A stretch of 64,000 nt of DNA from NCBI GenBank assembly GCA_011523305.1, contig WTHB01000010.1, positions 20,526-84,525 on the forward strand, in the 5' to 3' direction. A program made the translations under genes and the position numbers. Positions 1 through 64,000 of this stretch are shown here, one piece after another. The notes beneath the pieces were generated by a model, which was given only the letters and a program-made list of their open reading frames with translations, ran no database searches and had not been told where the DNA came from. This DNA comes from Planctomycetaceae bacterium (GTDB taxonomy: Bacteria; Planctomycetota; Planctomycetia; Pirellulales; UBA1268). Numbering within the stretch: position 1 is the first letter of the stretch; the number at the start of each line of letters is the position of its first letter.

Positions 1-571
1 CATCGATCTGGGGGCCGTAGTCGGCCAGCAGGGGAGGCATCAGGAGGCTCGGGGCGTCGATCCGCCGGGAAAGTTCCTGATAGGTACGGCCGCGAAACAA
101 GATTTCGGTCTGGTGGTCATACCGAGCCTCGAACGATTTCTCGGTCTTCCCGCTGAGGTCCTGCGCATTGCGAGAGATCTGGGTCCGGATGGAGGGCAGG
201 ATCACCTCGCGGTTGGTCATGGCCACCAGGCTGACAAGCGCAGTGAAGACGATGGCCGGGCGAGCAATCCGCCACCGGGTGATACCTGCTGCCAGCAAGG
301 CCGTCAGTTCATTGTGTCGCTCAAGCCAGGAAAGGGCGAACATGCCGCTGGCGAGGGCGATCACCGGGCTGGTGGCATCGAAAAAGGAGATCAATCGATA
401 TCCGTAGTACTGGCCCAGCACCTTCGCCAGCCCGCCTGCCTCTTCCCCATACGTGATGAATTCCTCCAGATTCGTGAAGGCATCAATCACAAACGTGAGC
501 CCGGCAAGGCTCAGGAAGACGATGCAAAACGCCTGGAGTTGGGCACGGAAAAGGTAGCGGTCAATCAGCAT
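1..571 (-). CDS. LptF/LptG (YjgP/YjgQ) family permease, N-terminal part; the 3' end lies beyond the window edge
   Basis: Absent from the ORF track because no stop lies in the window. Hand translation of the reverse strand from the ATG at 571..569 gives MLIDRYLFRAQLQAFCIVFLSLAGLTFVIDAFTNLEEFITYGEEAGGLAKVLGQYYGYRLISFFD...LLAAGITRWRIARPAIVFTALVSLVAMTNREVILP. I found no in-frame stop down to position 1. The N-terminal MxxDRYL motif plus the TM pattern is typical of this family. The 113..673 + ORF is its antisense shadow. Confidence 0.7.
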   Translation of the reverse strand, partial: MLIDRYLFRAQLQAFCIVFLSLAGLTFVIDAFTNLEEFITYGEEAGGLAKVLGQYYGYRLISFFDATSPVIALASGMFALSWLERHNELTALLAAGITRWRIARPAIVFTALVSLVAMTNREVILPSIRTQISRNAQDLSGKTEKSFEARYDHQTEILFRGRTYQELSRRIDAPSLLMPPLLADYGPQID

Positions 572-669
572 GGAGCCAGGCCGCTGGAGGAATGGATGCC
601 GGGGGGGCGAAAGATAGGTAGGCTGATGGTCAGCGTCAATTCTGGTGTCCGCGTCCTCCCTCTCCTGGC

Positions 670-1500
670 TTGACCATGGACTCTCAAGGAGCCCCGCCAC
701 CGTCGGTCTGGGCGATTTGCAGGAACTGGGCAGAGGCCCTGGCTGCAGATGCTGGGCAACTCCTCTTTCCGGCGGCCTGCATCATCTGCGGGGTCGAATT
801 ACCGAGTTCGCACGGTGGAGATCGTCTGGCAACACGGCTGTGCCCCGGCTGCCGGCTCGATCTCTGCGGAGACGGAGCCCGCTGCGACCGTTGCGGGGAG
901 CGTGGGCCGGGTGGAGAGAACTGCCCCGGCTGCCGCCAGTTGACCCGGCGGTTGCGGGTGGATGAACCTCCCTGGCGTCGGCTGGTCGTCCTCGGCGGAT
1001 ACACCGATCGGCTGCGTGATGCGGTGCTGCGAGCCAAGCGTCCGGCAGGAGAAGACCTTGCGGAGGTGCTGGCAATGCTGCTGGCCGAGAGGCACGAAGC
1101 CTTCGCAGCGATGGCCTGCGACGCAGTGGTGCCAATCCCAATGCACTGGCGGCGTCGGCTTGTCCGTGGAACCAATGCGGCCGGGGTCCTTGCTGGCCAG
1201 CTGGCCCGGCTGCTGCGGGTGCCGCGGAAGAACGCCCTTTCTCGGAAGCGATTCACGCCCCCGCAACGCAGTCTGCCGGCAGCGTCCCGGCCGGGAAATG
1301 TGGCAGGCAGTTTTTGCCGTCGGGGCCGCCGGCTACCGGGGCACCGGGTTCTCCTGGTTGATGACGTTGTGACCACGGGGGCGACGCTGGCCGCGGCCTC
1401 ACGCGTACTGGTGGAGTCGGGCGTGTCGGTCGTCTACGCTGCAGCCATTGCCCGGGCAGAATCGTCGGATGATTGTGGGCAGGGCGATCGCTTCCCATGA
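670..1500 (+). CDS. comF: ComF family protein (phosphoribosyltransferase-fold, N-terminal zinc finger)
   Basis: 276-aa ORF. It has several paired Cys motifs near the N-terminus (CIICG, CPGC, CDRCG, CPGC) and the PRTase signature VLLVDDVVTTGATL near the C-terminus. Confidence 0.85.
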   Translation: MTMDSQGAPPPSVWAICRNWAEALAADAGQLLFPAACIICGVELPSSHGGDRLATRLCPGCRLDLCGDGARCDRCGERGPGGENCPGCRQLTRRLRVDEPPWRRLVVLGGYTDRLRDAVLRAKRPAGEDLAEVLAMLLAERHEAFAAMACDAVVPIPMHWRRRLVRGTNAAGVLAGQLARLLRVPRKNALSRKRFTPPQRSLPAASRPGNVAGSFCRRGRRLPGHRVLLVDDVVTTGATLAAASRVLVESGVSVVYAAAIARAESSDDCGQGDRFP

Positions 1501-2573
1501 GCGATCCTGCCAGGCCATCTGCTTCCGGTGCGCCCTTCTCAAATTTGTCGTTACCACGTAGGAATCCCATGGACGCCCCCAGCCGAGCCGATGATGCAGA
1601 AGCCAAGCCCGGGCCGCTGCGAATCGGAACCCGAGGCAGCCAATTGGCGCGGGCCCAGACAGGCCAGATGATCGAACGCATTCGCGGGCTCGGCCATGCT
1701 GCCGAAGAGGTCCGCATCGCGACCCGTGGCGATATCCGGCAGGACGTGCCGATTGCCCGAATCGGTGACGATGGTGTCTTTGTTCGGGAACTTGAGCGAA
1801 GCCTGCTCGAGCACCGCATTGATGCCGCCGTGCACAGCCTCAAAGATCTGCCGACCGCGACAACGCCGGGGCTCGACCTGGTCTGCATTCCTGAGCGGGC
1901 GGTGCCGTTTGATGTGCTGGTCAGCCGGGACGGTGGCGGCCTGCGGGAACTGCCTCCGGGAGCAACGGTTGGCACCGCGAGTATCCGGCGGCGGGTGCAG
2001 CTGCAGGCGCTGCGGCCTGATCTGACCATCGTGCCGATTCGCGGGAATGTCGATTCCCGGCTTGGCCGCGTCGATGATGGCAGCCTCGATGCCGTCATGT
2101 TGGCTGCGGCCGGGTTGAGCCGGCTTGGTCACGAGGGTCGGATCAGTGAAATCCTGCAGCCGCCTGACTTCTGGCCAGCCGTGGCTCAGGGGGCCTTGGT
2201 GATTCAGATTCGCACCGACGACGACCGAATGCGGCAACTTCTCCAGCCGCTCGACCACCCCGGGACCCATCTGGCAGCCGTGGCTGAGCGGGCGTTGCTG
2301 GCCGCCCTTGCCGGGGGATGCCTGGCACCCATTGGCAGTTGGGGGCGCTTTGAATCCGATGGTCAGCTGCACCTTGGTGGACGGGTTTTGGCGGTGGAGC
2401 ATGCTGCGGCAACCTCCGTCACGGCAGCGGCCAGTGCCCCGGTCGATACGGTCGAGGCCGCAGCATTGCTCGGCCGACAGGTGGCCAGTGCATTGCTTGA
2501 CCAAGGAGCGGGCCCCATGCTTGAGTTGATGCGTCACGGAATCCCCGATGAAACAGATGGTGAGCGGGGGTGA
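1497..2573 (+). CDS. hemC: Hydroxymethylbilane synthase (porphobilinogen deaminase)
   Basis: Contains LRIGTRGSQLARAQT..., VHSLKDLP and GNVDSRL, all HemC hallmarks. The start is ambiguous (1473, 1497 or 1569). The start at 1497 gives an ATGA overlap with the comF stop. Confidence 0.9.
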   Translation: MSDPARPSASGAPFSNLSLPRRNPMDAPSRADDAEAKPGPLRIGTRGSQLARAQTGQMIERIRGLGHAAEEVRIATRGDIRQDVPIARIGDDGVFVRELERSLLEHRIDAAVHSLKDLPTATTPGLDLVCIPERAVPFDVLVSRDGGGLRELPPGATVGTASIRRRVQLQALRPDLTIVPIRGNVDSRLGRVDDGSLDAVMLAAAGLSRLGHEGRISEILQPPDFWPAVAQGALVIQIRTDDDRMRQLLQPLDHPGTHLAAVAERALLAALAGGCLAPIGSWGRFESDGQLHLGGRVLAVEHAAATSVTAAASAPVDTVEAAALLGRQVASALLDQGAGPMLELMRHGIPDETDGERG

Positions 2574-2608
2574 GGCACCCAGAAGTGGCCCACTGTCAAA
2601 ATAGCCGA

Positions 2609-2637
2609 TTCAATTTCTTTGAATATGGGTATATTTA
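2609..2637 (+). promoter_or_regulatory. Candidate sigma70-like promoter (TTCAAT - 17 nt - TATTTA) in an AT-rich island upstream of the response regulator gene
   Basis: The only AT-rich stretch in the 2574..2798 intergenic region. Hexamers were read by eye. Planctomycete promoter consensus is poorly known. Confidence 0.25.
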
Positions 2638-2798
2638 AAGGCGTAGCCGAGAGGCTTCTTGCCAGCCACTTGGTTGGGGGTCGCCGTCAGTTTGTTCGGT
2701 GGCACTGTTGGGAGAGCGTCGATGAACGTGTCACTGCTGGCAGCTCCCCGTCAGTTTCGTCGCGGATGAAGCGAAACATTCCTGGAGTTTGAGCGAGT

Positions 2799-3446
2799 AT
2801 GAAGGCTAGCGATACAGTCCGTGTGGTGATCGCCGACGACCATGAAGTCGTCCGCCGAGGATTGGCCACCCTGCTTGAAGGGAGTGAGGTCACCATCGTC
2901 GGCGAAGCCAAGAGTGGAGAAGAGGCCGTCAAGCTCACCAAGAAGCACAAGCCTGATGTCGTGCTGCTCGATATCCGGATGCACCCCGGCATGGACGGTC
3001 TCTCGGCACTAGAAAAAATCAGGGCCGACATGCCGAATGTTCGCTGTGTCATGCTCTCGACGTTTGACAACCCGACCTACGTCGCCCGGGCGGTTGCCTC
3101 TGGTGCCCATGACTACATGCTGAAGGGCTGCAATCGTCAGGAGTTGATTGATTCAATCACCGGTGCTGCCACCGGCCAACTACCGATGCGGGCGGGTGAA
3201 CTGCGACGAGTGGCAACGACGATGGCCAATCGGGTGGCGACGCCCGATCCTGACATCCCGCTGACGCAGCGAGAGATGCAGGTTCTACGCCACATGGCCT
3301 TGGGTCTTTCCAACAAGGAGATTGCCCAGTCTCTGACGATTAGTGTCGAGACCGTCAAGGAGCATGTGCAAAACATCCTTCGCAAACTGGCTGTCAGCGA
3401 TCGCACCCAGGCAGCGGTCTGGGCTGTTCGCCGGGGCATTGTCTAA
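2799..3446 (+). CDS. NarL/FixJ (LuxR-type HTH) family response regulator, no adjacent histidine kinase
   Basis: REC domain (VVIADDHEVVRRGL, VVLLDIRMHPGMDG, K in YMLKG) followed by a LuxR HTH (LTQREMQVLRHMALGLSNKEIAQSLTISVETVKEHVQNILRKL). Confidence 0.9.
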   Translation: MKASDTVRVVIADDHEVVRRGLATLLEGSEVTIVGEAKSGEEAVKLTKKHKPDVVLLDIRMHPGMDGLSALEKIRADMPNVRCVMLSTFDNPTYVARAVASGAHDYMLKGCNRQELIDSITGAATGQLPMRAGELRRVATTMANRVATPDPDIPLTQREMQVLRHMALGLSNKEIAQSLTISVETVKEHVQNILRKLAVSDRTQAAVWAVRRGIV

Positions 3447-3478
3447 CAGGGTTGCAGTCCGCCGGGGCGTTGGCCCGT

Positions 3479-4399
3479 TCAGTGTGCCCTGGGATGGGCC
3501 TTGTCGAACGCCTCGAGAAGTTTGCGGGTTGTCACGTGGGTGTAGATCTGCGTGGTCACAAGGCTTTTGTGCCCCAGCAGTTCCTGCACGCTGCGAATGT
3601 CGGCCCCGGCGTCGAGAAGGTGGGTGGCAAAACTGTGCCGCAGCGTGTGCGGGCTGGCCCGGCCGCTGAGCCCGGCGACGGCCAGGTGCTTTTCCAGGAG
3701 GCGGCCGACACTACGGGCGGTCAACCGTCCCCCAAAGCGGTTGATGAACAAGGGCTTGGATTCATCGGGTTTCTTGGGTCGGGCAAGCCGGTGTCGCACG
3801 TTGAGCCAGCGGGAAAGGGCCTGGCGGGCATGCGAGCCGACAATCCCCAAGCGTTCCCGGCGTCCCTTTCCCCGGACCCGCACCGTCCTTGCATCAAGAT
3901 CAAGATCGGGGTCACTCGTGGCAGCCAGTTCGGCCACTCGCAGGCCGGCTGAGTAGAGGAGTTCCAGAATGGCCCGGTCGCGGAGGCCGGCATCGGTACG
4001 TGCTGGTGGCGCAGCCAAAAGGCGGCCGATCTCTTCTCCGGTGAGGAACTTCGGCAGGCTGCGGCCCCGCTTGGGGCTCCGCAGTGGGAGAGCGGGGTTG
4101 GTGGTGATCCAGCCTTCCCGGTGGCCGAATCGATAAAAGCTTCGAATGCTGGCCAGTTTGCGGGCAATAGTCGCTGCCGCATAGCCGGTCTCATGCAGGC
4201 CAGCTGCGTAATGCCGGAGAAGGACCGTCGAGACATCAGCCGGCCGGCGGCAGCCGGCTTCGCGGAGATAGTCGACCAGCTGTAACAGGTCTTCCCGGTA
4301 GCCCTTGACGGTGTGTCCAGAGCCACCTCGCTCAGCGGTGAGAAACCGGAGGTACCGGTTTAAAGCCTGATCGAATTCGTCAGCGGCGTGGTCAACCAT
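3479..4399 (-). CDS. Tyrosine recombinase, XerC/XerD type
   Basis: 306 aa. N-terminal SAM-like domain (FLTAERGGSGHTVKGYREDL). The C-terminal catalytic motifs are ARxxGLRVAEL and HTLRHSFATHLLDAGADIRSVQELLGHKSLVTTQIYTHV. Confidence 0.9.
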   Translation of the reverse strand: MVDHAADEFDQALNRYLRFLTAERGGSGHTVKGYREDLLQLVDYLREAGCRRPADVSTVLLRHYAAGLHETGYAAATIARKLASIRSFYRFGHREGWITTNPALPLRSPKRGRSLPKFLTGEEIGRLLAAPPARTDAGLRDRAILELLYSAGLRVAELAATSDPDLDLDARTVRVRGKGRRERLGIVGSHARQALSRWLNVRHRLARPKKPDESKPLFINRFGGRLTARSVGRLLEKHLAVAGLSGRASPHTLRHSFATHLLDAGADIRSVQELLGHKSLVTTQIYTHVTTRKLLEAFDKAHPRAH

Positions 4400-4454
4400 T
4401 GGGCAGGACGTGCCAAGTCGTTACCTCTGGCGGAGGGCGACGGTTCACGAAGGC

Positions 4455-4688
4455 TTAGGCGCGGCGATCAACCCGTGGCGCGATTCCTTCGCGGCGTGAC
4501 CGCGGGGAACTTTGGCGAATTTTCTGGCTGAGTACCGAGGCGTCGTACCACGAAAAACTCAGGTCTGGGTTGGCGGCATACCGGCTGATCGTCCGCAGCG
4601 CCTCGGCCCGGCTGTCGTCGTCGTACAGAAAAACGTACCTTTCGCCACCCTTAACCAGTGCGACGACATTGATATCACGAGAGGCCAT
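4455..4688 (-). CDS. Small hypothetical protein (77 aa)
   Basis: Compact ORF in a same-strand run between the PIG-L and xer genes, with plausible globular composition (VVALVKGGERYVFLYDDDSRAEALRTISRYA). No family recognised. Confidence 0.5.
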   Translation of the reverse strand: MASRDINVVALVKGGERYVFLYDDDSRAEALRTISRYAANPDLSFSWYDASVLSQKIRQSSPRSRREGIAPRVDRRA

Positions 4689-4939
4689 CGGTCTGTTTCC
4701 TTCCGGCGGATGCGGGCGGGACGGGCCAACGATTACGAGGGGACGTGGACAGTAAACCCACCCAATTTCGTATCGGTTGCTGTATGGCTGAACCGCCAGC
4801 CTTCTCGGCGGGTCCCTGCGAAGTTGGCCTCACCGAAGCAGAGCGACCTGGTTGCCCGGCAGCGGCAGCCGACCAGACGTTCCAGACCGGCGGGCTGCCC
4901 CGGTCTTCCCTCTGCGGATGGCCCCCCCTGTCGGGAAAG

Positions 4940-5623
4940 TCAGCGTAGGTCACCAAATCCGCGAAGGCCGATCGGCTCGCGACAGGCGAACGGCTCTCCA
5001 GCCCGGGTGCCGATCATCGATCCCCACCAGGCATCGCCAGCAGCCACGCGTTGCGGAACGGTTGGGGCGGCCGCGGTGTCGGGAAATTGGCTGGTATAGC
5101 AGGCAATCGCCGCATGTTTACGGTCTCGGGTCGCCGTGATGTCAACGACAAAAGCAGGCCGCGGCAGAGTCTTCAGGTGCACGCTCCAGAAGTGGTAGAT
5201 CCGCTCGGGGTGCCAGGGGTCACCGGGCAGGTCTGACTTCGTCAGTTTGGCCCAGAACCGTGCTGCTTCGACAAGCCGGCAGGCGGCGTTGTGGTCGGGA
5301 TGAGCGTCGACCCAGTAGTGCGTGAAGAGCCACCGCGGTCGGGTGCGGCGAATGACCCCCGCGAGTGCCGCTCGGGCGGTGAGGGTCGCTCGGAGCCGGC
5401 GATTTGGCAAACCGAGGTTCTCCCGCCATTCGATCCCCAAGGCGGCGGTCGCTGCGGCTGTTTCCCGCTGGCGGATGGCGGGGCTGCCCAGCGGCGTCGG
5501 TTCGCCGTCGGTCAGGTCGAGAATGCCAACCCGTAGGCCGTCCTCGAGCATCCGGCTGATGGTGCCTCCCATGCTCAATTCAGCGTCGTCTGGGTGGGCA
5601 GCGATGACCAACACGTCAAGCAT
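4940..5623 (-). CDS. PIG-L/LmbE family N-acetylglucosaminyl deacetylase
   Basis: From the internal Met at 5623: [20 protein letters not shown]...[14 protein letters not shown], the PIG-L zinc-binding motifs. The upstream 139 aa of the 366-aa ORF have non-protein-like composition and run into the divergent M32 gene, so I trimmed them. Confidence 0.85.
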
Positions 5624-5741
5624 GACGATGGTTCCTGGTGGGGTGGGAGCGGTGGTGGATTGTCCGCCCACAGCATGACAGCATACCCTGAGGTGCCGGG
5701 CTGCCATCGGGCGGCTGTCACCCCTGTGACCGGAGGACGAG

Positions 5742-7343
5742 ATGGAAACAGATGCACAACCCGATTCCACCACTCCGACAGACCTGTTCAAGGCAGCAGT
5801 TGCGGGCAGTGTGGAGGCGGATGTCTTTGTGGCGGCCTGCGAGCATGCCCGGGGGGTGGCATTACTGGGGACGGTCGACTCCCTGCTGCAGTGGGATGAG
5901 CAGACCATGCTGCCGCAGGCAGCGGGGGAATTTCGGGCAGAGCAGGTAGCCGCCCTTGCCGCGATCGTGCATGCCCGTCGAACTGCCGCACCGCAAGGAG
6001 AGCGGCTCCAGCAACTTGTTGAGAGTAACCTGGTGAACACGGGGGCTCCGGCCGTTCAGGCGACCATTCGGCGGCTCCACGACGATTTCGTGAAGCAGTC
6101 GCGAGTTCCCGGCCGGCTGGTGGAGGCGCTCGCCCGCACCGGAATCGAGGCCCAGCAGGCCTGGTCCCAGGCCCGGGCAGCGGCAGACTGGAAGCAGATG
6201 GCCCCCCATCTGGAAAGAATGTTTGCCCTGAAGCGTGAATTGGCCGCCTGCCAACGGCCTGATCTTGAGCCCTACGATGCCCTGCTGGATGACTATGAGC
6301 CGGGGGCTGACTGGCGAGCCGTGCAGCAGCGGTTCACCAGGTTGCGGGCGGCGATTGTGCCCTTGGTGCAAGCCTGTGTTGAGTCAGCGACCCGGCCAAC
6401 GGATGGCATTCTGCGAGGGCCATTCCCGTTGTCGGCCCAGCAGACGTTTGTTGAGCAAACAGCTGCCGCGATCGGATTTGATTTTCAGCGTGGTCGCCTG
6501 GACACGACTGCGCATCCATTCTGCTCAACGCTCGGACCGCATGACTGTCGCCTGACCACTCGGTGGGACGAGCACTTTCTGCCGACCGCTCTCTACAGCG
6601 TGCTGCACGAAGCTGGGCACGGACTCTACGAACAGGGGCTACCACCCGGCTGGTTTGGTCTGCCTCCTGGTGAGGCGGCATCGTTGGGCATTCATGAATC
6701 ACAGTCACGGCTCTGGGAAAATCTGGTCGGCCGGTCGCCGCAGTTCTGGGAGTGGTGCTTTCCGGCTGCCCGGTCTGCATTTCCCGCCGCGCTTGCGGAG
6801 GCAACTCCTGCCGATGTCGCAGCAGCGGTGCTCACCGTGCAGCCGAGTTGTATTCGCGTCGAGGCAGATGAGGTCACCTACAATCTGCATGTCATGTTGC
6901 GGTTTGATTTGGAGCGGGCGGTGATCACAGGGGACCTGCCGGTCGCCGACCTTCCCGGGGCCTGGGATGAACGGTTCGAAGCTGATTTCGGCCAGCGGCC
7001 ACCGTCCGCTGCCGAGGGGGTGCTGCAGGACATCCATTGGCCGGCCGGCCTGATCGGTTACTTTCCCACCTACACGCTTGGCAACCTGTTCTCGGCCCAG
7101 TTGATGGCAGCTGCCGAGCGGGCGTTGGGGAATCTGGACGAGCAGATTGCCCGCGGTGAATTTCAGCCCTTGCTGAACTGGCTGCATCGCGAGGTGCACG
7201 CCCTGGGCCGAACCCGTACCTCTGATGAGATCGTGGCGGAGGTGTCGGGAGAACCGGTTAGCGAACGGTTTCTTGTGGAGAGCCTCTATCGGCGGTACGG
7301 CCCGGTTCACGGCCTGCCAGCGGAGCCACCAGCAGCGTGCTGA
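5742..7343 (+). CDS. M32 family metallocarboxypeptidase (Taq carboxypeptidase-like)
   Basis: Contains HEAGHGLYEQG (HExxH), HESQSRLWEN, DIHWPAGLIGYFPTYTLGN and IRVEADEVTYNLH, all M32 hallmarks. Confidence 0.9.
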   Translation: METDAQPDSTTPTDLFKAAVAGSVEADVFVAACEHARGVALLGTVDSLLQWDEQTMLPQAAGEFRAEQVAALAAIVHARRTAAPQGERLQQLVESNLVNTGAPAVQATIRRLHDDFVKQSRVPGRLVEALARTGIEAQQAWSQARAAADWKQMAPHLERMFALKRELAACQRPDLEPYDALLDDYEPGADWRAVQQRFTRLRAAIVPLVQACVESATRPTDGILRGPFPLSAQQTFVEQTAAAIGFDFQRGRLDTTAHPFCSTLGPHDCRLTTRWDEHFLPTALYSVLHEAGHGLYEQGLPPGWFGLPPGEAASLGIHESQSRLWENLVGRSPQFWEWCFPAARSAFPAALAEATPADVAAAVLTVQPSCIRVEADEVTYNLHVMLRFDLERAVITGDLPVADLPGAWDERFEADFGQRPPSAAEGVLQDIHWPAGLIGYFPTYTLGNLFSAQLMAAAERALGNLDEQIARGEFQPLLNWLHREVHALGRTRTSDEIVAEVSGEPVSERFLVESLYRRYGPVHGLPAEPPAAC

Positions 7344-7427
7344 TGCCCGCCCACGCGAACCCTCGGTCTGCTTCCGACCGTCGGCTCGCAGGCCAAACAG
7401 ATCAAAGAAAACCACCCGAGGAGAGCC

Positions 7428-8903
7428 TTGGACAAAGCGACTGAGATCGTCAGGGCGGTGCAGGACGGCAGCGTTGACCCGGCCGCGGTGCTCGCGGAGC
7501 ACCGACGTCGATTCGAAGAGACGCATGACCGGCTCAACGCGTTGGTGCAGGTCGACCATGCTGAGGCTGCGCGGAGCCTCCCAGGCCTCGACCGTGATGC
7601 GGCGCTGGCTGGCGTTCCGGTAAGTGTGAAGGAATGCTTCGCGGTGCAGGGCTTACGGACAACGCTGGGCATTCCTGCCCGGCGTGACGCCATTGATACG
7701 GTCGATGCACCGATTGTCAGCCGTCTGCGGGCGTTGGGTGGCGTGGTCGTGGGGAAGTCGAATGTGCCCCAGGCGATGTACCTGCACGAGACCACCAACC
7801 CGGTCTGGGGACAGACCAATCATCCAGAGCGGGCTGACCGTGGGCCTGGCGGTTCCAGCGGTGGCGATGCCGCCCTGGTGGCAGCCGGTGTGGTACCGCT
7901 GGCAATCGGGAATGATCTTGCTGGTAGCGTGCGGCAGCCGGCCCAGGCCTGTGGCATTGCCGCCCTGCTGCCCCGTTCAGCGGTCCTGGGGAATGCCGGC
8001 GGCTTCGATACGCTTCCCAATTTCGATCTGATCAATTCACGGGCCGGGTTTTTGGCCGCTGGGGTTGCTGACCTGTCCCTGGCGGCAACCGCGTTTGGCA
8101 TCGTTCCATCGGAGCCAGCCGCGGTCCTCTCCCGGCCGCAACGAATTGCCCTCTGGCCGGAGGCTGGCCTCTTTCCGCCAGCGGCTGCTGTCCGTCGTGG
8201 AGTAGCCGAGGCTGCTGCTGTCCTGCAGGCGGCCGGCCATCAGGTTGATCAGCTCGATGACAGCCTGGCGGTCGAGGCTGCCTGGCTGATGTTCGGGCTG
8301 TTGTCGGGGGACGGCGGAGAGGACATTCGCGACCTGTTTGGCACTGACCGCCCGATCCGGTCGGTCGGTCGGCTGTTGCGTATCGCCGGGCTGCCCCGCG
8401 GGATCCGCCCCCCCCTGGGAACGCTGCTGGCGGGGCTGGGCCAGCGGATCGAGGCGGCCGCCCTGCGGGCGACTGGCCCCCGAACGGCGGCGGGCTGGGG
8501 GTGGCTCAAAGACCGTCGACTTCAGGTGGCTGAGCAGGTGGCTCACCTCCGTGAACGGTACGACGCCATTCTTTGCCCGGTCTCGTCATTGCCGGCCCTA
8601 CGGCATGGCACCGCGGCCCGTCTGGTCGCTGCGGTCGCTCCCTGCCTGTTGGCAAACCTTGTCGATCTTGCCGCGGGCGTTGTCCCCGTCACTCGGGTTG
8701 AGGCAACCGAGGAGAAGACGCGGTCGTGGAGTCCTGATCGCGTGTTGCGGGCCGCAGCGGTGACTGAGCGAGGCAGTGCCGGGTTGCCCATCGGTGTCCA
8801 GGTGATCGGGCTGACTGATGGATCCGAGGCCGAGCAAGGAGTTCTTGAACTCTTGGCTGTGCTCGAAGGCGGAGTCTGTTTCAGTCGGTCGGTTCGCCGA
8901 TGA
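7428..8903 (+). CDS. Amidase signature (AS) family amidase
   Basis: Catalytic Lys context VPVSVKECF, GGSSGG with the Ser-cisSer, and a GNDLAGSVRQPA block. The 3' end overlaps the convergent cheA stop by 23 nt. Confidence 0.85.
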   Translation: MDKATEIVRAVQDGSVDPAAVLAEHRRRFEETHDRLNALVQVDHAEAARSLPGLDRDAALAGVPVSVKECFAVQGLRTTLGIPARRDAIDTVDAPIVSRLRALGGVVVGKSNVPQAMYLHETTNPVWGQTNHPERADRGPGGSSGGDAALVAAGVVPLAIGNDLAGSVRQPAQACGIAALLPRSAVLGNAGGFDTLPNFDLINSRAGFLAAGVADLSLAATAFGIVPSEPAAVLSRPQRIALWPEAGLFPPAAAVRRGVAEAAAVLQAAGHQVDQLDDSLAVEAAWLMFGLLSGDGGEDIRDLFGTDRPIRSVGRLLRIAGLPRGIRPPLGTLLAGLGQRIEAAALRATGPRTAAGWGWLKDRRLQVAEQVAHLRERYDAILCPVSSLPALRHGTAARLVAAVAPCLLANLVDLAAGVVPVTRVEATEEKTRSWSPDRVLRAAAVTERGSAGLPIGVQVIGLTDGSEAEQGVLELLAVLEGGVCFSRSVRR

Positions 8904-11256
8904 GTTCCACGATCGTGTCGAGAAAGGTCTCGTCGTGGAAGCTGCTCTTGGTGAGGTAGCGGGTGGCCCCGGCTTCCAGACCACGCAGCCGGTCCTCTTC
9001 ACGATCCTTGTACGAGACAATCACGACGGGGACGCCGCTTCGCTGGGCGTCGGTCTTGATCAGCGTCACCAGGCCGATGCCATCCATGCGGGGCATGTCG
9101 ATGTCACTGACCACGAGGTCATACGGTGTGCCCCGGAAGGCGTTCCAGCCGTCCATGCCGTCGACGGCAATATCGACCTGATACCCACGGGCCTGCAGCA
9201 ATTGCCGCTCCAACTCCCGAACGGTGATTGAGTCATCGACGACCAGGATGCGTTTGACGCGGCTGCTGGCGAGTTCTTCGCGAGCGGCATCGATGGGGGA
9301 AAGCCCGCGGCCGGTCAGCAGGCTATCAATGGACCGGACGAGATCTTCGACGTCGATGATCAGCACGGGGTCGCCATTTTCCAGCAGCGAGGCGCTGTTG
9401 ATGTCGGGTACTTTTCCGAGTCGGGGGTCGAGCGGGCGAACCTCAAGGTCCCGCTCGCCGAGGAAGGCATCGACCACCATGCCAAATCGTTGGCCGCGGT
9501 CGCTGACGACGACCACCGGGAAGGGGTCAATCTCATGGCCGGCCTGCGGCACATCGAGGACGTCCCGGGCGTGGACCAGGCCGATGGCGGTGCCGTCGTG
9601 GTCAACGTATTCCCGTCCTTCAACCGAGGCCAGTTGCTCACGGCGACAGGTGAGAATCTGGTCGATGCGTGTCAGCGGGAAGGCGTACGGTTCGCCGCCG
9701 ATATCGACCAGCAGCGCTCGGATGACAGACATAGTGATCGGTAACTGCAGTGTGAAGCGGGTCTGGTGGCCCGGCTGGGTCGTGACGCGAACACTGCCTC
9801 CGACCCCCTTGATCATGGTCTGCACCACGTCGAGGCCGACGCCACGTCCGGAGATTTCGGTGACCGAATTCCGCGTCGAGAACCCGGGCAGAAAGAGAAA
9901 CTCGAGCAGTTCGGCTTCGGAGAGGCGGCTGGCGACAACCGGAGTGACGAGGTTTCTTTCAAGGATGCGTTGCCGGAGCTTTTCGACATCGATCCCCCGC
10001 CCGTCATCGCTGATCACAAGGGTCAGGCTGCCAGCCCGGTGGCCAGCTTCAAGGGTGATCCTGCCGGTTTCCGGCTTGCCTGCCGCCAGCCGCTCGGTGG
10101 GTGATTCCATGCCATGGTCGAGGGCGTTGCGGAGGAGATGTGAAAGAGGTGCCTCCAGCTTGTCGAGAATGTCCCGGTCAACGCCGGTCTGGTCACCCAG
10201 CACGTCGAACCGCACCTGCTTGCCGAGTTGACGGGAGAGATCACGTATCATCCGGGGGAATCCCTGGATGCCATCGGCGAGCGGCCGCATGCGGCTGAAG
10301 ATCACCTCGCGATGGAGGCGTTCGGAGAGGTCCTCGTTGCGGCGGGCGAATCCTTCGAAGGCTTCAATCAGTTGGGTCAACCCGTCCAGCCCGCTGCCAG
10401 CCCGCTGCCGCAGACTCTCCACGGCAGTCAGCTGAGAAGCTGACGCAGACGCGTTGCTCGCCCGGAGGGCATCCTCCACGGCAAGCACGGCGTCGCAGAG
10501 GTCGGTCTGCTGACTGCGGATTGCCAGCAACGAGTCGACAAAGGGACGCAACTGTCGGGCTTCCACCAACGACTCACCGGCCAGACCGACGAGCCGGGAG
10601 AGGCTGCCGGCGGCAACTCGAACCACGCGGTCTTCCTCGTCGGCTTCTGATTGCGGCGTGCTGCGGGCAGCTGGCGTCGCCTGCGCGGGCGTGGCTGAGG
10701 AGGGCGTGGCTGGAGCGTCGGCGGTCGGCGACTGCGGCTCTGGCGACGCGGTGGGGGGCGGCGGCTGCACTGGCACGGGGGCTGCAGGTTCTTCGTCATC
10801 AGCAGCATGAACTGACTTCTCGGGCTGGGGCGTGGCCGGGGGCGTGGCTTCTGTGGCTGGTTGTGAGGGCGTCACGCCAGGAGCTGGTGCTCCGGTCAGT
10901 ACTGCCTGCAGATCGGTGACGAGGCTGTCTGCGCGGGAGGCCCAGTCGCCGGAATCGGCGTCGTCAGCGCTGGCAATGCCGCTCAGCACATCGACGCCGG
11001 CCAGCAGGAGGTCAGCATGCGCAGCCTCCATCACCAGGCGACCATCACCGGCAGCGATGAAGACATCCTCAAGGGCATGGGCCACCCGAACCGCGCCATC
11101 GAGACCAACAATGCGGGCAGCGCCTTTCAATGAGTGGGCCGCTCGCATCAGCGATTCGATCGTTTCCGCAGAAACCTCATGCTGTTCGATCGAGAGGATC
11201 CCCTGCGAAAGGATCTCGGTCTGGCTTTCGGCTTCCAGCCGAAAGAGTTCAAGCAT
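8881..11256 (-). CDS. cheA: Hybrid CheA-like histidine kinase with C-terminal receiver (Hpt - Pro/Ala/Thr linker - dimerisation - HATPase - CheW - REC), WspE-like
   Basis: Hpt (SLMRAAHSLKGAARIVGL); HATPase N/G boxes (HLLRNALDHG, DDGRGID, GRGVGLDVV); CheW-like domain (PYAFPLTRID); REC (ILVVDDSITVRELE, DLVVSDIDMPRMDG, SYK). Start trimmed to the Met at 11256 (MLELFRLEAE). A GTG at 11283 is an alternative. The longer ORF to 11676 overlaps the upstream cheW gene. Confidence 0.9.
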   Translation of the reverse strand: MLELFRLEAESQTEILSQGILSIEQHEVSAETIESLMRAAHSLKGAARIVGLDGAVRVAHALEDVFIAAGDGRLVMEAAHADLLLAGVDVLSGIASADDADSGDWASRADSLVTDLQAVLTGAPAPGVTPSQPATEATPPATPQPEKSVHAADDEEPAAPVPVQPPPPTASPEPQSPTADAPATPSSATPAQATPAARSTPQSEADEEDRVVRVAAGSLSRLVGLAGESLVEARQLRPFVDSLLAIRSQQTDLCDAVLAVEDALRASNASASASQLTAVESLRQRAGSGLDGLTQLIEAFEGFARRNEDLSERLHREVIFSRMRPLADGIQGFPRMIRDLSRQLGKQVRFDVLGDQTGVDRDILDKLEAPLSHLLRNALDHGMESPTERLAAGKPETGRITLEAGHRAGSLTLVISDDGRGIDVEKLRQRILERNLVTPVVASRLSEAELLEFLFLPGFSTRNSVTEISGRGVGLDVVQTMIKGVGGSVRVTTQPGHQTRFTLQLPITMSVIRALLVDIGGEPYAFPLTRIDQILTCRREQLASVEGREYVDHDGTAIGLVHARDVLDVPQAGHEIDPFPVVVVSDRGQRFGMVVDAFLGERDLEVRPLDPRLGKVPDINSASLLENGDPVLIIDVEDLVRSIDSLLTGRGLSPIDAAREELASSRVKRILVVDDSITVRELERQLLQARGYQVDIAVDGMDGWNAFRGTPYDLVVSDIDMPRMDGIGLVTLIKTDAQRSGVPVVIVSYKDREEDRLRGLEAGATRYLTKSSFHDETFLDTIVELIGEPTD

Positions 11257-11317
11257 CGAAAAGCCGCTGAGATCGTCGGTCACGGAAGGCCTCGCTGCCC
11301 GGTGGGGCGGGACGGGT

Positions 11318-12091
11318 TCACTGAGGGATCTGGTCGTGGATGCCGGTGAAGATCCGCTCAGCCGAAAGCAGGCTGACGGTCTGGTCGTGCCAGGAGAACA
11401 ACGCAGAGGAGAACCGTTGGCCGGGTTTCCCGAGTGTTGCGGGGACGTCGCGAAGATCGTCATCGGGAACGCGGTGTACACCAGCAACTTCATCGACAGC
11501 GAAGGCCCAACGCCGGGTAACACGGCCGTCGGTATGGGCCGCAACCAGCAGTCGCGCTGAGGCCAGAATGGCCGCATCGTCGGCAGTCTGGAAACTGCCG
11601 CGGGAAGGCAACGCCTCGACAGGTGGCTGGTTGGATTCAGGGAGCGGAAGGCCGAGCAGCCCGTGCAAGGAACCACAGAGAAGCAGTTGCCCGCGAATAT
11701 TGACCATGCCTCGCAGCACGGCGTTGCTGCGGTGCGGGATGCGGTGGATTCGTCGCAGTGGCGTCACTTCAGTGAGGACGTCGGCGGCCAGCGCAAACCA
11801 TTCATTGCCCAGCCGGAAGATCAGCGTGCTGAGACCCTCACCGCTGGCACGATCGGTCGGCTGGTCGAGGACTGCTCGCCACTCGTCAAGGTAGCCAGCC
11901 GGTGCCGTCCGATTGAAAAACTGTTCGGCCGCTCCGGCCATCACCGGGCAGTTGCGGCAGTGGATGTAAGTCGCCAATTCGGGGCAACTGCGATCTCCAC
12001 CAACGCCAATCTGCTGCCAGCAGTCAGCCGGACGTTCAGCCTGTCCTTCAGCCTGGGCTGGCCGGATGGCATGGGAGTGAAAATCGTTCAT
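11318..12091 (-). CDS. cheW: CheW-like coupling protein with N-terminal four-Cys motif (WspD-like)
   Basis: From the Met at 12091: MNDFHSH...DCWQQIGVGGDRSCPELATYIHCRNCPV, then a CheW domain (LIFRLGNEWFALAADVLTEV...RGMVNIRGQLL...FAVDEVAGV). The upstream part of the 451-aa ORF overlaps cheR and was trimmed. Confidence 0.85.
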   Translation of the reverse strand: MNDFHSHAIRPAQAEGQAERPADCWQQIGVGGDRSCPELATYIHCRNCPVMAGAAEQFFNRTAPAGYLDEWRAVLDQPTDRASGEGLSTLIFRLGNEWFALAADVLTEVTPLRRIHRIPHRSNAVLRGMVNIRGQLLLCGSLHGLLGLPLPESNQPPVEALPSRGSFQTADDAAILASARLLVAAHTDGRVTRRWAFAVDEVAGVHRVPDDDLRDVPATLGKPGQRFSSALFSWHDQTVSLLSAERIFTGIHDQIPQ

Positions 12092-12104
12092 AAGCCTGGG
12101 GCGT

Positions 12105-13451
12105 TCACGAGCCTGAGGAGTGGGTGGCGGCTGCGGCGGCACTTCGACGATACCTTCGCTCCAGGGCGGTGTCACCTCGGCGGCCCGCTGCCAGGGCCAG
12201 GGCCAGCAGGGCGGCTTCGTTGCGGGGCTCGAGGTAGACCACCTTTTCAAGCAGGCGTTCCGCCTCGTCGCAGTGGCCCAGCGACTGCTCGAGCATGGCC
12301 GCCAGGAACAGCACAGCGGGCTGGGGGCCGTCCTGCTCGAGGGATCGCTGGCAGGAGGCAATCGCCCCCTCGATGTCGCCGCTGTTGGCCAGTTGCTCAG
12401 CGACAGCCACGGGGCTGGAGGGAGACGGCTCAGGTTTTTTTGGGGGAACGGCACCGGCTGGCGGTGGTGGCGGGACGGACCGGAGGCGGACGTCCGAAGA
12501 AGGTGTCGGCTGCAGCGCAGGGTGGCGGGTGGTGGTGGACCGTGGCGGCCGGGTCGGTGTTCCCTGCTTGGGTGCCGGGGAGTCGGCTGCAGATGCAGTC
12601 CGGCGGCCGAAGGCCAGCGGGCCGCTTGGCTGCCAGCGGGACGTCGGCATGATGACCGCCTCGGCCGCGCCAACGATTACCTCGCCGTTCTCGGCCAGAA
12701 TGCGGCCAAGCGTTTCGTCGATCTGCTTCCGGGCGGTGGCCGTCAGGTAGATCATCAGGTTGCGGCAACAGATCAGATCAAATGCACCGCCGGCTTCATT
12801 GAGCAGCCGGCCTGAGGCGTCGGAGCCGAGCAGGTTGATTTCAAGGAACCGCACTTGCTTGGCGATGCGATTGTCAACTTTCCACCCAGTTGGCGTTGCC
12901 GTGAACCAGCGTGACTGCACGTCGCCGACAGTGGCCCGGAAGGCATTTTCTCGATAGACGCCCCGCAGGCCGCTGGTGATGGCGGCAGCACTGATGTCGG
13001 CAGCGATGATCTCGAATCGCTCGGCTGGCACCCCGGCGTCAAGCAGCGTTAACGCAAGGGAGTAGGCCTCCTCGCCCGCAGCGCAGGGGGCCGACAGGAG
13101 CCGAACCTGCTGCGGCGGCTGTCGCAATTGTCTCCGGACGACCGCGACCACATGGTCAAAAATGCGCGGTTCGCGGAGGAACCAGCTCTCGGAGACAACG
13201 ACCGCTTCAATCAGGTGCTGCTGAAACGTTGGATGGGCGAGCAGAGTCTCAAGAGAGGCAGCTCCTTCTGTCGCCGCCATTGTCTTCGTGGCGGTTCGGA
13301 TCGCCCGGACGATGGTGCCGGTGCCGACCCGTTCGGCATCGAGTCCGATCACCGTGCTGAGCGCCTGGGCGATGCGATCAATGGTTGCAGCCGCCAGCGG
13401 TATGTCGTCGCCACACAAAGCGGTGTGGGCATCGCGATGACGACTTTTCAT
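12105..13451 (-). CDS. cheR: CheR-type MCP methyltransferase with Pro-rich linker and C-terminal TPR domain (WspC/FrzF-like)
   Basis: SAM-MTase core (LLSAPCAAGEEAYSLA, IIAADIS, FDLICCRNLMIYL) followed by C-terminal TPR-like helices (GDIEGAIASCQRSLEQDG...HCDEAERLLEKVVYLEPRNEAALLALA). Confidence 0.9.
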   Translation of the reverse strand: MKSRHRDAHTALCGDDIPLAAATIDRIAQALSTVIGLDAERVGTGTIVRAIRTATKTMAATEGAASLETLLAHPTFQQHLIEAVVVSESWFLREPRIFDHVVAVVRRQLRQPPQQVRLLSAPCAAGEEAYSLALTLLDAGVPAERFEIIAADISAAAITSGLRGVYRENAFRATVGDVQSRWFTATPTGWKVDNRIAKQVRFLEINLLGSDASGRLLNEAGGAFDLICCRNLMIYLTATARKQIDETLGRILAENGEVIVGAAEAVIMPTSRWQPSGPLAFGRRTASAADSPAPKQGTPTRPPRSTTTRHPALQPTPSSDVRLRSVPPPPPAGAVPPKKPEPSPSSPVAVAEQLANSGDIEGAIASCQRSLEQDGPQPAVLFLAAMLEQSLGHCDEAERLLEKVVYLEPRNEAALLALALAAGRRGDTALERRYRRSAAAAATHSSGS

Positions 13452-13455
13452 TGGC

Positions 13456-13950
13456 TCAGGCTGTGGCTTCCGAGGTGGGGTCTGGGAGCGGCTGGCCTGC
13501 CAGCCCCAACAACGCCGTCAATTCAGCATCGGGAAGAATTCCGTCGACGTTGATGAGTTGGGCGGTTTCCAGGCTGGCAGAACTGGTTGCAAGATCAATC
13601 ACGGGGCCGAGGAAGCCGTCTGTTTCTGAGGGTGTCGCAGCGGTCGTGACAGCCGTGGCAATGCCGACCACATCTTCGGCGACGAGGCCCAGCAGGGCGG
13701 GGTGGCCAGCCGGGGTGGCCAGCCGCACGATGATCGTCCGCGTTCCCAGTCGGTCACGGCAGCGGACCTCGCTGATGAGCTGGCTCAGATCGAGGGCGGG
13801 CAGCATGCGGCCGCGATATCGAATCAGTCCCCGCACTTCGTTGGACTGCTTCGGGAGCGGGCGGGCAGCGATCAGGGGGAGCACCTCGACCACCCGTGGG
13901 GTTTCGATGCCATACCGTCGGCCGGCGGCGGTAAAGGTCAGCAGTTGCAT
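13456..13950 (-). CDS. cheW: CheW coupling protein (WspB-like)
   Basis: 164 aa. MQLLTFTAAGRRYGIETPRVVEVLP...VRGLIRYRGRMLPALDL...LVAEDV is a typical CheW fold pattern. 4-nt gap to cheR. Confidence 0.85.
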   Translation of the reverse strand: MQLLTFTAAGRRYGIETPRVVEVLPLIAARPLPKQSNEVRGLIRYRGRMLPALDLSQLISEVRCRDRLGTRTIIVRLATPAGHPALLGLVAEDVVGIATAVTTAATPSETDGFLGPVIDLATSSASLETAQLINVDGILPDAELTALLGLAGQPLPDPTSEATA

Positions 13951-14075
13951 GAGGAAGCTTCCGCGGGGGACCGAAACACACCCCTATTGTGCCCAGATCA
14001 GAGGGCGACAAGAAACCCCGGCGAAAAATGCCAGATGAGCCGGGTCCGAAAACGGCCCCGTTTTGCCCACCGCTA

Positions 14076-14933
14076 TCAGCCAGCTTTCGCCCGTGGTCCA
14101 CGTTTTGTGTCGTCGTCGGCCACTCGCAGGCGGAGGGTGGCGGCTGTCGAGGGCGGTCCTCGACGTTCCTGGACAAAGCCACGGCGGCCGCCTGCCAGGA
14201 AGGTGTAGAGGTGGGCGGCAAGACCGCTGGGAAACTCAACCCGCAGGGCCTCCAGGACTTCTGACCAGGTGAGTCCACGCCGGTAGATCACTCGATAAGC
14301 TGACTTCAACGCGGTGATTTCTTCTGTCGCAAACCCGGCCCGACGCAGGCCAACGGAGTTCAGGCCGACAACACTGCCGGTCTGTCCGTCAATCAGCATG
14401 AATGGAGGCACATCCTGGACGACGCGGGCGTGTCCGCCAATCATCGAAAACCGACCAATGCGGCAGAACTGGTGAATCGCAACGGCTCCAGAGATGAACG
14501 CGCGGTCTTCAATGTCGACGTGTCCGCCTACAAGGGCGGCGTTGGCAAGGATGCAGTGGTTGCCTAGATGCGCGTCGTGGCCGAGGTGGGCGGCGGCCAT
14601 CAGGTAGTTGTGGTCACCGACCACGGTCTGGCTTTCAGGCTTGAGGGCTCGATGGATAGTCACGCCTTCGCGGAACACGTTGTGGTCACCAATGGCGACT
14701 TCACCCACTGCTTCGGGTCGGGCCACGTGTTGTGGCTGTCCGCCGATCACAGCGTGTTCGCAGACTTCATTGTGGCAGCCCATCCGAACGCCCGTTTTGA
14801 TCACCGCACCACTGGCGACGGTGCAGTAATCCCCCAGCGCCACCCCGGGTTCGATTGACGCAAATGCGGCAACGGTGACGCCAATGCCGAGCGTGGCGTC
14901 CGGACTCACTGAGGCCAGGGGATGAATGCTCAC
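14076..14933 (-). CDS. lpxA: Acyl-ACP--UDP-N-acetylglucosamine O-acyltransferase
   Basis: Left-handed beta-helix hexapeptide repeats from IHPLASVSPDATLG onward. The C-terminal helical domain is GLNSVGLRRAGFATEEITALKSAYRVIY. Confidence 0.9.
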   Translation of the reverse strand: MSIHPLASVSPDATLGIGVTVAAFASIEPGVALGDYCTVASGAVIKTGVRMGCHNEVCEHAVIGGQPQHVARPEAVGEVAIGDHNVFREGVTIHRALKPESQTVVGDHNYLMAAAHLGHDAHLGNHCILANAALVGGHVDIEDRAFISGAVAIHQFCRIGRFSMIGGHARVVQDVPPFMLIDGQTGSVVGLNSVGLRRAGFATEEITALKSAYRVIYRRGLTWSEVLEALRVEFPSGLAAHLYTFLAGGRRGFVQERRGPPSTAATLRLRVADDDTKRGPRAKAG

Positions 14934-15199
14934 AGGATGCCTGCGTTGAGAAAAAGTGAGAGGGTTGCAACGGATGTGCCGCCCGCGGTTTATCGGTATC
15001 GAGGGGCGTCGAATTCAATGCCATTTTTCACCAGGCTGGAAAGCCCCTGAAGACTGCCTGCCTTGCCTAGGCTGCGTCCCTCGGGTGGTTCGCCGGCATT
15101 CCCTCGGGACAGATGGCAGCCGCACGCTACACTGGAGTTGTCGTGACAACGCCGGGCTGCTGGCGGCACGCTCCCCGCTTCCTGGAAAGAAGTTAATCG

Positions 15200-15511
15200 A
15201 TGGCAAACCGTGAAGAGGCCTATGCGGCCGCTGAAAAGCTCAAGGATGAGGGGAATCTGGACGAAGCGGTGGCCGCTCTTGATGCCGTCGTTGGCGAACA
15301 CCCTGATTTCGCGCTGGCCCATTCCGCATTGTCGGCCTGGTGCACTCGCCTCCAGCGACACGAAAAGGCGGTTGAGCATGCCCGGCGAGTCTGTGAACTC
15401 CAGCCGAATGACCCGTTCAGCTTCACGGCCTTGAGCGTGGCCTGCATGAGGGCGGGCATGATTGCCGAGGCCGAGGATGCGCTGGGCCGTTCCCGGATGA
15501 TGACGGGCTGA
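15200..15511 (+). CDS. Small TPR-repeat protein (103 aa)
   Basis: Two to three TPR-like helix pairs (AEKLKDEGNLDEAVAALDAVVGEHPDFALAH..., EKAVEHARRVCELQPNDPFSF...). Confidence 0.65.
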   Translation: MANREEAYAAAEKLKDEGNLDEAVAALDAVVGEHPDFALAHSALSAWCTRLQRHEKAVEHARRVCELQPNDPFSFTALSVACMRAGMIAEAEDALGRSRMMTG

Positions 15512-15564
15512 GCCGCAGCAAGCCGCAGAGACAAGCCGTCGGGCGAGCCCTGCGTGGAAATGAG

Positions 15565-15646
<82 letters not shown>

Positions 15647-15717
15647 AGAGACGGCCGAAGCCATCCAGTATGCTTTTTAGTCTATCGCGTCCGTGCGGTG
15701 GCGGGGCGGCCACCTCC

Positions 15718-17274
15718 TCAGCGTTCTCTCAGAAAACGATCGAGATTACCGGTGCCGGCCGAGCGGGGTGGCCAACTGGCGATCAGCCACTGACGCAAGA
15801 CGGTGTCTGGTGCCGGACTCGCAGCGATTCCCGACGGTGTCAGGGCCGGGAAATTCGCAGCATTCCGCCGGTCGGGGTGGGTGACTCGAGTGGTGCGAAT
15901 CTCAAGCGACACGACCGCCTCAGTGGCCGGGTGTCGTCGGTTCCAGTCGGCGACGAGGCCAGCGGCGACGCTGGAACGGAGCGGTGCCAAGCGTTCTTTG
16001 GGCAGTTCCCAGAACAGTTTGTGCCAGCGATGGTTCGGGAGCGACCAGAATCCGCCGGGAGGCCGAACCCCAACAAAAGCGCGGCCGCCACGGAGGAGGT
16101 CAACCGTGCGGCCGTCAGCCAGCAGGGCCTCGCCGGTGACCCACTGCTCAAGCGGCCCAACATCCCCGAACATGGCCCACGATTGCTGGAGGCACAGCAG
16201 GTTGACTGGGACCTCAAGCCAGCGAGGCAAGGTCTGTCTCGGCCGCCAGAGCGTTCCAAGCAAGGCGACCCCTGCCACGAGCAGGGCGACGACGAGGACG
16301 GCCTGCCGGCATCGAAACAGCCAGCCCGCTGCTGATGACGCTGATACTGCTGCCGGCCTTTGGGCACGTTTTGGGGGGCTGTCGCCCACCAGCCGTGGCC
16401 AGAGGGGAATCCAGGCAAGCATGCCGACAGGAGCGAACAGGCCGACTGTCATGGTGCCCCAGATGCCGAGGTGAAACAGCATGAAACAACTGGCCAGCAG
16501 GCGGCGTAGCGGTCGGCTGTCACAGCACCAGTAGGCGAGCGGTCCGATGAGTTCCAGGGCGAGTGTGCCCCAGGTCAGCCCCTTTGCTACCCAACCGTTG
16601 GCGACAAGGGTAGCCCCAAAGGGGGTGCCGTGATCGTGCAGGGAGAGCGCGTAACCAGCGGCCGTGCCAGCCAGCCAGGTCCCCTGGAGTTTGGCGAGAC
16701 CGGCAGCCGAGTAGACGAGCAGAACCTGCATAACAAAGGCTGCTGAGGCCAGCGATAGGACGGTGCTCGGCGGATGCCTCTGGCGGTGAGGGGCCGCGGT
16801 TCGTCGCCATGCATCAATCGACAAGTGGTCAGCGAGGGGCAGAAACATACTCCAGAAGAGCAGGCAACTCAGCCAATAGTCACCAGCGTTGAGAGCGGGT
16901 GCTGTGCGACGAAGCAGACTGACCCAGGCAACCCAGGCCAGCACCGAGGCCACCCGGGTAAACCAGCCCGCTGCCAGCAGGCAGCCAGCCAATGCTTCAA
17001 GGCCGAGGACGAGGGTCTGCCACGAGAATTGCGGACTGAGAAACGACAGCGACCAACAGCCGGGCCCGAGGAAGTCGCGGATCTTGGCCAGCGGGAACAT
17101 CCCCTCAGGGGCCATGAACAGCCAGCAGTCACGGCTCCGTAGCCCGGCGTCGGCCACCAGCAGGCAGCCGGCGGCGATTCGAAACACCGCTAGGGTGGCG
17201 GTGTCGAGCTGACTGGCCGACTGGAGTGGCCGCCAGAGTCGGCGGGCGAGTGAAAGGAGGCGTGACAGGGGCAC
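15718..17274 (-). CDS. HTTM-domain (vitamin K-dependent gamma-carboxylase-like) polytopic membrane protein
   Basis: The N-terminal LAVFRIAAGCLLVADAGLR...LLAAGWFTRVASVLAWVAW...NAGDYWLSCLLFWSMFLP matches the HTTM pattern as I know it, followed by further TM helices. The ORF track ATG at 17412 runs to the lpd start, so I prefer the GTG at 17274 (VPLSRLLSLARRLW). The start is uncertain. Confidence 0.65.
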   Translation of the reverse strand: MPLSRLLSLARRLWRPLQSASQLDTATLAVFRIAAGCLLVADAGLRSRDCWLFMAPEGMFPLAKIRDFLGPGCWSLSFLSPQFSWQTLVLGLEALAGCLLAAGWFTRVASVLAWVAWVSLLRRTAPALNAGDYWLSCLLFWSMFLPLADHLSIDAWRRTAAPHRQRHPPSTVLSLASAAFVMQVLLVYSAAGLAKLQGTWLAGTAAGYALSLHDHGTPFGATLVANGWVAKGLTWGTLALELIGPLAYWCCDSRPLRRLLASCFMLFHLGIWGTMTVGLFAPVGMLAWIPLWPRLVGDSPPKRAQRPAAVSASSAAGWLFRCRQAVLVVALLVAGVALLGTLWRPRQTLPRWLEVPVNLLCLQQSWAMFGDVGPLEQWVTGEALLADGRTVDLLRGGRAFVGVRPPGGFWSLPNHRWHKLFWELPKERLAPLRSSVAAGLVADWNRRHPATEAVVSLEIRTTRVTHPDRRNAANFPALTPSGIAASPAPDTVLRQWLIASWPPRSAGTGNLDRFLRER

Positions 17275-17410
17275 AGCACCGGTATTTCGGGGTGTTTCTT
17301 GAATGAATCTGGGTGCGAAACTACAACAACTTCGGTGTTTCGGGCGATCCCAAGCCCGGCTCGCCCCCTCCGTCAATGGAACCAGACAGCCAGAACAGGA
17401 GATCCTATTC

Positions 17411-18832
17411 ATGCATGCACCCCTCGTGGTCCTCGGTGGCGGGCCCGGTGGCTATGCGGCAGCCTTTATGGCCGCCGATCTGGGCCTCGATGTGACCCTT
17501 GTCGAGAAGGATCCGCGACTTGGGGGGACCTGCCTCTTGCGTGGCTGCATTCCCTCGAAGGCGTTGCTCCACGTTGGCCGCGTGGTGGCGGAGGCCCGGG
17601 AGATGGAGGACTGGGGGGTGCGGTTCGCGGCCCCGACCATCGACATTGATGCGGTTCGAACCCGGAAAGAGAAGGTGATTAACGCCCTGACCGGTGGGTT
17701 GGGTCAGCTCGCGCGGCGCCGCAATGTCCAGATCGTACAGGGGGAGGCCCGCTTCACCGCTTCAAACACCCTTGAGGTCGCAGCGGCAGACGGTGGCAGC
17801 CAGACGCTGACCTATGACCACTGCATTCTGGCCAGTGGGTCCCGGCCGGCGCGGATTCCGGCGTTTGACATCGGGAGCCCTCGGGTGATGGATTCGACGG
17901 GGGCCCTGGAACTGGCTGACGTGCCGGAGTCATTGCTGGTCATCGGCGGCGGGTACATCGGCCTGGAGATGGGGACGGTCTACGCGGAACTTGGATCACG
18001 GGTGTCTGTCGTTGAACTGACTGACGGTCTGCTGCCGGGTGCAGACCGTGATCTGGTCAAGCCGCTCCAGAAGCGACTGGGGAATCTTTTTGAAGCGATC
18101 CGGCTGGAGACCAAGGTGGTCCGGTTGGAGGATCGGGGCGATGGGGTCGAAGTCTTTTTCTCAGGTCCTGAAGGTGAAACGAGTCAGGTCTTCTCGCGGG
18201 TGTTGGTGGCGGTTGGCCGACGTCCCAACTCCGATGGGATCGGTCTGGAGCAGACCGGCGTCGTGGTCGACGCAAAGGGCTTTGTTGAAGTCGATGCCCA
18301 GCAGCGAACGGCCGATCCGCATATCCTCGCAATTGGTGACGTCTGCGGGGAGCCGATGCTGGCCCACCGCGCGAGCCATCAGGGCAAGGTGGCGGTTGAG
18401 GTTCTGCATGGCGAACCGGCTCTGTTTGAGCCCCGCGCGATTCCGGCAGTGGTCTTCACCGATCCAGAGATTGCCTGGGCCGGCCTCACTGAACAGGAGG
18501 CGGCTGCGACCGGCCGCGAGGTCGACGTCAGTCGGTATCCCTGGGCTGCGAGCGGTCGGGCCCATGCTTTGGGCCGCACGGACGGCCTGACTAAAATCCT
18601 CGTTGATCCCGAGACAGACGCCGTTCTGGGAGTGGGGATTGTTGGCCCGGGTGCGGGAGAGTTGATCGCTGAGGGGGCATTGGCGATTGAAATGGGCTGT
18701 TCAGCCAGGGATCTGTCTGAAACGATCCATCCGCATCCGACGCTAGGTGAAACGGTGGCCTTTTCTGCCGAGAACTATTTTGGCGTCGCAACCGAAATCT
18801 ATCGGCCCAGAACGGATGCCGCAGGCCGCTGA
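17411..18832 (+). CDS. lpdA: Dihydrolipoyl dehydrogenase (E3), copy 1
   Basis: From the Met at 17411: MHAPLVVLGGGPGGYAAAF, redox disulfide GGTCLLRGCIPSKALL, NAD site IGGGYIGLEMG, and the C-terminal HPHPTLGE dimerisation motif. Confidence 0.92.
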   Translation: MHAPLVVLGGGPGGYAAAFMAADLGLDVTLVEKDPRLGGTCLLRGCIPSKALLHVGRVVAEAREMEDWGVRFAAPTIDIDAVRTRKEKVINALTGGLGQLARRRNVQIVQGEARFTASNTLEVAAADGGSQTLTYDHCILASGSRPARIPAFDIGSPRVMDSTGALELADVPESLLVIGGGYIGLEMGTVYAELGSRVSVVELTDGLLPGADRDLVKPLQKRLGNLFEAIRLETKVVRLEDRGDGVEVFFSGPEGETSQVFSRVLVAVGRRPNSDGIGLEQTGVVVDAKGFVEVDAQQRTADPHILAIGDVCGEPMLAHRASHQGKVAVEVLHGEPALFEPRAIPAVVFTDPEIAWAGLTEQEAAATGREVDVSRYPWAASGRAHALGRTDGLTKILVDPETDAVLGVGIVGPGAGELIAEGALAIEMGCSARDLSETIHPHPTLGETVAFSAENYFGVATEIYRPRTDAAGR

Positions 18833-18931
18833 GGCGGAGGTGCCGCGAATCGCGGTGCTTTGCCCCCGCGGGCTGCGTGGTGACCTTTACGCCCGGGAGC
18901 CCGGGCAGGATAATCCTGGAAAACAGTCCTT

Positions 18932-21790
18932 GTGTTGGAGAAATCAATGGCCAGTTCCGAGGTAGACCAGTCCCAGCGTCAAGAAGCAGGTGTCGGGGCG
19001 GTCGGCACGGAAACGAGCAGCGACGGTTCCCTCCCCCAGGGAGTTCCAGGGCAGATGTCGATTGGGCAGGCGAGTAGCGGCACCAGTGGTCAGCCCACAC
19101 AGGCTGACGGTGTGGCCGTTGTTGACACCGATCCGACCGAGACGCAGGAGTGGCTGGAGTCACTCCGGTATGTGCTGGAAAGCCGCGGGGCTGACCGGGC
19201 CAGCTATCTGCTCCATGCGATCGAGCAAGAAGCGTATCGGCTCGGTGTTCAGATTCCCTTTGTTGTTACGACGCCTTACATCAACACGATTCCGACCGAC
19301 CGGCAGCCAGCCTTTCCCGGCAACCGTGATCTTGAGCGGCGGATCAAAAGCATCATTCGCTGGAATGCTATGGCGATGGTCGTGCGGGCGAATCGTGAGG
19401 ACAAGAGCATCGGTGGGCACATTTCAACATTTGCCTCCGCCGCCACGCTCTATGAAGTCGCCCTCAATCACTTCATTCGGGGCCGGGGCAATGATTACTC
19501 CGGAGACCAGGTTTACTTCCAGGGGCATGCCTCGCCCGGGATCTACTCGCGGGCCTTCCTCGAAGGGCGACTGACCGAGAAGAATCTGGAAAACTTCCGC
19601 CGTGAGTTGGCCGACGGTGGCGGGCTGTCGAGTTATCCGCACCCGTGGCTGATGCCCGGATTCTGGGAATACCCGACGGTTTCGATGGGCCTCGGTCCGA
19701 TCATGGCGATCTACCAGGCTCGCTTCAACAAATACTTGCAGGACCGTGGCATCAAAGACACCAGCCGCCAGCGGGTCTGGTGCTTCATTGGGGATGGCGA
19801 GTGCGATGAGCCCGAGACGCTGGGTGCCATCTCCCTCGCGACCCGCGAGGGGCTCGACAACCTGGTGTTTGTCATCAACTGCAACCTTCAGCGGTTGGAT
19901 GGCCCAGTGCGGGGCAACGGCAAGATCATTCAGGAACTTGAAGGAGTCTTCCGTGGTGCCGGCTGGAATGTGATCAAGGTGATCTGGGGCGAGGAATGGG
20001 ACTCCCTGTTGGCCCAGGACGAAGACGGTCTGCTCGTCAAACGCATGGGCGAGGTGGTCGACGGCCAGTACCAGAAGTATGTGGTGATGCCCGGAAGTTA
20101 CATTCGGGAGCATTTCTTCGGGACTGATCCGCGGCTGACTGAGATGGTTTCCCACCTGTCGGACGAAAAGCTGAAGAAACTGCGGCGTGGTGGCCACGAC
20201 CCCGAGAAGGTCTATGCGGCCTATCACAAGGCGGTCAATGAGCGGGACATGCCGAATCGGCCGACGGTGATCATCGCCAAGACGATCAAGGGATACGGCC
20301 TTGGCGAGGTGGGCGAAGGGCGGAATGTCACGCACCAGCAGAAGAAGCTCAACGAAGAGGAACTGCGGGCGTTCCGCTCACGGTTTGGCATTCCGATTTC
20401 TGATGACGAGGTTGCCAAGGCACCGTTCTACAAACCGGCCGATGATTCCCCCGAAATGCAGTATCTCCGTAAGCGGCGTGAGGCCCTCGGTGGGTACGTG
20501 CCCACCCGGCCTGAAACGCAACCGCTGTTGCAGACGCCTTCGCTCGACGATTACCGAGCCTTCATCGAGAAGAGTGCCGGCCGTGAGGTTTCAACCACGA
20601 CCGGTGCGGTCACGTTGATGGCCTCGCTGCTGAAGGACAAGGCCATCGGTAAGTACATCGTGCCGATCGTGCCCGATGAGTCCCGTACCTTCGGCATGGA
20701 TCCGCTCTTCAAACAGTGCGGCATTTACGCCCACACGGGCCAGCTATACGAGCCGGTTGATTCCGATCAGTTGCTTTACTACCGGGAAGCCAAGGACGGG
20801 CAGATTCTCGAGGAAGGCATCACTGAAGCGGGCAGCATGTCGAGCTTTGTTGCCGCCGGCACGAGCTACTCGAGCCACGGCGTGCCGATGATCCCGATCT
20901 TCATTTACTACTCGATGTTCGGGTTCCAGCGAATTGGTGACCTGATCTGGGCTGCCTGTGACATGCGGGCCAAGGGCTTCATGATCGGCGGCACGGCGGG
21001 GCGAACCACCCTCAACGGCGAGGGGCTTCAGCATCAGGATGGTCACAGCCATCTGTTTGCGACGGCCTACCCGACGGTGCGGGCCTATGATCCGGCCTTT
21101 GTCTATGAGGTGGCGACCATCATGCTCGATGGCATGGATCGCATGTATGCCAAGGGCGAAGACTGGATCTACTACATCACCGTCTACAATGAGAATTACG
21201 AGATGCCCCCGATGCCGCCGGGCTGCGAGGAGGGCATTCTCAAGGGCATGTACCGGCTTCGTGATGTTGCCGCCGCCAAGCCGGCTGGTGGCATGCCTCA
21301 TGTCAATCTGTTCGGCTCTGGGGCGATCCTGCGAGAGGTGCTCCGGGCGGCTGATATGCTGGCGGACTCGTGGGGCATCAGCAGCACGGTGTGGAGTGTT
21401 ACGAGCTGGAAGGAGCTCCGCCGCGGGGCCCAGGAATGCCGTCGCTGGAACATGCTGCACCCGGAGGCTGAGCCGCGAACGAGCTACCTCGAGACGACGC
21501 TGGCTGATGCGGATGGCGTGTTTGTGGCAGCCAGCGACCATGTGCGGGCGGTGCCGGAGCAGCTTGACCCCTGGATTCCCGGTGGGCTGTTCGTTCTGGG
21601 GACTGATGGCTTCGGTCGAAGTGAGACCCGGGGCGTGCTGCGGAGGCATTTCGAGGTTGATGCCGAGTGCATCGTTGTTGGCACGCTCTCTCAGTTGGCT
21701 CAGCGTGGGGCCATTGGAGCCGATCAGGTCGCCAAGGCGATTGTCGACCTGGGAATTGACCCCGACAAGGCTGACGCCGCATCGGCATGA
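18932..21790 (+). CDS. aceE: Pyruvate dehydrogenase E1 component, homodimeric type
   Basis: Conserved from DTDPTETQEWLESLRYV through the ThDP motif GDGECDEPE...NCNLQRLDG and the rest of the length. About 60 aa of S/G/Q-rich sequence precedes the conserved core. An alternative Met at 19055 would remove most of it. Confidence 0.92.
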   Translation: MLEKSMASSEVDQSQRQEAGVGAVGTETSSDGSLPQGVPGQMSIGQASSGTSGQPTQADGVAVVDTDPTETQEWLESLRYVLESRGADRASYLLHAIEQEAYRLGVQIPFVVTTPYINTIPTDRQPAFPGNRDLERRIKSIIRWNAMAMVVRANREDKSIGGHISTFASAATLYEVALNHFIRGRGNDYSGDQVYFQGHASPGIYSRAFLEGRLTEKNLENFRRELADGGGLSSYPHPWLMPGFWEYPTVSMGLGPIMAIYQARFNKYLQDRGIKDTSRQRVWCFIGDGECDEPETLGAISLATREGLDNLVFVINCNLQRLDGPVRGNGKIIQELEGVFRGAGWNVIKVIWGEEWDSLLAQDEDGLLVKRMGEVVDGQYQKYVVMPGSYIREHFFGTDPRLTEMVSHLSDEKLKKLRRGGHDPEKVYAAYHKAVNERDMPNRPTVIIAKTIKGYGLGEVGEGRNVTHQQKKLNEEELRAFRSRFGIPISDDEVAKAPFYKPADDSPEMQYLRKRREALGGYVPTRPETQPLLQTPSLDDYRAFIEKSAGREVSTTTGAVTLMASLLKDKAIGKYIVPIVPDESRTFGMDPLFKQCGIYAHTGQLYEPVDSDQLLYYREAKDGQILEEGITEAGSMSSFVAAGTSYSSHGVPMIPIFIYYSMFGFQRIGDLIWAACDMRAKGFMIGGTAGRTTLNGEGLQHQDGHSHLFATAYPTVRAYDPAFVYEVATIMLDGMDRMYAKGEDWIYYITVYNENYEMPPMPPGCEEGILKGMYRLRDVAAAKPAGGMPHVNLFGSGAILREVLRAADMLADSWGISSTVWSVTSWKELRRGAQECRRWNMLHPEAEPRTSYLETTLADADGVFVAASDHVRAVPEQLDPWIPGGLFVLGTDGFGRSETRGVLRRHFEVDAECIVVGTLSQLAQRGAIGADQVAKAIVDLGIDPDKADAASA

Positions 21791-21958
21791 ACGGAGCCAG
21801 GCGGAAAAGTTTTCCCAATCCGGTCATGGAAGGGCCAGCGTTTCCTGAAACATCTGCTAGTATTGAGGGATAGAAGAGGTGCTTCTGCTGAAGCGATGGC
21901 TGGTTGAGTGGCTGTCGTTCTGCATGGCACGGACGTTTGATTCACTGCGTGAGACAGC

Positions 21959-23293
21959 ATGGCGACAGCATTTACACTGCCCGACCTCGGGGAAAACATC
22001 ACTTCTGGCGACGTCGTTTCGGTCTTGGTGAGTGCCGGCGACACTGTTTCGGCCGGCCAGGCAGTGCTGGAGGTTGAAACCGACAAGGCTGTGATTGAGG
22101 TGCCCTGTCCGACGGCGGGCGTTGTCGGTGAAGTGCTGGTAAAGAAGGGCGAGACCGTGAATGTCGGTCAGCCACTGCTGACCATCGGAGCCCCGGGCAG
22201 TGCACCAGCGGCGAGCCCCGCTCCCGCGGCGGCTCCAGCGGCTGCTCCCGTTGAAGCCACCCCAGTCGCGCCCGCGGCACCGGTTCCCGCTGCTGCCGCA
22301 CCAACTCCGGCTGCTAGCCCTCCCTCATCGCCAGAGCCTGCACCAACACCGGCAGCAGTTGCAGCCAATGGAAAGCCAGCCCCATCCACTGCAGCCGCGG
22401 GTCCGGTGAATCCGGCAGGACCCGCCGTGCGGCGACTGGCCCGTGAACTGGGAGTCGACCTCGATCGGGTGACCGGCAGCGGGCCGGCGGGCCGAATTGT
22501 TCGCGAAGATGTGGTTGCGGCGGTCCGCCGTGGCGGGAGTCAGGGTGGCGGACAGCGGCCTGCGGCAGGTGGCAGCGAGCGGGACGATTGGGGCCCGATC
22601 CATCGCGAGCAGATGTCGCGGATGCGGAAGACGATCGCTGCCAACATGGTGCGAAGTGTCGCGACGATTCCTCACCTGACAAATTTTGACGACGCCGATG
22701 TGACCGAGTTGGAGCGGCTGCGGAAGGAAAGTGCGGCCGAGTACGCCAAGACCGATGTGAAGCTCACGGCGTTGGCCTTTGTGGTCAAGGCGGTCAGCCT
22801 TTCCCTGCGGCAGCATCCAGTTGTGAACGCTTCTGTCGACATGGATAAGGGCGAGCTAATTTACAAGGACTACGTCAATATTGGCCTAGCGGTCGATACG
22901 CCTCGTGGGCTGGTTGTGCCGGTCTTGCGGGATTGCGATCAACAGCCGATTCCGCACATCGCCAAGGCAATCGCCGAGACGGCCGAAAAAGCAAAAAATG
23001 CTCAGTACGGTGTTGAGGACCTTCGGGGTGGCACCTTCACCATCAGTAACCTCGGGGCAATCGGCGGCAGTTATTCCACCCCAATTATCAATTGGCCCGA
23101 AGTTGCAATCCTACTGGTCGGTCGATCCCGCAAGTTGCCGGTGGTGCATGAAGATCGCATTGAACCGCGACTGATGATGCCGCTGTCGCTCTCGTACGAT
23201 CACCGGGTGATCGATGGCGCCTTGGCGGCACGTTTTTTGAAGGAAATTATCGGCTATTTGGAAAGCCCCGGCCGGCTGCTGCTGGCCATGTGA
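21959..23293 (+). CDS. aceF: Dihydrolipoamide acetyltransferase (E2 of PDH): one lipoyl domain, Ala/Pro linker, PSBD, catalytic domain
   Basis: Lipoyl-Lys context [16 protein letters not shown] ([16 protein letters not shown]) and the catalytic motif [12 protein letters not shown]. Confidence 0.9.
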
Positions 23294-23309
23294 CCAACGG
23301 AATCCCACC

Positions 23310-26273
<2,964 letters not shown>

Positions 26274-26423
26274 ACCCCTCATGGCTGGTCCCAAAACCTG
26301 CGGCAAAATCAGCTTGTTCCCGGGAGAACAGTGTCTCGACTATGATGCGACCTCGCCGTATTTCGCTGGCTCGACGGTGCTGACGACCGGCGGCCTCCAT
26401 TTTCCGTTTCCCCCCTCTGAGTA

Positions 26424-27707
26424 GTGAAGGATCTCATGGCCATCGAATTGAAGGTTCCAGAAGTTGGTGAATCGATTACCGAGGTCATGATCGGTGCCTG
26501 GAAGAAGGGTGTGGGTGAGCCGATTGCAGCTGATGAGTCTGTGGTCGAAATTGAGAGCGACAAGGCGACGGTGGAGTTGCCCGCCCCTGCCGCCGGCGTG
26601 ATCAGCCAGATTCTCAAGCAGGAAGGTGAACAGGCGACGGTCGGCGAGGTGATCGGCTATCTCGATACGGTCGGGGCAGCAAGTCCGCCGGCTCCCACGC
26701 CGTCTGCATCCCCCGCGGTCCAGCCGCAGTCCGTGGCCGTACGCCACCGCGAAGGCAGCACGATGATCGGCTCGGTGCAGCCCGCGACAGCCGGTGCGGG
26801 ACCGGTCATGCCAGCGGCTGCCCGCGTTCTCGGCGAGGCAGGGGTGCCTCCCCAGACGGTCTCGGGAACCGGGCCAGGAGGACGCGTCACCAAGGCTGAT
26901 GCCACCGCGGCCGTGAGCCCTCCGGCTGCACCCGTGGTTGCTCCTGCACCACCCCCTGCCGTTCCAGCAATGAGCAGCGTGACTGTACCGGCAATTTCGC
27001 CTGGTGCCCGCGAAGAGCGACCTGTCTTGATGAGTCCGATCCGGCGACGGATTGCTGAGCGACTTGTCGAGGCCCAGCACGAGGCGGCTTTGCTGACGAC
27101 ATTCAACGAGGTCGACATGACCGAGGTGATGAGTCTTCGCAAGAAGTTCAAGGATCGTTTTGCCGATCGGCATGGGGTCAAGTTGGGCTTCATGTCCTTC
27201 TTCGTGCGGGCCGCAGTGGAGGCCCTCCGAGAAGTTCCGCAGGTCAACGCAGAGTTCCGGGACCCTCACATTGTTTATCGCGACTACTGTGACATCGGCA
27301 TCGCTGTCGGTGGTGGCAAGGGGCTGGTTGTCCCAGTACTGCGAAATGCCGAACAGATGAACTTCGCCGAAATTGAGCAGGCCATCGGTGAATTCGCCCG
27401 CCGGGCGGCCGACAACAAACTGAAACTCGAAGAGTTGCAGGGTGGAACCTTCACCATTTCCAACGGTGGTGTCTACGGGTCGATGATGAGTACGCCGATC
27501 ATCAATCCTCCGCAGAGCGGGATTCTTGGACTCCATGCGATTCAGGATCGGCCGGTGGCAGTTGATGGTCAGGTGGTGATCCGCCCGATGATGTACATCG
27601 CACTGTCCTACGACCATCGGCTTGTCGATGGCCGCGAAGCAGTCACCTTCCTGAAACGCATCAAGGACACAATCGAGGACCCGAGTCGGTTGATGTTGGA
27701 GTGCTAA
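26424..27707 (+). CDS. sucB: Dihydrolipoyllysine-residue succinyltransferase (E2 of OGDH)
   Basis: Lipoyl domain ([14 protein letters not shown]), PSBD ([12 protein letters not shown]) and catalytic [14 protein letters not shown]. An alternative start at 26436 gives [13 protein letters not shown]. Confidence 0.9.
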
Positions 27708-27731
27708 CTTAACAGGGGAAGGGCCATCCCT

Positions 27732-27915
27732 GGCCCCTTCCCGCTTGGGCGTCATCGGGGGAAGCCAGGGTTTCCCCGATGACGCTGGCCCGCCTCGTGC
27801 GGGCCGTGGTCAGTTTGCGTGAAGTGGTCAGTCGTCGGCCCCTTCCCGCTTGGGCGTCATGGGGGAAGCCAAAGGTTCCGCCAGTGACGCAGGCCCGCCT
27901 CGTGTGGGCCATGGT
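27732..27915. repeat. Two imperfect direct copies (about 79 bp each; 27732..27810 and 27838..27915) of a hairpin-containing intergenic element (REP/MITE-like)
   Basis: Copy 1 is ggccccttcccgcttgggcgtcatcgggggaagccagggtttccccgatgacgctggcccgcctcgtgcgggccgtggt. Copy 2 is ggccccttcccgcttgggcgtcatgggggaagccaaaggttccgccagtgacgcaggcccgcctcgtgtgggccatggt. Copy 1 has a perfect 12-bp inverted repeat (27749..27760 with 27774..27785). Copy 2 is degenerate. Confidence 0.8.
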
Positions 27916-28001
27916 GAGGATGCGTAACGTGGTTGAGACGGTGGGCTGGCGAGAGCGGGTCCTGGGTTTTTTATTTGGCTGCTTAAGTTTTTGGGAAGAC
28001 A

Positions 28002-29387
28002 ATGACGCACGATCTGGTCGTAATTGGTGGGGGTCCTGGGGGATACGTAGCTGCGATTCGGGCCGCCCAACTCGGCATGAAGGTGGCTGTCGTCGAAAAA
28101 GAAGACCGTCTCGGTGGTACTTGTCTGCGGGTGGGCTGCATCCCCTCCAAGGCTCTCCTTGAGTCAAGTCACAAGTACGAACTGGCGACGGGTGAGTTGC
28201 AGCAGCACGGTGTGCGCGTGGACGGCGTCACGCTCGATCTGGCCACCATGATGAAGCGAAAGGCTGACGTCGTCACGACGCTCTCGAAGGGCATTGAAGC
28301 CCTGCTCGCCAAAAACAAAGTCACTCGCGTGAAGGGAACTGGGCGGCTTGCCGGCAGCGGACGGGTTGCAGTGACTGCGGCGGACGGCACGGTGAGCGAG
28401 TTGACGGCTCAGCGAATCATTCTCGCGGTGGGCAGTCACAGCGTGGTGTTGCCCGGTATCGAAGTTGATGGCGACCGGGTCGGCACCAGCACTGAGGCCC
28501 TCGCGTATCCCGAAGTGCCCGGACATCTGGTGGTGATCGGTGGGGGATACATCGGTCTGGAACTCGGCAGTGTCTGGCGACGACTCGGAGCCCGTGTCAC
28601 GGTGCTTGAATATTTTGACCGCATTCTCACCGGCATCGATGCAGAAATAGCGAAGGAGGCCCTGGGCCTGTTTAAGAAGCAGGGGCTCGACATTCAGTTG
28701 GGTGTGAAGGTGACGTCAGCACGGGCTGAGGCCGGGGGCTGTGTCGTTGCATGTGAGGGCCGCGAGCCGATCCACTGCGATCGGGTGCTGGCTGCGACGG
28801 GAAGAAAGCCTGCGACGGCCGACCTTGGGTTGGAGACTGTTGGTTTGTCGACCGATGAGCGAGGGTGGATTACGGTCGACGCCCAGTTCCGGACGGCGGC
28901 ACCCGGCATCTATGCCATCGGCGATTGCATTCCCGGTCCGATGCTGGCCCACAAGGCAGAAGAAGATGGCGTCGCCTGCGTCGAGGCGATGCAATCGGGC
29001 TGGTGCCACGTTGATTACGGGCTGGTGCCGGCAGTGGTCTTCACCCATCCAGAGATCGCCGCAGTGGGGCGGACAGAAGAGCAGTTGCAGGCCGATGGAG
29101 TCGCCTTCAAAAAGGGTGTGTTCCCGTATCGAGCCAATGGCCGGGCCCGCACCATCAACGACACCACCGGCAAGGTCAAACTGCTGGCCGATGCGACTAC
29201 GGACCGTGTCCTGGGTATCCATGTGATTGGACCAGCGGCTGGCGATTTGATTGGTGAGGCGGCCGCCGCCATGACCTTTGGAGCGACCGCCGAGGACATC
29301 GCCCGGGTCTGTCATGCCCACCCCACCCTGCCAGAAGTCCTCAAAGAAGCCGCCCTGGCGGCCGACGGCCGGGCGATTCATGCCTGA
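28002..29387 (+). CDS. lpdA: Dihydrolipoyl dehydrogenase (E3), copy 2
   Basis: MTHDLVVIGGGPGGYVAAIRAAQLG, GGTCLRVGCIPSKALL, IGGGYIGLELG and AHPTLPE. Clearly divergent from copy 1 outside the motifs. Confidence 0.92.
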   Translation: MTHDLVVIGGGPGGYVAAIRAAQLGMKVAVVEKEDRLGGTCLRVGCIPSKALLESSHKYELATGELQQHGVRVDGVTLDLATMMKRKADVVTTLSKGIEALLAKNKVTRVKGTGRLAGSGRVAVTAADGTVSELTAQRIILAVGSHSVVLPGIEVDGDRVGTSTEALAYPEVPGHLVVIGGGYIGLELGSVWRRLGARVTVLEYFDRILTGIDAEIAKEALGLFKKQGLDIQLGVKVTSARAEAGGCVVACEGREPIHCDRVLAATGRKPATADLGLETVGLSTDERGWITVDAQFRTAAPGIYAIGDCIPGPMLAHKAEEDGVACVEAMQSGWCHVDYGLVPAVVFTHPEIAAVGRTEEQLQADGVAFKKGVFPYRANGRARTINDTTGKVKLLADATTDRVLGIHVIGPAAGDLIGEAAAAMTFGATAEDIARVCHAHPTLPEVLKEAALAADGRAIHA

Positions 29388-29420
29388 TGGACCGGTGGAG
29401 GCTGGGGAGTGCTTTGGGCG

Positions 29421-29429
29421 TGGTAGAAT
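29421..29429 (+). promoter_or_regulatory. Extended -10-like element TGgTAGAAT upstream of tRNA-Arg
   Basis: Ends 19 nt before the mature tRNA 5' end. I could not identify a convincing -35. Confidence 0.3.
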
Positions 29430-29448
29430 CGGAGAGGTGCAGCTACAC

Positions 29449-29522
29449 GCGCCCGTAGCTCAGCTGGATAGAGCAGCGGACTTCTAATCCGCAGGTCACA
29501 GGTTCGAATCCTGTCGGGCGTA
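29449..29522 (+). tRNA. tRNA-Arg (anticodon TCT)
   Basis: Hand fold. Acceptor GCGCCCG/CGGGCGT (G-U first pair) plus A. D-arm TAGCTCAGCTGGATAGAGCA. Anticodon stem GCGGA/TCCGC with loop CTTCTAA. T-arm ACAGG-TTCGAAT-CCTGT. CCA is not encoded. Confidence 0.9.
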
Positions 29523-29581
29523 CTTTCAGGATACTTTCGTGTTGATATGAACAACAGTCCTGCAGCAGCGGCAGAGACGCC

Positions 29582-30313
<732 letters not shown>

Positions 30314-30374
30314 TTCCGGCTGGCTGCTATGCTCACGCAGGCGTCGAGCGGACACGTCCTTCTGGGCTGGAACC

Positions 30375-31655
30375 ATGACAGAGCAGACTGCTGACCAGCG
30401 TGACCGGGTGGCAGCCTTGGAGCAACTGCTGGAAATTGCCCGCCAGCTTGGTGCAACGACTGATCTGGGGGCCCTGCTTGCTGCCATTGTCGATGCCGCA
30501 ACCGACCTGCTGGGGTGCGAACGGGCGACTGTCTTTCTGTACGACCCTGATGCGCAGGAACTCTCCAGCCGGATTGCGACCGGCATTGAAGGTTCAGCCA
30601 TCTCAGAGATACGGTTTCCGGTCAACAAGGGAATCGCTGGTGAGGTGGCCCGGACCGGCGACTCGATTAACCTGCCAGATGCCTACGCCGATCGCCGATT
30701 CAATCCGGAATTCGACAAAGCCAGTGGCTTTCGCACGCGGAGCATGCTCGCCATCCCACTGACCGATCATGATGGTGCAGTTGTCGGTGTGCTTCAGGCG
30801 CTGAACAAGCGTGCGGGGCCGTTTGGAGCAGCCGACGAGGAAATTGCCCGGTTTCTTGGCAGCCAGGCGGGGGTTGCCATTCAGCGGCAGCAACTCCTTG
30901 AACACTATGCCGAGAAGCAGAAAATTCAACGCGATCTCAGTATGGCCAGTGCCATTCAGCAGGGCCTCTTGCCACGCACCAATCCCCAGTTTTCGGGGTT
31001 TGATATCGCTGGATGGAATTGCCCGGCCGATGAAACGGGGGGTGACTTTTTCGATTTCCTCGAACTCGCCGACGGAACCCTGGCGGTACTCATCGCTGAT
31101 GTCACTGGCCACGGGATTGGTCCAGCGCTGATCATGACGGAAGCCCGGGCCCTCTGCCGAGCCGCCTTGCTGGGAGGCGTCGGCTTGGAACGGGCGGTCG
31201 CCGACGTCCAACAGTTGTTATCCCTCGATGTTCCCGAAGGCCGGTTTGTCACTGCTTTTTTTGGGCTGTTGACCATGTCCGGTGGCCTCGAGTTTCTCAG
31301 CGCCGGGCAGGGGCCGGTGCTCTTCTACGATGCCTCGGCCGATCGATTCGAAGAGTTGCCAACCCACGGCCTGCCGCTGGGGCTGATGCCAGAAATTCCC
31401 CTCGAATCTTCTGAGCGGCGGCGGCTTGAGCCGGGTGATATGCTCGTGCTCTTGACCGACGGTTTCTACGAGTGCGAGCGGCCTGACGGGCAGCTGTTTG
31501 GAAAGGAGCGGGTGGAGGCGACGATCCGTCAGTGTCGGGCTGAGCCTGCCGGCGAGATCGTCACGGCCTTGGCCAATGCTGCGGCAGCCTTTGCCGAGGG
31601 AGGCGCCCAGGCAGATGACCTGACGGCAGTGATAGTCGTCCGAACGGATCCCTGA
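30375..31655 (+). CDS. GAF domain-containing PP2C/SpoIIE-family serine phosphatase (RsbU-like)
   Basis: N-terminal GAF domain (ERATVFLYDPDAQEL...GIAGEVARTGDSINLPDAY...). The C-terminal PPM motifs are GGDFFDF, IADVTGHGIGPAL, LLTDGFYE and DDLTAVIV. Confidence 0.88.
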   Translation: MTEQTADQRDRVAALEQLLEIARQLGATTDLGALLAAIVDAATDLLGCERATVFLYDPDAQELSSRIATGIEGSAISEIRFPVNKGIAGEVARTGDSINLPDAYADRRFNPEFDKASGFRTRSMLAIPLTDHDGAVVGVLQALNKRAGPFGAADEEIARFLGSQAGVAIQRQQLLEHYAEKQKIQRDLSMASAIQQGLLPRTNPQFSGFDIAGWNCPADETGGDFFDFLELADGTLAVLIADVTGHGIGPALIMTEARALCRAALLGGVGLERAVADVQQLLSLDVPEGRFVTAFFGLLTMSGGLEFLSAGQGPVLFYDASADRFEELPTHGLPLGLMPEIPLESSERRRLEPGDMLVLLTDGFYECERPDGQLFGKERVEATIRQCRAEPAGEIVTALANAAAAFAEGGAQADDLTAVIVVRTDP

Positions 31656-31657
31656 AG

Positions 31658-32617
31658 ATGGCTGTCTGCAAGGAGATGACGTTGCGTACTCGGGCGATGG
31701 TCTTGTCCAGCGGTTTAGCCGTGCTTGCTGCCCACGTCATGCCGGTCATGCTGGCCATGGGGGCGGAGCCGGTGCGCTCAATCAGCCAGCAGGCTCCGGC
31801 AGCAGCCACCGACGAGATTTCCTCGGCTCGTGGTCTTCCGGACCTGCCGCCCGGGGTGCTCTCGCTTGATGAGGCTGTTACCGCCGACACGTTGGCTACG
31901 CTCGCTGGCCGGGTTGGTTGGCAGCGGCTTGCCGCCGACTCACAGATGGCCCCGGTCCGCGTCACCGTGACACCGGTTGAAGCGGCTGGTCGACGCATTG
32001 GCCATCAGGTGCAGGCAGCCTTCGTGATCAGAACACCACTGGAGACGTTTCAAGATGATGCCCTGGCAGCCGAAACACTTGGCCTGCAGGCGAATACGGC
32101 TGGACGGATGGCCCGGCCGCTCACAACGGATGAGTGCACGCAGGCTGGGCTTGAGGCAGCCGGTGCAAACACCTCCTTCGCGGTGCTGAACCTGACGCTT
32201 CTCAATCGGGTGGATCTCCAGGGTGTCGTGCGGGCTGAACGCCGGGATGGGGAGTCTGGCTTTGAACTCGCCTGGGTATTCGATCACCGGTTTGACCGGT
32301 TTCCCAGTCTCCGGGCCCACAGCCAGCGGCGGACGGCCAACGCCCTGGGGGAAACCGTCAGGGAAGATCCCCAGCCCTATGCCGGTGCGGCCGGGGTTTT
32401 GGTGGTGCGAGAGGTGAGGGGCATGGCAGCCGACCCGGAAGAGTCGTTGCTGGTGGTGGAGTCGCGGCTGGCCTTCGCTGAGCCGGTGGCCTGGTTTGGT
32501 GGCAGCAATCTGCTCCGTGCCAAGATTCCCCTGCTGACCCAGGAAGGTGTTCGGACTCTCCGCCGGCGGCTAGCAACAGTGCCAACTTCAGCTGCCGCAG
32601 GTGATGCAGCTCATTAG
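31658..32617 (+). CDS. Hypothetical secreted protein (319 aa), 2-nt gap after the phosphatase gene
   Basis: N-terminal hydrophobic signal-like segment (MVLSSGLAVLAAHVMPVMLAMGA). Protein-like composition. No family recognised. Confidence 0.55.
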   Translation: MAVCKEMTLRTRAMVLSSGLAVLAAHVMPVMLAMGAEPVRSISQQAPAAATDEISSARGLPDLPPGVLSLDEAVTADTLATLAGRVGWQRLAADSQMAPVRVTVTPVEAAGRRIGHQVQAAFVIRTPLETFQDDALAAETLGLQANTAGRMARPLTTDECTQAGLEAAGANTSFAVLNLTLLNRVDLQGVVRAERRDGESGFELAWVFDHRFDRFPSLRAHSQRRTANALGETVREDPQPYAGAAGVLVVREVRGMAADPEESLLVVESRLAFAEPVAWFGGSNLLRAKIPLLTQEGVRTLRRRLATVPTSAAAGDAAH

Positions 32618-33747
32618 CCACCGGCTGCTGCGGCGAGGCTGGTCTCTGGCTGCCAGCAATAGAGAAAAGTCGGCAGCTGGCTGCGATCCAGGCCAGGAAT
32701 ATTCAGGGGCAGGAGGGCTGATTGCAGGGGGACGTTCGGAGTAACGTCAAACGGCGTATAGGCGCGGTCGTTGTCGCGACGCAGCATCACCACGGTAGCC
32801 CCGGCGTCAGCATCGGCACCTGCGAGTTTGGTCGCCTCGGCAATCGCATCATCGAGATAGCCCAGCCGATCAACCAGGCCGGCTGCCAAGGCTTCTTCAC
32901 CGGCAACAACGCGGCCATCAAAGAGTGAGTCAGCGGAGACGAGGCGGGGGCGGGCCCCACGAATCTGCTCCTGCAAACGCTGATGAAACCGGTTGGCCAA
33001 CCCTTCCAGCATCACAAATTCATCGGGCTCCAGCGGACGGGTCGGTGAGGCTGCATCAATTTTGTCTCCCGCCTTGATCGGCCGGGCAATCACATTGAAT
33101 TGCGCCATGGTCTCTTGCAGGTTGTAACTGTTGAGGATCACGCCAAGTCCGCCGACCAGGGTGGTCGGGTGGGCGATGATTCGGTCTGCTGTAGAGGCCA
33201 GCAGATATCCACCTCCGGCCCCGACATCCATCAGGCAGGCAACGATCGGAATGTCCCGCCGGCGGCGAAAATCAACGAGGTCCCGGTTCATAATGTCAGA
33301 GGCGGTAACGCCTCCGCCGGGGCTGTTGATCCGCAGCACAACGCCGCGAACCGACGGGTCGGCCTCAATGGTGGTAAGTTTTTCGCGGAAGAGGGCAACC
33401 GGGTTCTCCCCCATCGACCCAAGGCCACCCATGTTCCGGTTGAGCAACAGCCCGTCGATGTCGACAATAGCGATGGTGTTGCCGGCACCTTCTCGGACCA
33501 CGACCCGGGCGAGCCGTGAGGCACGATTGTCGGTCTTCAACGAGGTTGTGATCGACCCGTCCATGCCGAGATCGCCGGACATGTTCATCGCGCCGTTCAT
33601 CGCCATGTCGCCGGTCATGCCCATGGTGCCCTGCATCAGCACCCGCATCGGATTGTGCCGGCACCCGGTGATGATCAAGGCGAATAGGAGCAGGCACCCC
33701 CAGCATGTTCGACCGCGCAGCATTCCCCTTCCTCCAGACTTCCACAA
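32614..33747 (-). CDS. sppA: Signal peptide peptidase SppA (S49 family, 36K type), probable lipoprotein with a Met-rich N-terminal tract
   Basis: Lipobox-like LFALIITGC. S49 core (VRGVVLRINSPGGGVTASD, GAGGGYLLASTADRIIAHPTTLVGGLGV, GRVVAGEEALAAGLVD). Confidence 0.85.
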   Translation of the reverse strand: MWKSGGRGMLRGRTCWGCLLLFALIITGCRHNPMRVLMQGTMGMTGDMAMNGAMNMSGDLGMDGSITTSLKTDNRASRLARVVVREGAGNTIAIVDIDGLLLNRNMGGLGSMGENPVALFREKLTTIEADPSVRGVVLRINSPGGGVTASDIMNRDLVDFRRRRDIPIVACLMDVGAGGGYLLASTADRIIAHPTTLVGGLGVILNSYNLQETMAQFNVIARPIKAGDKIDAASPTRPLEPDEFVMLEGLANRFHQRLQEQIRGARPRLVSADSLFDGRVVAGEEALAAGLVDRLGYLDDAIAEATKLAGADADAGATVVMLRRDNDRAYTPFDVTPNVPLQSALLPLNIPGLDRSQLPTFLYCWQPETSLAAAAGG

Positions 33748-33939
33748 AGAGCATCGACCAATCCTTTCGCCAACTCCCCCGTTGTCGTGCCGAGCCGATC
33801 GGTCACAGCCATTTACGGCGGCCCCGTAAGTCGCGTGGGGTCGCCAGGTTCTCCACTCTGCCAGAGGTGCTTTTTGAACGATTCGACAGGGACCAACGCC
33901 CGCCAGACACCCTCGGCAACGTTCCGAACCGACCGGGTG

Positions 33940-34692
33940 ATGCTCGTCAGGCTGTCACTCACCGCCACAGATGAGGTGTGTGGCCGGCTGGAGCAGCTGC
34001 TGTCCGCAGAGGAACGAGAGCGGGCCCTGCGGCGGCTCCCAACGGTCCGGCGGCGTGCCGTCGTCAGCCGGGGGCGGCTGCGGCAACTGCTGGGGCGGGT
34101 GCTCAACCTGCCGCCCGCTGAGGTCGTCTTGCAGACGAATCAGCATGGCAAGCCGGGCCTGACGGGAAGCCTTGCCGGCAGGTGTGAGTTCAACGTCACG
34201 CACTCCGGGGATGAGGGGCTGATTGCGGTGGCGGTCGATCGACCGGTCGGTGTCGATCTGGAAATCGGGAAGCCGACGCAGACGGTTGACTGGGCCAGGT
34301 TGATGGCTGGAACCATTTTTGGGGAAGCAGAACTGGCTCGGTGGCAGGGCGTGCCGGACAGTCAGGCGGCTGCTGCAGTCCTTGATGCCTGGGTTACCAA
34401 GGAGGCTGTCTTCAAGGCGGTTGGCACCGGCATTGGAGACCGCCTCCGGCAGTGCGAACTCCCGTCGGTCATTCCCCGGGTCGATCTGACAGCGTGGGCT
34501 GCACCGGTTGACTGTCAACTGGTCAAGGTGTCGCCGCTGGGGCCGGCATCAGCCGCGGAGTCTGGCGTCGGGGTGACGCTGCTCAGCCTGCAGCCCACCT
34601 GGCACGTCGCAGTTGCCACCACTGCGGCTCGCTGCAGTCTGTGGCTGACGGATTTCGAATCAGTCTTGCGGGGGGATCTGCCGCTCCGCTGA
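33940..34692 (+). CDS. Sfp-type 4'-phosphopantetheinyl transferase
   Basis: From the Met at 33940. Has FNVTHSGDEGLIAV, VGVDLE and WVTKEAVFKAVG (PPTase motifs 1 to 3). The upstream part of the 301-aa ORF has odd composition and was trimmed. Confidence 0.85.
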   Translation: MLVRLSLTATDEVCGRLEQLLSAEERERALRRLPTVRRRAVVSRGRLRQLLGRVLNLPPAEVVLQTNQHGKPGLTGSLAGRCEFNVTHSGDEGLIAVAVDRPVGVDLEIGKPTQTVDWARLMAGTIFGEAELARWQGVPDSQAAAAVLDAWVTKEAVFKAVGTGIGDRLRQCELPSVIPRVDLTAWAAPVDCQLVKVSPLGPASAAESGVGVTLLSLQPTWHVAVATTAARCSLWLTDFESVLRGDLPLR

Positions 34693-35616
34693 TTGCTGGG
34701 CGGGTGGCTGGAGAGGAGCGAGGGCCTGCTGAATGGCCGCAGCGAGTTGCAGCAGGGCCGGGGCAGTGTAGCTGCTGCGCGTGGCGTTCTGCCGGAGTGC
34801 CGGCGACCAGGCCAGATCGGTGCCGGGGGGGAGGTTGAGCAGGGCAAAGGCGTCCTGGGTCGGCATGCCGAGGAAAAACTGGCTGGCATCGACGTAGATT
34901 GCCCGGTCGTCACGGGTGCCCTCGGCGACCCACCGGGGTGGATCTGCTGTTGGCTCCAGGCTGCCGTGCGCCTGCTGCTTGAGGAGCCAGACGCAGGAAC
35001 TGCAGCGTCCGGTCGAGGCCTCCACCCAGATGAAGTGTCGCATGATCACGGGGGTTGGGCGTCCCTCGCGGTAAAAGCGGGCATCCACATCGACTACCTG
35101 CATCGTCTGATTCATGCCGATGCAACGCAGTTCAGACAGATGACGGCCATTGGCTGCCAGCACCTGCCGGCCGATCATGTCGATTCCCGCCGCTGCTGGT
35201 GGATTGTCGGTAGCAATCACGGTCAGGCTGCCGTCGAGTGGCACCGCGTAGCCGGCACCGACCTCCTGAAGCTGAAACACTGGGGGCTGCTGGGGGGCAC
35301 CCGTTTTTGACACGGTGGCCAACAAGGCGAGAGTGAAGAGCGGGACCCGCTGGCGGATCATGGCGGGGACGGAGTTGGCGTTCCCGCTGGCGATCCGGGA
35401 GGTAGCCGAATAGATTGACCGATTCCAGCGTGCCGCTGTCGGATCACCCACCACGGTTCCGGCCGCGACGGCTGTCAGCGGGTGGGCAGTCGAGGTGTCG
35501 GCTGCCTGGACGCAGGCGGTGCCCCACCAGGCCATGACCGCAAGTGCCAGCAGGCAGATGCACTCCACGCCGGGCCACCGAGATGGCAGAATAAAGTTCC
35601 GCGTGTTCATCGGCAT
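34660..35616 (-). CDS. Hypothetical secreted protein (about 319 aa)
   Basis: From MPMNTRNFILPSRWPGVECICLLALAVMAWWGTACVQA (signal peptide). No family recognised. The 3' end overlaps the convergent PPTase gene by 33 nt. The start is divergent from the ABC ATPase gene. Confidence 0.55.
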   Translation of the reverse strand: MPMNTRNFILPSRWPGVECICLLALAVMAWWGTACVQAADTSTAHPLTAVAAGTVVGDPTAARWNRSIYSATSRIASGNANSVPAMIRQRVPLFTLALLATVSKTGAPQQPPVFQLQEVGAGYAVPLDGSLTVIATDNPPAAAGIDMIGRQVLAANGRHLSELRCIGMNQTMQVVDVDARFYREGRPTPVIMRHFIWVEASTGRCSSCVWLLKQQAHGSLEPTADPPRWVAEGTRDDRAIYVDASQFFLGMPTQDAFALLNLPPGTDLAWSPALRQNATRSSYTAPALLQLAAAIQQALAPLQPPAQQSAERQIPPQD

Positions 35617-35663
35617 TCTCCGGAGGACACGGCCAGAAAAGGGATCGTGAGGGAGGATCGGGC

Positions 35664-36392
35664 GTGGAATCAAGGCTGAATGGCGGCAGGCCGGCGGACT
35701 CGCAAGCCCCTGGGGGAGCGGTGGTTGCGCTACGGGATGTGACCAAAGTCTATCGGGACGGCAACGTGCGGGCGGTCTCCGGGGTGTCGCTGGAGGTTCC
35801 AGAGCAAGGATTTCTGTCGGTGACGGGCCCCAGCGGTTGTGGAAAATCAACCCTGCTCAATCTGCTCGGTGGGCTCGATACGCCGACCAGCGGCGGCGTT
35901 TTTTTTCGGGGACAATCGCTGGCGACGCACAAAGACCTCGACAGGCTTCGCAGCCGCACGATTGGCTTTGTCTTTCAGACGTTCCATCTGTTGCCGAACC
36001 TGACCGCCCGGGAGAACGTCCAACTGCCGATGTTCGGTGATGGTCGTCGCGATGCCGAGCGGGAGGCCCAGGCGGCGGCACTGCTGGCGCGAGTCGGTCT
36101 GGCCGACCGCGAAGACCATCTGCCAGGGGCACTTTCGATCGGCCAACGCCAGCGGGTGGCAATCGCCCGTGCCCTGGCCAATCAGCCGGCACTGCTTCTG
36201 GCAGATGAGCCGACTGGCAGCCTCGACAGTGAGAGTGGCACCACGGTGATGGATCTGCTTGGTCACCTCCATGCTGATCTTGGCATGGCGATGGTCGTCG
36301 TTACTCACGATCCGGCGGTGGCCGAACGTGCTGAGCGGACTGTGCGGATGCTCGACGGGCGGATCGTCAGTGATACGGCTGGTTGTCCTTGA
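35664..36392 (+). CDS. ABC transporter ATP-binding protein, MacB/LolD/FtsE-like subfamily
   Basis: Walker A GPSGCGKSTLLN, Q-loop, signature LSIGQRQRVAIARAL, Walker B LLLADEPTGSLD, H-loop VVVTHD. The true start may be downstream of 35664. Confidence 0.9.
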   Translation: MESRLNGGRPADSQAPGGAVVALRDVTKVYRDGNVRAVSGVSLEVPEQGFLSVTGPSGCGKSTLLNLLGGLDTPTSGGVFFRGQSLATHKDLDRLRSRTIGFVFQTFHLLPNLTARENVQLPMFGDGRRDAEREAQAAALLARVGLADREDHLPGALSIGQRQRVAIARALANQPALLLADEPTGSLDSESGTTVMDLLGHLHADLGMAMVVVTHDPAVAERAERTVRMLDGRIVSDTAGCP

Positions 36393-36458
36393 GCGGGCGG
36401 AGGCTCGTCCACCAGGTAATTTTCTCTGGTTGGGGAAAGCAAGTGGCCAACTGGCTGA

Positions 36459-39400
36459 TTACGACATGACCGCTGCCTCAAGCGCGTCCCGGATGGCTGT
36501 GGCCAGGGTGGACGCGTGTGGCAGGGCGACCATGCTGTGATGGTGTCCGGGTACTTTGCTGACCTCCACGGAACGCAGGACCTGACTCCAGCCCCGGTCA
36601 TCCGGGCCACTCACGTCCACCGGGACTTCTTGCGGGCGGAACAGCACCCCGTCGGTATCGAGTGGCTGGGCGGTGCACTGATTGCAGAGCTGGACATGGT
36701 GGGAGAAGAGCCGCTGGAGGTCAGCAAGAACCTGTGAGACGAGAGCTTCGGGTGCCGTCGCTTCGATCAGACCAAGCTGTCGGGCATGGTCGTAGAGAAA
36801 CGGCAGCTGTTCCGAGGCTGGCAGGTTGCCAAGGGCTTCCAGGCTGATGTCGAGCCCGTATTCGCGGCCCGTTGACTGGTCGCTGCCGTTCACGCAGGGC
36901 AGGCTGGAGTCGAACAGGATCAGCCGTTCGACCTGATCTCCCTCGGCAATGAGTTGCCGGGCAACTTCACTGGCGATGACGCCGCCGAGTGACCAGCCGC
37001 CGAGGAGGTAGGGGCCGACTGGCTGGACACTGCGGAGGGCCGACGCATAGTCAGCAGCCATGGACTCGAGGCTTGCTGGGAGGGCTTCCTCGCCGTGCAA
37101 ACCACGAGAGCGAATCCCCAGCAGTGGCCGGGCCGGATCAAACTGCTGGGCGAGCGCTGCATAGCAGACAACGATGCCTCCGGGAGGATGTACCAGGAAC
37201 AGCGGTGGCAGGGAGCCCGTCGGCTTCAGCGGCACGATCAGGGGATGATGGTTAGCCGCCGATGTGACCGGGGCAGCCGGGGCCAGCGAGGCGTCTCCAA
37301 AGCGGGCCGCAACCGCCGCGGGATGCAGGTCGCCGAGCCGTTGTGCGATCTGGCTGATGTCTGCCAGGTCAAACAGCAGGACGGTTGGCACATGGACGCC
37401 GAGGTCTTCGCTGAGCTTGGCGGTGAGCATCGCTGCCTGAAGTGAGGTGCCACCGAGGTCAAAAAAGTTTTGATTGATACCGATGCCATCGAGCCCGAGG
37501 GTCTCCTGCCAGCGGCTGACAAGATGCTCCTCCAGCGGAGTTCGCGGTGCCAGGGGGGCTATCGCCTCCACCGTGGTTGGCCGCTCGGCTGCCAGGCGGG
37601 TGCGGTCGATTTTGCCACTGCTTGTGCGTGGCAACTGGTCCAGCAGCGTGAGTGTGGCCGGCCGCTTGATCCCCGGCAGATGAGCCGCCAGGTGTTGCCG
37701 GAGCGTTGTCAACGCAGTGGTCACGTCAGTCTGTGCGGTTACAACGACAAAACCAGCTAGCCGGGCTTCTGGGGTGCCTGGGGCCACCACCGTGACGGCT
37801 GCTTCGGCCACGCTCGGGTGGGCGGCCAGGCAGGCTTCGACCTCCCCAAGTTCGATCCGATAGCCCCGCAGTTTGACCTGACCATCGAGTCGGTCGAGGA
37901 ACTCGATGCAGCCGTCCGGCCGTCGCCGACACCGATCGCCAGTCAGATAAGCCCGCAGCGGTCCTTGGCTGCTCTGAAGGGTGATGAAGCGCGCCGCGGT
38001 GAGTTCAGGCCGCCCCAGATAGCCCCTGGCCAGACCTGGGCCGGCAATCACCAGTTCTCCCGGTACGCTGTCGGGAAGGGGCCGCTGATTTTCATCAACA
38101 ATCAGCAGCGTCGCTCCGGCCGCGGCGGTGCCCAGGGGGATGCGGCGCAGGCCGTCATGACTTCGTGGCACCGGCCAGACGGCGGCTTCGACGGTCGTCT
38201 CAGTCGGTCCGTAGAGATTCCACAAGGTCACCTTCGGTAGCCGGCCAACCCGGCGCGGCAGGTCAGCCGGCATCGCCTCGCCTCCGCACCAAATCTGACG
38301 GAGGCTGACGCATTCGGAAAATCGCGGATGCCGTCCTATCAACTGCAGCAGTGAGGGTGTCACCGGTAGCACGGTGATTTCATCGCGAATCACCTGGTCG
38401 ATCAACGCGTCGATGTCACGGCCTGCTTCGGTGTCAGCCAATACCAGCGTTGCGGCTGCCTGCAGCGTTGCCAGTGTCACGCCGAGGGCGGCATCGAACT
38501 GGTGGGAAAAGAGCAGCATCACGCGGTCCGTGGCAGCCAGAGGAATCTGCTGCTGCCGCCAGGCGAGGAGGTTGGCAATGGCTCCCTGTTCGATCAGCAC
38601 ACCCTTTGGACGCCCGGTCGAACCGCTGGTGTAGATGCAGTAGGCCAGGTCGGTGGTGGCCAGGTGCGGAAGAGTTTGCTCGGCAGGCGGATTCGTCAAC
38701 TCGTCCAGCCGAATCAAGTGAAGGCCCTCGGCGGCCGGGGAGTCGTCATTCGAGATGCCTGCAATGACCATGCAGCGAGCGGCGGTGTCGGCGAGCAGGT
38801 CGTCGCTGCCCACGGCTGGCTGCCGCTGGTCAACTGGGGTCGGTGCGTAGCCGGCCAGCATGGTGGCAACCGTGGCGACCACCGCCTCGCCACCTGTACC
38901 GAAGACCGGCACAAGGCTACCGACGGGCAGACCGGTTGCGGCCAGTTGCTGGTGCAGCGACTGCGCAAGGTTGTCCAGATCACGGTAGTGCCAGGTGGTC
39001 TCGCCGGCGATGACCGCTGAGCGATCAGCGGCCTCAGTGACCGCTGGGGCGAGCTGGTCGGAAACCGTGCCGTGGGCCGCGGTGCCGGCTGCTGCGTCCA
39101 ATGCCAGTTCGGACGAGGTGGCCCATGGTAGTTCAGAGAGCGGTTGTTCGGCCGCTGCGAGCAGTTCGCTGGTGAGGGTCTCCAGATTCCTGGCCAGGCA
39201 GGCGATTGTTGCCTGGTCGAACAGATCGGTCGCGTAGTGGATCATGCCGCGACAGGATGACTCGGTCTGCTCGAAGACAAACTCGATATCGTGGACGCAG
39301 GCCTGTTGGGGAACATGAAAACTCTCTTGGCGGAGCCCCGCAAAGTCCACCGCTTCGGCCCGGTCAGGAAAGAGGAAGCCGGCGCGACCAGCCTCTTCAC

Positions 39401-42400
39401 GACGGTGTGCTTTCTCGAAGGTGCACGACACCTGGAATAAGGGATTACGGCTGGGATCGCGGGCGTGGGGTGTGTCGGCGATGATTGCGGCCAGCGGATA
39501 GTCTTCGTGCTCAAGGGCTCCCAGGATCATCTGGCCGGTCCGTTCGACCAGCGTGCGAAAGGATGGGTCATCCCCAAGCCGCACAGGGATCGGCAGCATG
39601 TTGACGAAGAATCCAACCGTGTTTTCGAATCGTTGCTCACTGCGGCCGGAGAAGGGCATGCCGATGAGGAAGGAGGTCTGGCCCGACAGACGGGCGAGCA
39701 ACACTTCCACAGCAGCCAGCAGCACGGCCGACGGGGTCACGCCGGCGGTTGTTGCCAGCCGGCTGATTGCCGCTGACGTTACCGTCGACAGCGTCATTGG
39801 TTCGCTGGCCGCGTGGCCGGTGAAATGGCGGGGCCGGGGTCGGTCAGTTGGCAGGTCAAAGACGGTGGGAATGCCAGCGAGCGTCTGCTGCCAGAAGGTC
39901 TGCAGGCGTTCACGTGAATCCGCTTCGAGCAGTTGATGCTGGCGGTCGACGAACGCAGCGTAGTTGTTGGTGGGTGGGGGCAGGTCGGCAGCCATGCCGG
40001 CGGCCAACTGACGATAGCCGACGGCAATCTCCTGCAAAAGCAGAATCAGTGACCAGAAGTCGACGGCGATGTGATGGGTGGTCGCCTGCACCACCCAGTC
40101 GTCTTCTGCCAGTTTGAAGGCCGTCACCCGTAGCAGGGGCCCCCGTTCCAGATCGAAGGGCAAATGGGCATCTGCCGCAGCCTGGACCTGCACCTCGGCT
40201 TCCGAAAGGCCCGTGGCATCGACCACCGTAAACCGGGGCGGTAACGAATCATGGACCTGTTGCAGGAGCCGGCCCCCGGCATCGGAAAAAGTGGTCCGCA
40301 GGGTGGCATGCCGCTCGACCACCATGTGCATCGTCTGCTGGAGTGCTGCCACGTCGAGCTGGGACCGCACCCGGGTGGGAAGAAAGACGTTGTAGGCCGT
40401 GTCAGCGGGGTTTCGTCGGGCAGCAGCCCAAAGCCCGCGCTGCCCGGCTGAGAGCGGGAACGCTCGGGCGGCCGGCATCTCATGCGGGGACGCGTTGGCG
40501 GGGGCACCGGATCCGCTCGCGTCTGCCTGAACGCTCTCCGGTGAGCCTGCCTCTGCCAGCGTGCCGCAGAGCATGTCAATCAGCTCCGTCACACCAGTGC
40601 TCCGCATTAGTGCGGAGATCGCGAGGCTGATGCCGGTTCGGTTTTCAATCCAGTTGCGGAGTTCAACTGCCATGAGGGAGTCGAGGCCGAGTTCGAGCAG
40701 TGCCCGCTCCCGCTCAAGCTGCTCTGGGTCAATGCCCAGAAGCCCCGCCGCCTTGTCGCACACGACCGTTTCGACCATCGTGCGGCGGACAGGTGCCGCA
40801 GCGGTACGAATGGTTTCCGGGGTGATGGTGACTGCCTGGCTCGAGCCACTTTCGTTGCTGCGTGCCTGCAGCAGGTGGGCGAATTTGGGTGGCACATTGT
40901 CGGTGATGCCGAGGCCTCGCCAGCGACTCCAGTCCATTCGCAGAACGCTCAGCTGGATTTCACGTGAGGCGATCGCGTAGCCCAGGCAGGCCATCGCCTG
41001 CTGAACCGTGAAGCTGAGCACACCCTGTCGCTCCAACCGCGCGCTTAGTTCATTACGGCGGGCGAGGTACCCGACCTCGCCGAGGTGGCCCCAGTTGATC
41101 ACCGTGGCTGGCAGGCCAAGGTGGCGGCGGTGATGGGCCAGGCCGTCCAGTGCGGCATTCGCTGCGGCATAGTTTGCCTGTCCGGCATGTCCGAAGACGC
41201 TTGAGAGCGAAGAGAAGACCACGAACTGCTCGAGGTCGAGTCCGCAGGCCAGCGACTCTTGGTGAAGGTTCCAGCCGCCAAGTACCTTGGGCCTCAGGAC
41301 ACGATCGAGCGTGGCATGGTCGAGGTCAACAAGCAGGCGGTCCTCAAGCACCATCGCGGTGTGGAAGATGCCCCGGAGGGGCCGCTCCTCGGTGCTGATT
41401 GTCTTGAGGACACGTCGGACCTCTTCCGGTTTGGTAATGTCGGCCGGCAGCAGTCTGACTCGCGTTCCGGCCGCCTCCAGTTCACCGATCACGGCAGCCG
41501 CCTCAGCGGAGACCTGGAGACTGCGGCCTCCGAGAATCAGCGTGCCCGCCCCCCGGCTGGCCAGCCAGCGGGCAACCTCAAGGCCAAAACCGCCGAGCCC
41601 ACCTGCGACCCAGTAACTTCCGTCGGGATCGCAGGCGAGGGTGCCGGTGGTTGCCGGATGGATTGGGGCAGGCGGCGTGGTGTAGTCGATCACCAGTTTG
41701 CCGATATGGCGGGCCTGCTGCATCGAACGGAAGGTGGCAACTGCCTCGGTTGCGGGCTGCACCGTAATCGGCAGGGGGTGTAGCTCTCCTGATTCGAACC
41801 GTTCTGGAAGTGTCCGCAGCAGTTCACCCATGCGGCGAGGCTGTTGCTTGAAAAGTTGGTCCAGGTCGATGCCGAAGAAGGCGATGTTGTTCCGGAACGC
41901 GTAGAGCCCCAGGGCGGCATCACCGTAAATGTCCCGTTTGCCGATCTCCAGAAATCGCCCGCCAACGGCCAGTGCCTCGATGCCCCGGGGAATCGCCTCG
42001 CCGGGCAGGCTGTTGAGGATGATGTCGACGCCACCACTGAGGCGGTGGGCTTCATCAGCAAAGGCGAGGCTGCGGGAGTTCATCACTGCGTCGGCACCCT
42101 GTTCGCGGACGAACGCCCGTTTCTCATCGTTCCCAGCAGTGGCCAGAACGCGGGCGCCGGCGAGTCGGGCCAGTTGAATGGCTGCTAGGCCAACACCACC
42201 GCTGGCAGCATGAATGAGCACCGTATCGTCAGCCCGCATACGGCCGCAGGTTTCCAGGGCATGAATGGCAGTGAGGAACGCGATGGGTAGGGCGGCAGCC
42301 TGCTGGTGGGAGAGGTTCCGGGGCTTGCGGGTCACCAGATCGGTGGCCACAACCACATGGGTGCCGAAGGCACCGGGGGCAACTGCCATCACCTCGTCAC

Positions 42401-45400
42401 CGGGCTTCCAGCCCGTGACAGCCGTTCCCACCCGGCTGACGATGCCGGAGCATTCACTGCCCAGCACGGGCCGTCCCGGAGGCAGGCCCGGGTAGAGCGA
42501 GAGCACCTTCATGACATCGCTGAAATTGAGCCCCGCGGCATGCACTTCGATTTCGATGTCATGGGGGCCAAGTACCGGCAGCTGCACGAGGCGGTGATGA
42601 AGGTCCTCGACGCCGGCCGAGTCGCCCACCTCAAGTCGGGCCGGCAGGCTGGCGGTTGCCGCTGGGCAGGCGGTGTTGGTGGCATGAGGATGGAAGCGGC
42701 GGACCCAGCGGCGGCCCCGCCGCAGCAGAACCTCGTCTTCACCGTCGTCGCGACGGAGTTCCTGGACCAACTCAGCGAGGGCTGGGCGGGAATCGGCCGG
42801 CAGATCGACGAGCCGCGTTCGGAGCCGGTTGTATTCACTGGCAATCACCCGGCCCATGCCGATCAGTGGTGTCTGCGAGACGTCAACCGCTTCGGCGGTC
42901 GGGTCGGTCGTCTGAGCTTGTGCCGTCACCAGAAAGCAGGGCGTCTGGCCGGTCGGGCTGGCTGCCTCCCAGGCCTGCACCAGATGCAGCGGAGCCCGGC
43001 ATGTCAGGTGGGTACTGGCATCGAGGGCTGTGGTGGAAAGGGATGAGGTTCCCGGGGCATCGAGCGACCAGAGCCCAACAATGCCACCGATTGTTCCAGG
43101 GTCGATTGCCTCAAGCAGGCTGGTGAAGCCCGCCCGGTCGTTCGGGTTGAGGACGAAGGTTCCATCAGCCTCCTTGGAAAACCTGCTCCCAGGTCGCACG
43201 CAGACGACCTCATCTCCTGCCTCAACCAGCAGGGCCATGAGCTGATCGGTCGTCTCGTCGGCCGTTCCAAACAGCAGCCAGCGGGTTGCTGCCGTGGGCG
43301 GAGCAGCCGGGACGGCATCCTGTTCAACCCAGTCGAGGCGGTAGACCAGGTCGGCGGTGGTTTCGGCGGGGCCACTGCCCGTCACCCGGTGGCTGACAAA
43401 GCCGCGTATGCTCAGACAGAGCTGATCGGTTTCAGCCTCGTAGATATCGATGTCGGCAACGATGCGATCGTCGCTGCGGTCCCTGATTTGGACATGCACC
43501 GTGGCGGTGGCACCGGGTGAGCCTGCCGCGCGGATCTCGGCGATGGTATGCGGTAGGTAGAGGCCGGAGATCGTGTGATCAAAGTCTCGGTCCGCGGCGA
43601 TCATGCCATGAAAGCAGGCGTCGAGGAGGGCGGGGTGGACGGTGTAGTCGGCTACGTCTGAGGCGGTTGCCTGAGGAAGGTGGACCGCAGCCACGCACTC
43701 GCCCTGGCGGCGGTGCCCGTGGGTGATGCCACGAAACTGTTCCCCGTACTCAAGCCCGAGCCGGTCGCAGTAGTGGTAGAGGCGGTCCGCAGCAAAGGCC
43801 TCATCACAGCGGTCGCGGGCCGAGGCGAGGCTGGTGGTCAGCGGGGCAGGTGCGGCAGGTTCGCTTGCAATTGTGAGCGATGCGAGTTCGGTCCAGTCGC
43901 TGTCATCGACGCTGCGGTCGGCGAAGCTGAGACTGCGGCGATCGGGTCGGTAGCGGCATTCCATCCACCGGGCCGAAGCCTCGTCATGAATGCAGGCCTG
44001 CTTCAGGGTCAGGCGTTCCAGACGGATGGCCCCGGTCTCATCTCCTGCCAGACCGCGGGCCGCGGCAAGGGCCGCCTCAAGAAAGGCTGCGGCAGGATGC
44101 ACGCAGGCGCCGCGCACCCGGTGGTCTTGCAGATAGGTCTGCAGCCGCAGGTCGATGCGGCCCTGCCAACGGGCCTCGGGGCCATCAGCCCGCTCTCCAA
44201 GCAGGGGGTGCAGCGAGCGGCCCTCTCGGGAGAGCCGGGCCTCGCGGGACTCGTCCCGCAGGTATTTGGTCTGGAAGGGCTCCGGAGGGACGGGCAGGCG
44301 TCGTTGCGGGCGGGGATGGAGACGACTCCAGTCGATTGGGAGGCCACGGGTGGAGAGCCGGCCCAGGGACCCTAGCATGGCGTCGACGTCGTCTTTTTCG
44401 CGATGGAGCGACGGCAGGGTCTCGATCGTCTGGCCCGCCGCCTGGAAGCATTCATTGATGGCGTAGGCGAGGACCGGGTGGGGGCCAATTTCGATGGCCA
44501 TGTGAGTGCCACGGCTGGCCAGACAGGCCATGGCGTCGGCGAAGAGCACCGGCTGACGGACGTTCTGCCACCAGTAGTCAGCGGTGAGTTGAGGGCCGTC
44601 GAGCAGCCGTCCGGTGACTGTGGAGAAGAGTGGCACAGAGGTCTGCTGGGGGGTGAGATCGGCCAGCGACCGGAGTAGTTCTTCCCGGACCGGCTCCATC
44701 AGCGAACTGTGGAAGGCATATTCCACCGTCAGTCGCCGACAAAAGATGCCAGCGGCCTCAAAACGTCCGGCCAGATGTTCAATGACCTCGGCAGTCCCGG
44801 ACAGTGTCAGCGAGGTCGGGCCGTTGACGGCTGCGATGGCGATCAACTGCTCGTCGTCATCGACCCAGCCAGCAAGTTCGTCGCGGGACAGTCCGACCGC
44901 GAGCATTGCCCCCTGCGACGAGGCAAGGTCCATGGTGCGTCCCCGGTGGAAGGCAACCTGGCAGGCCTGTTTGAACGAGAGTCCACCGGCGACATAGGCG
45001 GCAGCGATTTCACCGACACTGTGGCCAACGCAGGCAGCAGGCTCGATTCCCCAATGCTTCCAGACGGCAGCAATGCCGGTCTGTACCGCGAAGATGGCTG
45101 GTTGGGCAAACCGTGTTAGCTTCATTCGAGAGCTGCTTTCATCGCGGAGTAGTTCTTCCACGAGTGACCAGTTGCCGTAGCGGGAAAACTCAGCGGCACA
45201 TTCCTCAATCACCCGGCGAAAGACGCCGCTGGAGGCGAAGAGTCGGCGTCCCATCGCCCACCACTGGGGGCCCTGGCCACTGAACACGAAGGCAATCTGG
45301 TCTGCATGCAGGTCGGTGCGGCGGTCGCTGGCCTGGCCGTTCGGCAGACTGGTTGCCGCGTCCCGGAGTTGGGTGATCAGGTCGGCATGGTCTCGAGCCA

Positions 45401-47090
45401 CGAAGGCCGCACGAGACAGCCCACCGCTGCGCCGATGGGCGAGGAAGGCGGCGATCTCACTCAGACTGATGGCTGCCCCGCCGGTCGTGCTGGAGTCCTC
45501 AAGCCAGGTGGCGAGGCGGTCGGCGGTGGCGGCGAGGCTCCGCTGATCGCGTGCGGCCACGGGGATAAGCAACGGTTCACTCACCCATTCCGAGGCGGGC
45601 TCACGATCAACAACTGAGGCCGAGGAAGATCGGCCCACCCCGCTCGCCGTCGGGCTCCGGCGAGCGTCGGGGGGAAGCAGGGGGGGGACCGGAGGCTCTT
45701 CGAGGATCACATGGGCATTCGCGCCGCCGTAACCAAAGCCATTGATGGCGGCGAGTCGCGGCTGTGGGTCTCCCGCGTGATCCGTGCCAGGCCATTCACA
45801 AGTCGCTGTGGGGACGCGGAGGCCGAGGCGGTCGAAGTCGATGGCCGGATTGGCCTGCTGAAAGTGCAGGTGGGCTGGAATGCGGCGGTGCTGCAGCGAC
45901 AACGCCACCTTGATCACGCTGGCAATGCCTGCGGCTGCCTCAAGGTGGCCGATGTTGGTCTTCACCGAGCCAATCAGGCAGGGACGGTCGGCGGGTCGAC
46001 CAGCACCGATCACGCTCCCGATGGCATTGGCTTCGATCGGATCTCCGACCGGCGTCCCTGTTCCATGGGCTTCGACATAACTGATGGCTGTTGGCTCGAT
46101 GGCAGCCTGCCGGCAGGCCTCACGAATGAGTTGTTGTTGGGCCTCGCCGTTGGGAACCGTCAGGCCGGCGGTGCGGCCATCCTGGTTTGAGGCAGTCGCG
46201 CGGATGACGGCATAGATCAGGTCACCGGCAGCGATGGCATCACGGAGGGGCCGAATCAGCACCATGCCAGCCCCTTCGCTTCGGACGTAGCCGTTGGCTC
46301 TGGCATCAAAGGTTTTGCAACGGCCATCGGGAGAGAGCACCCCGAGTTGGCTGAAGGCGACGGTGAAGTCGGGCATCAGCAGGGCGTTGACCCCACCGGC
46401 GAGCGCCATCGTGCTTTCCCCACGACGGATCGATTCACAGGCAAGGTGAACCGCCAAGAGAGAAGACGAACAGGCCGTATCGATGGCCAGACTCGGCCCG
46501 CGGAGATCGAATGAGTAGGAAATGCGGTTGGCAGCAATACTCGAGGACCCACCGGTGTTGCTGTAGGGGGTGATGACCCCGCGGTCCTGAAAACTGAGTG
46601 AGGCCACTGCATGGTCAAACGAGGAAATTCCAACGAAGACGCCAACGGCATCACCGGCCAGCTGCCGGGGGCTGCGACCGGCATCTTCGATGGCCCGCCA
46701 GGCAACTTCCAGCAGCATCCGCTGCTGAGGATCCATCATTGCTGCTTCCCGCGGGGAGATAGCGAAAGCCCACGGGTCAAAAGCCTGAATGTCGGTGACA
46801 TGACCACCCCAGCGGCTGAGCAGTTTGCCGGGGCTGGCGGAGCCAGAACGGTAGAACTTGGGGGTGCTCCAGCGGTCGGTGGGGGTTTCCGTGATTGCAT
46901 CCCGGCCCGAGTTGAGCAGGTTCCAGAAGGACGGCCAGTCGTTGGCTCCGCCGGGAAGACGACAGCCAATTCCCACGATGGCCAGTGGCTCACTGGCGGC
47001 GGGGGTGTCGGTGTTGCGGGCGACTGCGGTCTGCAGTCGCTGCCAGGCAGCAAGACGATTGGGGGAGTCGGGGTGGTTGGCGTCGTACAT
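36459..47090 (-). CDS. Hybrid type I PKS-NRPS megasynthase, 3543 aa: KS-AT-DH-(psiKR)-ER-KR-ACP-C-A-PCP-TE
   Basis: Motifs were read in the translation, and two were checked back to nucleotide positions.
- KS (about 45711..46988): DTACSSS (Cys codon 46470..46472), EAHGTGT, NIGHLE.
- AT (about 44391..45302): GHSVGE, YAFHS.
- DH (about 43371..44219): HPLL, HRVRGACVHP.
- ER (about 41685..42623): LIHAASGGVGLAAIQLA.
- KR (about 41076..41627): GGLGGFGLEVARWL, VLEDRLL, NYAAAN.
- ACP (about 40566..40793): LGLDSL.
- C (about 39141..40469): HHIAVDFWS, with the HH codons at 40071..40076.
- A (about 37581..39023): YTSGSTGRPKG, NLYGPTE, GELVIAGPGLARGY, GYRIELGE, SGKIDR.
- PCP (about 37326..37547): FFDLGGTSL.
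- TE (about 36471..37223): GWSLGG. Confidence 0.95.
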   Translation of the reverse strand: MYDANHPDSPNRLAAWQRLQTAVARNTDTPAASEPLAIVGIGCRLPGGANDWPSFWNLLNSGRDAITETPTDRWSTPKFYRSGSASPGKLLSRWGGHVTDIQAFDPWAFAISPREAAMMDPQQRMLLEVAWRAIEDAGRSPRQLAGDAVGVFVGISSFDHAVASLSFQDRGVITPYSNTGGSSSIAANRISYSFDLRGPSLAIDTACSSSLLAVHLACESIRRGESTMALAGGVNALLMPDFTVAFSQLGVLSPDGRCKTFDARANGYVRSEGAGMVLIRPLRDAIAAGDLIYAVIRATASNQDGRTAGLTVPNGEAQQQLIREACRQAAIEPTAISYVEAHGTGTPVGDPIEANAIGSVIGAGRPADRPCLIGSVKTNIGHLEAAAGIASVIKVALSLQHRRIPAHLHFQQANPAIDFDRLGLRVPTATCEWPGTDHAGDPQPRLAAINGFGYGGANAHVILEEPPVPPLLPPDARRSPTASGVGRSSSASVVDREPASEWVSEPLLIPVAARDQRSLAATADRLATWLEDSSTTGGAAISLSEIAAFLAHRRSGGLSRAAFVARDHADLITQLRDAATSLPNGQASDRRTDLHADQIAFVFSGQGPQWWAMGRRLFASSGVFRRVIEECAAEFSRYGNWSLVEELLRDESSSRMKLTRFAQPAIFAVQTGIAAVWKHWGIEPAACVGHSVGEIAAAYVAGGLSFKQACQVAFHRGRTMDLASSQGAMLAVGLSRDELAGWVDDDEQLIAIAAVNGPTSLTLSGTAEVIEHLAGRFEAAGIFCRRLTVEYAFHSSLMEPVREELLRSLADLTPQQTSVPLFSTVTGRLLDGPQLTADYWWQNVRQPVLFADAMACLASRGTHMAIEIGPHPVLAYAINECFQAAGQTIETLPSLHREKDDVDAMLGSLGRLSTRGLPIDWSRLHPRPQRRLPVPPEPFQTKYLRDESREARLSREGRSLHPLLGERADGPEARWQGRIDLRLQTYLQDHRVRGACVHPAAAFLEAALAAARGLAGDETGAIRLERLTLKQACIHDEASARWMECRYRPDRRSLSFADRSVDDSDWTELASLTIASEPAAPAPLTTSLASARDRCDEAFAADRLYHYCDRLGLEYGEQFRGITHGHRRQGECVAAVHLPQATASDVADYTVHPALLDACFHGMIAADRDFDHTISGLYLPHTIAEIRAAGSPGATATVHVQIRDRSDDRIVADIDIYEAETDQLCLSIRGFVSHRVTGSGPAETTADLVYRLDWVEQDAVPAAPPTAATRWLLFGTADETTDQLMALLVEAGDEVVCVRPGSRFSKEADGTFVLNPNDRAGFTSLLEAIDPGTIGGIVGLWSLDAPGTSSLSTTALDASTHLTCRAPLHLVQAWEAASPTGQTPCFLVTAQAQTTDPTAEAVDVSQTPLIGMGRVIASEYNRLRTRLVDLPADSRPALAELVQELRRDDGEDEVLLRRGRRWVRRFHPHATNTACPAATASLPARLEVGDSAGVEDLHHRLVQLPVLGPHDIEIEVHAAGLNFSDVMKVLSLYPGLPPGRPVLGSECSGIVSRVGTAVTGWKPGDEVMAVAPGAFGTHVVVATDLVTRKPRNLSHQQAAALPIAFLTAIHALETCGRMRADDTVLIHAASGGVGLAAIQLARLAGARVLATAGNDEKRAFVREQGADAVMNSRSLAFADEAHRLSGGVDIILNSLPGEAIPRGIEALAVGGRFLEIGKRDIYGDAALGLYAFRNNIAFFGIDLDQLFKQQPRRMGELLRTLPERFESGELHPLPITVQPATEAVATFRSMQQARHIGKLVIDYTTPPAPIHPATTGTLACDPDGSYWVAGGLGGFGLEVARWLASRGAGTLILGGRSLQVSAEAAAVIGELEAAGTRVRLLPADITKPEEVRRVLKTISTEERPLRGIFHTAMVLEDRLLVDLDHATLDRVLRPKVLGGWNLHQESLACGLDLEQFVVFSSLSSVFGHAGQANYAAANAALDGLAHHRRHLGLPATVINWGHLGEVGYLARRNELSARLERQGVLSFTVQQAMACLGYAIASREIQLSVLRMDWSRWRGLGITDNVPPKFAHLLQARSNESGSSQAVTITPETIRTAAAPVRRTMVETVVCDKAAGLLGIDPEQLERERALLELGLDSLMAVELRNWIENRTGISLAISALMRSTGVTELIDMLCGTLAEAGSPESVQADASGSGAPANASPHEMPAARAFPLSAGQRGLWAAARRNPADTAYNVFLPTRVRSQLDVAALQQTMHMVVERHATLRTTFSDAGGRLLQQVHDSLPPRFTVVDATGLSEAEVQVQAAADAHLPFDLERGPLLRVTAFKLAEDDWVVQATTHHIAVDFWSLILLLQEIAVGYRQLAAGMAADLPPPTNNYAAFVDRQHQLLEADSRERLQTFWQQTLAGIPTVFDLPTDRPRPRHFTGHAASEPMTLSTVTSAAISRLATTAGVTPSAVLLAAVEVLLARLSGQTSFLIGMPFSGRSEQRFENTVGFFVNMLPIPVRLGDDPSFRTLVERTGQMILGALEHEDYPLAAIIADTPHARDPSRNPLFQVSCTFEKAHRREEAGRAGFLFPDRAEAVDFAGLRQESFHVPQQACVHDIEFVFEQTESSCRGMIHYATDLFDQATIACLARNLETLTSELLAAAEQPLSELPWATSSELALDAAAGTAAHGTVSDQLAPAVTEAADRSAVIAGETTWHYRDLDNLAQSLHQQLAATGLPVGSLVPVFGTGGEAVVATVATMLAGYAPTPVDQRQPAVGSDDLLADTAARCMVIAGISNDDSPAAEGLHLIRLDELTNPPAEQTLPHLATTDLAYCIYTSGSTGRPKGVLIEQGAIANLLAWRQQQIPLAATDRVMLLFSHQFDAALGVTLATLQAAATLVLADTEAGRDIDALIDQVIRDEITVLPVTPSLLQLIGRHPRFSECVSLRQIWCGGEAMPADLPRRVGRLPKVTLWNLYGPTETTVEAAVWPVPRSHDGLRRIPLGTAAAGATLLIVDENQRPLPDSVPGELVIAGPGLARGYLGRPELTAARFITLQSSQGPLRAYLTGDRCRRRPDGCIEFLDRLDGQVKLRGYRIELGEVEACLAAHPSVAEAAVTVVAPGTPEARLAGFVVVTAQTDVTTALTTLRQHLAAHLPGIKRPATLTLLDQLPRTSSGKIDRTRLAAERPTTVEAIAPLAPRTPLEEHLVSRWQETLGLDGIGINQNFFDLGGTSLQAAMLTAKLSEDLGVHVPTVLLFDLADISQIAQRLGDLHPAAVAARFGDASLAPAAPVTSAANHHPLIVPLKPTGSLPPLFLVHPPGGIVVCYAALAQQFDPARPLLGIRSRGLHGEEALPASLESMAADYASALRSVQPVGPYLLGGWSLGGVIASEVARQLIAEGDQVERLILFDSSLPCVNGSDQSTGREYGLDISLEALGNLPASEQLPFLYDHARQLGLIEATAPEALVSQVLADLQRLFSHHVQLCNQCTAQPLDTDGVLFRPQEVPVDVSGPDDRGWSQVLRSVEVSKVPGHHHSMVALPHASTLATAIRDALEAAVMS

Positions 47091-47125
47091 CAGCAGGCGT
47101 GCATCCGTGACTGGAACGTTGGGAA

Positions 47126-48268
47126 TCAGGAAATCTCTCGAAAGGCCTCAGTGGGCAACAGGGCTGCTGCCCGCCGCGCTGGCAGCCAGGCACCGAGCAG
47201 ACCGATACCGAGGGCAATGACAAAACCTTGGCCAAGCGTGGTGGCGTTGATCACTGGCACGATCATGCCCCCGGTTGCAGGCGAGCGACTCAGCAGGCCC
47301 GTCAACGCATACGCGGCCAGCCCGCCAATGAAGGCGGCGGCCAGGGCCAGGCCGCATGACTCCAGCAGGATCATCAGCATGATCCGTCCGCGGGGCCAGC
47401 CGATTGCCCGAAGGATGCCAATCTCACGCGTCCGTTCGTGCACGCTGGTCATCATCGTGTTGAGCGTGCCGATCCCACCGATGATCATTGCCACCAGCGA
47501 GGTCATCCAGGCCATGCCGTCAGCCAGTTTCAGCCGCGTGTCCGTCTGAACGAATTCAGCTGTTGCCAGGGCAAGCAGCCGCGGGTCGACGGCCTCGATG
47601 GCTGCAACCGCTGAGGGCAGGTCGGTTGTCGATTCCAGCACTACGTTGACATAGGTGACCTGTCCGTCGCGGCCAGTGAGTTCCTGGAGAACCGGCAAGG
47701 GCAGAATCAGCGAGCCGTTCTCCCAGACACTGTGACTACGAAAGACGCCCACGATTCGGAAGGGCTCACCAAAAACGGACAGGGATGCACCGCTGTGCAG
47801 GCCCAGGCGGTCAGCGAGATTCTGGCCAACGAGCAGTTCGCGGGCATTGGGGCTACTGAACTGCGGCGGCCCTGCTGCCGGGCCGGCAGAGCCAGCGACT
47901 TCGTAGTCGGCAAGCAGCCATGAGTCGCTCGGCAGTCCCATGGTGGGAATGCCATAGATGCCCTCGTCCTCAAGGGAGAGCGTCTCAAGGAGCACGCCCG
48001 CCGTCCGAGCTACCCCCGGAAGGGCGGAGAGCTGCCGACTCGCGTCCTCCGAGACGGCGCTGCTGAGTCGGTCGGCCGCGCCCTGGCGTGAGACCACGAT
48101 GTCAATCTGATGGGCATCGTAGACATCAGCGAAGGCGCGGCGGAACCCGCGGCTGATGCCCAGCAGGGCGACAATCGCGGTCATCGCCGTCGCCAGCGCA
48201 GCCAGGGTCAACGCCGTACGAAACGGCCGGCGCACGATGTTTCGATAGACCAGTTCTGGAAACCGCAT
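47126..48268 (-). CDS. ABC transporter permease, FtsX/MacB/LolCE-like (4 TM with a large periplasmic domain)
   Basis: N-terminal TM (RPFRTALTLAALATAMTAIVALL), about 220-aa extracytoplasmic domain, and a C-terminal FtsX domain with TREIGILRAIGWPRGRI. 35-nt gap to the PKS-NRPS start on the same strand. Confidence 0.88.
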   Translation of the reverse strand: MRFPELVYRNIVRRPFRTALTLAALATAMTAIVALLGISRGFRRAFADVYDAHQIDIVVSRQGAADRLSSAVSEDASRQLSALPGVARTAGVLLETLSLEDEGIYGIPTMGLPSDSWLLADYEVAGSAGPAAGPPQFSSPNARELLVGQNLADRLGLHSGASLSVFGEPFRIVGVFRSHSVWENGSLILPLPVLQELTGRDGQVTYVNVVLESTTDLPSAVAAIEAVDPRLLALATAEFVQTDTRLKLADGMAWMTSLVAMIIGGIGTLNTMMTSVHERTREIGILRAIGWPRGRIMLMILLESCGLALAAAFIGGLAAYALTGLLSRSPATGGMIVPVINATTLGQGFVIALGIGLLGAWLPARRAAALLPTEAFREIS

Positions 48269-48683
48269 GGCAAGGGAGACGGAGCCAGAGAGACGAGGGG
48301 ATTGCCCCCAATAAAACCCCCGAAACGGTGGGTTGGCAACCTGGCGAGGTGGCTCCGTCGGTGCATCTGCGAGGCGACCTGACCGAATTTGCGGAAAAAA
48401 CGGTTTCGGAAGCCAGTTCGGGCAGCCTCACAAAGGTGGGGTCTGGGTGCCGCGGGTGAAGCGAAAGAAACCGCCACCGCGAAAGGGCCCATGCCCGCTG
48501 GTGGCGTGCGTGCTCTGCGGCGACTGGGCTGCGGCAGCAGGAAGTACCGGTTCTGCGGAAAGAATCGCTGCTCGGGTGAGGCGTCCGCCGATCGAGCGGA
48601 GTATGAGACCGACTTGGGAGAACGGAGGGCCCTGGGGGCTACGCTGGTGGGGTGGCCCTCTGGGAGGACCGTGCCGTCTCACG

Positions 48684-49475
48684 ATGAGCCGGTACCTGCT
48701 CGTCGTCGTGCTGGTCTTCGGGGGAAGCAGCCAGGGGCGAGCAGGTGAGCCAAAGGAACTCCATACCGATCGAGATGCCTTTACCCCCTCGGTCTATACG
48801 ATTCGTCCAGGTCAAGTTCTGAACGAGATGTCGCATGTCTACATTGAGAATCGCGAAGGGAAGCCGACCAACAACTATCCCGAGTACATCATGCGGATCG
48901 GGGCAACCGATCGGTTTGAGTGGCGACTTGGCGTCAATTATTCAGTCGGTTCGCAGGGGAATGTGGTGACCAGTGTCGAGGCGGGGGAGCTGCCGCTCGA
49001 TGGCAGTACCCTGTATGAGTCAAATTTCCTGTACGGCTTCAAGCTCTCAACGACAGATCAAGATGGCTGGATTCCAGCAAGTTGCTTCATCATGGAAGCA
49101 ACCACTCCGATGTACGGGCAGGACTTCGGAACCGAGCCGGTCGCAACCGTGGCTTTTGGTTGGGAGTTTCCCACGCACTGGCGGTTGGATGCTGCGATGC
49201 GATATGCCTACGCCGAATCCGAGATCAACTGGTTCAGCCGTTGGGGGCCGTCAGTGGTCCTCCGGGTGCCGGTCACTGACCGCTGGGAGGTCCATGCTGA
49301 ATACTTCGGCACCTTTAATCAGGGGCTGCCCGACGAAGTGAACCGGCCTTTCTTCAGCCCTGGCACACACTTTGTGATAAACGAGCGGATCGAACTCGGG
49401 CTGCGTGTGGGCTGGGGAATGACCCGGGACGCAGCGAATTTCTTTTCGGATGCCGGTCTGGCGATTCGCTATTAA
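48684..49475 (+). CDS. Putative outer-membrane beta-barrel protein (MetA-pathway 'transporter'-like)
   Basis: From the Met at 48684: signal peptide MSRYLLVVVLVFGGSSQGRAG, alternating hydrophobic beta-strand pattern, and a C-terminal FFSDAGLAIRY ending in an aromatic residue. The family assignment is tentative. Confidence 0.5.
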   Translation: MSRYLLVVVLVFGGSSQGRAGEPKELHTDRDAFTPSVYTIRPGQVLNEMSHVYIENREGKPTNNYPEYIMRIGATDRFEWRLGVNYSVGSQGNVVTSVEAGELPLDGSTLYESNFLYGFKLSTTDQDGWIPASCFIMEATTPMYGQDFGTEPVATVAFGWEFPTHWRLDAAMRYAYAESEINWFSRWGPSVVLRVPVTDRWEVHAEYFGTFNQGLPDEVNRPFFSPGTHFVINERIELGLRVGWGMTRDAANFFSDAGLAIRY

Positions 49476-49583
49476 CGGCGGGTTCCGGCAGCGGGAGCCG
49501 GACCGTGATAGAATCTGCTCGTCGGTCGGTTGCCAACTGGTTTGCCGGCATACCGCAGTTGTCTTCCTTGGGAGTATCACCAA

Positions 49584-50651
49584 ATGCCTTCGCGAACGTG
49601 TTGCTGGAGAATCGCTCGTTGCCTACTCATTGCCGTGTGTCTGGTGGCGGGAACGACGTCCCAGGCAGCAGAGACCTGGAATGCATTTCCTGGAGGCAAC
49701 GGTCCCGGCAAGGGCAAGCGGGTTGTGCTTGTCAGTGGGGATGAAGAGTACCGCAGCGAAGAGGCCCTCACGCAACTGGCGAAGATCCTGGCGACCCGAC
49801 ACGGTTTTGACTGCACGGTGCTCTACGCCATTGATCCCGAGTCGGGAGAGATTGCACCAAACAACCAGAAGAACATTCCCGGTCTTGGGAGCCTGGAGGC
49901 CGCTGATCTGATGGTCATCGCCACCCGATTCCGAAACCTGCCTGATGAGCAGATGAAGAAGATCGATGACTATCTCAAACGAGGTGGGTCGGTGATAGGT
50001 ATGCGGACGGCGACGCATGCCTTCAATCTCGACAAGGAAAGCCCCTACGCCCACTACAGTTTCAACTACCGGGGTGAGAAAAAAGACTGGACGCAGGGCT
50101 TTGGTCGGCTGGTGCTTGGCGAGACCTGGATCAGCCATCATGGCCACCACAAGTTTGAGAGCACGCGGGGTCTGATCGCTCCCGGTGCTGGCGAGCACCC
50201 AATTCTGCGGGGTATCAAGGACGGTGACATCTGGGGGCCGACCGACGTGTATGGCGTGCGGCTGCCGCTGCCGGGTGACAGCCAGCCGCTTGTGCTTGGC
50301 CAGGTGCTTGCTGGCATGGGGCCAGACTCGCCGCCGGTCGAGGGCGTGCAAGAGGGCAGCAAGAACAAGGTTGCCAAGAATGCCCCGATGATGCCGGTCG
50401 CCTGGATCAAGACATACGCTGTCGATGGCGGTCCGAGCGGCCGGGTGTTTACGACGACCATGGGATCGTCGAGTGATCTCTGGTCGACTGGCGTTCGCCG
50501 TCTGCTCGTCAACGCCTGCTACTGGGCAGTGGGGCTGGAGGATGCGATTGACGGCCAGGCTGATGTCGGCATTGTGGGAACGTACCAGCCGACGCCCTTT
50601 GAGTTCATCAAGGACAAGACGATCGGTATCAAGCCGGCTGCTTTGCGTTAA
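49584..50651 (+). CDS. Secreted ThuA-like (class I glutamine amidotransferase-fold) protein
   Basis: Signal peptide MPSRTCCWRIARCLLIAVCLVAGTTSQA, then KRVVLVSGDEEYRSEEALTQLAKIL...ADLMVIATRF...GGSVIGMRTATHAF, a pattern I associate with ThuA-domain proteins. Start chosen at the internal Met. Confidence 0.6.
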   Translation: MPSRTCCWRIARCLLIAVCLVAGTTSQAAETWNAFPGGNGPGKGKRVVLVSGDEEYRSEEALTQLAKILATRHGFDCTVLYAIDPESGEIAPNNQKNIPGLGSLEAADLMVIATRFRNLPDEQMKKIDDYLKRGGSVIGMRTATHAFNLDKESPYAHYSFNYRGEKKDWTQGFGRLVLGETWISHHGHHKFESTRGLIAPGAGEHPILRGIKDGDIWGPTDVYGVRLPLPGDSQPLVLGQVLAGMGPDSPPVEGVQEGSKNKVAKNAPMMPVAWIKTYAVDGGPSGRVFTTTMGSSSDLWSTGVRRLLVNACYWAVGLEDAIDGQADVGIVGTYQPTPFEFIKDKTIGIKPAALR

Positions 50652-50656
50652 GGCGA

Positions 50657-52675
50657 TTACGGAATCGGCCTGATCCAGATGTTGCGGTAGCGGGTGGGGC
50701 TGCCGTGGTCCTGTAGGAACAACGGCCCCTTGCCGGTCGCCTTCAGTTGCTTTTCCACGCCTCGCAGATAGTCAGTCACACCGTGCTTGTACGGGATGTA
50801 CGGTGACCGCGGCTCGGTGAAGGTCACGCCATCCTGCACGAGTTGGCCGTTGAGCCAGGCCTTGAGGGTGCCGGCTGAGCGGAGGCTTCCGTCGGCATTT
50901 CGTTTCGGGGAGATGAACCGAATGTCATACACCTGCCACTGGCCAGTCGGTCGGGCTGCGTTGACCAGCGGCTTGGCGAACCGGTAGAGGCTGCCTTCAT
51001 CCTGGGAGGTAAAGTTCTCGACTCCAAAGGAGTCGTAGATCTGCATTTCGTAGTGGCCGTGGATGTAGAGCCCACTGTTGCCATGAGCCACGGGAGAGGT
51101 CATGAATTCTGCGTGGATGTCGGCGTCTTCGAACCTCACGCTTGAAACGAGGTGGTTGGCATGGCTCTTGGTGCGGGTGACCACCAGGGTGCCATCCTCC
51201 ACCAGCCAATCGATGGGCCCACCCGACATGGCTGTGAACTGGGGTTCGACACCCGGACCAAACAGCACCACGGCATCGGCCGGCCGGGAACTCGGTAGTG
51301 ACGACTGGTCGGGCTGGAAGTCAGCCAGCAGTTGCTTGCTTCGGGTGTCGGGCTTGGCTTGAGCAGCAGTTGGCGGCTTCTTCCCCAGTAGCGTTCGGTC
51401 GGCAAAGTCGGCAAAGTGCATCCAGTCATCCGGCAAGAGAGCATGCTTTCCTGTGCGAATGTGATAGCCAACGGTTTGTCCGACGGGAGTGTTGACCATC
51501 GGCATGTCCTCAGTGCCAACTCCGGTCAGGCCGTAGAGCTTCCAGGCCCGGCCGGCGGCAACCGCGGCCAAAAACTCACCGCTGGGATCAGCCCAGCGGT
51601 CGTCCTCGGCACTGGCCACATAGAGTGGCCGCGGCGCCGCCATGGCAAGCAATGCATGCTGGTCGCAGGGGAGTTCAATTTCGCGATTGGCGTAGTCTGC
51701 CAGCATTGGGCAGAACCAGTGGGGAAACCGACTGGTGATTGCCGCCAGGGTTTCACCGAAGTTCCGCCGAAACAGGGCAGCGCCGCCGCACCCAGATTCA
51801 TTGGAGACCACCAGGGCGAACCGCTGGTCGCAGGCCCCGGCCCAGAGGGCAGCCTTGCCCAGTCGTGAGTGGCCCACCACCACCACCTTGCCGGCATCAA
51901 CCTCCGGCAGAGTGACAAGCCAGTCGAGAATCCGTGACAGGCCCCAGGCCCAGGTGCCGATCGCGCCGGGCTCGTCTTTGGGCAGGCTGCCATCAACGGG
52001 TCGACCGAGTGAGGCGAGCACGCTTTCTGGTCGGCCGTCAGCCCGATCAGGGAAGAAGTCGCCACAGTAGGCCGTGGCCATACCGTAGCCCCGGCTGAGC
52101 ATGGCGGTAACCGGGAAACAGGTTTGGCGGGTGCCGCGAGAGGCAGCGGTGCCGCGATGGTCAACAATGCCCGGTCCGGCGGGAATCCATCCGGACGGAA
52201 GCCAGACTGCGGGGTCGGTGGTTTCCGCTTGGTTCCCCCGGAAATTGAGTTTCAGGAAGACTGGGACCGGGTGGTCTGTCTTCGGGAGGTAGAGCAGCAC
52301 GCTGGTTGTCGGGGAGGTGGCGTTCGTGCCGAGTCGAAGGGTGGCCTGCAGACGAATACCGGTGATGCCGCCCACATCAACGTCGGCTCGTTCGACGCTA
52401 CCGACAACGCTGATCGGCACTGCCGGCAACCGCTTGCCGTAGATGTATTTTTCCAGCATCGTAACCTGGTGGGGCCGCGAGGTCTGTTCCCACTCGGTGA
52501 CGGAGGAGGCAGGTACCTCATCAGGGCCAGCCAGGACATCGGGCAACACAAACGCTCCCGCCAGTGACTCGTCATAGTTGGCAGCAGGTGGTGCCGGCAG
52601 AGCGGGGGTGACTGGGGCCAGCAGCAAGACAGGGAACACGATCAGCCGAAAGACGACAGGCGAGCGGGCAGGCAT
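50657..52675 (-). CDS. Fusion protein: CE15-type glucuronoyl esterase-like alpha/beta hydrolase (N-terminal) plus DUF1080 (3-keto-disaccharide hydrolase-like) domain (C-terminal)
   Basis: Signal peptide, then the CE15 hallmark VVVGHSRLGKAALWAGACDQRFALVVSNESGCGGAAL. The C-terminal roughly 200 aa have DUF1080-type strands (WLVEDGTLVV, DADIHAEFM, NSGLYIHGHYEMQIYDS, LNGQLVQD, GPLFLQDHGSPTRYRNIWIRPI). Confidence 0.7.
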   Translation of the reverse strand: MPARSPVVFRLIVFPVLLLAPVTPALPAPPAANYDESLAGAFVLPDVLAGPDEVPASSVTEWEQTSRPHQVTMLEKYIYGKRLPAVPISVVGSVERADVDVGGITGIRLQATLRLGTNATSPTTSVLLYLPKTDHPVPVFLKLNFRGNQAETTDPAVWLPSGWIPAGPGIVDHRGTAASRGTRQTCFPVTAMLSRGYGMATAYCGDFFPDRADGRPESVLASLGRPVDGSLPKDEPGAIGTWAWGLSRILDWLVTLPEVDAGKVVVVGHSRLGKAALWAGACDQRFALVVSNESGCGGAALFRRNFGETLAAITSRFPHWFCPMLADYANREIELPCDQHALLAMAAPRPLYVASAEDDRWADPSGEFLAAVAAGRAWKLYGLTGVGTEDMPMVNTPVGQTVGYHIRTGKHALLPDDWMHFADFADRTLLGKKPPTAAQAKPDTRSKQLLADFQPDQSSLPSSRPADAVVLFGPGVEPQFTAMSGGPIDWLVEDGTLVVTRTKSHANHLVSSVRFEDADIHAEFMTSPVAHGNSGLYIHGHYEMQIYDSFGVENFTSQDEGSLYRFAKPLVNAARPTGQWQVYDIRFISPKRNADGSLRSAGTLKAWLNGQLVQDGVTFTEPRSPYIPYKHGVTDYLRGVEKQLKATGKGPLFLQDHGSPTRYRNIWIRPIP

Positions 52676-52769
52676 GGAGACTCCTCTTCGTCAGGAAGGC
52701 AACGGCGGCCAAGCATGCAATCGTTCAGGGAGCGAGAACGGTCTCTGCCCTCGGGGGGGGGAGCCGTGA

Positions 52770-53318
52770 TCAGGCCATTCGGCCAGCCCGGCGGAGGTGC
52801 ATGCCCATCGCCAGAAAGGTGGCGGCACTCGAGAGCAGGTTGATGCCGACGAAGATCCCGAGCAGCACACCGGCTGCGGCAGGGCTGCTAGTGAGCAGGA
52901 TGCCACCGAGCAGGCCGGTGATCACGCCATCCAGCAGCAGCCATCCCCACGGGAAGCCGTCACGAATGGCAAAGGCTGCGGCAATTTTTGCAGCCGCCTC
53001 GAAGGAAAGCAGCAGCCCCAGAAAGATCACCAACGCCTCCACGCCCGCTTCGGGAAGCGTCAACATCCCGGTGCCAGCCAGGGTGGAAAGGCCTCCGCAA
53101 AGCAGCATGATCCAGAACCCTCGCCAGGTGTAGGTCCCAATGGCCATGGCCAGCTGAGAGACTCCGGCAGCCAGGAGCGTGACGCCACAGAAGACAGCGA
53201 TCACGGTGGCAGCGACCCAGGGGGCAGCCAATGCGAGCCCTCCGAGGACGGCAAAAATACCCCCAAGGACAAAACACCAAATGGCGACACGGGCGAAGGG
53301 ATCGGTCGATGTGGGCAT
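52770..53318 (-). CDS. HdeD/DUF308 family membrane protein
   Basis: From the Met at 53318. Six hydrophobic helices with the repeated pattern GIFAVLGGLALAAPW...GVTLLAAGVSQL...WGWLLLDGVITGLLGGILL. Confidence 0.7.
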   Translation of the reverse strand: MPTSTDPFARVAIWCFVLGGIFAVLGGLALAAPWVAATVIAVFCGVTLLAAGVSQLAMAIGTYTWRGFWIMLLCGGLSTLAGTGMLTLPEAGVEALVIFLGLLLSFEAAAKIAAAFAIRDGFPWGWLLLDGVITGLLGGILLTSSPAAAGVLLGIFVGINLLSSAATFLAMGMHLRRAGRMA

Positions 53319-53562
53319 GGCAAGACGTCCTCGGGCGTGAAACGAGTGGCAGGACGAGTACGCCGGACGCAATTCGGCCGTACCCCGCCTGGGCGTATTC
53401 TTGCCTGCATGCGGGCCGAAGGGAACCAACCCACTTTTCCTGCCAGGCAACAGTCCGCTGCCCAGAATAGCAGCAGCCACTGGAAGGCTTCAGAAAGGCC
53501 TAAAAAAAGGTGGCGGTGGAATGCGTTGCTGATTGCCTCAGCCGGTGCTACCGTCGAGGGAT

Positions 53563-55812
53563 ATGGACGACGACCTCACCTCTGTGCCTGCCCGCCCGCC
53601 TGCTGAACCCCCTCAGCAGGCATCGTCTGCCGAGGAGTCTGCCGCCACGGTCCTCTCCGGCGGCGAGACCGCCCCGCTCCTGCCAGCCTCTATCAACGAA
53701 CTCGGCAGCCAGCTTCAGGGGCAGCAGCTCGGCGACTACCAGCTTGAAGAGTTTGTCGGTGGTGGTGGCATGGGGGCGGTCTTCAGGGCCCTTGATACCA
53801 CCCTCGACCGAGTTGTCGCGGTCAAGGTGCTGGCTGGCCATCGGTCTACCGATGAAGAGCTGCTGCGGCGGTTCCGCAACGAGGCCCAGTCGGCGGCCCG
53901 GCTGAATCATGAAAACATTGGCCTCGTGCACGCGGTGGGAGCCAGCGACGGCTGGCACTACATCGTGTTTGAGTACATCGAGGGAACCAACCTACGGGAC
54001 ATTGTGCGGCAGCGGGGACCACTCAGCGTGGCCGCGGTGGTTGACATCTCCCTTCAAGTTGCCGCGGCACTTGAGCATGCTGCCCAGCGGAACGTCACCC
54101 ATCGAGACATCAAGCCCTCCAACATCATCATCACACCGGCAGGCCGGGCGAAGCTGGTCGATATGGGGCTGGCTCGCCTCCAGCACGTTGCGGGTGAGCA
54201 AGATCTGACGGTCAGTGGCATGACGCTCGGGACCTTTGACTACATTTCTCCTGAGCAAGCCCGAGATGCCCGGGCCGCCGATATTCGCAGCGATCTGTAC
54301 TCTCTCGGCTGCACGATGTTTTTCATGCTCGTTGGCCGGGCACCGTTTGCTGAGGGCACGATGGTGCAGAAGTTGCTGCAGCATCAGCAGGAGCCTCCAC
54401 CCGCCATCGAATCGCTGCGCGCCGATGTGCCACCGCGGCTGGCTGCGGTCATGCGTCGGCTGATGGCCAAGCAGCCTGCAGAGCGGTTTCAGCGGCCTGC
54501 GGCCCTTGAAGCGGAATTGCTCGGGATCGCGGATGACGAGGGAATCGATCTTTCCGTTGTGCGGCCGGCCCTTGAGCCGGGGGCAGCGGTTGTGAGCCGG
54601 CGGACCAGCATCGTCTGGCCCTGGATCGTTGCCGTTTCGTGCCTTGGGGCCCTGGTGGCGTGGCTGGCCCTGACAAGCACGGCCGAAAAGCCGCTGTCAC
54701 AGGCGGCGGTAGGAACGGGGTGGCCTGAACCAGCGGCAGCCGGACCTTCCGCAGAGACAGCCAACATCAGGCGGGTGGTGCGTCGCCCTGCCAGCGAGAC
54801 AGAGTACGCCACTGTGGCGGCGGCTGTGGCGGCGGCAGCGGACGGTGACGTCATTGAAGTCAATGCCGATGGCGAGCACGCCCTTGGCCCTCTGAGCCTT
54901 GACGGAAAGGCTCTCACGGTGCGGGCTGCCCCGGGGAGACGGCCACAGTTGTGGGTTGATGACCGGTTGTTTCCGGTGGGCGAAGCTGATCAGGCTGTAT
55001 GGCTGGTCAGTGGAGGGCAACTGGACCTCCAAGGCTTGGACATCAGGATGGAACGCGCCAACACGGTGGCAGCCACAAGCCGTTCAATGATCTGGCTCAC
55101 AGCGGGGGCGACCCTGCGGTGCCGGGACGTCGGGCTGGTGTTGGAGGCGGGGCCGCTTCAGGAAGAATCTTTCGGAGCAGTGTTCGACCGGATCGTGACT
55201 GTCGCCGGGCGTGAGCCGGCCGACCGGGAGAGGGTGGAAACCGAGGTCGCTGGTAGTGAGTCGGTGGCTGCTTCTACAGGCATGGCATCAGGGGTGGTTC
55301 TTGAGTTGACCGATGTGATGTTCAACGGCGATGCCACTTGGTGTCGTGTTGAGGGGGGCAGCAATGTGTCGATGCGGTGGACGCGGGGAAGTGTGACCAC
55401 ATCGGGACGATTTCTGGAGGTGGTGGGGAATGCCTCACCGAGTGAGCCGGAGGCAATACTCTCGCTTGATCTTGAGGATGCAACCTTTGCCTGCCAGCAA
55501 GGATTTGCCCGGCTTACTGATACACCAACGCAGTCAAGGGTGCCTCGGCTTCAAGCGACTGTTGCCCGGTGTCGGTTTCTTGTCCCCGAGCCGTCTGCGC
55601 TACTTGAGCAGGTTGGGGTCGCTGAACCGGAAATCTATCAGGTGGCAGTCGACTGGCAGGATTGGCGGGGGCGGTATGAGGGCAGCCGGTGCTATCGCCG
55701 GATCGATGGAGCCGGGGACCCGATCGAAATCGACTATGCCTCCGCAGGGCGATCCCTGCTCTACGAGCCGGGCCTCGACGCCTGGCCCGGCAGGAATGCA
55801 GGGAGTCGCTGA
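53563..55812 (+). CDS. Ser/Thr protein kinase with one TM helix and a large extracytoplasmic domain
   Basis: Kinase motifs GGGGMGAVFRA, VAVKVL, HRDIKPSNIII, DMGLA, SPEQ. TM helix IVWPWIVAVSCLGALVAWLAL. The C-terminal roughly 380 aa begin YATVAAAVAAAADGDVIEV, a start pattern I associate with parallel beta-helix domains. Confidence 0.88.
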   Translation: MDDDLTSVPARPPAEPPQQASSAEESAATVLSGGETAPLLPASINELGSQLQGQQLGDYQLEEFVGGGGMGAVFRALDTTLDRVVAVKVLAGHRSTDEELLRRFRNEAQSAARLNHENIGLVHAVGASDGWHYIVFEYIEGTNLRDIVRQRGPLSVAAVVDISLQVAAALEHAAQRNVTHRDIKPSNIIITPAGRAKLVDMGLARLQHVAGEQDLTVSGMTLGTFDYISPEQARDARAADIRSDLYSLGCTMFFMLVGRAPFAEGTMVQKLLQHQQEPPPAIESLRADVPPRLAAVMRRLMAKQPAERFQRPAALEAELLGIADDEGIDLSVVRPALEPGAAVVSRRTSIVWPWIVAVSCLGALVAWLALTSTAEKPLSQAAVGTGWPEPAAAGPSAETANIRRVVRRPASETEYATVAAAVAAAADGDVIEVNADGEHALGPLSLDGKALTVRAAPGRRPQLWVDDRLFPVGEADQAVWLVSGGQLDLQGLDIRMERANTVAATSRSMIWLTAGATLRCRDVGLVLEAGPLQEESFGAVFDRIVTVAGREPADRERVETEVAGSESVAASTGMASGVVLELTDVMFNGDATWCRVEGGSNVSMRWTRGSVTTSGRFLEVVGNASPSEPEAILSLDLEDATFACQQGFARLTDTPTQSRVPRLQATVARCRFLVPEPSALLEQVGVAEPEIYQVAVDWQDWRGRYEGSRCYRRIDGAGDPIEIDYASAGRSLLYEPGLDAWPGRNAGSR

Positions 55813-56024
55813 GGCGGCGAGCGACGGCCCGGCCGTGGGCAAGAGAAACCGTTTTTCCGGTGTAATGGGGGCTGTTCTGCCGACATAGAAGAACGAATGG
55901 ATGCTTGACAGAAGCATCGAACTGAGCACACCATAGTCAATTCCGTCGGACCCGCAGCCACCGGCATGCCGCCAGCCGACGTCTTCGATCCGATGCCGAA
56001 AATTTCCGCAGGAGCATTTTTAAT

Positions 56025-56384
56025 ATGAGAAGCAGGAAGCAGTTCACGCTCGTAGCCATGGCCGTTGCTGTTTGCGCTGTGGCCATGTCAGCCAGTCCGG
56101 CGTATGCCGTCAAGCAGTTCTACGACGAATTCAAAGAGGTGTACGTCAGCAACGGCTCACTTGACGGGGCTGCTGTAGCAAAGGCCAAGTGCAACATCTG
56201 CCATGAAGGAAAAAGCAAGAAAGACAAGAACGCCTACGGCAAACTGCTTGACGAACTCCTCGACCGCAAGAAGGACGCCAAGAACCCTGCCAAGATTCGT
56301 GAGGCCCTCGAGCAGGTCGCTGGCGAGAAGAGCCCCTCTGGTGAAACCTACGCGGAACTCTTCAAGGCAGGCAAACTTCCCTGA
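56025..56384 (+). CDS. Small secreted mono-haem c-type cytochrome-like protein (119 aa)
   Basis: Signal peptide (FTLVAMAVAVCAVAMSASPAYA), a single CNICH (CxxCH) motif, and AGGAG about 12 nt upstream of the ATG. Confidence 0.6.
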   Translation: MRSRKQFTLVAMAVAVCAVAMSASPAYAVKQFYDEFKEVYVSNGSLDGAAVAKAKCNICHEGKSKKDKNAYGKLLDELLDRKKDAKNPAKIREALEQVAGEKSPSGETYAELFKAGKLP

Positions 56385-56414
56385 GTTGATACCCAGCCTG
56401 CCTGACCACGCCAG

Positions 56415-57767
56415 TCAGGCCATGACACTCCGGCCGGCCTCGAGGAGCTGCTCCTCGAGGCCGGTTGCGTTTTGGATGGTCTCAACGACGTCGTCCCGAA
56501 CGAACAGGCGGACCTGCTTGACGAGGCTGTCAAACTGCCGATGAGCGAGGGCCTGGGTGACCGGTGAAATCTCCGCCAGGGGTTGCCAGCGGACTTCGCC
56601 GGTCGCACCGTGTCGACCACGCACCTGAAGCCGAAACTCAATTTCGCGTTCCGCCGGCGGGGCATCGATGATCAGGCTGCCGCTGGGAATGCTCTTGCCA
56701 GTCGTCTGTGAAAGGCTTTCGGCCAGCCGGTCTGAGGCGGTGGCCAGTCGCTCGTAGGGCAGACCTGCAAGGACCGTGTGGAGTTCAGGGTGAGAACCGG
56801 CATCAAAAGCGGCTGCGCGTTTGTAGAGCCGGCGGTGGCTGCCGAACAGGCCTTGGAGAAGATGCTTGGCCGGCTCACTGTCAGCGCTGGCCGTCAGTAG
56901 GCGGACAAACGCTGCCTCGTCTGACTGGACGAGCGCTTCCGGGGCGATGCTGTCACGGCAGAGCCAAACGGCCCGCTGCAGCATCGCCGTGGCTGCCCGG
57001 ACGGCATGATGCCAGTAGACCTCGCTGAACATCACGTAACGGGCAAACACCATCAGTTCGGCTGCGGTCCGGCCTTTGTCGGTGATGGCCAGTGTCTGAC
57101 CACTGGCGTCGAGACAGAGGCTCGCCAGCAACCGCTCTTGATCGAAGTGCCGGCCATAGGGCACCCCGGCGTGGAGGCTGTCCCGGGACAGATAGTCCAT
57201 CTTGTCGACATCGATCGGCCCGGAAAGCAACGAGGCAAGGATCCGGCCGGCTGGGTCGGTGGCGGTGCCCAGAATCAGACTTGCCAGGCGATCGACCGAA
57301 AGCCCCCAGTCCTCCTGCAGCAGCGAGCCCAACTCACTTGTGGCAAGAATCGTGGGCATCAGGGTTTCGTGTCGGGGCATGCCGTCTAGGCCCATGTCCT
57401 CCATCGGATGACAGTAGGGCCAGTGGCCGATGTCATGCAGCAGCGCGGCGACGATGAACGCGGCGGCATCGTCGCTGGTGACCTGCTCGCAGAACCGCTC
57501 GTCATGCTGCAGGCTCATGAGAAAATCGAGTGCCAACCGGTAGACGCCCAGCGAATGCTCCAGTCGAGAGTGCACGGCGCCGGGATAGACCAGGGACACC
57601 AGGCCGAGTTGCCGAACAGAGGCGAGTCGCCGCAGGGGAGCGGTGTCGAGCAATCGTCGGACCCGATGCGTTAGCGGAACGGTGGTGCCGGGGGGAATCC
57701 GCACGCCACCGTCGGCATGGAGGTTGGCCAATTCGGGAAGGGCGGCAAGTGGCATCACGTCGGGCAA
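56415..57767 (-). CDS. HD-domain phosphohydrolase (COG1078 / SAMHD1-like family)
   Basis: SRLEHSLGVYRLA, ALLHDIGHWPYCH and DVDKMDYLSRD, the HD-superfamily metal ligands in the order typical of dNTP triphosphohydrolase-like proteins. Confidence 0.8.
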   Translation of the reverse strand: MPDVMPLAALPELANLHADGGVRIPPGTTVPLTHRVRRLLDTAPLRRLASVRQLGLVSLVYPGAVHSRLEHSLGVYRLALDFLMSLQHDERFCEQVTSDDAAAFIVAALLHDIGHWPYCHPMEDMGLDGMPRHETLMPTILATSELGSLLQEDWGLSVDRLASLILGTATDPAGRILASLLSGPIDVDKMDYLSRDSLHAGVPYGRHFDQERLLASLCLDASGQTLAITDKGRTAAELMVFARYVMFSEVYWHHAVRAATAMLQRAVWLCRDSIAPEALVQSDEAAFVRLLTASADSEPAKHLLQGLFGSHRRLYKRAAAFDAGSHPELHTVLAGLPYERLATASDRLAESLSQTTGKSIPSGSLIIDAPPAEREIEFRLQVRGRHGATGEVRWQPLAEISPVTQALAHRQFDSLVKQVRLFVRDDVVETIQNATGLEEQLLEAGRSVMA

Positions 57768-57815
57768 GCCAAAGGGGGCAGGGGATGAAGGGCGTTTCGG
57801 GCAGACGGCTGTGGC

Positions 57816-58478
57816 TTAGATCACCGGTGTGATGCCTGCCAGGTAACGCATCAACGCCGTGAGGAAGATGTAGAGTGCGTAGTGACTGACGCCAACGCCC
57901 CAGTCGAGGTCAAAACTGACCACCGCCGCCAGGCCTCCGGCAAACAGGAAAAAGGGTGTCACAAAGGTCCACTGCCAGAGTTCAAGATCGCCCCCAAGCA
58001 GACTGTGAGCTCCCCAGAGGGCGGCGTATGCCAGGCTGCAGGCGAGCACCCGCAGGAACAGGGAACGACCGCTGTAGGCCTCGAGTTCCTTGTCGCGAAA
58101 CACAGCATAGCCAACGCGCACGACCGGCAGGGCGACGACAATGGCGGTGAGAGCCAGCAGCCAGGTGGGAGGGGGGGCGGGGTGGAAGGCCCAGCCAGCA
58201 AACAATGCTGCCAGCAGCAGCATCAGGAAGCCGCCGATCACCAAAGTGATCAGTACGGGTGTGACCGGCTTTTCTTCAAAGACAATCGGGGCCGTCGGCA
58301 TCTGGCCCGACTGGGATGTCGTTGTGGGTTTGGCCGGCTCATGAATCGTGACCGTCGCACCGGCCTTGGGGATCGTGATCGGGCTCTTGCACTTCGGGCA
58401 GGGGCCTGTCTGGCCGGCGAACTTATCGCTGACGTTGAATCGCGTGCGGCACTTTGTGCAGACAACCGAAATAGCCAT
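57816..58478 (-). CDS. Membrane protein with N-terminal MJ0042-type zinc ribbon and about 5 TM helices
   Basis: MAISVVCTKCRTRFNVSDKFAGQTGPCPKCKSPITIP, then hydrophobic helices. 48-nt gap to the downstream HD gene. Confidence 0.7.
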   Translation of the reverse strand: MAISVVCTKCRTRFNVSDKFAGQTGPCPKCKSPITIPKAGATVTIHEPAKPTTTSQSGQMPTAPIVFEEKPVTPVLITLVIGGFLMLLLAALFAGWAFHPAPPPTWLLALTAIVVALPVVRVGYAVFRDKELEAYSGRSLFLRVLACSLAYAALWGAHSLLGGDLELWQWTFVTPFFLFAGGLAAVVSFDLDWGVGVSHYALYIFLTALMRYLAGITPVI

Positions 58479-58664
58479 GCGAGTCGGCTCACAGGGGAAA
58501 AGGGGTCGAAAAAAGGAAGCCGGTCGCGGAATTGAGGGACGGCGACCCTTGAGTCTTCAGCAAAACAGGAGGAGTGTCCGCCTGCCTGCGACCTGGAGTG
58601 TAGAGTATGAAGGCCAAACGGGCCGCTCAAGCCACCCACGCTCCCAACAGCCACCCGTAGTCTC

Positions 58665-59207
58665 ATGACAGTCCCTGATTCCATTCATTTTTCTTGCCCA
58701 AATGGCCACGGAATCACCGTGCCGGCCAGGCTCGCGGGCAAAAGCGGTACGTGCTCCAAGTGCGGAGTCGCCGTCACGATCCCGACGGAGCAGGCAGAAC
58801 AATCGGATGAACCTCCCGGTTCAGCCATTGTCGATGACCTCTCGGAATCACTGGTGTCGTCAGCAGATCTCCTGGGGGATGCGATTGATCCAACTGCTCC
58901 AATTGCGGCCGCCGTCGAGGGAAGTTTGCCGCCTGATAACCCGACTGCCCGACTGGTCGCTCGCCTCTGGCAGGAGCGACAGCATGGTGGCGAAGTGGAA
59001 CTGCACATTGCAGGCAGTTCTCGACCGATCCTGCCGCAGTTCTTTGAACGCGACTGGTCGCAAGGCAGTCACGCGTTGTTTGCCCGGCAGGAGCCTGATG
59101 GTTCAGTCACGCTTGAGGCCGTCGCCTGGGAATCAGTCCAGCGGGTTGTGGTCCGCAAGGTGCGGGGGCTGCCCGACGGCATGTTTCTCGACGCAGGCGA
59201 GACTTAA
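58665..59207 (+). CDS. Soluble zinc-ribbon protein (180 aa) of unknown function
   Basis: IHFSCPNGHGITVPARLAGKSGTCSKCGVAVTIP, related to the N-terminus of the divergent neighbour. No TM segment. Confidence 0.6.
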   Translation: MTVPDSIHFSCPNGHGITVPARLAGKSGTCSKCGVAVTIPTEQAEQSDEPPGSAIVDDLSESLVSSADLLGDAIDPTAPIAAAVEGSLPPDNPTARLVARLWQERQHGGEVELHIAGSSRPILPQFFERDWSQGSHALFARQEPDGSVTLEAVAWESVQRVVVRKVRGLPDGMFLDAGET

Positions 59208-59239
59208 GGCTGAGTGCGTCTGCACTGCCATAGGTGAGG

Positions 59240-59740
59240 CTACTCGGTATCGTCACTGAGATCACCTTCAGTGATCATGCTGAAACCCTTGTTGCCGAGG
59301 GTCTCTAATCCCATCTCGGTGTTGTCAACCATCAAGGCCACGACTGGGCGGCCGCGGGGCCGCATCAGCACTGGGTAGGCCTGGATGATGTTGATTTCAG
59401 CTTGGAGCAACGCCGTGCAGATGCGAACCAGTGGCTGCGGATCATCGGGCAGTTCGACGCCGATGAGATCGCTCTCGATAATCGCCAGACCAGCCCGTTC
59501 AAGGATTTCACGACCCTGTTCGGGGTGGCTCAGCAAAAACCGAACGAAGGCGCATTCGCCGGCATCGCTGATCGAGAGGGCCACAATCCGCACCCGGCTT
59601 CCGTTGAAACGGCGGACCAATTCAAGCAGTTGCCCGACGCGGTTTTCCAGAAACACCGTGAACTGGCGAAGCGTCGGCCAATTGCGACCGCGAGCTGTGG
59701 CAAACCCGATCACGCCTTCGCCTGCATCGCCAAAACTCAT
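59240..59740 (-). CDS. Tandem ACT-domain protein
   Basis: Two beta-alpha-beta-beta-alpha-beta-like units (LRQFTVFLENRVGQLLELVRRFNGSRVRIVAL... and LIGVELPDDPQPLVRICTALLQAEINIIQAY...). Confidence 0.6.
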   Translation of the reverse strand: MSFGDAGEGVIGFATARGRNWPTLRQFTVFLENRVGQLLELVRRFNGSRVRIVALSISDAGECAFVRFLLSHPEQGREILERAGLAIIESDLIGVELPDDPQPLVRICTALLQAEINIIQAYPVLMRPRGRPVVALMVDNTEMGLETLGNKGFSMITEGDLSDDTE

Positions 59741-59870
59741 GATTGTTCTACCAGTCCTTCCCGTCCTTCATGGGCGTCACGTCGGCAGAATAGGCTTTTT
59801 CTGGGGCACCGGTCAATTATTTTGAGGTGGTTCCCGGGGCGAGTGATCGACAGATCGGCATAATGCAGGG

Positions 59871-60341
59871 GTGGTCCGCTTGTTGTCCGGTCGCTCCACT
59901 GCCCTGAATCATTCCTCTCGCCGCGAGCACACCGTGTCCGATCATGTCGCCTCCCCCGCCTCTGTCCACGAGATGGAGATTCGTGTCCGGTATCAGGAAA
60001 CCGACGGGCAACGGCGAGTGCACCATGCCAACTACCTCACCTATTTTGAGATGGGTCGCACCGAGATGCTGCGGGCCCATGGGCAGACCTACCGCGACTT
60101 CGAGGACGCCGGTCTCTTCATGGTGGTGTCTGAGGCCAGTTGTCGGTACCAGGCACCGGCGGAATATGACGACCTGCTGGTGCTGCGAACTCGGGTTGAG
60201 AAAATCACCGCCGCCAGTATTCGGCACGCCTATGAACTCATTCGGGACCGCCGGATTATCGCTACCGGTTCCACGCTGGTTGTCTGTGTCGATCGAGAGG
60301 GGCGAATCAGGCGGCTGCCAGACTGGATTGTGGGGGACTGA
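59871..60341 (+). CDS. YbgC/4HBT-family acyl-CoA thioesterase (hotdog fold)
   Basis: EIRVRYQETDGQRRVHHANYLTYFEMGRTEML...FMVVSEASCRYQAPAEYDDLLVLRTRV. An alternative start at 59973 would remove a non-conserved leader. Confidence 0.8.
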   Translation: MVRLLSGRSTALNHSSRREHTVSDHVASPASVHEMEIRVRYQETDGQRRVHHANYLTYFEMGRTEMLRAHGQTYRDFEDAGLFMVVSEASCRYQAPAEYDDLLVLRTRVEKITAASIRHAYELIRDRRIIATGSTLVVCVDREGRIRRLPDWIVGD

Positions 60342-60581
60342 GGCAGCGACGCCGCTGCGGTCGGTCTGCCGAGAGCAATCCGGCGGCGGACAAAACTGTC
60401 CGGCATGGCAGTGATCAGTTTTTGCGACCGTAACGCGAGACCACTGCCATGATTGGCCAACTGCATGGCGTGGCGTAACGTTCAGCGGCTTGCCGCAGAC
60501 CTGCGGCCGGTGCCTCCAGGGTAGGAGCGTCGTTGTCCGTCCGACTCACTGAAGTCGGAACCCTCTCGGGAGACTTCCCTG

Positions 60582-60833
60582 ATGACCCATGCAGCAGAGC
60601 GCGAACTTGAACACGTCGGCGAAACATCTGGCTGTTGCGATCACGACCACGATCTGATTCACGAGCTGAGCCGCCGGCTCGACAGCCTGTGGCGGTATGA
60701 CCAGTACATTGCCAACGCGGAGTGGCGGGACGAACTCCGGCAGTTCTGGGAGGACGCCAAGGCGATGGAGCAGCAGGCGATTCAGCGGCTGAAAGAACTG
60801 GTCAAGCAGGAGGTTCGGAACGACCGCTTCTAG
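60582..60833 (+). CDS. Small hypothetical helical protein (83 aa) with a CCDHDHD motif
   Basis: Protein-like amphipathic helices (LIHELSRRLDSLWRYDQYIANAEWRDELRQFWEDAKAMEQQAIQRLKELV). No family recognised. Confidence 0.5.
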   Translation: MTHAAERELEHVGETSGCCDHDHDLIHELSRRLDSLWRYDQYIANAEWRDELRQFWEDAKAMEQQAIQRLKELVKQEVRNDRF

Positions 60834-60913
60834 GTTCACGCTGCGGAAGCCCTCCGGGCATTGGTCCACGTGGGGGCTTCCGGCAGCATGGAGCCCAGCA
60901 GTGCTGGCGAAGC

Positions 60914-61231
60914 CTAGCGGGGGCGGCGGAATCCACCGAGGTCGTCCTCGTCGGAATCCCAGACAATACCCTCGCCGGGGTTTTCGAGCCGCCCGACTCC
61001 ATCGGCACCATCGCAGAAGCCGTCCGCCTCCGCCCACTGGTCATCACGTTCAAACTGGCAGACATACGCCAGCAGTGATTGCATCTCGGCAGCCGAGATC
61101 TCGGCGTCCCGAAAGCAATGGATGATCGTGTCGGTTGGGTCGGGAACACCTGCTCGGTTTTCTGCCGAGGCAGCCTGTTCACCGTCTTGGACGTACCGGT
61201 CACAAAGCGTCAGTAGTTCATCGCGTGTCAT
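60914..61231 (-). CDS. Hypothetical acidic protein (105 aa)
   Basis: The ORF has a coherent acidic composition. No family recognised. Confidence 0.4.
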   Translation of the reverse strand: MTRDELLTLCDRYVQDGEQAASAENRAGVPDPTDTIIHCFRDAEISAAEMQSLLAYVCQFERDDQWAEADGFCDGADGVGRLENPGEGIVWDSDEDDLGGFRRPR

Positions 61232-61525
61232 TGTTCGATCCCTCCGCAGGTCATCCGTACTCCGGCATTGGGCTCGGCCGTCGGTGCTGCAGTCGCATTC
61301 GCCCGACGACTCCCCGCGTTCCTACGAACGATATGTCCGGAACGTTCGGATTGCATGAACGGCGAGCGATGAAAATTGTGTGAGGGGCAGCCCGGATCTC
61401 CCACAGGTGGGCTGAAAAATCACGTTTAGTCGGCTTTTCTTCGTAAAATAAGCGAGTGAAATGGGTCCGGGAGATTGGCCCCCGGGTGACACCACGCCCA
61501 CGCGGGGGTTTTCGGACTGTTGGTA

Positions 61526-62401
61526 TCAGTCGGGCAATGGGCAGGGTGGTCCAGTCTGATCAGGAGTCGCGACCACGACGGCCCGGGCCGTCCGGTCGAT
61601 GCCGACCAGGTGTGGCTGCTGCCCGGCAACGGTGTGCAGGGGATCGATGGCCACACCCTGGCCGGGGAAGGGGCAGCGGTGCACCTCAACAAGTTGCAGT
61701 CGACCCGTTGGTTCCGCCGTCCCGGGTAGCCGCAGCCGATAGAGCACCGGAAAGTGATGGTGGCTGGCGAGCAGGCTGTCGCCATCCCAGATGCCACCGG
61801 ATGCGCTCATGCCGTCGAAATCGGCAATAACATCTGCAGGGAACAGAAAGCGTCGCAGTTCCTGATCGAGCCCGCCGTCGGCATATTCAACGAGGCAGGT
61901 CTGATGATTATCTGCACCGTAATGGGCGAAGCAGCACCACCAGTTGCCATCACGCCGGATGCACCAGACGAGGCTGCCGGGAGGCTTAGCAAAGGTGTGA
62001 TACACCTCCAGCGTATCGCTGCCCGTGCTGTACACCCGAATGTCAGATTCGTGAGGTGTGTTCGGATAGTTTGAATGGGCACAGTAAAGCCTGCCGTCGT
62101 GCATGAAGCCACTGTTGAGGTGCTTGGTCGTCGGCGAGGTAGCGGTGCTGAGCAGGTGGCCGGTGAGACGGTCAAACTGTGCGACGGTGGTGCTTGAAAT
62201 CGCATAGAGATGATGCGTGTCCGCTGCTGCAGCCTGGGTGGCATGCGGCGTTAGCAGCCGTCTGACAGTGGACCACCCGTTTCTTGACGCGAAGGCGGAG
62301 GCATCGGGCCGTGCTCCTTTGTCTGCGGCAAGGAGGCATGTGGTGAGGCTGAGGGCGAGCGTCGTTAGGAGGGCACGCTGGGGGCTGAGCGATGTCGTCA
62401 T
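61526..62401 (-). CDS. Hypothetical secreted protein (291 aa)
   Basis: Signal peptide (ALLTTLALSLTTCLLAA) and a GAGGGA Shine-Dalgarno-like sequence upstream. No family recognised. Confidence 0.55.
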   Translation of the reverse strand: MTTSLSPQRALLTTLALSLTTCLLAADKGARPDASAFASRNGWSTVRRLLTPHATQAAAADTHHLYAISSTTVAQFDRLTGHLLSTATSPTTKHLNSGFMHDGRLYCAHSNYPNTPHESDIRVYSTGSDTLEVYHTFAKPPGSLVWCIRRDGNWWCCFAHYGADNHQTCLVEYADGGLDQELRRFLFPADVIADFDGMSASGGIWDGDSLLASHHHFPVLYRLRLPGTAEPTGRLQLVEVHRCPFPGQGVAIDPLHTVAGQQPHLVGIDRTARAVVVATPDQTGPPCPLPD

Positions 62402-62426
62402 GGCAGAATCTGATTCCCTCTGTGTA

Positions 62427-62436
62427 GGGGGGGGGG
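62427..62436. repeat. Homopolymeric G10 tract (C10 on the reverse strand), 25 nt upstream of the 61526..62401 start codon
   Basis: Read directly: tgtgta-gggggggggg-catgg. Confidence 0.9.
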
Positions 62437-62512
62437 CATGGTGGCGTGCAGATTGGCTGCTGGAATTGGGTCAAAAAGGCAGTTTAGCCGCATCTTTCGT
62501 GACAAAACTCTG

Positions 62513-62542
62513 TTGTCAGAACTTTTCCTGACGCGCTACACT
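62513..62542 (+). promoter_or_regulatory. Candidate sigma70-like promoter TTGTCA - 18 nt - TACACT upstream of the giant surface-protein gene
   Basis: Hexamers read by eye, about 200 nt upstream of the ATG at 62746. Confidence 0.3.
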
Positions 62543-62745
62543 CCGTGTGAAAATCACCTGGTTTTCGTTCGTGGGACAAGTGGAGCCGAGTGTCCGCTCC
62601 TTGCGTGAAGCAGGCCGAGGAAACCTCCTCCAACAGCCAAAATGGCACTCATGTAGCAGCACAAGGCTGCGACTGCTCGTTTCGGCGGCCGTCTGCCACT
62701 GTTGGATATTAAAAACTTGCGATTTTTTGTCAGGAAGTGATTCAC

Positions 62746-64000
62746 ATGCATCTCTCAAAGCGACAGCAACTCCAGTTGGAAAAAGCCCGCAAGCGGCGGC
62801 GTGCCCGTCAACAACAGCAGCGGCCGAGCCCCGCTTTTGAGCCACTCGAGCCACGGATGGTCCTCAGTGGAACGTCGGCCGACCCAACGCTCGGACTGAC
62901 CTCCGCCCAGGTGGCCGCCCTTTCGTCGGGCTTCACCTCGCTCGCTCAACGGCTTACCGAAGCCCAAGCTTCCGACATGCTCGCCTCATCAGCTGCAGGC
63001 CTCGGCCAGCCACTCGGCACGCTGATCTCGGTTGGAGATGAATTGCGAACCGGGCTGACCGATCCCTTGGCAGTCGGCCTTTCCGGGGCCATGAACGTCG
63101 CCCAGATTGAGTCGGCCATCAATGATGCGGTCAACACGCCCGATGACTTTCTTTCGGCAGTGGCCATCAACACCACGACGGAAACCAATGCTTCTGGCGA
63201 CACGGTCGTTTGGTTCTCGTTGTCGCTCGATGGCTCGGAAACCCTGGTCGACTACGAGCTTGACCTTGGCCAGGCCGGGATCAGCGGGGCCCAGGGCCTT
63301 CTCCGTGAGCAGGGGCTTGTTGTCGATGCGGTTGAGGTTGGACTCGATACCACACTGGAAGCCAATTTTGCCATCGGCGTGACACTGGCCGCCGGGCTGA
63401 CCGCGAACGAGATGATTTGTGTCAAAAGCGACACGATTGCCGTCGGCGCGTCCGCCAGTGGAACGGTCACGGGCATCGACGCCCGGTTTGGGGCCATCCG
63501 GCTTGGCGATGCGGCCGGGGCCAACATCAGCGTGGCCCTTGACCTCGGTGTGAACCTCGATCTGCAGGAGGACGCAGGCGGCTGCCTGTCGCTGGGCAGC
63601 CTTGATGTCGGCGACCTTGGAGACGTTTTCAGCCAGCTTGATGTTTCGACCGACTTCGACGTGACGATTCCCTTCGACTTTGACATCGGTGGCTTTGGCG
63701 AGTCGGGCAGCAGCCTGAATATCTCGATCGGCTCGCCAGATCTGCTCGACGCTGCCAATATAGCGATGACCTTGCCGACACTTCATATCGGTGACGTTGA
63801 CTTCGATTTTGACAACCTCAGCAACTTTTCAATCAACGACGTCGGCTCGCTGCTCGACGATCTCAGCCTCTGGATTCCTGAAATCGGCACCGGCTTTGAG
63901 TTGCCGCTGATCGGGCTCGATGTGGCCGACCTGTTTGGTGACGGCATTGAGTTCGACTGGGATGGCCTCTTCGGCGGTTTAAAATCGCCTGAGGGTGAGT
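62746..64000 (+). CDS. N-terminal part of a very large secreted/surface repeat protein; continues beyond the window
   Basis: Absent from the ORF track (no stop in window). Hand translation from the ATG at 62746 gives MHLSKRQQLQLEKARKRRRARQQQQRPSPAFEPLEPRMVLSGTSADPTLGLTSAQVAAL..., open to position 64000. The basic N-terminus followed by LEPRMVLS is the leader typical of giant planctomycete/verrucomicrobial surface proteins. Downstream sequence is Asp/Gly-rich (DFDVTIPFDFDIGGFG, VDFDFDNLSNF). Confidence 0.75.
   Translation, partial: MHLSKRQQLQLEKARKRRRARQQQQRPSPAFEPLEPRMVLSGTSADPTLGLTSAQVAALSSGFTSLAQRLTEAQASDMLASSAAGLGQPLGTLISVGDELRTGLTDPLAVGLSGAMNVAQIESAINDAVNTPDDFLSAVAINTTTETNASGDTVVWFSLSLDGSETLVDYELDLGQAGISGAQGLLREQGLVVDAVEVGLDTTLEANFAIGVTLAAGLTANEMICVKSDTIAVGASASGTVTGIDARFGAIRLGDAAGANISVALDLGVNLDLQEDAGGCLSLGSLDVGDLGDVFSQLDVSTDFDVTIPFDFDIGGFGESGSSLNISIGSPDLLDAANIAMTLPTLHIGDVDFDFDNLSNFSINDVGSLLDDLSLWIPEIGTGFELPLIGLDVADLFGDGIEFDWDGLFGGLKSPEGE

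Follow-up and report, generated by a model that had tools for sequence, protein, structure and literature searches.

What does a single 3543-aa polypeptide that joins a PKS to one NRPS module produce, and do the genes around it serve that product? This question is raised by the megasynthase gene (36459..47090, minus strand; Pfam) in the window, the whole 64-kb stretch of DNA analyzed here, which comes from an uncultured planctomycete. The explanation favored below, to which an even chance is given, is that a MAS-like PKS fused to a single NRPS module and a TE makes an N-acyl amino acid lipid, and that the neighboring gene products handle this lipid in the envelope.

Gene content of the locus

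An ORF check found all six genes of the first-pass annotation in place, strands included: a gene for an Sfp/HetI-type 4′-phosphopantetheinyl transferase (PPTase; 33940..34692, plus strand), one for a secreted protein with no recognizable fold (UNK; 34660..35616, minus strand, 318 aa), a LolD/MacB/DevA-type ABC ATPase gene (35664..36392, plus strand), the megasynthase gene, an FtsX/MacB-PCD permease gene (47126..48268, minus strand) and a divergent β-barrel OMP-like gene (48684..49475). The PPTase contains ACPS and AASDHPPT_N (Pfam), and its best NCBIfam match is HetI, under the cut-off; its start is uncertain, as its reading frame is already open from 33787 and the annotated length of homologues is 272 aa. 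The strands alternate along the block and are shared only by the permease and the megasynthase, the former lying 35 nt upstream of the latter, while the ATPase gene is convergent with the megasynthase gene (66-nt gap) and divergent from the UNK gene (47-nt gap). This alternating orientation indicates that the six genes are not one operon, and co-transcription is not implied.

Domain organization and predicted chemistry of the megasynthase

Pfam searches and motif inspection gave the domain order KS-AT-DH-(psiKR)-ER-KR-ACP-C-A-PCP-TE, with Pfam domain E-values from 1e-88 to 1e-11. The MAS-like PKS half (aa 1–2200; 40491..47090, minus strand) comprises KS (aa 34–410), AT (601–916), DH (961–1241), ER (1508–1801), KR (1824–2003) and ACP (2110–2174), and the NRPS half (aa 2201–3543; 36459..40490, minus strand) comprises C (2210–2657), A (2684–3160), a second PP-binding domain and TE (3296–3534). 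Every catalytic motif is intact in the window and kept in 15 orthologues, including DTACSSS, EAHGTGT, NIGHLE, GHSVGE, YAFHS, HxxxGxxxxP, HAASGGVG, GGLGGFG, YAAANA and LGLDSLM in the PKS half and HHIAVDF, YTSGSTGRPKG, LGGTSLQ, GWSLGG and GHHHSM in the NRPS half. Residues 6–2104 of Mas (9d2z) align end to end with aa 34–2182 of the megasynthase in one alignment of 1044 bits, and the NCBIfam model of Pks2 matches the same region with 1202 bits, under its cut-off of 2400; the NRPS half matches standard C-A-T modules in a PDB sequence search. The Stachelhaus code of the A domain is DAGPWGLVEK (DAGPWG[F/C]VEK in the orthologues), which gave no amino-acid assignment. The block contains no loading domain, FAAL, MbtH or tailoring gene, in agreement with the first-pass annotation, which had noted the lack of P450, methyltransferase and FAD genes, and no MbtH-like ORF was found within the 64-kb window. 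No NCBIfam equivalog and no literature report of a characterized cluster of this kind was retrieved, and the first-pass annotation had likewise linked the gene set to no characterized cluster; a search with the architecture string returned fungal papers only.

The Pfam and motif results uphold the chemical logic proposed in that annotation, in which a fully reducing PKS followed by a single NRPS module and a TE yields an N-acylated amino acid. By domain logic, the PPTase would activate the ACP and the PCP, and the KS-AT-DH-ER-KR-ACP half would make or lengthen a fully saturated acyl chain, probably from malonyl units. Because there is no loading module or FAAL, the PKS half is probably iterative or extends a fatty-acyl primer, and the chain length is likewise a matter of prediction. 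The A domain, with the code given above, would activate one amino acid, the C domain would move the acyl chain onto the α-amino group of that amino acid, and the TE would presumably free the N-acyl amino acid lipid. It is highly improbable that the enzyme works instead as a PTM-like synthase, in which an iterative PKS-NRPS loads a diamino acid with two chains and its TE cyclizes the product: the enzyme has the same overall layout, a single-module PKS-C-A-PCP-TE, and the Glu at code position 331 could presumably suit a basic side chain, but the ER is intact, the PKS half is MAS-like and not polyene-forming, the code does not match the usual ornithine codes, and the block lacks the FAD oxidoreductase, alcohol dehydrogenase and hydroxylase genes of PTM clusters.

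Conservation of the gene block

The comparison of the neighborhood drew on some 60 related loci, each from a Planctomycetota/Pirellulales metagenome bin. A KS lies downstream of the permease gene in 18 of the 20 loci with enough downstream sequence (L045 and L057 are the exceptions), and this FtsX-megasynthase adjacency is kept across FtsX identities of 77% to 51%. In the clade of the window, the ATPase, UNK and PPTase genes are placed after the megasynthase, and the order megasynthase-ATPase-UNK-PPTase-S49-START is retained while the outer flanks vary: one flank holds Lpd, a GAF-SpoIIE gene, an AP endonuclease or phage genes, and the opposite flank OMP/ThuA, RtcB-like or DUF1501-like genes. 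The PPTase gene adjoins the UNK gene in most loci, with or without the megasynthase, and is missing from the locus in L002 and L014. The proposal of six functionally linked genes therefore holds in part: the permease, ATPase, UNK and PPTase genes co-occur with the megasynthase in related genomes, the β-barrel gene drops out, and two further conserved members, encoding an SppA/S49-like lipoprotein (32614..33747, minus strand) and a START-like secreted protein (31658..32617, plus strand, 319 aa), lie to the left of the range that the first-pass annotation had considered.

The β-barrel gene matches Phenol_MetA_deg weakly (Pfam; 25 bits, where the cut-off is 22). It keeps its position in no more than the five closest loci, in which FtsX identity is 69% or higher, and unrelated genes occupy its place in all others. 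It was rejected as a block member because it is kept in the closest relatives only; such a lack of co-occurrence is what the earlier proposal had itself named as counting against it.

Since the related loci all belong to one order-level clade, part of the synteny may be simple inheritance, and a reading in which the gene order is inherited without any functional link, although distinctly unlikely, has to be weighed. It would have the megasynthase and FtsX as one unit, ATPase-UNK-PPTase as an independent module that is older and whose Sfp-type PPTase is a general one, and S49 and START as unrelated envelope genes that lie nearby by chance in this clade. In line with this, the ATPase-UNK-PPTase trio occurs in nine loci (Pirellulaceae-type bins) that have neither a megasynthase nor FtsX within 10 kb, the UNK gene is also found alone with no megasynthase nearby, UNK homologues of 52–60% identity occur in unrelated contexts, and the UNK family (539 representative clusters at 50% identity, E ≤ 1e-3, in an HMM search) is much larger than the megasynthase clade; in addition, orientation alternates between genes, and unrelated Lpd/PDH and OMP/ThuA genes are also common to the closest relatives. 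The block nevertheless stays intact across loci in which UNK identity is only 45–50% and the outer flanks have diverged. Moreover, the S49 gene, which lies downstream of the PPTase gene in window-like loci, is found directly upstream of FtsX in the distant loci L002, L044, L046, L047, L050, L053 and L054, and thus remains beside the cluster after rearrangement. The START gene adjoins it in both arrangements, in the second one in L053 and L054, and lies about 6 kb from it in L044; in distant relatives S49 and START sit at the opposite end of the cluster, still adjoining it. A lone FtsX permease requires an ATPase, the gene at 35664..36392 is the sole ATPase gene in the block, and every locus that can be seen from end to end (the window, L001, L002 and Ga0214917_10000385) has the two genes. 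What the trio without megasynthase or FtsX and the UNK family of about 540 clusters do argue against is the view of the ATPase, UNK and PPTase as accessories dedicated to the megasynthase; these three may have a more general role.

Transporter and secreted proteins

The permease shows MacB_PCD and FtsX (Pfam), with four TM helices and a periplasmic core domain, and a weak NCBIfam likeness to ADOP, MacB and LolCE. The ATPase (ABC_tran, 1.6e-34; Pfam) has its best NCBIfam matches in LolD (220 bits, cut-off 308), MacB and DevA, all under the cut-offs, and also resembles the darobactin exporter DarD.

A hydrophobic signal-like segment is found at the N-terminus of UNK and of 24 of 25 homologues. 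UNK has no Pfam or NCBIfam match; its AF2 model (pLDDT 86.5) found no PDB match (best E 0.18, TM 0.15) and none in BFVD. A LolD-type ATPase gene lies divergently upstream of it in 23 of the 31 distinct contigs with the upstream side visible. The S49-like lipoprotein (Peptidase_S49, 1.4e-26; Pfam) carries a lipobox-like IITGC at its N-terminus. Alignment to Bacillus subtilis and Escherichia coli SppA places Gly (GAGGGY) at the nucleophile Ser (AASGGY), and the Lys199 position is not kept; this loss of catalytic residues is common to 23 of 24 orthologues, and the protein is probably a catalytically inactive SppA relative. The START-like protein has no Pfam or NCBIfam match, and 23 of 28 homologues carry a hydrophobic segment at the N-terminus. 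Its AF2 model, of medium confidence (mean pLDDT 73, core about 88), predicts a START/helix-grip lipid-binding fold, with Foldseek matches in the PDB to the CERT START domain with ceramide (E 2.6e-6) and to StAR (TMt 0.61) among 46 at E ≤ 1e-3. The domains matched are ceramide- and sterol-binding ones.

In the favored explanation, the permease and the LolD-like ATPase would form a type VII ABC extractor, the START-fold protein could serve as a periplasmic lipid carrier, and the serine-less SppA-like lipoprotein and UNK are likely further partners, a transport route that is proposed more tentatively than the chemistry. Possible, though on balance doubtful, is an ordinary secondary-metabolite cluster, whose N-acyl amino acid (or further modified product) would be a diffusible surfactant, signal or antibiotic, with the FtsX/ATPase pair as an exporter or self-protection pump like other BGC-linked MacB-type pumps and the START-like, S49-like and UNK proteins as bystanders. 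The chemistry would be identical, the likeness of the ATPase to DarD and MacB fits, and planctomycete N-acyl amino acids, the stieleriacines, act as extracellular mediators (PMC7293339, PMC12078418). However, the block is spread, with its genes intact, over many bins of freshwater and marine origin and has no tailoring or regulatory genes, a pattern that fits a housekeeping lipid better than a metabolite that varies between strains, and the retention of S49, with START adjoining in L053 and L054, is not what bystanders would suggest. Known MacB-type exporters also require an MFP and an outer-membrane channel, and the block holds no membrane-fusion adaptor, TolC-like channel or flippase, which weighs against the favored transport route as well. 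The megasynthase block is thus a sound, though unproven, pointer to a new lipid of the envelope or a new surfactant.

Comparison with known systems

The analogy with stieleriacines drawn in the first-pass annotation holds for the predicted product class and the phylum (PMC12479983, PMC7293339) but not for the enzymology: NasY, which produces stieleriacines, is a small acyltransferase that draws on acyl-ACP (PMC12479983), whereas a 3543-aa thiotemplate assembly line is found here, and Pfam searches of the block genes showed no NasY-like domain. Fungal highly reducing PKS-NRPS hybrids such as PsoA, which is among the PDB matches of the megasynthase, and pramanicin synthase share the order KS-AT-DH-...-ER-KR-ACP-C-A-T, but they end in R/DKC and usually have a C-MeT and an inactive ER, whereas the bacterial enzyme ends in a TE and has no MeT. 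PTM (HSAF/ikarugamycin) synthases are bacterial single polypeptides with one PKS module, C-A-PCP and TE and no loading module, a layout shared here; however, they lack an ER and place polyenes on ornithine, in contrast to the intact ER and MAS-like reducing region, the different A-domain code and the missing PTM tailoring genes of this locus.

Type VII ABC systems (LolCDE-LolA, MacAB-TolC, DevBCA-HgdD, PvdRT-OpmQ and DarBCD) share with the block an FtsX permease that has four helices and a MacB periplasmic core domain, and here too the ATPase, which is LolD/MacB/DevA-like, is a separate protein. The cargo of DevBCA and LolCDE is lipidic, and DarBCD and PvdRT are encoded within biosynthetic clusters. 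Unlike these systems, the block has no membrane-fusion protein, TolC-like channel or LolA-like protein, its ATPase and permease genes lie on opposite strands with the 10.6-kb megasynthase gene between them, and all NCBIfam scores are under cut-off.

The PKS half resembles Mas (mycocerosic acid synthase) and Pks2, mycobacterial iterative, fully reducing PKSs with which it is alignable end to end in the same KS-AT-DH-psiKR-ER-KR-ACP order, although its scores fall under the NCBIfam equivalog cut-offs and the phylum is another. Mas, PapA5, FadD28, DrrABC, MmpL7 and LppX belong to the PDIM system, and Pks2, PapA1 and MmpL8 to that of sulfolipid-1. The AT motifs here are malonyl-like (GHSVGE, YAFH), not methylmalonyl-like; a FAAL is missing, FtsX/MacB-type ABC parts stand in the place of DrrABC, and the candidate carrier has a predicted START fold, not a LolA/LppX fold. 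In the mycobacterial systems, as proposed here, a condensation-type catalyst off-loads the chain, there onto a polyol or sugar, whereas the condensation domain here is fused and would feed an aminoacyl-PCP. The PDIM system also pairs its synthase with an ABC transporter, DrrABC, and the lipid-binding LppX, which resembles the combination of transporter and secreted lipid-binding-type protein in this block.

The Conserved Gene Block

All of the genes named in the first-pass annotation were present in the open reading frame (ORF) list with matching coordinates and strands: a PPTase (33940..34692, plus strand; ACPS-type in Pfam), an unannotated protein (34660..35616, minus strand), an ATPase (35664..36392, plus strand), the 3543-aa PKS-NRPS megasynthase (36459..47090, minus strand), an FtsX permease (47126..48268, minus strand), and a beta-barrel gene (48684..49475). 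About 60 related loci (L-numbers below) were gathered from homologues of the unannotated protein, from homologues of the DH region of the megasynthase, and from two collection scans, in which genome contigs were searched with the alignment of the unannotated protein and metagenome contigs with the FtsX alignment. "Distinct contigs" refers to the set in which loci on the same contig and the near-identical Logan set L059–L061 are collapsed, and "loci" to the uncollapsed set. All named records belong to Planctomycetota, mostly to Pirellulales bins of freshwater and marine origin. A Logan contig set forms the nearest relative, being 93–98% identical in these proteins, and no close match was found among cultured strains or GTDB representatives, where the best identity was 66–68% (unannotated protein). 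The window itself derives from an uncultured planctomycete that resembles Pirellulales. The bins with L012, L014, L019, and L023 are titled Chitinophagaceae or Candidatus Kuenenia, and their loci are collinear with and 46–62% identical to the Pirellulales-type block; these titles are probably the result of mis-binning or misclassification.

The megasynthase and the unannotated protein (33–67% identical) occur together in 15 distinct contigs, the near-identical Logan set excluded. In 10 of these 15, the order is megasynthase, ATPase (opposite strand), unannotated protein, PPTase (opposite), a gene for an SppA-like lipoprotein (S49 gene; 32614..33747, minus strand), and a START-like gene (31658..32617, plus strand; opposite); three of the remaining five are cut by the contig end, and L014 and L002 lack the PPTase. 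Among the 20 loci in which 0.9 kb or more can be seen beyond FtsX on its downstream side, KS comes next in 18 (FtsX identity 77–51%), the exceptions being L045 and L057. In L057, a membrane fatty-acid-desaturase-like ORF (792..1862; boxes HDGAHW, HFRHHR, and HLEHH) replaces KS after FtsX, and the contig ends soon afterward. On the basis of the gene order shared among related loci, the range 33940..49475 originally proposed for the cluster was redrawn to a block of 31658..48268. The beta-barrel gene, which had been counted as part of the set, shows only a weak match to Phenol_MetA_deg (25 bits against a cut-off of 22; Pfam) and lies upstream of FtsX, together with a ThuA gene, in the five closest loci only (FtsX at least 69% identical); beyond these, the genes upstream of FtsX are mutually unrelated. 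A role as the outer-membrane component was thus rejected by synteny. The proposal of a conserved six-gene neighborhood therefore holds for FtsX, the ATPase, the unannotated protein, and the PPTase with the megasynthase, and not for the beta-barrel gene.

The outer flanks of the loci vary (Lpd, GAF-SpoIIE, AP endonuclease, or phage genes). In L006 (14135..20903; bin GCA_965662195.1), integrase, terminase small subunit, and family A DNA polymerase genes lie directly past the START-like gene, and the block ends on that side at these phage-type genes. In the window, pyruvate/2-oxoglutarate dehydrogenase genes (18932..29387), the last of which encodes lipoamide dehydrogenase (28002..29387), flank the block and are kept in the close relatives L062 and L064; the lipoamide dehydrogenase and START-like genes are separated by a UDG gene and one for a GAF-SpoIIE phosphatase (29582..31655). 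In the ENA metagenome contigs L001 and L002, frameshifts break the cluster (FtsX, KS, AT, and others) into numerous short ORFs, a pattern that looks like long-read assembly error and not decay because every domain is still alignable.

In a second arrangement, found at FtsX identities of 51–61%, the S49 gene is positioned directly upstream of FtsX (L002, L044, L046, L047, L050, L053, and L054), and the START-like gene adjoins S49 in L053 and L054; in L044 it lies at a distance of about 6 kb. Since S49 adjoins FtsX in these distant loci, it stays beside the cluster despite rearrangement. An alternative explanation is that the synteny across the loci is merely inherited.

Nine loci from Pirellulaceae and Aureliella bins, in which the unannotated protein is 32–40% identical, have no megasynthase or FtsX within 10 kb. 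Eight of the nine retain the divergent ATPase, and five of those eight also retain the PPTase; the ninth, L029, lacks the ATPase and has a Na/Pi cotransporter gene as a neighbor. A permease beside the ATPase was considered for these loci and rejected, the neighbors being FloA, MoxR/BatD, GNAT, sulfatase, and inositol phosphatase genes. In megasynthase-free loci, the ATPase is followed immediately by a small conserved ORF of about 107–150 aa with no Pfam match (L003 8701..9024, L025 4402..4734, L027 2816..3151, L031 8458..8907, and L034 8717..9070); the window has no counterpart of this ORF. In addition, L011, L013, and L024 carry homologues 52–60% identical to the unannotated protein of the window, with neither ATPase nor megasynthase, and the neighbors are amidohydrolase, NamZ, and GH92 genes. 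The core of the earlier proposal survives; its claim to a dedicated six-gene system is weakened, as the ATPase, the unannotated protein, and the PPTase are common to other contexts.

The genes of the block alternate in strand, and only FtsX and the megasynthase, 35 nt apart, appear to be co-transcribed. Spacing at the remaining junctions is very tight (−4, 192, −33, 47, and 66 nt). Convergent 3′ overlaps of 33 nt (34660..34692) and 4 nt (32614..32617) were observed for PPTase/unannotated protein and START/S49, respectively, and the divergent start codons of the unannotated protein and the ATPase are 47 nt apart, which is unusually tight for alternating strands. A promoter and terminator scan of the 31–50 kb region returned fewer sites than were found in shuffled controls.

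Domain Organization and Predicted Product of the Megasynthase

Pfam searches of the megasynthase identified KS (34–410), AT (601–916), DH (961–1241), a psiKR-like stretch, ER (ADH_N/ADH_zinc_N, aa 1508–1801, with a conserved HAASGGVG), KR (1824–2003), ACP (2110–2174), C (2210–2657), A (2684–3160), PCP, and TE (3296–3534). That the ACP is followed by Condensation, AMP-binding, PP-binding, and Thioesterase domains bears out the initial assignment of a single-polypeptide PKS-NRPS. A query with the DH region against a protein database retrieved only proteins shorter than 1000 aa. Judged by eye and alignment, every domain has its catalytic motifs intact, with little or no variation among 15 orthologues. 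In the PKS half, the catalytic Cys/His/His, Ser, and Ser are present and conserved in DTACSSS, EAHGTGT, and NIGHLE (KS), GHSVGE (AT), and LGLDSLM (ACP), as are HHIAVDF, the A3 motif, LGGTSLQ, and GWSLGG/GHHHSM in the NRPS half, which resembles ordinary C-A-T modules. Methylmalonyl-specific AT domains carry GHSQGE and YASH-type motifs. The AT motifs of the megasynthase, GHSVGE and YAFHS, both invariant in orthologues, with FAQPAIFAVQ upstream, are presumably malonyl-like under the usual rules. On domain logic, the predicted product is a saturated acyl chain in amide linkage with one amino acid, set free by the TE.

The PKS half aligns in one unbroken stretch with Mas (mycocerosic acid synthase) of M. 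tuberculosis (9d2z; megasynthase aa 34–2182 versus residues 6–2104, 1044 bits) and with the NCBIfam model of Pks2 (aa 35–2179 versus positions 3–2085 of 2086, 1202 bits); the order KS-AT-DH-psiKR-ER-KR-ACP is shared with both and is collinear over the full length. The equivalog level was not reached for any PKS in NCBIfam (Pks2_ls1_myc, 1202 bits against a cut-off of 2400). These full-length alignments, with scores under the NCBIfam cut-off, indicate that the PKS half is a MAS-like, fully reducing single module and not an equivalog of any named enzyme. It differs from Mas and Pks2 in the AT, in which GHSVGE and YAFHS stand in place of the methylmalonyl-type motifs. No loading module, FAAL, MbtH, or tailoring gene was found in the block, nor any MbtH-like ORF in the whole window; the absence of a loading module and FAAL suggests that the one module may act iteratively, starting from a long-chain acyl primer. 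The megasynthase could alternatively be an enzyme like those for polycyclic tetramate macrolactams (PTMs). However, PTM-type synthases are ER-less, polyene-forming KS-AT-DH-KR-ACP enzymes, whereas the megasynthase carries an intact ER, and PTM-type clusters have adjoining tailoring genes for an FAD-dependent oxidoreductase and a hydroxylase, which are missing from 31658..48268; both points speak against a PTM-like enzyme.

The specificity code of the A domain, checked position by position in GrsA numbering, is DAGPWGLVEK (DAGPWG[F/C]VEK in orthologues). In a 2025 signature-sequence paper and the rest of the literature searched, no instance of this code or of its variants was found. Glycine was considered as the substrate owing to a match to LgrA (428 bits) and was rejected: the score combines two separate A-domain matches (198 and 228 bits), and the apparent closeness to the Gly domain is therefore an artefact.

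The ABC Pair and the Putative Periplasmic Proteins

The permease contains MacB_PCD (18–226) and FtsX (255–368) domains, and the ATPase an ABC_tran domain (Pfam). The best NCBIfam matches of the ATPase are LolD (220 against a cut-off of 308), MacB, and DevA, and the permease scores weakly against ADOP, MacB, and LolCE (lolCE, 34 against 362); every score lies below the curated cut-off, and equivalog identity to LolD/LolCE, MacB, or DevA/DevC was not obtained. The features of type VII ABC systems (the MacB/LolCDE/DevCA kind) are present, namely a four-helix FtsX permease with a MacB-type periplasmic core domain and a cognate ATPase, and both genes occur in all loci showing both cluster ends. By these sequence features, the two products are a generic type VII ABC pair. 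Known systems co-encode MacA/TolC, DevB/HgdD, or a LolA-type acceptor, but there is no such partner in the block, among whose genes no HlyD/MFP, TolC, or LolA domain was detected.

The START-like protein has no Pfam or NCBIfam match. Its structural model (core pLDDT about 88) shows a long C-terminal helix over a curved beta-sheet, a helix-grip arrangement that matched CERT (with ceramide), StAR, MLN64, PCTP, and STARD4 in Foldseek (probability 1.00, E down to 2.6e-6, TMt up to 0.61); a START/SRPBCC helix-grip fold is accordingly predicted for the product of 31658..32617. The N-terminus of the protein is signal-like. Neither periplasmic or secreted members nor planctomycetes are mentioned in a 2026 review of bacterial START proteins, and, judged from this review, a secreted START-like protein as modeled here seems unusual for bacteria.

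The S49 gene product matches Peptidase_S49 (1.4e-26; Pfam) and SppA (4kwb/3rst, E 2e-30) and has a lipobox-like N-terminus. In the window protein, Gly takes the place of the nucleophilic Ser (GAGGGY versus AASGGY), a substitution shared by 23 of 24 orthologues, with the serine retained in L054 alone; the Lys199 column is not conserved, and the Ser-Lys dyad is thus lacking. These residues suggest that the homologue is probably not a peptidase, and it looks like a conserved pseudo-peptidase lipoprotein.

The unannotated protein has no match in Pfam or NCBIfam, and its model (pLDDT 86.5), mostly beta with a C-terminal helix, has no significant structural neighbor in PDB or BFVD (Foldseek). START-like entries among its weak PDB matches (E 0.18–1.4, TM about 0.15) were not taken as evidence, and paralogy with the START-like protein was rejected, the two being unrelated by BLASTP and hhalign. 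A profile search placed it in a family of 539 clusters at 50% identity, none with annotation, which is therefore large and unannotated; an N-terminal hydrophobic segment occurs in 24 of 25 family members. The protein is usually divergently paired with a LolD-type ATPase, even with no PKS nearby.

Proposed Function and Comparison with Known Systems

The first step of the proposed mechanism, in which the holo-megasynthase would make a saturated N-acyl amino acid, is well grounded except for chain length, iterativity, and the amino acid. The FtsX permease, co-oriented with the megasynthase and nearly always adjoining it, would act together with the LolD-like ATPase at the inner membrane, where the pair would extract the amphiphile or expel it. 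More speculatively, fold and synteny suggest that the secreted START-fold protein could act as a periplasmic carrier, which the serine-less SppA-like lipoprotein and the fold-orphan unannotated protein may assist. In its fullest form, which we consider improbable, the proposal is that a Pirellulales clade makes a structural lipo-amino-acid of the outer envelope by a MAS-like PKS-NRPS and moves it by a previously undescribed periplasmic route consisting of a Lol-like type VII ABC extractor, a secreted START-fold carrier, a cage of the dead SppA-like lipoprotein, and a secreted protein with no solved fold relative. Alternatively, the product could be a diffusible surfactant or signal served by a simple exporter; if it is only a minor surfactant, the block is a routine genome-mining lead.

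Hybrid PKS-NRPS clusters are already known as a kind, and a literature search with the architecture string of the megasynthase returned fungal papers only. The stieleriacines are made by NasY enzymes (PMC12479983). The terms PKS-NRPS, NRPS, and hybrid are absent from a 2025 review of planctomycetal metabolites, and no planctomycetal PKS-NRPS product was found in that review or in the wider literature searched. The lipid composition of the planctomycetal envelope and its lipid trafficking are poorly known. The START-fold protein, the serine-less SppA homologue, and the 540-cluster family could reveal how amphiphiles move across the periplasm in a diderm outside Proteobacteria, and the block is a compact target for heterologous expression (one megasynthase gene plus the PPTase) with an orphan A-domain code.

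The closest analogies are the Mas/Pks2 lipid pathways of mycobacteria, transport partners included, and the LolCDE-LolA or DevBCA systems; none of these families can be assigned, as each is contradicted by at least one of its defining features tested here. For the envelope lipo-amino-acid proposal, the LolCDE-LolA route or the mycobacterial PDIM/LppX route would be functional analogues built from other parts.

Follow-up and report, generated by a model that had tools for sequence, protein, structure and literature searches.

A Freshwater Planctomycete PKS-NRPS That Starts at Its Ketosynthase and May Direct Synthesis of an Exported N-Acyl Amino Acid

A single gene of a freshwater planctomycete encodes a hybrid of polyketide synthase and nonribosomal peptide synthetase (PKS-NRPS) that starts directly with a ketosynthase (KS). 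This megasynthase belongs to a known type of enzyme, of which it is an uncharacterised variant, and its gene is a member of a Pirellulales/Planctomycetota family. Comparison of the 64,000-nucleotide stretch of DNA that carries the gene (hereafter, the window) with homologous loci showed that its predicted conserved neighbours include a dedicated PPTase and a MacB-type ABC exporter. The reading that we put forward, and to which we give about an even chance of being right, is that of a one-protein assembly line in which the PKS half is a dedicated iterative “mini-FAS” that feeds a saturated chain to the condensation (C) domain, with the resulting N-acyl amino acid being exported.

Domain Organization of the Megasynthase

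The ORF list and the translation place the megasynthase in a single reading frame of 3,543 aa, whose start codon is the first ATG past a stop. Domains were assigned by Pfam, conserved motifs and ranking against PDB structures, with the following result.

36459..47090, minus strand: megasynthase ORF (ORF list, translation, Pfam; full-length homologues in loci L001-L005)
46992..47090, minus strand: N-terminal leader, 33 residues, polar, with no conserved docking helix and not conserved among homologues
45861..46991, minus strand: KS, aa 34-410, Cys207/His342/His382 intact (Pfam PF00109/PF02801, motifs, PDB ranking)
44343..45290, minus strand: AT, aa 601-916, GHSVGE/RGRTM/YAFHS, malonyl-type (Pfam PF00698, motifs)
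43368..44210, minus strand: DH, aa 961-1241, HRVRGACVHP and LLDACFH (Pfam PF21089/PF14765)
42651..43277, minus strand: psiKR structural subdomain, from about aa 1272 (weak PF21394 match at 1272-1345)
41688..42569, minus strand: ER, aa 1508-1801, HAASGGVG NADPH motif (Pfam PF08240/PF00107/PF13602)
41082..41621, minus strand: KR, aa 1824-2003, B-type (LED for LDD), Ser/Tyr intact (Pfam PF08659)
40569..40763, minus strand: ACP, aa 2110-2174, LGLDS (Pfam PF00550/PF23297)
39120..40463, minus strand: C domain, aa 2210-2657, HHIAVD (Pfam PF00668, PDB)
37611..39041, minus strand: A domain, aa 2684-3160, code DAGPWGLVEK (Pfam PF00501/PF13193, code extraction)
37335..37547 (boundaries approximate), minus strand: PCP, Ser at 3215, GGTSL (second PP-binding stretch)
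36489..37205, minus strand: type I TE, aa 3296-3534, GWSLGG, His in PGHHHSM (Pfam PF00975, PDB)

The Pfam order, KS-AT-DH-psiKR-ER-KR-ACP-C-A-PCP-TE, agrees with an earlier sequence-only reading, which had described the string KS-AT-DH-KR-ACP-C-A-PCP-TE with an inserted psiKR-ER. PKS and NRPS modules thus lie on one polypeptide, with carrier domains and motifs intact, as in type I PKS-NRPS hybrids. All motifs that had been quoted were found: DTACSSS (204-210), HGTGT (342-346) and NIGH (379-382) in the KS, GHSVGE (689-694) and YAFHS (791-795) in the AT, LIHAASGGVGLAAIQLA (1625-1641) in the psiKR-ER insertion, and the variant B-type motif VLEDRLL (1914-1920) in the KR. Further motifs are likewise intact, namely HRVRGACVHP of the DH, Ser/Tyr of the KR, LGLDS of the ACP, HHIAVD of the C domain, A3/A5/A10 of the A domain, GGTSL of the PCP, and GWSLGG and the PGHHHSM histidine of the TE. 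The psiKR-ER insertion makes the PKS module fully reducing. A methyltransferase hidden between the DH and the ER was considered and rejected since the gap, 266 aa as against about 2.9 kb in Sup-type loci, is too short to hold one.

By established knowledge, methylmalonyl-specific ATs carry the motifs GHSQG and YASH. Both are absent from the megasynthase, and its GHSVGE and YAFHS, which are of the malonyl type, indicate malonyl-CoA as the predicted AT substrate, as had been suggested. The A-domain code, DAGPWGLVEK, is conserved in L001-L005, and ornithine-like codes are found in the distant relatives L078 and L081 (DPGEVGLLD?, DPAECGLVDK). Because of these codes and of an acidic residue at position 331, there is a hint that the A domain may accept a basic amino acid. 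The PDB ranking of the A domain and the TE gave generic matches only and no prediction of substrate or of release by hydrolysis or cyclisation, while the closest solved relatives of the C domain are ordinary bacterial elongation C domains. Literature searches on specificity codes and on the exact domain string returned only fungal papers or nothing relevant.

An exact-sequence look-up of the megasynthase returned no record, and protein-level matches were all shorter than 1,000 aa (fragments or frameshifted gene calls from long reads), and the architecture of homologues was rebuilt from the loci themselves. In an ACP-C query of representatives, where ranking was by summed score, giant multi-module NRPSs crowded out all else. 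The full-length homologues of L001-L005 share 60-92% identity. Every reductive domain is strongly conserved: the ER (70-94%) and the KR (77-97%) exceed the DH, ACP, C and A domains in this respect.

The N-Terminus and the Gene Neighbourhood

The stretch in front of the KS, estimated earlier at about 34 residues, counts 33 and is poorly conserved. At eight homologous loci, it consists of 20-47 non-conserved residues with in-frame stops upstream, which rules out a hidden N-terminal extension; a missed upstream exon or frameshift, which had been named as a possible source of error, was looked for and not found. The leader contains a short helix-like stretch, NRLAAWQRLQTAVAR, which L004 alone retains; in L001, L002, L003 and L005, Pro/Gly/Ser-rich sequence stands in its place.

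The remaining large ORFs of the window were scanned with Pfam, which bore out the claim that no loading AT/ACP, FAAL, CoA ligase or GNAT domain is present. Neither a free ACP nor a second PKS/NRPS gene was found across the 64 kb, and tblastn searches of the whole window with all 11 domains yielded nothing outside of the ORF (best E = 0.11). No adenylate-forming gene was found outside of the ORF in the window or in the flanks of homologues. At the eight readable homologous loci, L078 and L081 included, the flanks differ from one another, and at none of them is there a loading domain or protein, FAAL, CoA ligase, ACP or other PKS/NRPS.

The KS-first start without a loader is therefore real, but it is less unusual than had been implied, since MAS-like iterative PKSs normally begin in this way, and so do about 80% of the 120 closest KS relatives. 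Among the nearest cyanobacterial relatives, some have N-terminal docking helices of the LSPxQRxLL type. In the PDB ranking, the KS scored 472 bits with CurL, 467 bits with PikAI and 411 bits with MAS; it is closer to modular cis-AT KSs (CurL, PikAI) than to those of MAS, LovB or FAS, which counts against iteration. The sequence-only reading had stated that it would be undermined by a KS falling among ordinary elongating cis-AT enzymes together with a partner loading protein next to homologues; the KS is indeed closest to ordinary cis-AT KSs, but no homologue adjoins such a partner.

The genes around the megasynthase are as follows.

32614..33747, minus strand: S49 (SppA-like) peptidase (Pfam; same neighbour in L084 and L086)
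33787..34692, plus strand: Sfp/HetI-type PPTase (Pfam PF01648/PF22624; best NCBIfam match HetI)
34660..35616, minus strand: secreted protein, signal peptide or TM helix followed by a beta-rich domain (24 homologues)
35664..36392, plus strand: LolD/MacB/DevA-like ABC ATPase, convergent with the synthase (Pfam, NCBIfam)
47126..48268, minus strand: MacB/FtsX-type ABC permease (Pfam PF12704+PF02687; NCBIfam MacB/LolCE-like)
48333..49475, plus strand: putative outer-membrane beta-barrel (MetA/phenol-degradation family), divergent from the permease (Pfam PF13557)

The permease gene ends 35 nt ahead of the synthase ATG on the same strand, and the two are probably co-transcribed. In L001-L005 and L079 it immediately precedes the synthase gene, and in L081 the two genes diverge; the FtsX-synthase-ABC linkage thus survives rearrangement (a divergent operon in L081, and L079). 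The ATPase is conserved in L001, L004, L005, L081, L084 and L086, and its best NCBIfam matches are LolD, MacB and DevA, all below the equivalog cut-offs. The FtsX-like permease, with its MacB periplasmic core domain (PF12704 and PF02687), and the LolD/MacB-like ATPase (PF00005) together have the domain make-up of a MacB-type (type VII) ABC exporter.

The Met at 35616 replaces 35850 as the start of the secreted-protein gene. The gene occupies the same position in L001, L084, L085 and L086, and the PPTase gene is conserved beside it in L084-L086. The AF2 model of the secreted protein has a pLDDT of 86.5, and a fold search of this conserved protein against the PDB returned no match. An ORF on the opposite strand, 34693-35310 (plus), was rejected as an antisense shadow of this gene: it is without homologues, its translation is junk-like and GC3 favours the minus frame. 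Synteny extends to the barrel gene in L004 and L005; in L001 and L002, the matches are short (27-42 aa) and lie at contig ends. Its PF13557 score is borderline (23.9 bits versus a cut-off of 22), which counts against the assignment. The S49 peptidase gene is syntenic with the cluster, and its role in the system is uncertain.

Relation to Known Systems

Synthases of polycyclic tetramate macrolactams (PTMs) are iterative PKS-NRPSs of the order KS-AT-DH-KR-ACP-C-A-PCP-TE, stated without a loading domain (PMC10308959, PMC11933527), which iterate with malonyl units (PMC10308959, PMC3992020) and have the ornithine A code DVGEIGSIDK (PMC3992020). The likeness to them that had been proposed holds for the architecture: as in enzymes of the HSAF and ikarugamycin type, one polypeptide starts at a KS without a loader and carries one PKS module followed by C-A-PCP-TE. 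It fails in the features tested, which are the order without an ER, the ornithine code and the tailoring genes. The megasynthase has an intact ER between the DH and the KR and is fully reducing, its code differs from that for ornithine, and no PTM-type FAD oxidoreductase, alcohol or other dehydrogenase, hydroxylase or P450 gene was found near it; its partners are instead the ABC exporter, the PPTase and the secreted protein, and its host is a planctomycete. Identity as a PTM synthase was rejected on these three features. The candidates for a PTM reference in a plasmid collection all turned out to be other enzymes: H9 carries 600 additional aa at its N-terminus, H12 belongs to a multi-modular line and H3 is the split Deinococcus system described below. 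A 2023 metagenomic survey of KSs noted uncharacterised monomodular PTM-like systems in Planctomycetes and predicted “new PTMs” from them; a monomodular clade without characterised members received the NaPDoS2 class “iterative PTM”, and KSs related to it (>70% identity) were found in Planctomycetes (PMC10308959).

With Mas/Pks2, the megasynthase shares the arrangement KS-AT-DH-psiKR-ER-KR-ACP beginning at the KS, and the Pks2/MAS-type model NF041183 is covered from end to end (positions 3-2085 of 2086) by residues 35-2179 of the megasynthase, but the score of 1201.8 bits is half of the NCBIfam equivalog cut-off of 2400. The differences are that the AT is of the malonyl and not the methylmalonyl type, that the C domain is part of the same protein, with A-PCP-TE behind it, the acceptor being a predicted carrier-bound amino acid and not a polyol, and that no partner FadD-type FAAL is found in the 64 kb window or the homologue flanks. 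Long fatty acyl chains serve as primers for mycobacterial MAS-like PKSs. MAS works iteratively, with off-loading by the C-domain homologue PapA5 (PMC12370991); removal of the acyl chain from the ACP by a C-domain-type catalyst would be common to both systems.

The fungal enzymes PsoA and LovB (PKS-C) are likewise iterative KS-first reducing PKSs fused to a C domain (C-A-T in PsoA), but similarity to the fungal HR-PKS-NRPSs is lower, with 330-346 bits for the KS versus 472 for CurL, and 106 for the C domain versus 192 for Txo2. Fungal HR-PKS-NRPSs have a methyltransferase, often an inactive ER, and a terminal reductase or Dieckmann domain instead of a TE. An uncharacterised plasmid cluster of Deinococcus sp. 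QL22 (L083) also has, in this order, genes for a PPTase, for a fully reducing PKS that starts at its KS (39% identical over residues 33-2185) and for an NRPS; there, however, the PKS and the NRPS are separate proteins, a thioester reductase and an aminotransferase take the place of a TE in release, and no MacB-type transporter is annotated beside the cluster. The cyanobacterial heterocyst glycolipid system consists of a FAS-like PKS, the HetI PPTase and the DevBCA MacB-type exporter, and its product is a lipid. In both it and the planctomycete locus, a FAS-like type I PKS lies together with a PPTase similar to HetI and an exporter similar to DevA/MacB/LolD, but the heterocyst system has no NRPS module and makes a glycolipid, and a DevB-type adaptor was not recognised at the megasynthase locus.

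Proposed Product and Alternatives

In the mini-FAS reading, the AT would load malonyl units. The KS, with no loading domain to serve it, would acquire its starter most simply through malonyl-ACP decarboxylation or by loading a short acyl unit itself. The KS-AT-DH-ER-KR-ACP set would be reused like a small fatty acid synthase to build a saturated straight acyl chain on the ACP, the C domain would move this chain to the alpha-amino group of the PCP-held amino acid, and the TE would release an N-acyl amino acid (lipoamino acid). The FtsX/MacB permease, the LolD-like ATPase and the outer-membrane barrel may then move the amphiphile out of the cytoplasmic membrane. On the indirect evidence of the missing loader, the architecture and the conservation, the PKS half is probably iterative.

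It is possible, if unlikely, that the KS is primed by a preformed fatty acyl-CoA or acyl-ACP, from primary metabolism or through a FAAL encoded elsewhere, which is extended once or a few times and fully reduced; an N-acyl amino acid would again result, with the PKS acting chiefly as an adaptor through which the chain reaches an ACP and so the C domain. The KS-first layout is that of MAS-like PKSs, the KS is nearest to elongating cis-AT KSs, and the visible part of the genome is 64 kb. Against such priming, FAAL, CoA ligase and ACP are absent from the window and from beside the eight homologous loci, whereas an adjacent divergent adenylate-forming gene was frequent at Sup-type fully reducing PKS loci and found at 0 planctomycete loci in the same scan. 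All reductive domains are, moreover, strongly constrained, and a module of 2,100 residues would seem a costly adaptor for one C2 unit identical to that added by FAS. The KS-first front and the C-A-PCP-TE back, which match PTM synthases, the ornithine-like codes of L078 and L081, which resemble the PTM code, and the monomodular “iterative PTM” clade of NaPDoS2 with its related planctomycete KSs (PMC10308959) would all suit programmed partial reduction as in fungal HR-PKS-NRPSs and PTM synthases, where the ER and KR are skipped in some cycles, the terminal beta-keto group is kept and the TE cyclises the chain to a PTM-like tetramate or macrolactam. We consider this improbable in view of the intact and highly conserved cis-ER, the absence nearby of PTM-type tailoring genes, a code that is not that for ornithine, and conserved partners that are a lipid-type MacB/LolD-like exporter and a PPTase.

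Since many KS-first proteins are downstream subunits, the megasynthase could also be the last subunit of a split assembly line and receive its chain by N-terminal docking from a PKS/NRPS encoded elsewhere. The docking helices of some cyanobacterial KS relatives and the helix-like stretch of the leader point in this direction, but that stretch survives only in L004 and no other PKS/NRPS gene is present in the 64 kb or the homologue flanks, which makes a split line very improbable. The simplest collinear reading of one loader-less module is a non-iterative one, in which an acetyl primer extended by a single malonyl unit would yield butyryl-ACP, and the enzyme would make a small N-butyryl amino acid that acts as a signal. 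A conserved MacB/LolD-type exporter and a putative barrel for hydrophobic substrates suit an amphiphile better than a small polar compound, the searches found no characterised precedent, and we would be most surprised if this proved to be the product.

Planctomycetes carry many orphan PKS/NRPS genes, and to our knowledge almost no products of these are known. For this Pirellulales family, a fully reducing module, the lack of PTM tailoring genes and of an ornithine code, and a lipid-type exporter with a PPTase suggest that the product is a lipoamino acid rather than a macrolactam; the locus therefore points away from the “new PTMs” of the survey, at least in this family. Should the PKS half be a self-primed iterative FAS that feeds an NRPS, the gene would be a compact single-gene source of defined N-acyl amino acids, of use in engineering and with a bearing on how planctomycetes build and decorate their envelope. 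A more specific version, rather unlikely when taken as a whole, is a one-protein route to a surface or membrane aminolipid: the PKS half would be a private iterative FAS, the C domain would acylate a basic amino acid, perhaps at both of its amino groups in the way that PTM synthases treat ornithine, and the mono- or di-N-acyl product would reach the outer membrane, or pass beyond it, by way of the co-conserved MacB/LolD-type transporter, secreted protein and barrel. If so, Planctomycetes would have an aminolipid pathway that is independent of OlsB/OlsF.

Domains and motifs of the megasynthase

The megasynthase ORF (36459-47090, minus strand) is, by ORF list and translation, a single uninterrupted frame of 3,543 codons, in which Pfam places the following domains.

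Domains of the megasynthase (residues, domain)
34-410, KS
601-916, AT
961-1241, DH
from 1272, psiKR (weak Pfam signal)
1508-1801, ER
1824-2003, KR
2110-2174, ACP
2210-2657, C
2684-3160, A
between A and TE in the listed order, second carrier domain
3296-3534, TE

The motif check recovered every motif quoted in the sequence-only reading at its place in the protein; DH HxxxGxxxxP, KR Ser/Tyr, the serines of both carriers, C HHxxxD, A3/A5/A10 and TE GxSxG/His are likewise intact. In ATs, use of malonyl-CoA is signalled by a hydrophobic residue following GHS together with a Phe that precedes the catalytic His. The AT carries GHSVGE, RGRTM and YAFHS, and the match of the first and last of these to the fingerprint indicates malonyl-CoA as the probable substrate, as had been proposed. 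A methyltransferase between DH and ER was ruled out because the gap of 266 residues accommodates only a psiKR subdomain; about 2.9 kb separate DH and ER in the Sup-type PKSs (fully reducing PKSs of sponge symbionts and Chloroflexota) from the same genome scan. The KS-AT linker (45291-45860, minus strand) contains a low-complexity, Pro/Ser/Arg-rich insertion of ca. 45 residues, PPVPPLLPPDARRSPTASGVGRSSSASVVDREPASEW.

Protein start and loader search

The earlier suggestion that the protein has no loading module could have been undone by a missed upstream exon or frameshift. None was found: the ATG at 47090 is the earliest start following an in-frame stop, and 35 nt separate it from the stop codon of the preceding FtsX/MacB permease gene. 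Pfam scans of the large ORFs detected no FAAL, CoA ligase, GNAT, free ACP or second PKS/NRPS gene in the 64-kb window, and tblastn with all eleven megasynthase domains gave no match in the window beyond the ORF itself (best E = 0.11). Within the window, the megasynthase is thus without a hidden loader. Genes around the cluster are of the housekeeping type (PDH and OGDH components, LpxA, chemotaxis genes); those for 2-oxoacid dehydrogenases form a dense cluster at 17303-29387.

Other window genes
3479-4399, minus strand, XerC/D-type tyrosine recombinase
15718-17412, minus strand, HTTM-domain (vitamin K-dependent carboxylase-like) membrane protein
17303-18832 and 28002-29387, two dihydrolipoamide dehydrogenase paralogues
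18932-21790, PDH E1
21959-23293, E2
23310-26273, OGDH E1

The leader was read in eight homologous loci (L001-L005, L078, L079 and L081). In all of them the KS motif GIGCRLPG lies 20-47 residues from the nearest start codon, with in-frame stops upstream of the leader start. The leaders are polar, Pro/Gly/Ser-rich and without conservation; the helix-like NRLAAWQRLQTAVAR of the window leader is kept only in L004. Docking helices of the LSPxQRxLL type, recognisable in some cyanobacterial KS relatives, are absent from the leaders of the planctomycete family. Among the 120 KS sequences nearest to that of the window, ca. 80% open with Met and a short leader, so that an N-terminal KS is the rule in this sequence space.

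Homologous loci and conserved neighbours

When one genome per species was scanned, the full architecture turned up at five loci (L001-L005), all in Pirellulales or Planctomycetia MAGs, with 60-92% identity to the window megasynthase across essentially the entire protein. Their ER and KR, at 70-97% identity, exceed DH, ACP, C or A, and are under strong constraint. More distant planctomycete copies (L078-L081 and L086) come from metagenome contigs. Domain order is the same in L078 (KS identity 63%) and in L081, where the FtsX-ABC operon is divergent; L086 encodes a megasynthase of 3,502 aa. The L078 gene, on a contig of 5.65 Mb, is broken by long-read frameshifts and an IS element: it is read as eight gene calls through many frameshifts, typical of uncorrected long reads, and a DDE transposase gene (19549-20994) is inserted in the A domain. 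L079 and L080 lie ca. 100 kb apart on the same 1.07 Mb contig of one long-read MAG; the former (9998-16480) is a PKS-only stretch, KS to ACP, following an FtsX gene, and the latter (8445-14061) an ER fragment with C-A-PCP-TE adjoining another FtsX gene. Such an arrangement may reflect a split system, rearrangement into a pseudogene or an assembly error.

In L001-L005 and L079 the FtsX/MacB_PCD permease gene directly precedes the synthase; in L081 the two genes are divergent. Downstream of the window megasynthase lies a convergent LolD/MacB/DevA-like ATPase gene (Pfam, NCBIfam), which recurs in L001, L004, L005, L081, L084 and L086 and is adjoined by the following gene.

34660-35616, minus strand, secreted protein of ca. 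300 aa

Revising its start to 35616 removed an overlap with the ATPase gene. The protein is conserved and apparently confined to planctomycetes: its 24 homologues are without exception unnamed, hypothetical or planctomycete. It matches no Pfam or NCBIfam family and no fold in the PDB; its AF2 model (pLDDT 86.5, confident) has a beta-rich core and C-terminal helices. Beyond it lie genes for an Sfp/HetI-type PPTase and an S49 peptidase, an order kept in L084 and L086, and it is located between ATPase and PPTase genes in L084, L085 and L086. In L085 (9039-11753), a more distant relative, this trio is present with no megasynthase or FtsX gene within 10 kb. A putative outer-membrane barrel gene (borderline PF13557 score in Pfam), divergent from the permease gene, is syntenic in L004 and L005, with short contig-end matches only in L001 and L002. 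In L084, from the genome of L005, genes for a phage-like integrase, a small terminase subunit and a family A DNA polymerase (14135-20903) begin ca. 1 kb past the S49 peptidase gene, with one unannotated ORF intervening, which suggests a prophage or island bordering the syntenic block.

The complete, loader-less, fully reducing PKS module with C-A-PCP-TE is thus conserved as a unit with a PPTase and a MacB-type exporter.

Affinities, proposed product and known systems

In the PDB ranking the KS scored best with CurL (472 bits) and PikAI (467), followed by Pks13 (420), MAS (411), LovB (346), PsoA (330) and animal FAS (ca. 290); a 707-bit top match is a two-KS construct whose scores were added together. 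The C domain is nearest to ordinary bacterial elongation C domains, e.g., Txo2 and Txo1. Residues 35-2179 cover positions 3-2085 of the 2,086-position NCBIfam model of Pks2 (MAS-like) and score 1202 bits, half the cut-off of 2400; the protein therefore has a MAS-like layout but falls outside the family. The ten-residue A-domain code, extracted by anchoring on motifs A4, A5 and A10, is DAGPWGLVEK in the window, L001 and L004, differs at position 322 only in L002, L003 and L005, and is DAGSWGLIEK in L080. The same mapping gave DPGEVGLLD? for L078 and DPAECGLVDK for L081, which resemble the ornithine code of a PTM (polycyclic tetramate macrolactam) synthase, DVGEIGSIDK (PMC3992020); this likeness supports the mapping itself. 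DAGPWGLVEK has no mention in the searchable literature. Asp235 and Lys517 indicate a probable alpha-amino acid substrate, and Glu331 may point to a cationic side chain.

From these features we infer a coherent but unproven model in which the PKS half, self-primed and using malonyl units only, would iterate to build a saturated acyl chain; a carrier-bound amino acid would be N-acylated with it, and the TE would release the lipoamino acid for export. Iteration is favoured because no loader or FAAL adjoins any homologous locus despite differing flanks, because KS-first PTM and MAS-like iterative precedents exist and because ER and KR are so strongly constrained. It is also favoured because Sup-type loci often do have an adjoining adenylate-forming gene: in L012, L029, L043, L050, L054 and L066, from sponge symbionts and Chloroflexota, a divergent FAAL-like gene lies on the opposite strand ca. 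2 kb upstream of the first KS, and the planctomycete loci have no such gene. Certainty is tempered by the resemblance of the KS to ordinary cis-AT KSs and by the reach of the loader search, which covered the 64-kb window and the homologue flanks. The KS might instead be primed by an acyl-CoA or acyl-ACP; the product class would be the same as under iteration.

Unlike PTM synthases, the megasynthase contains an ER, has an A-domain code other than that for ornithine and lacks tailoring genes nearby; it thus fails the tested features of PTM membership. Its score and its AT type, and the lack of a FAAL nearby, place it outside MAS. The locus may work like a fusion of PTM and MAS ideas. MAS is iterative, and PapA5, a C-domain homologue, removes its product from the ACP (PMC12370991). 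An uncharacterised split analogue with reductive release is found on plasmid NZ_CP097152.1 of Deinococcus sp. QL22 (L083, 6906-22799), with genes for a PPTase, a KS-first fully reducing type I PKS (2,583 aa), an NRPS (1,285 aa), a thioester reductase, a class III aminotransferase and a GNAT. The observation of the sequence-only reading is borne out, and its cautious interpretation is supported. We conclude that the locus represents a known type of enzyme in a variant form that is uncharacterised.

In a 2023 survey, a large "monomodular" clade of uncharacterised KSs was classed as "iterative PTM", with related KSs in "PTM-like architectures" of Planctomycetes, Verrucomicrobia, Proteobacteria and Bacteroidetes; from this its authors concluded that there are new PTMs still to be discovered (PMC10308959). 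If the window KS belongs to that clade, the anatomy described here argues that these members, at least, make no PTMs.
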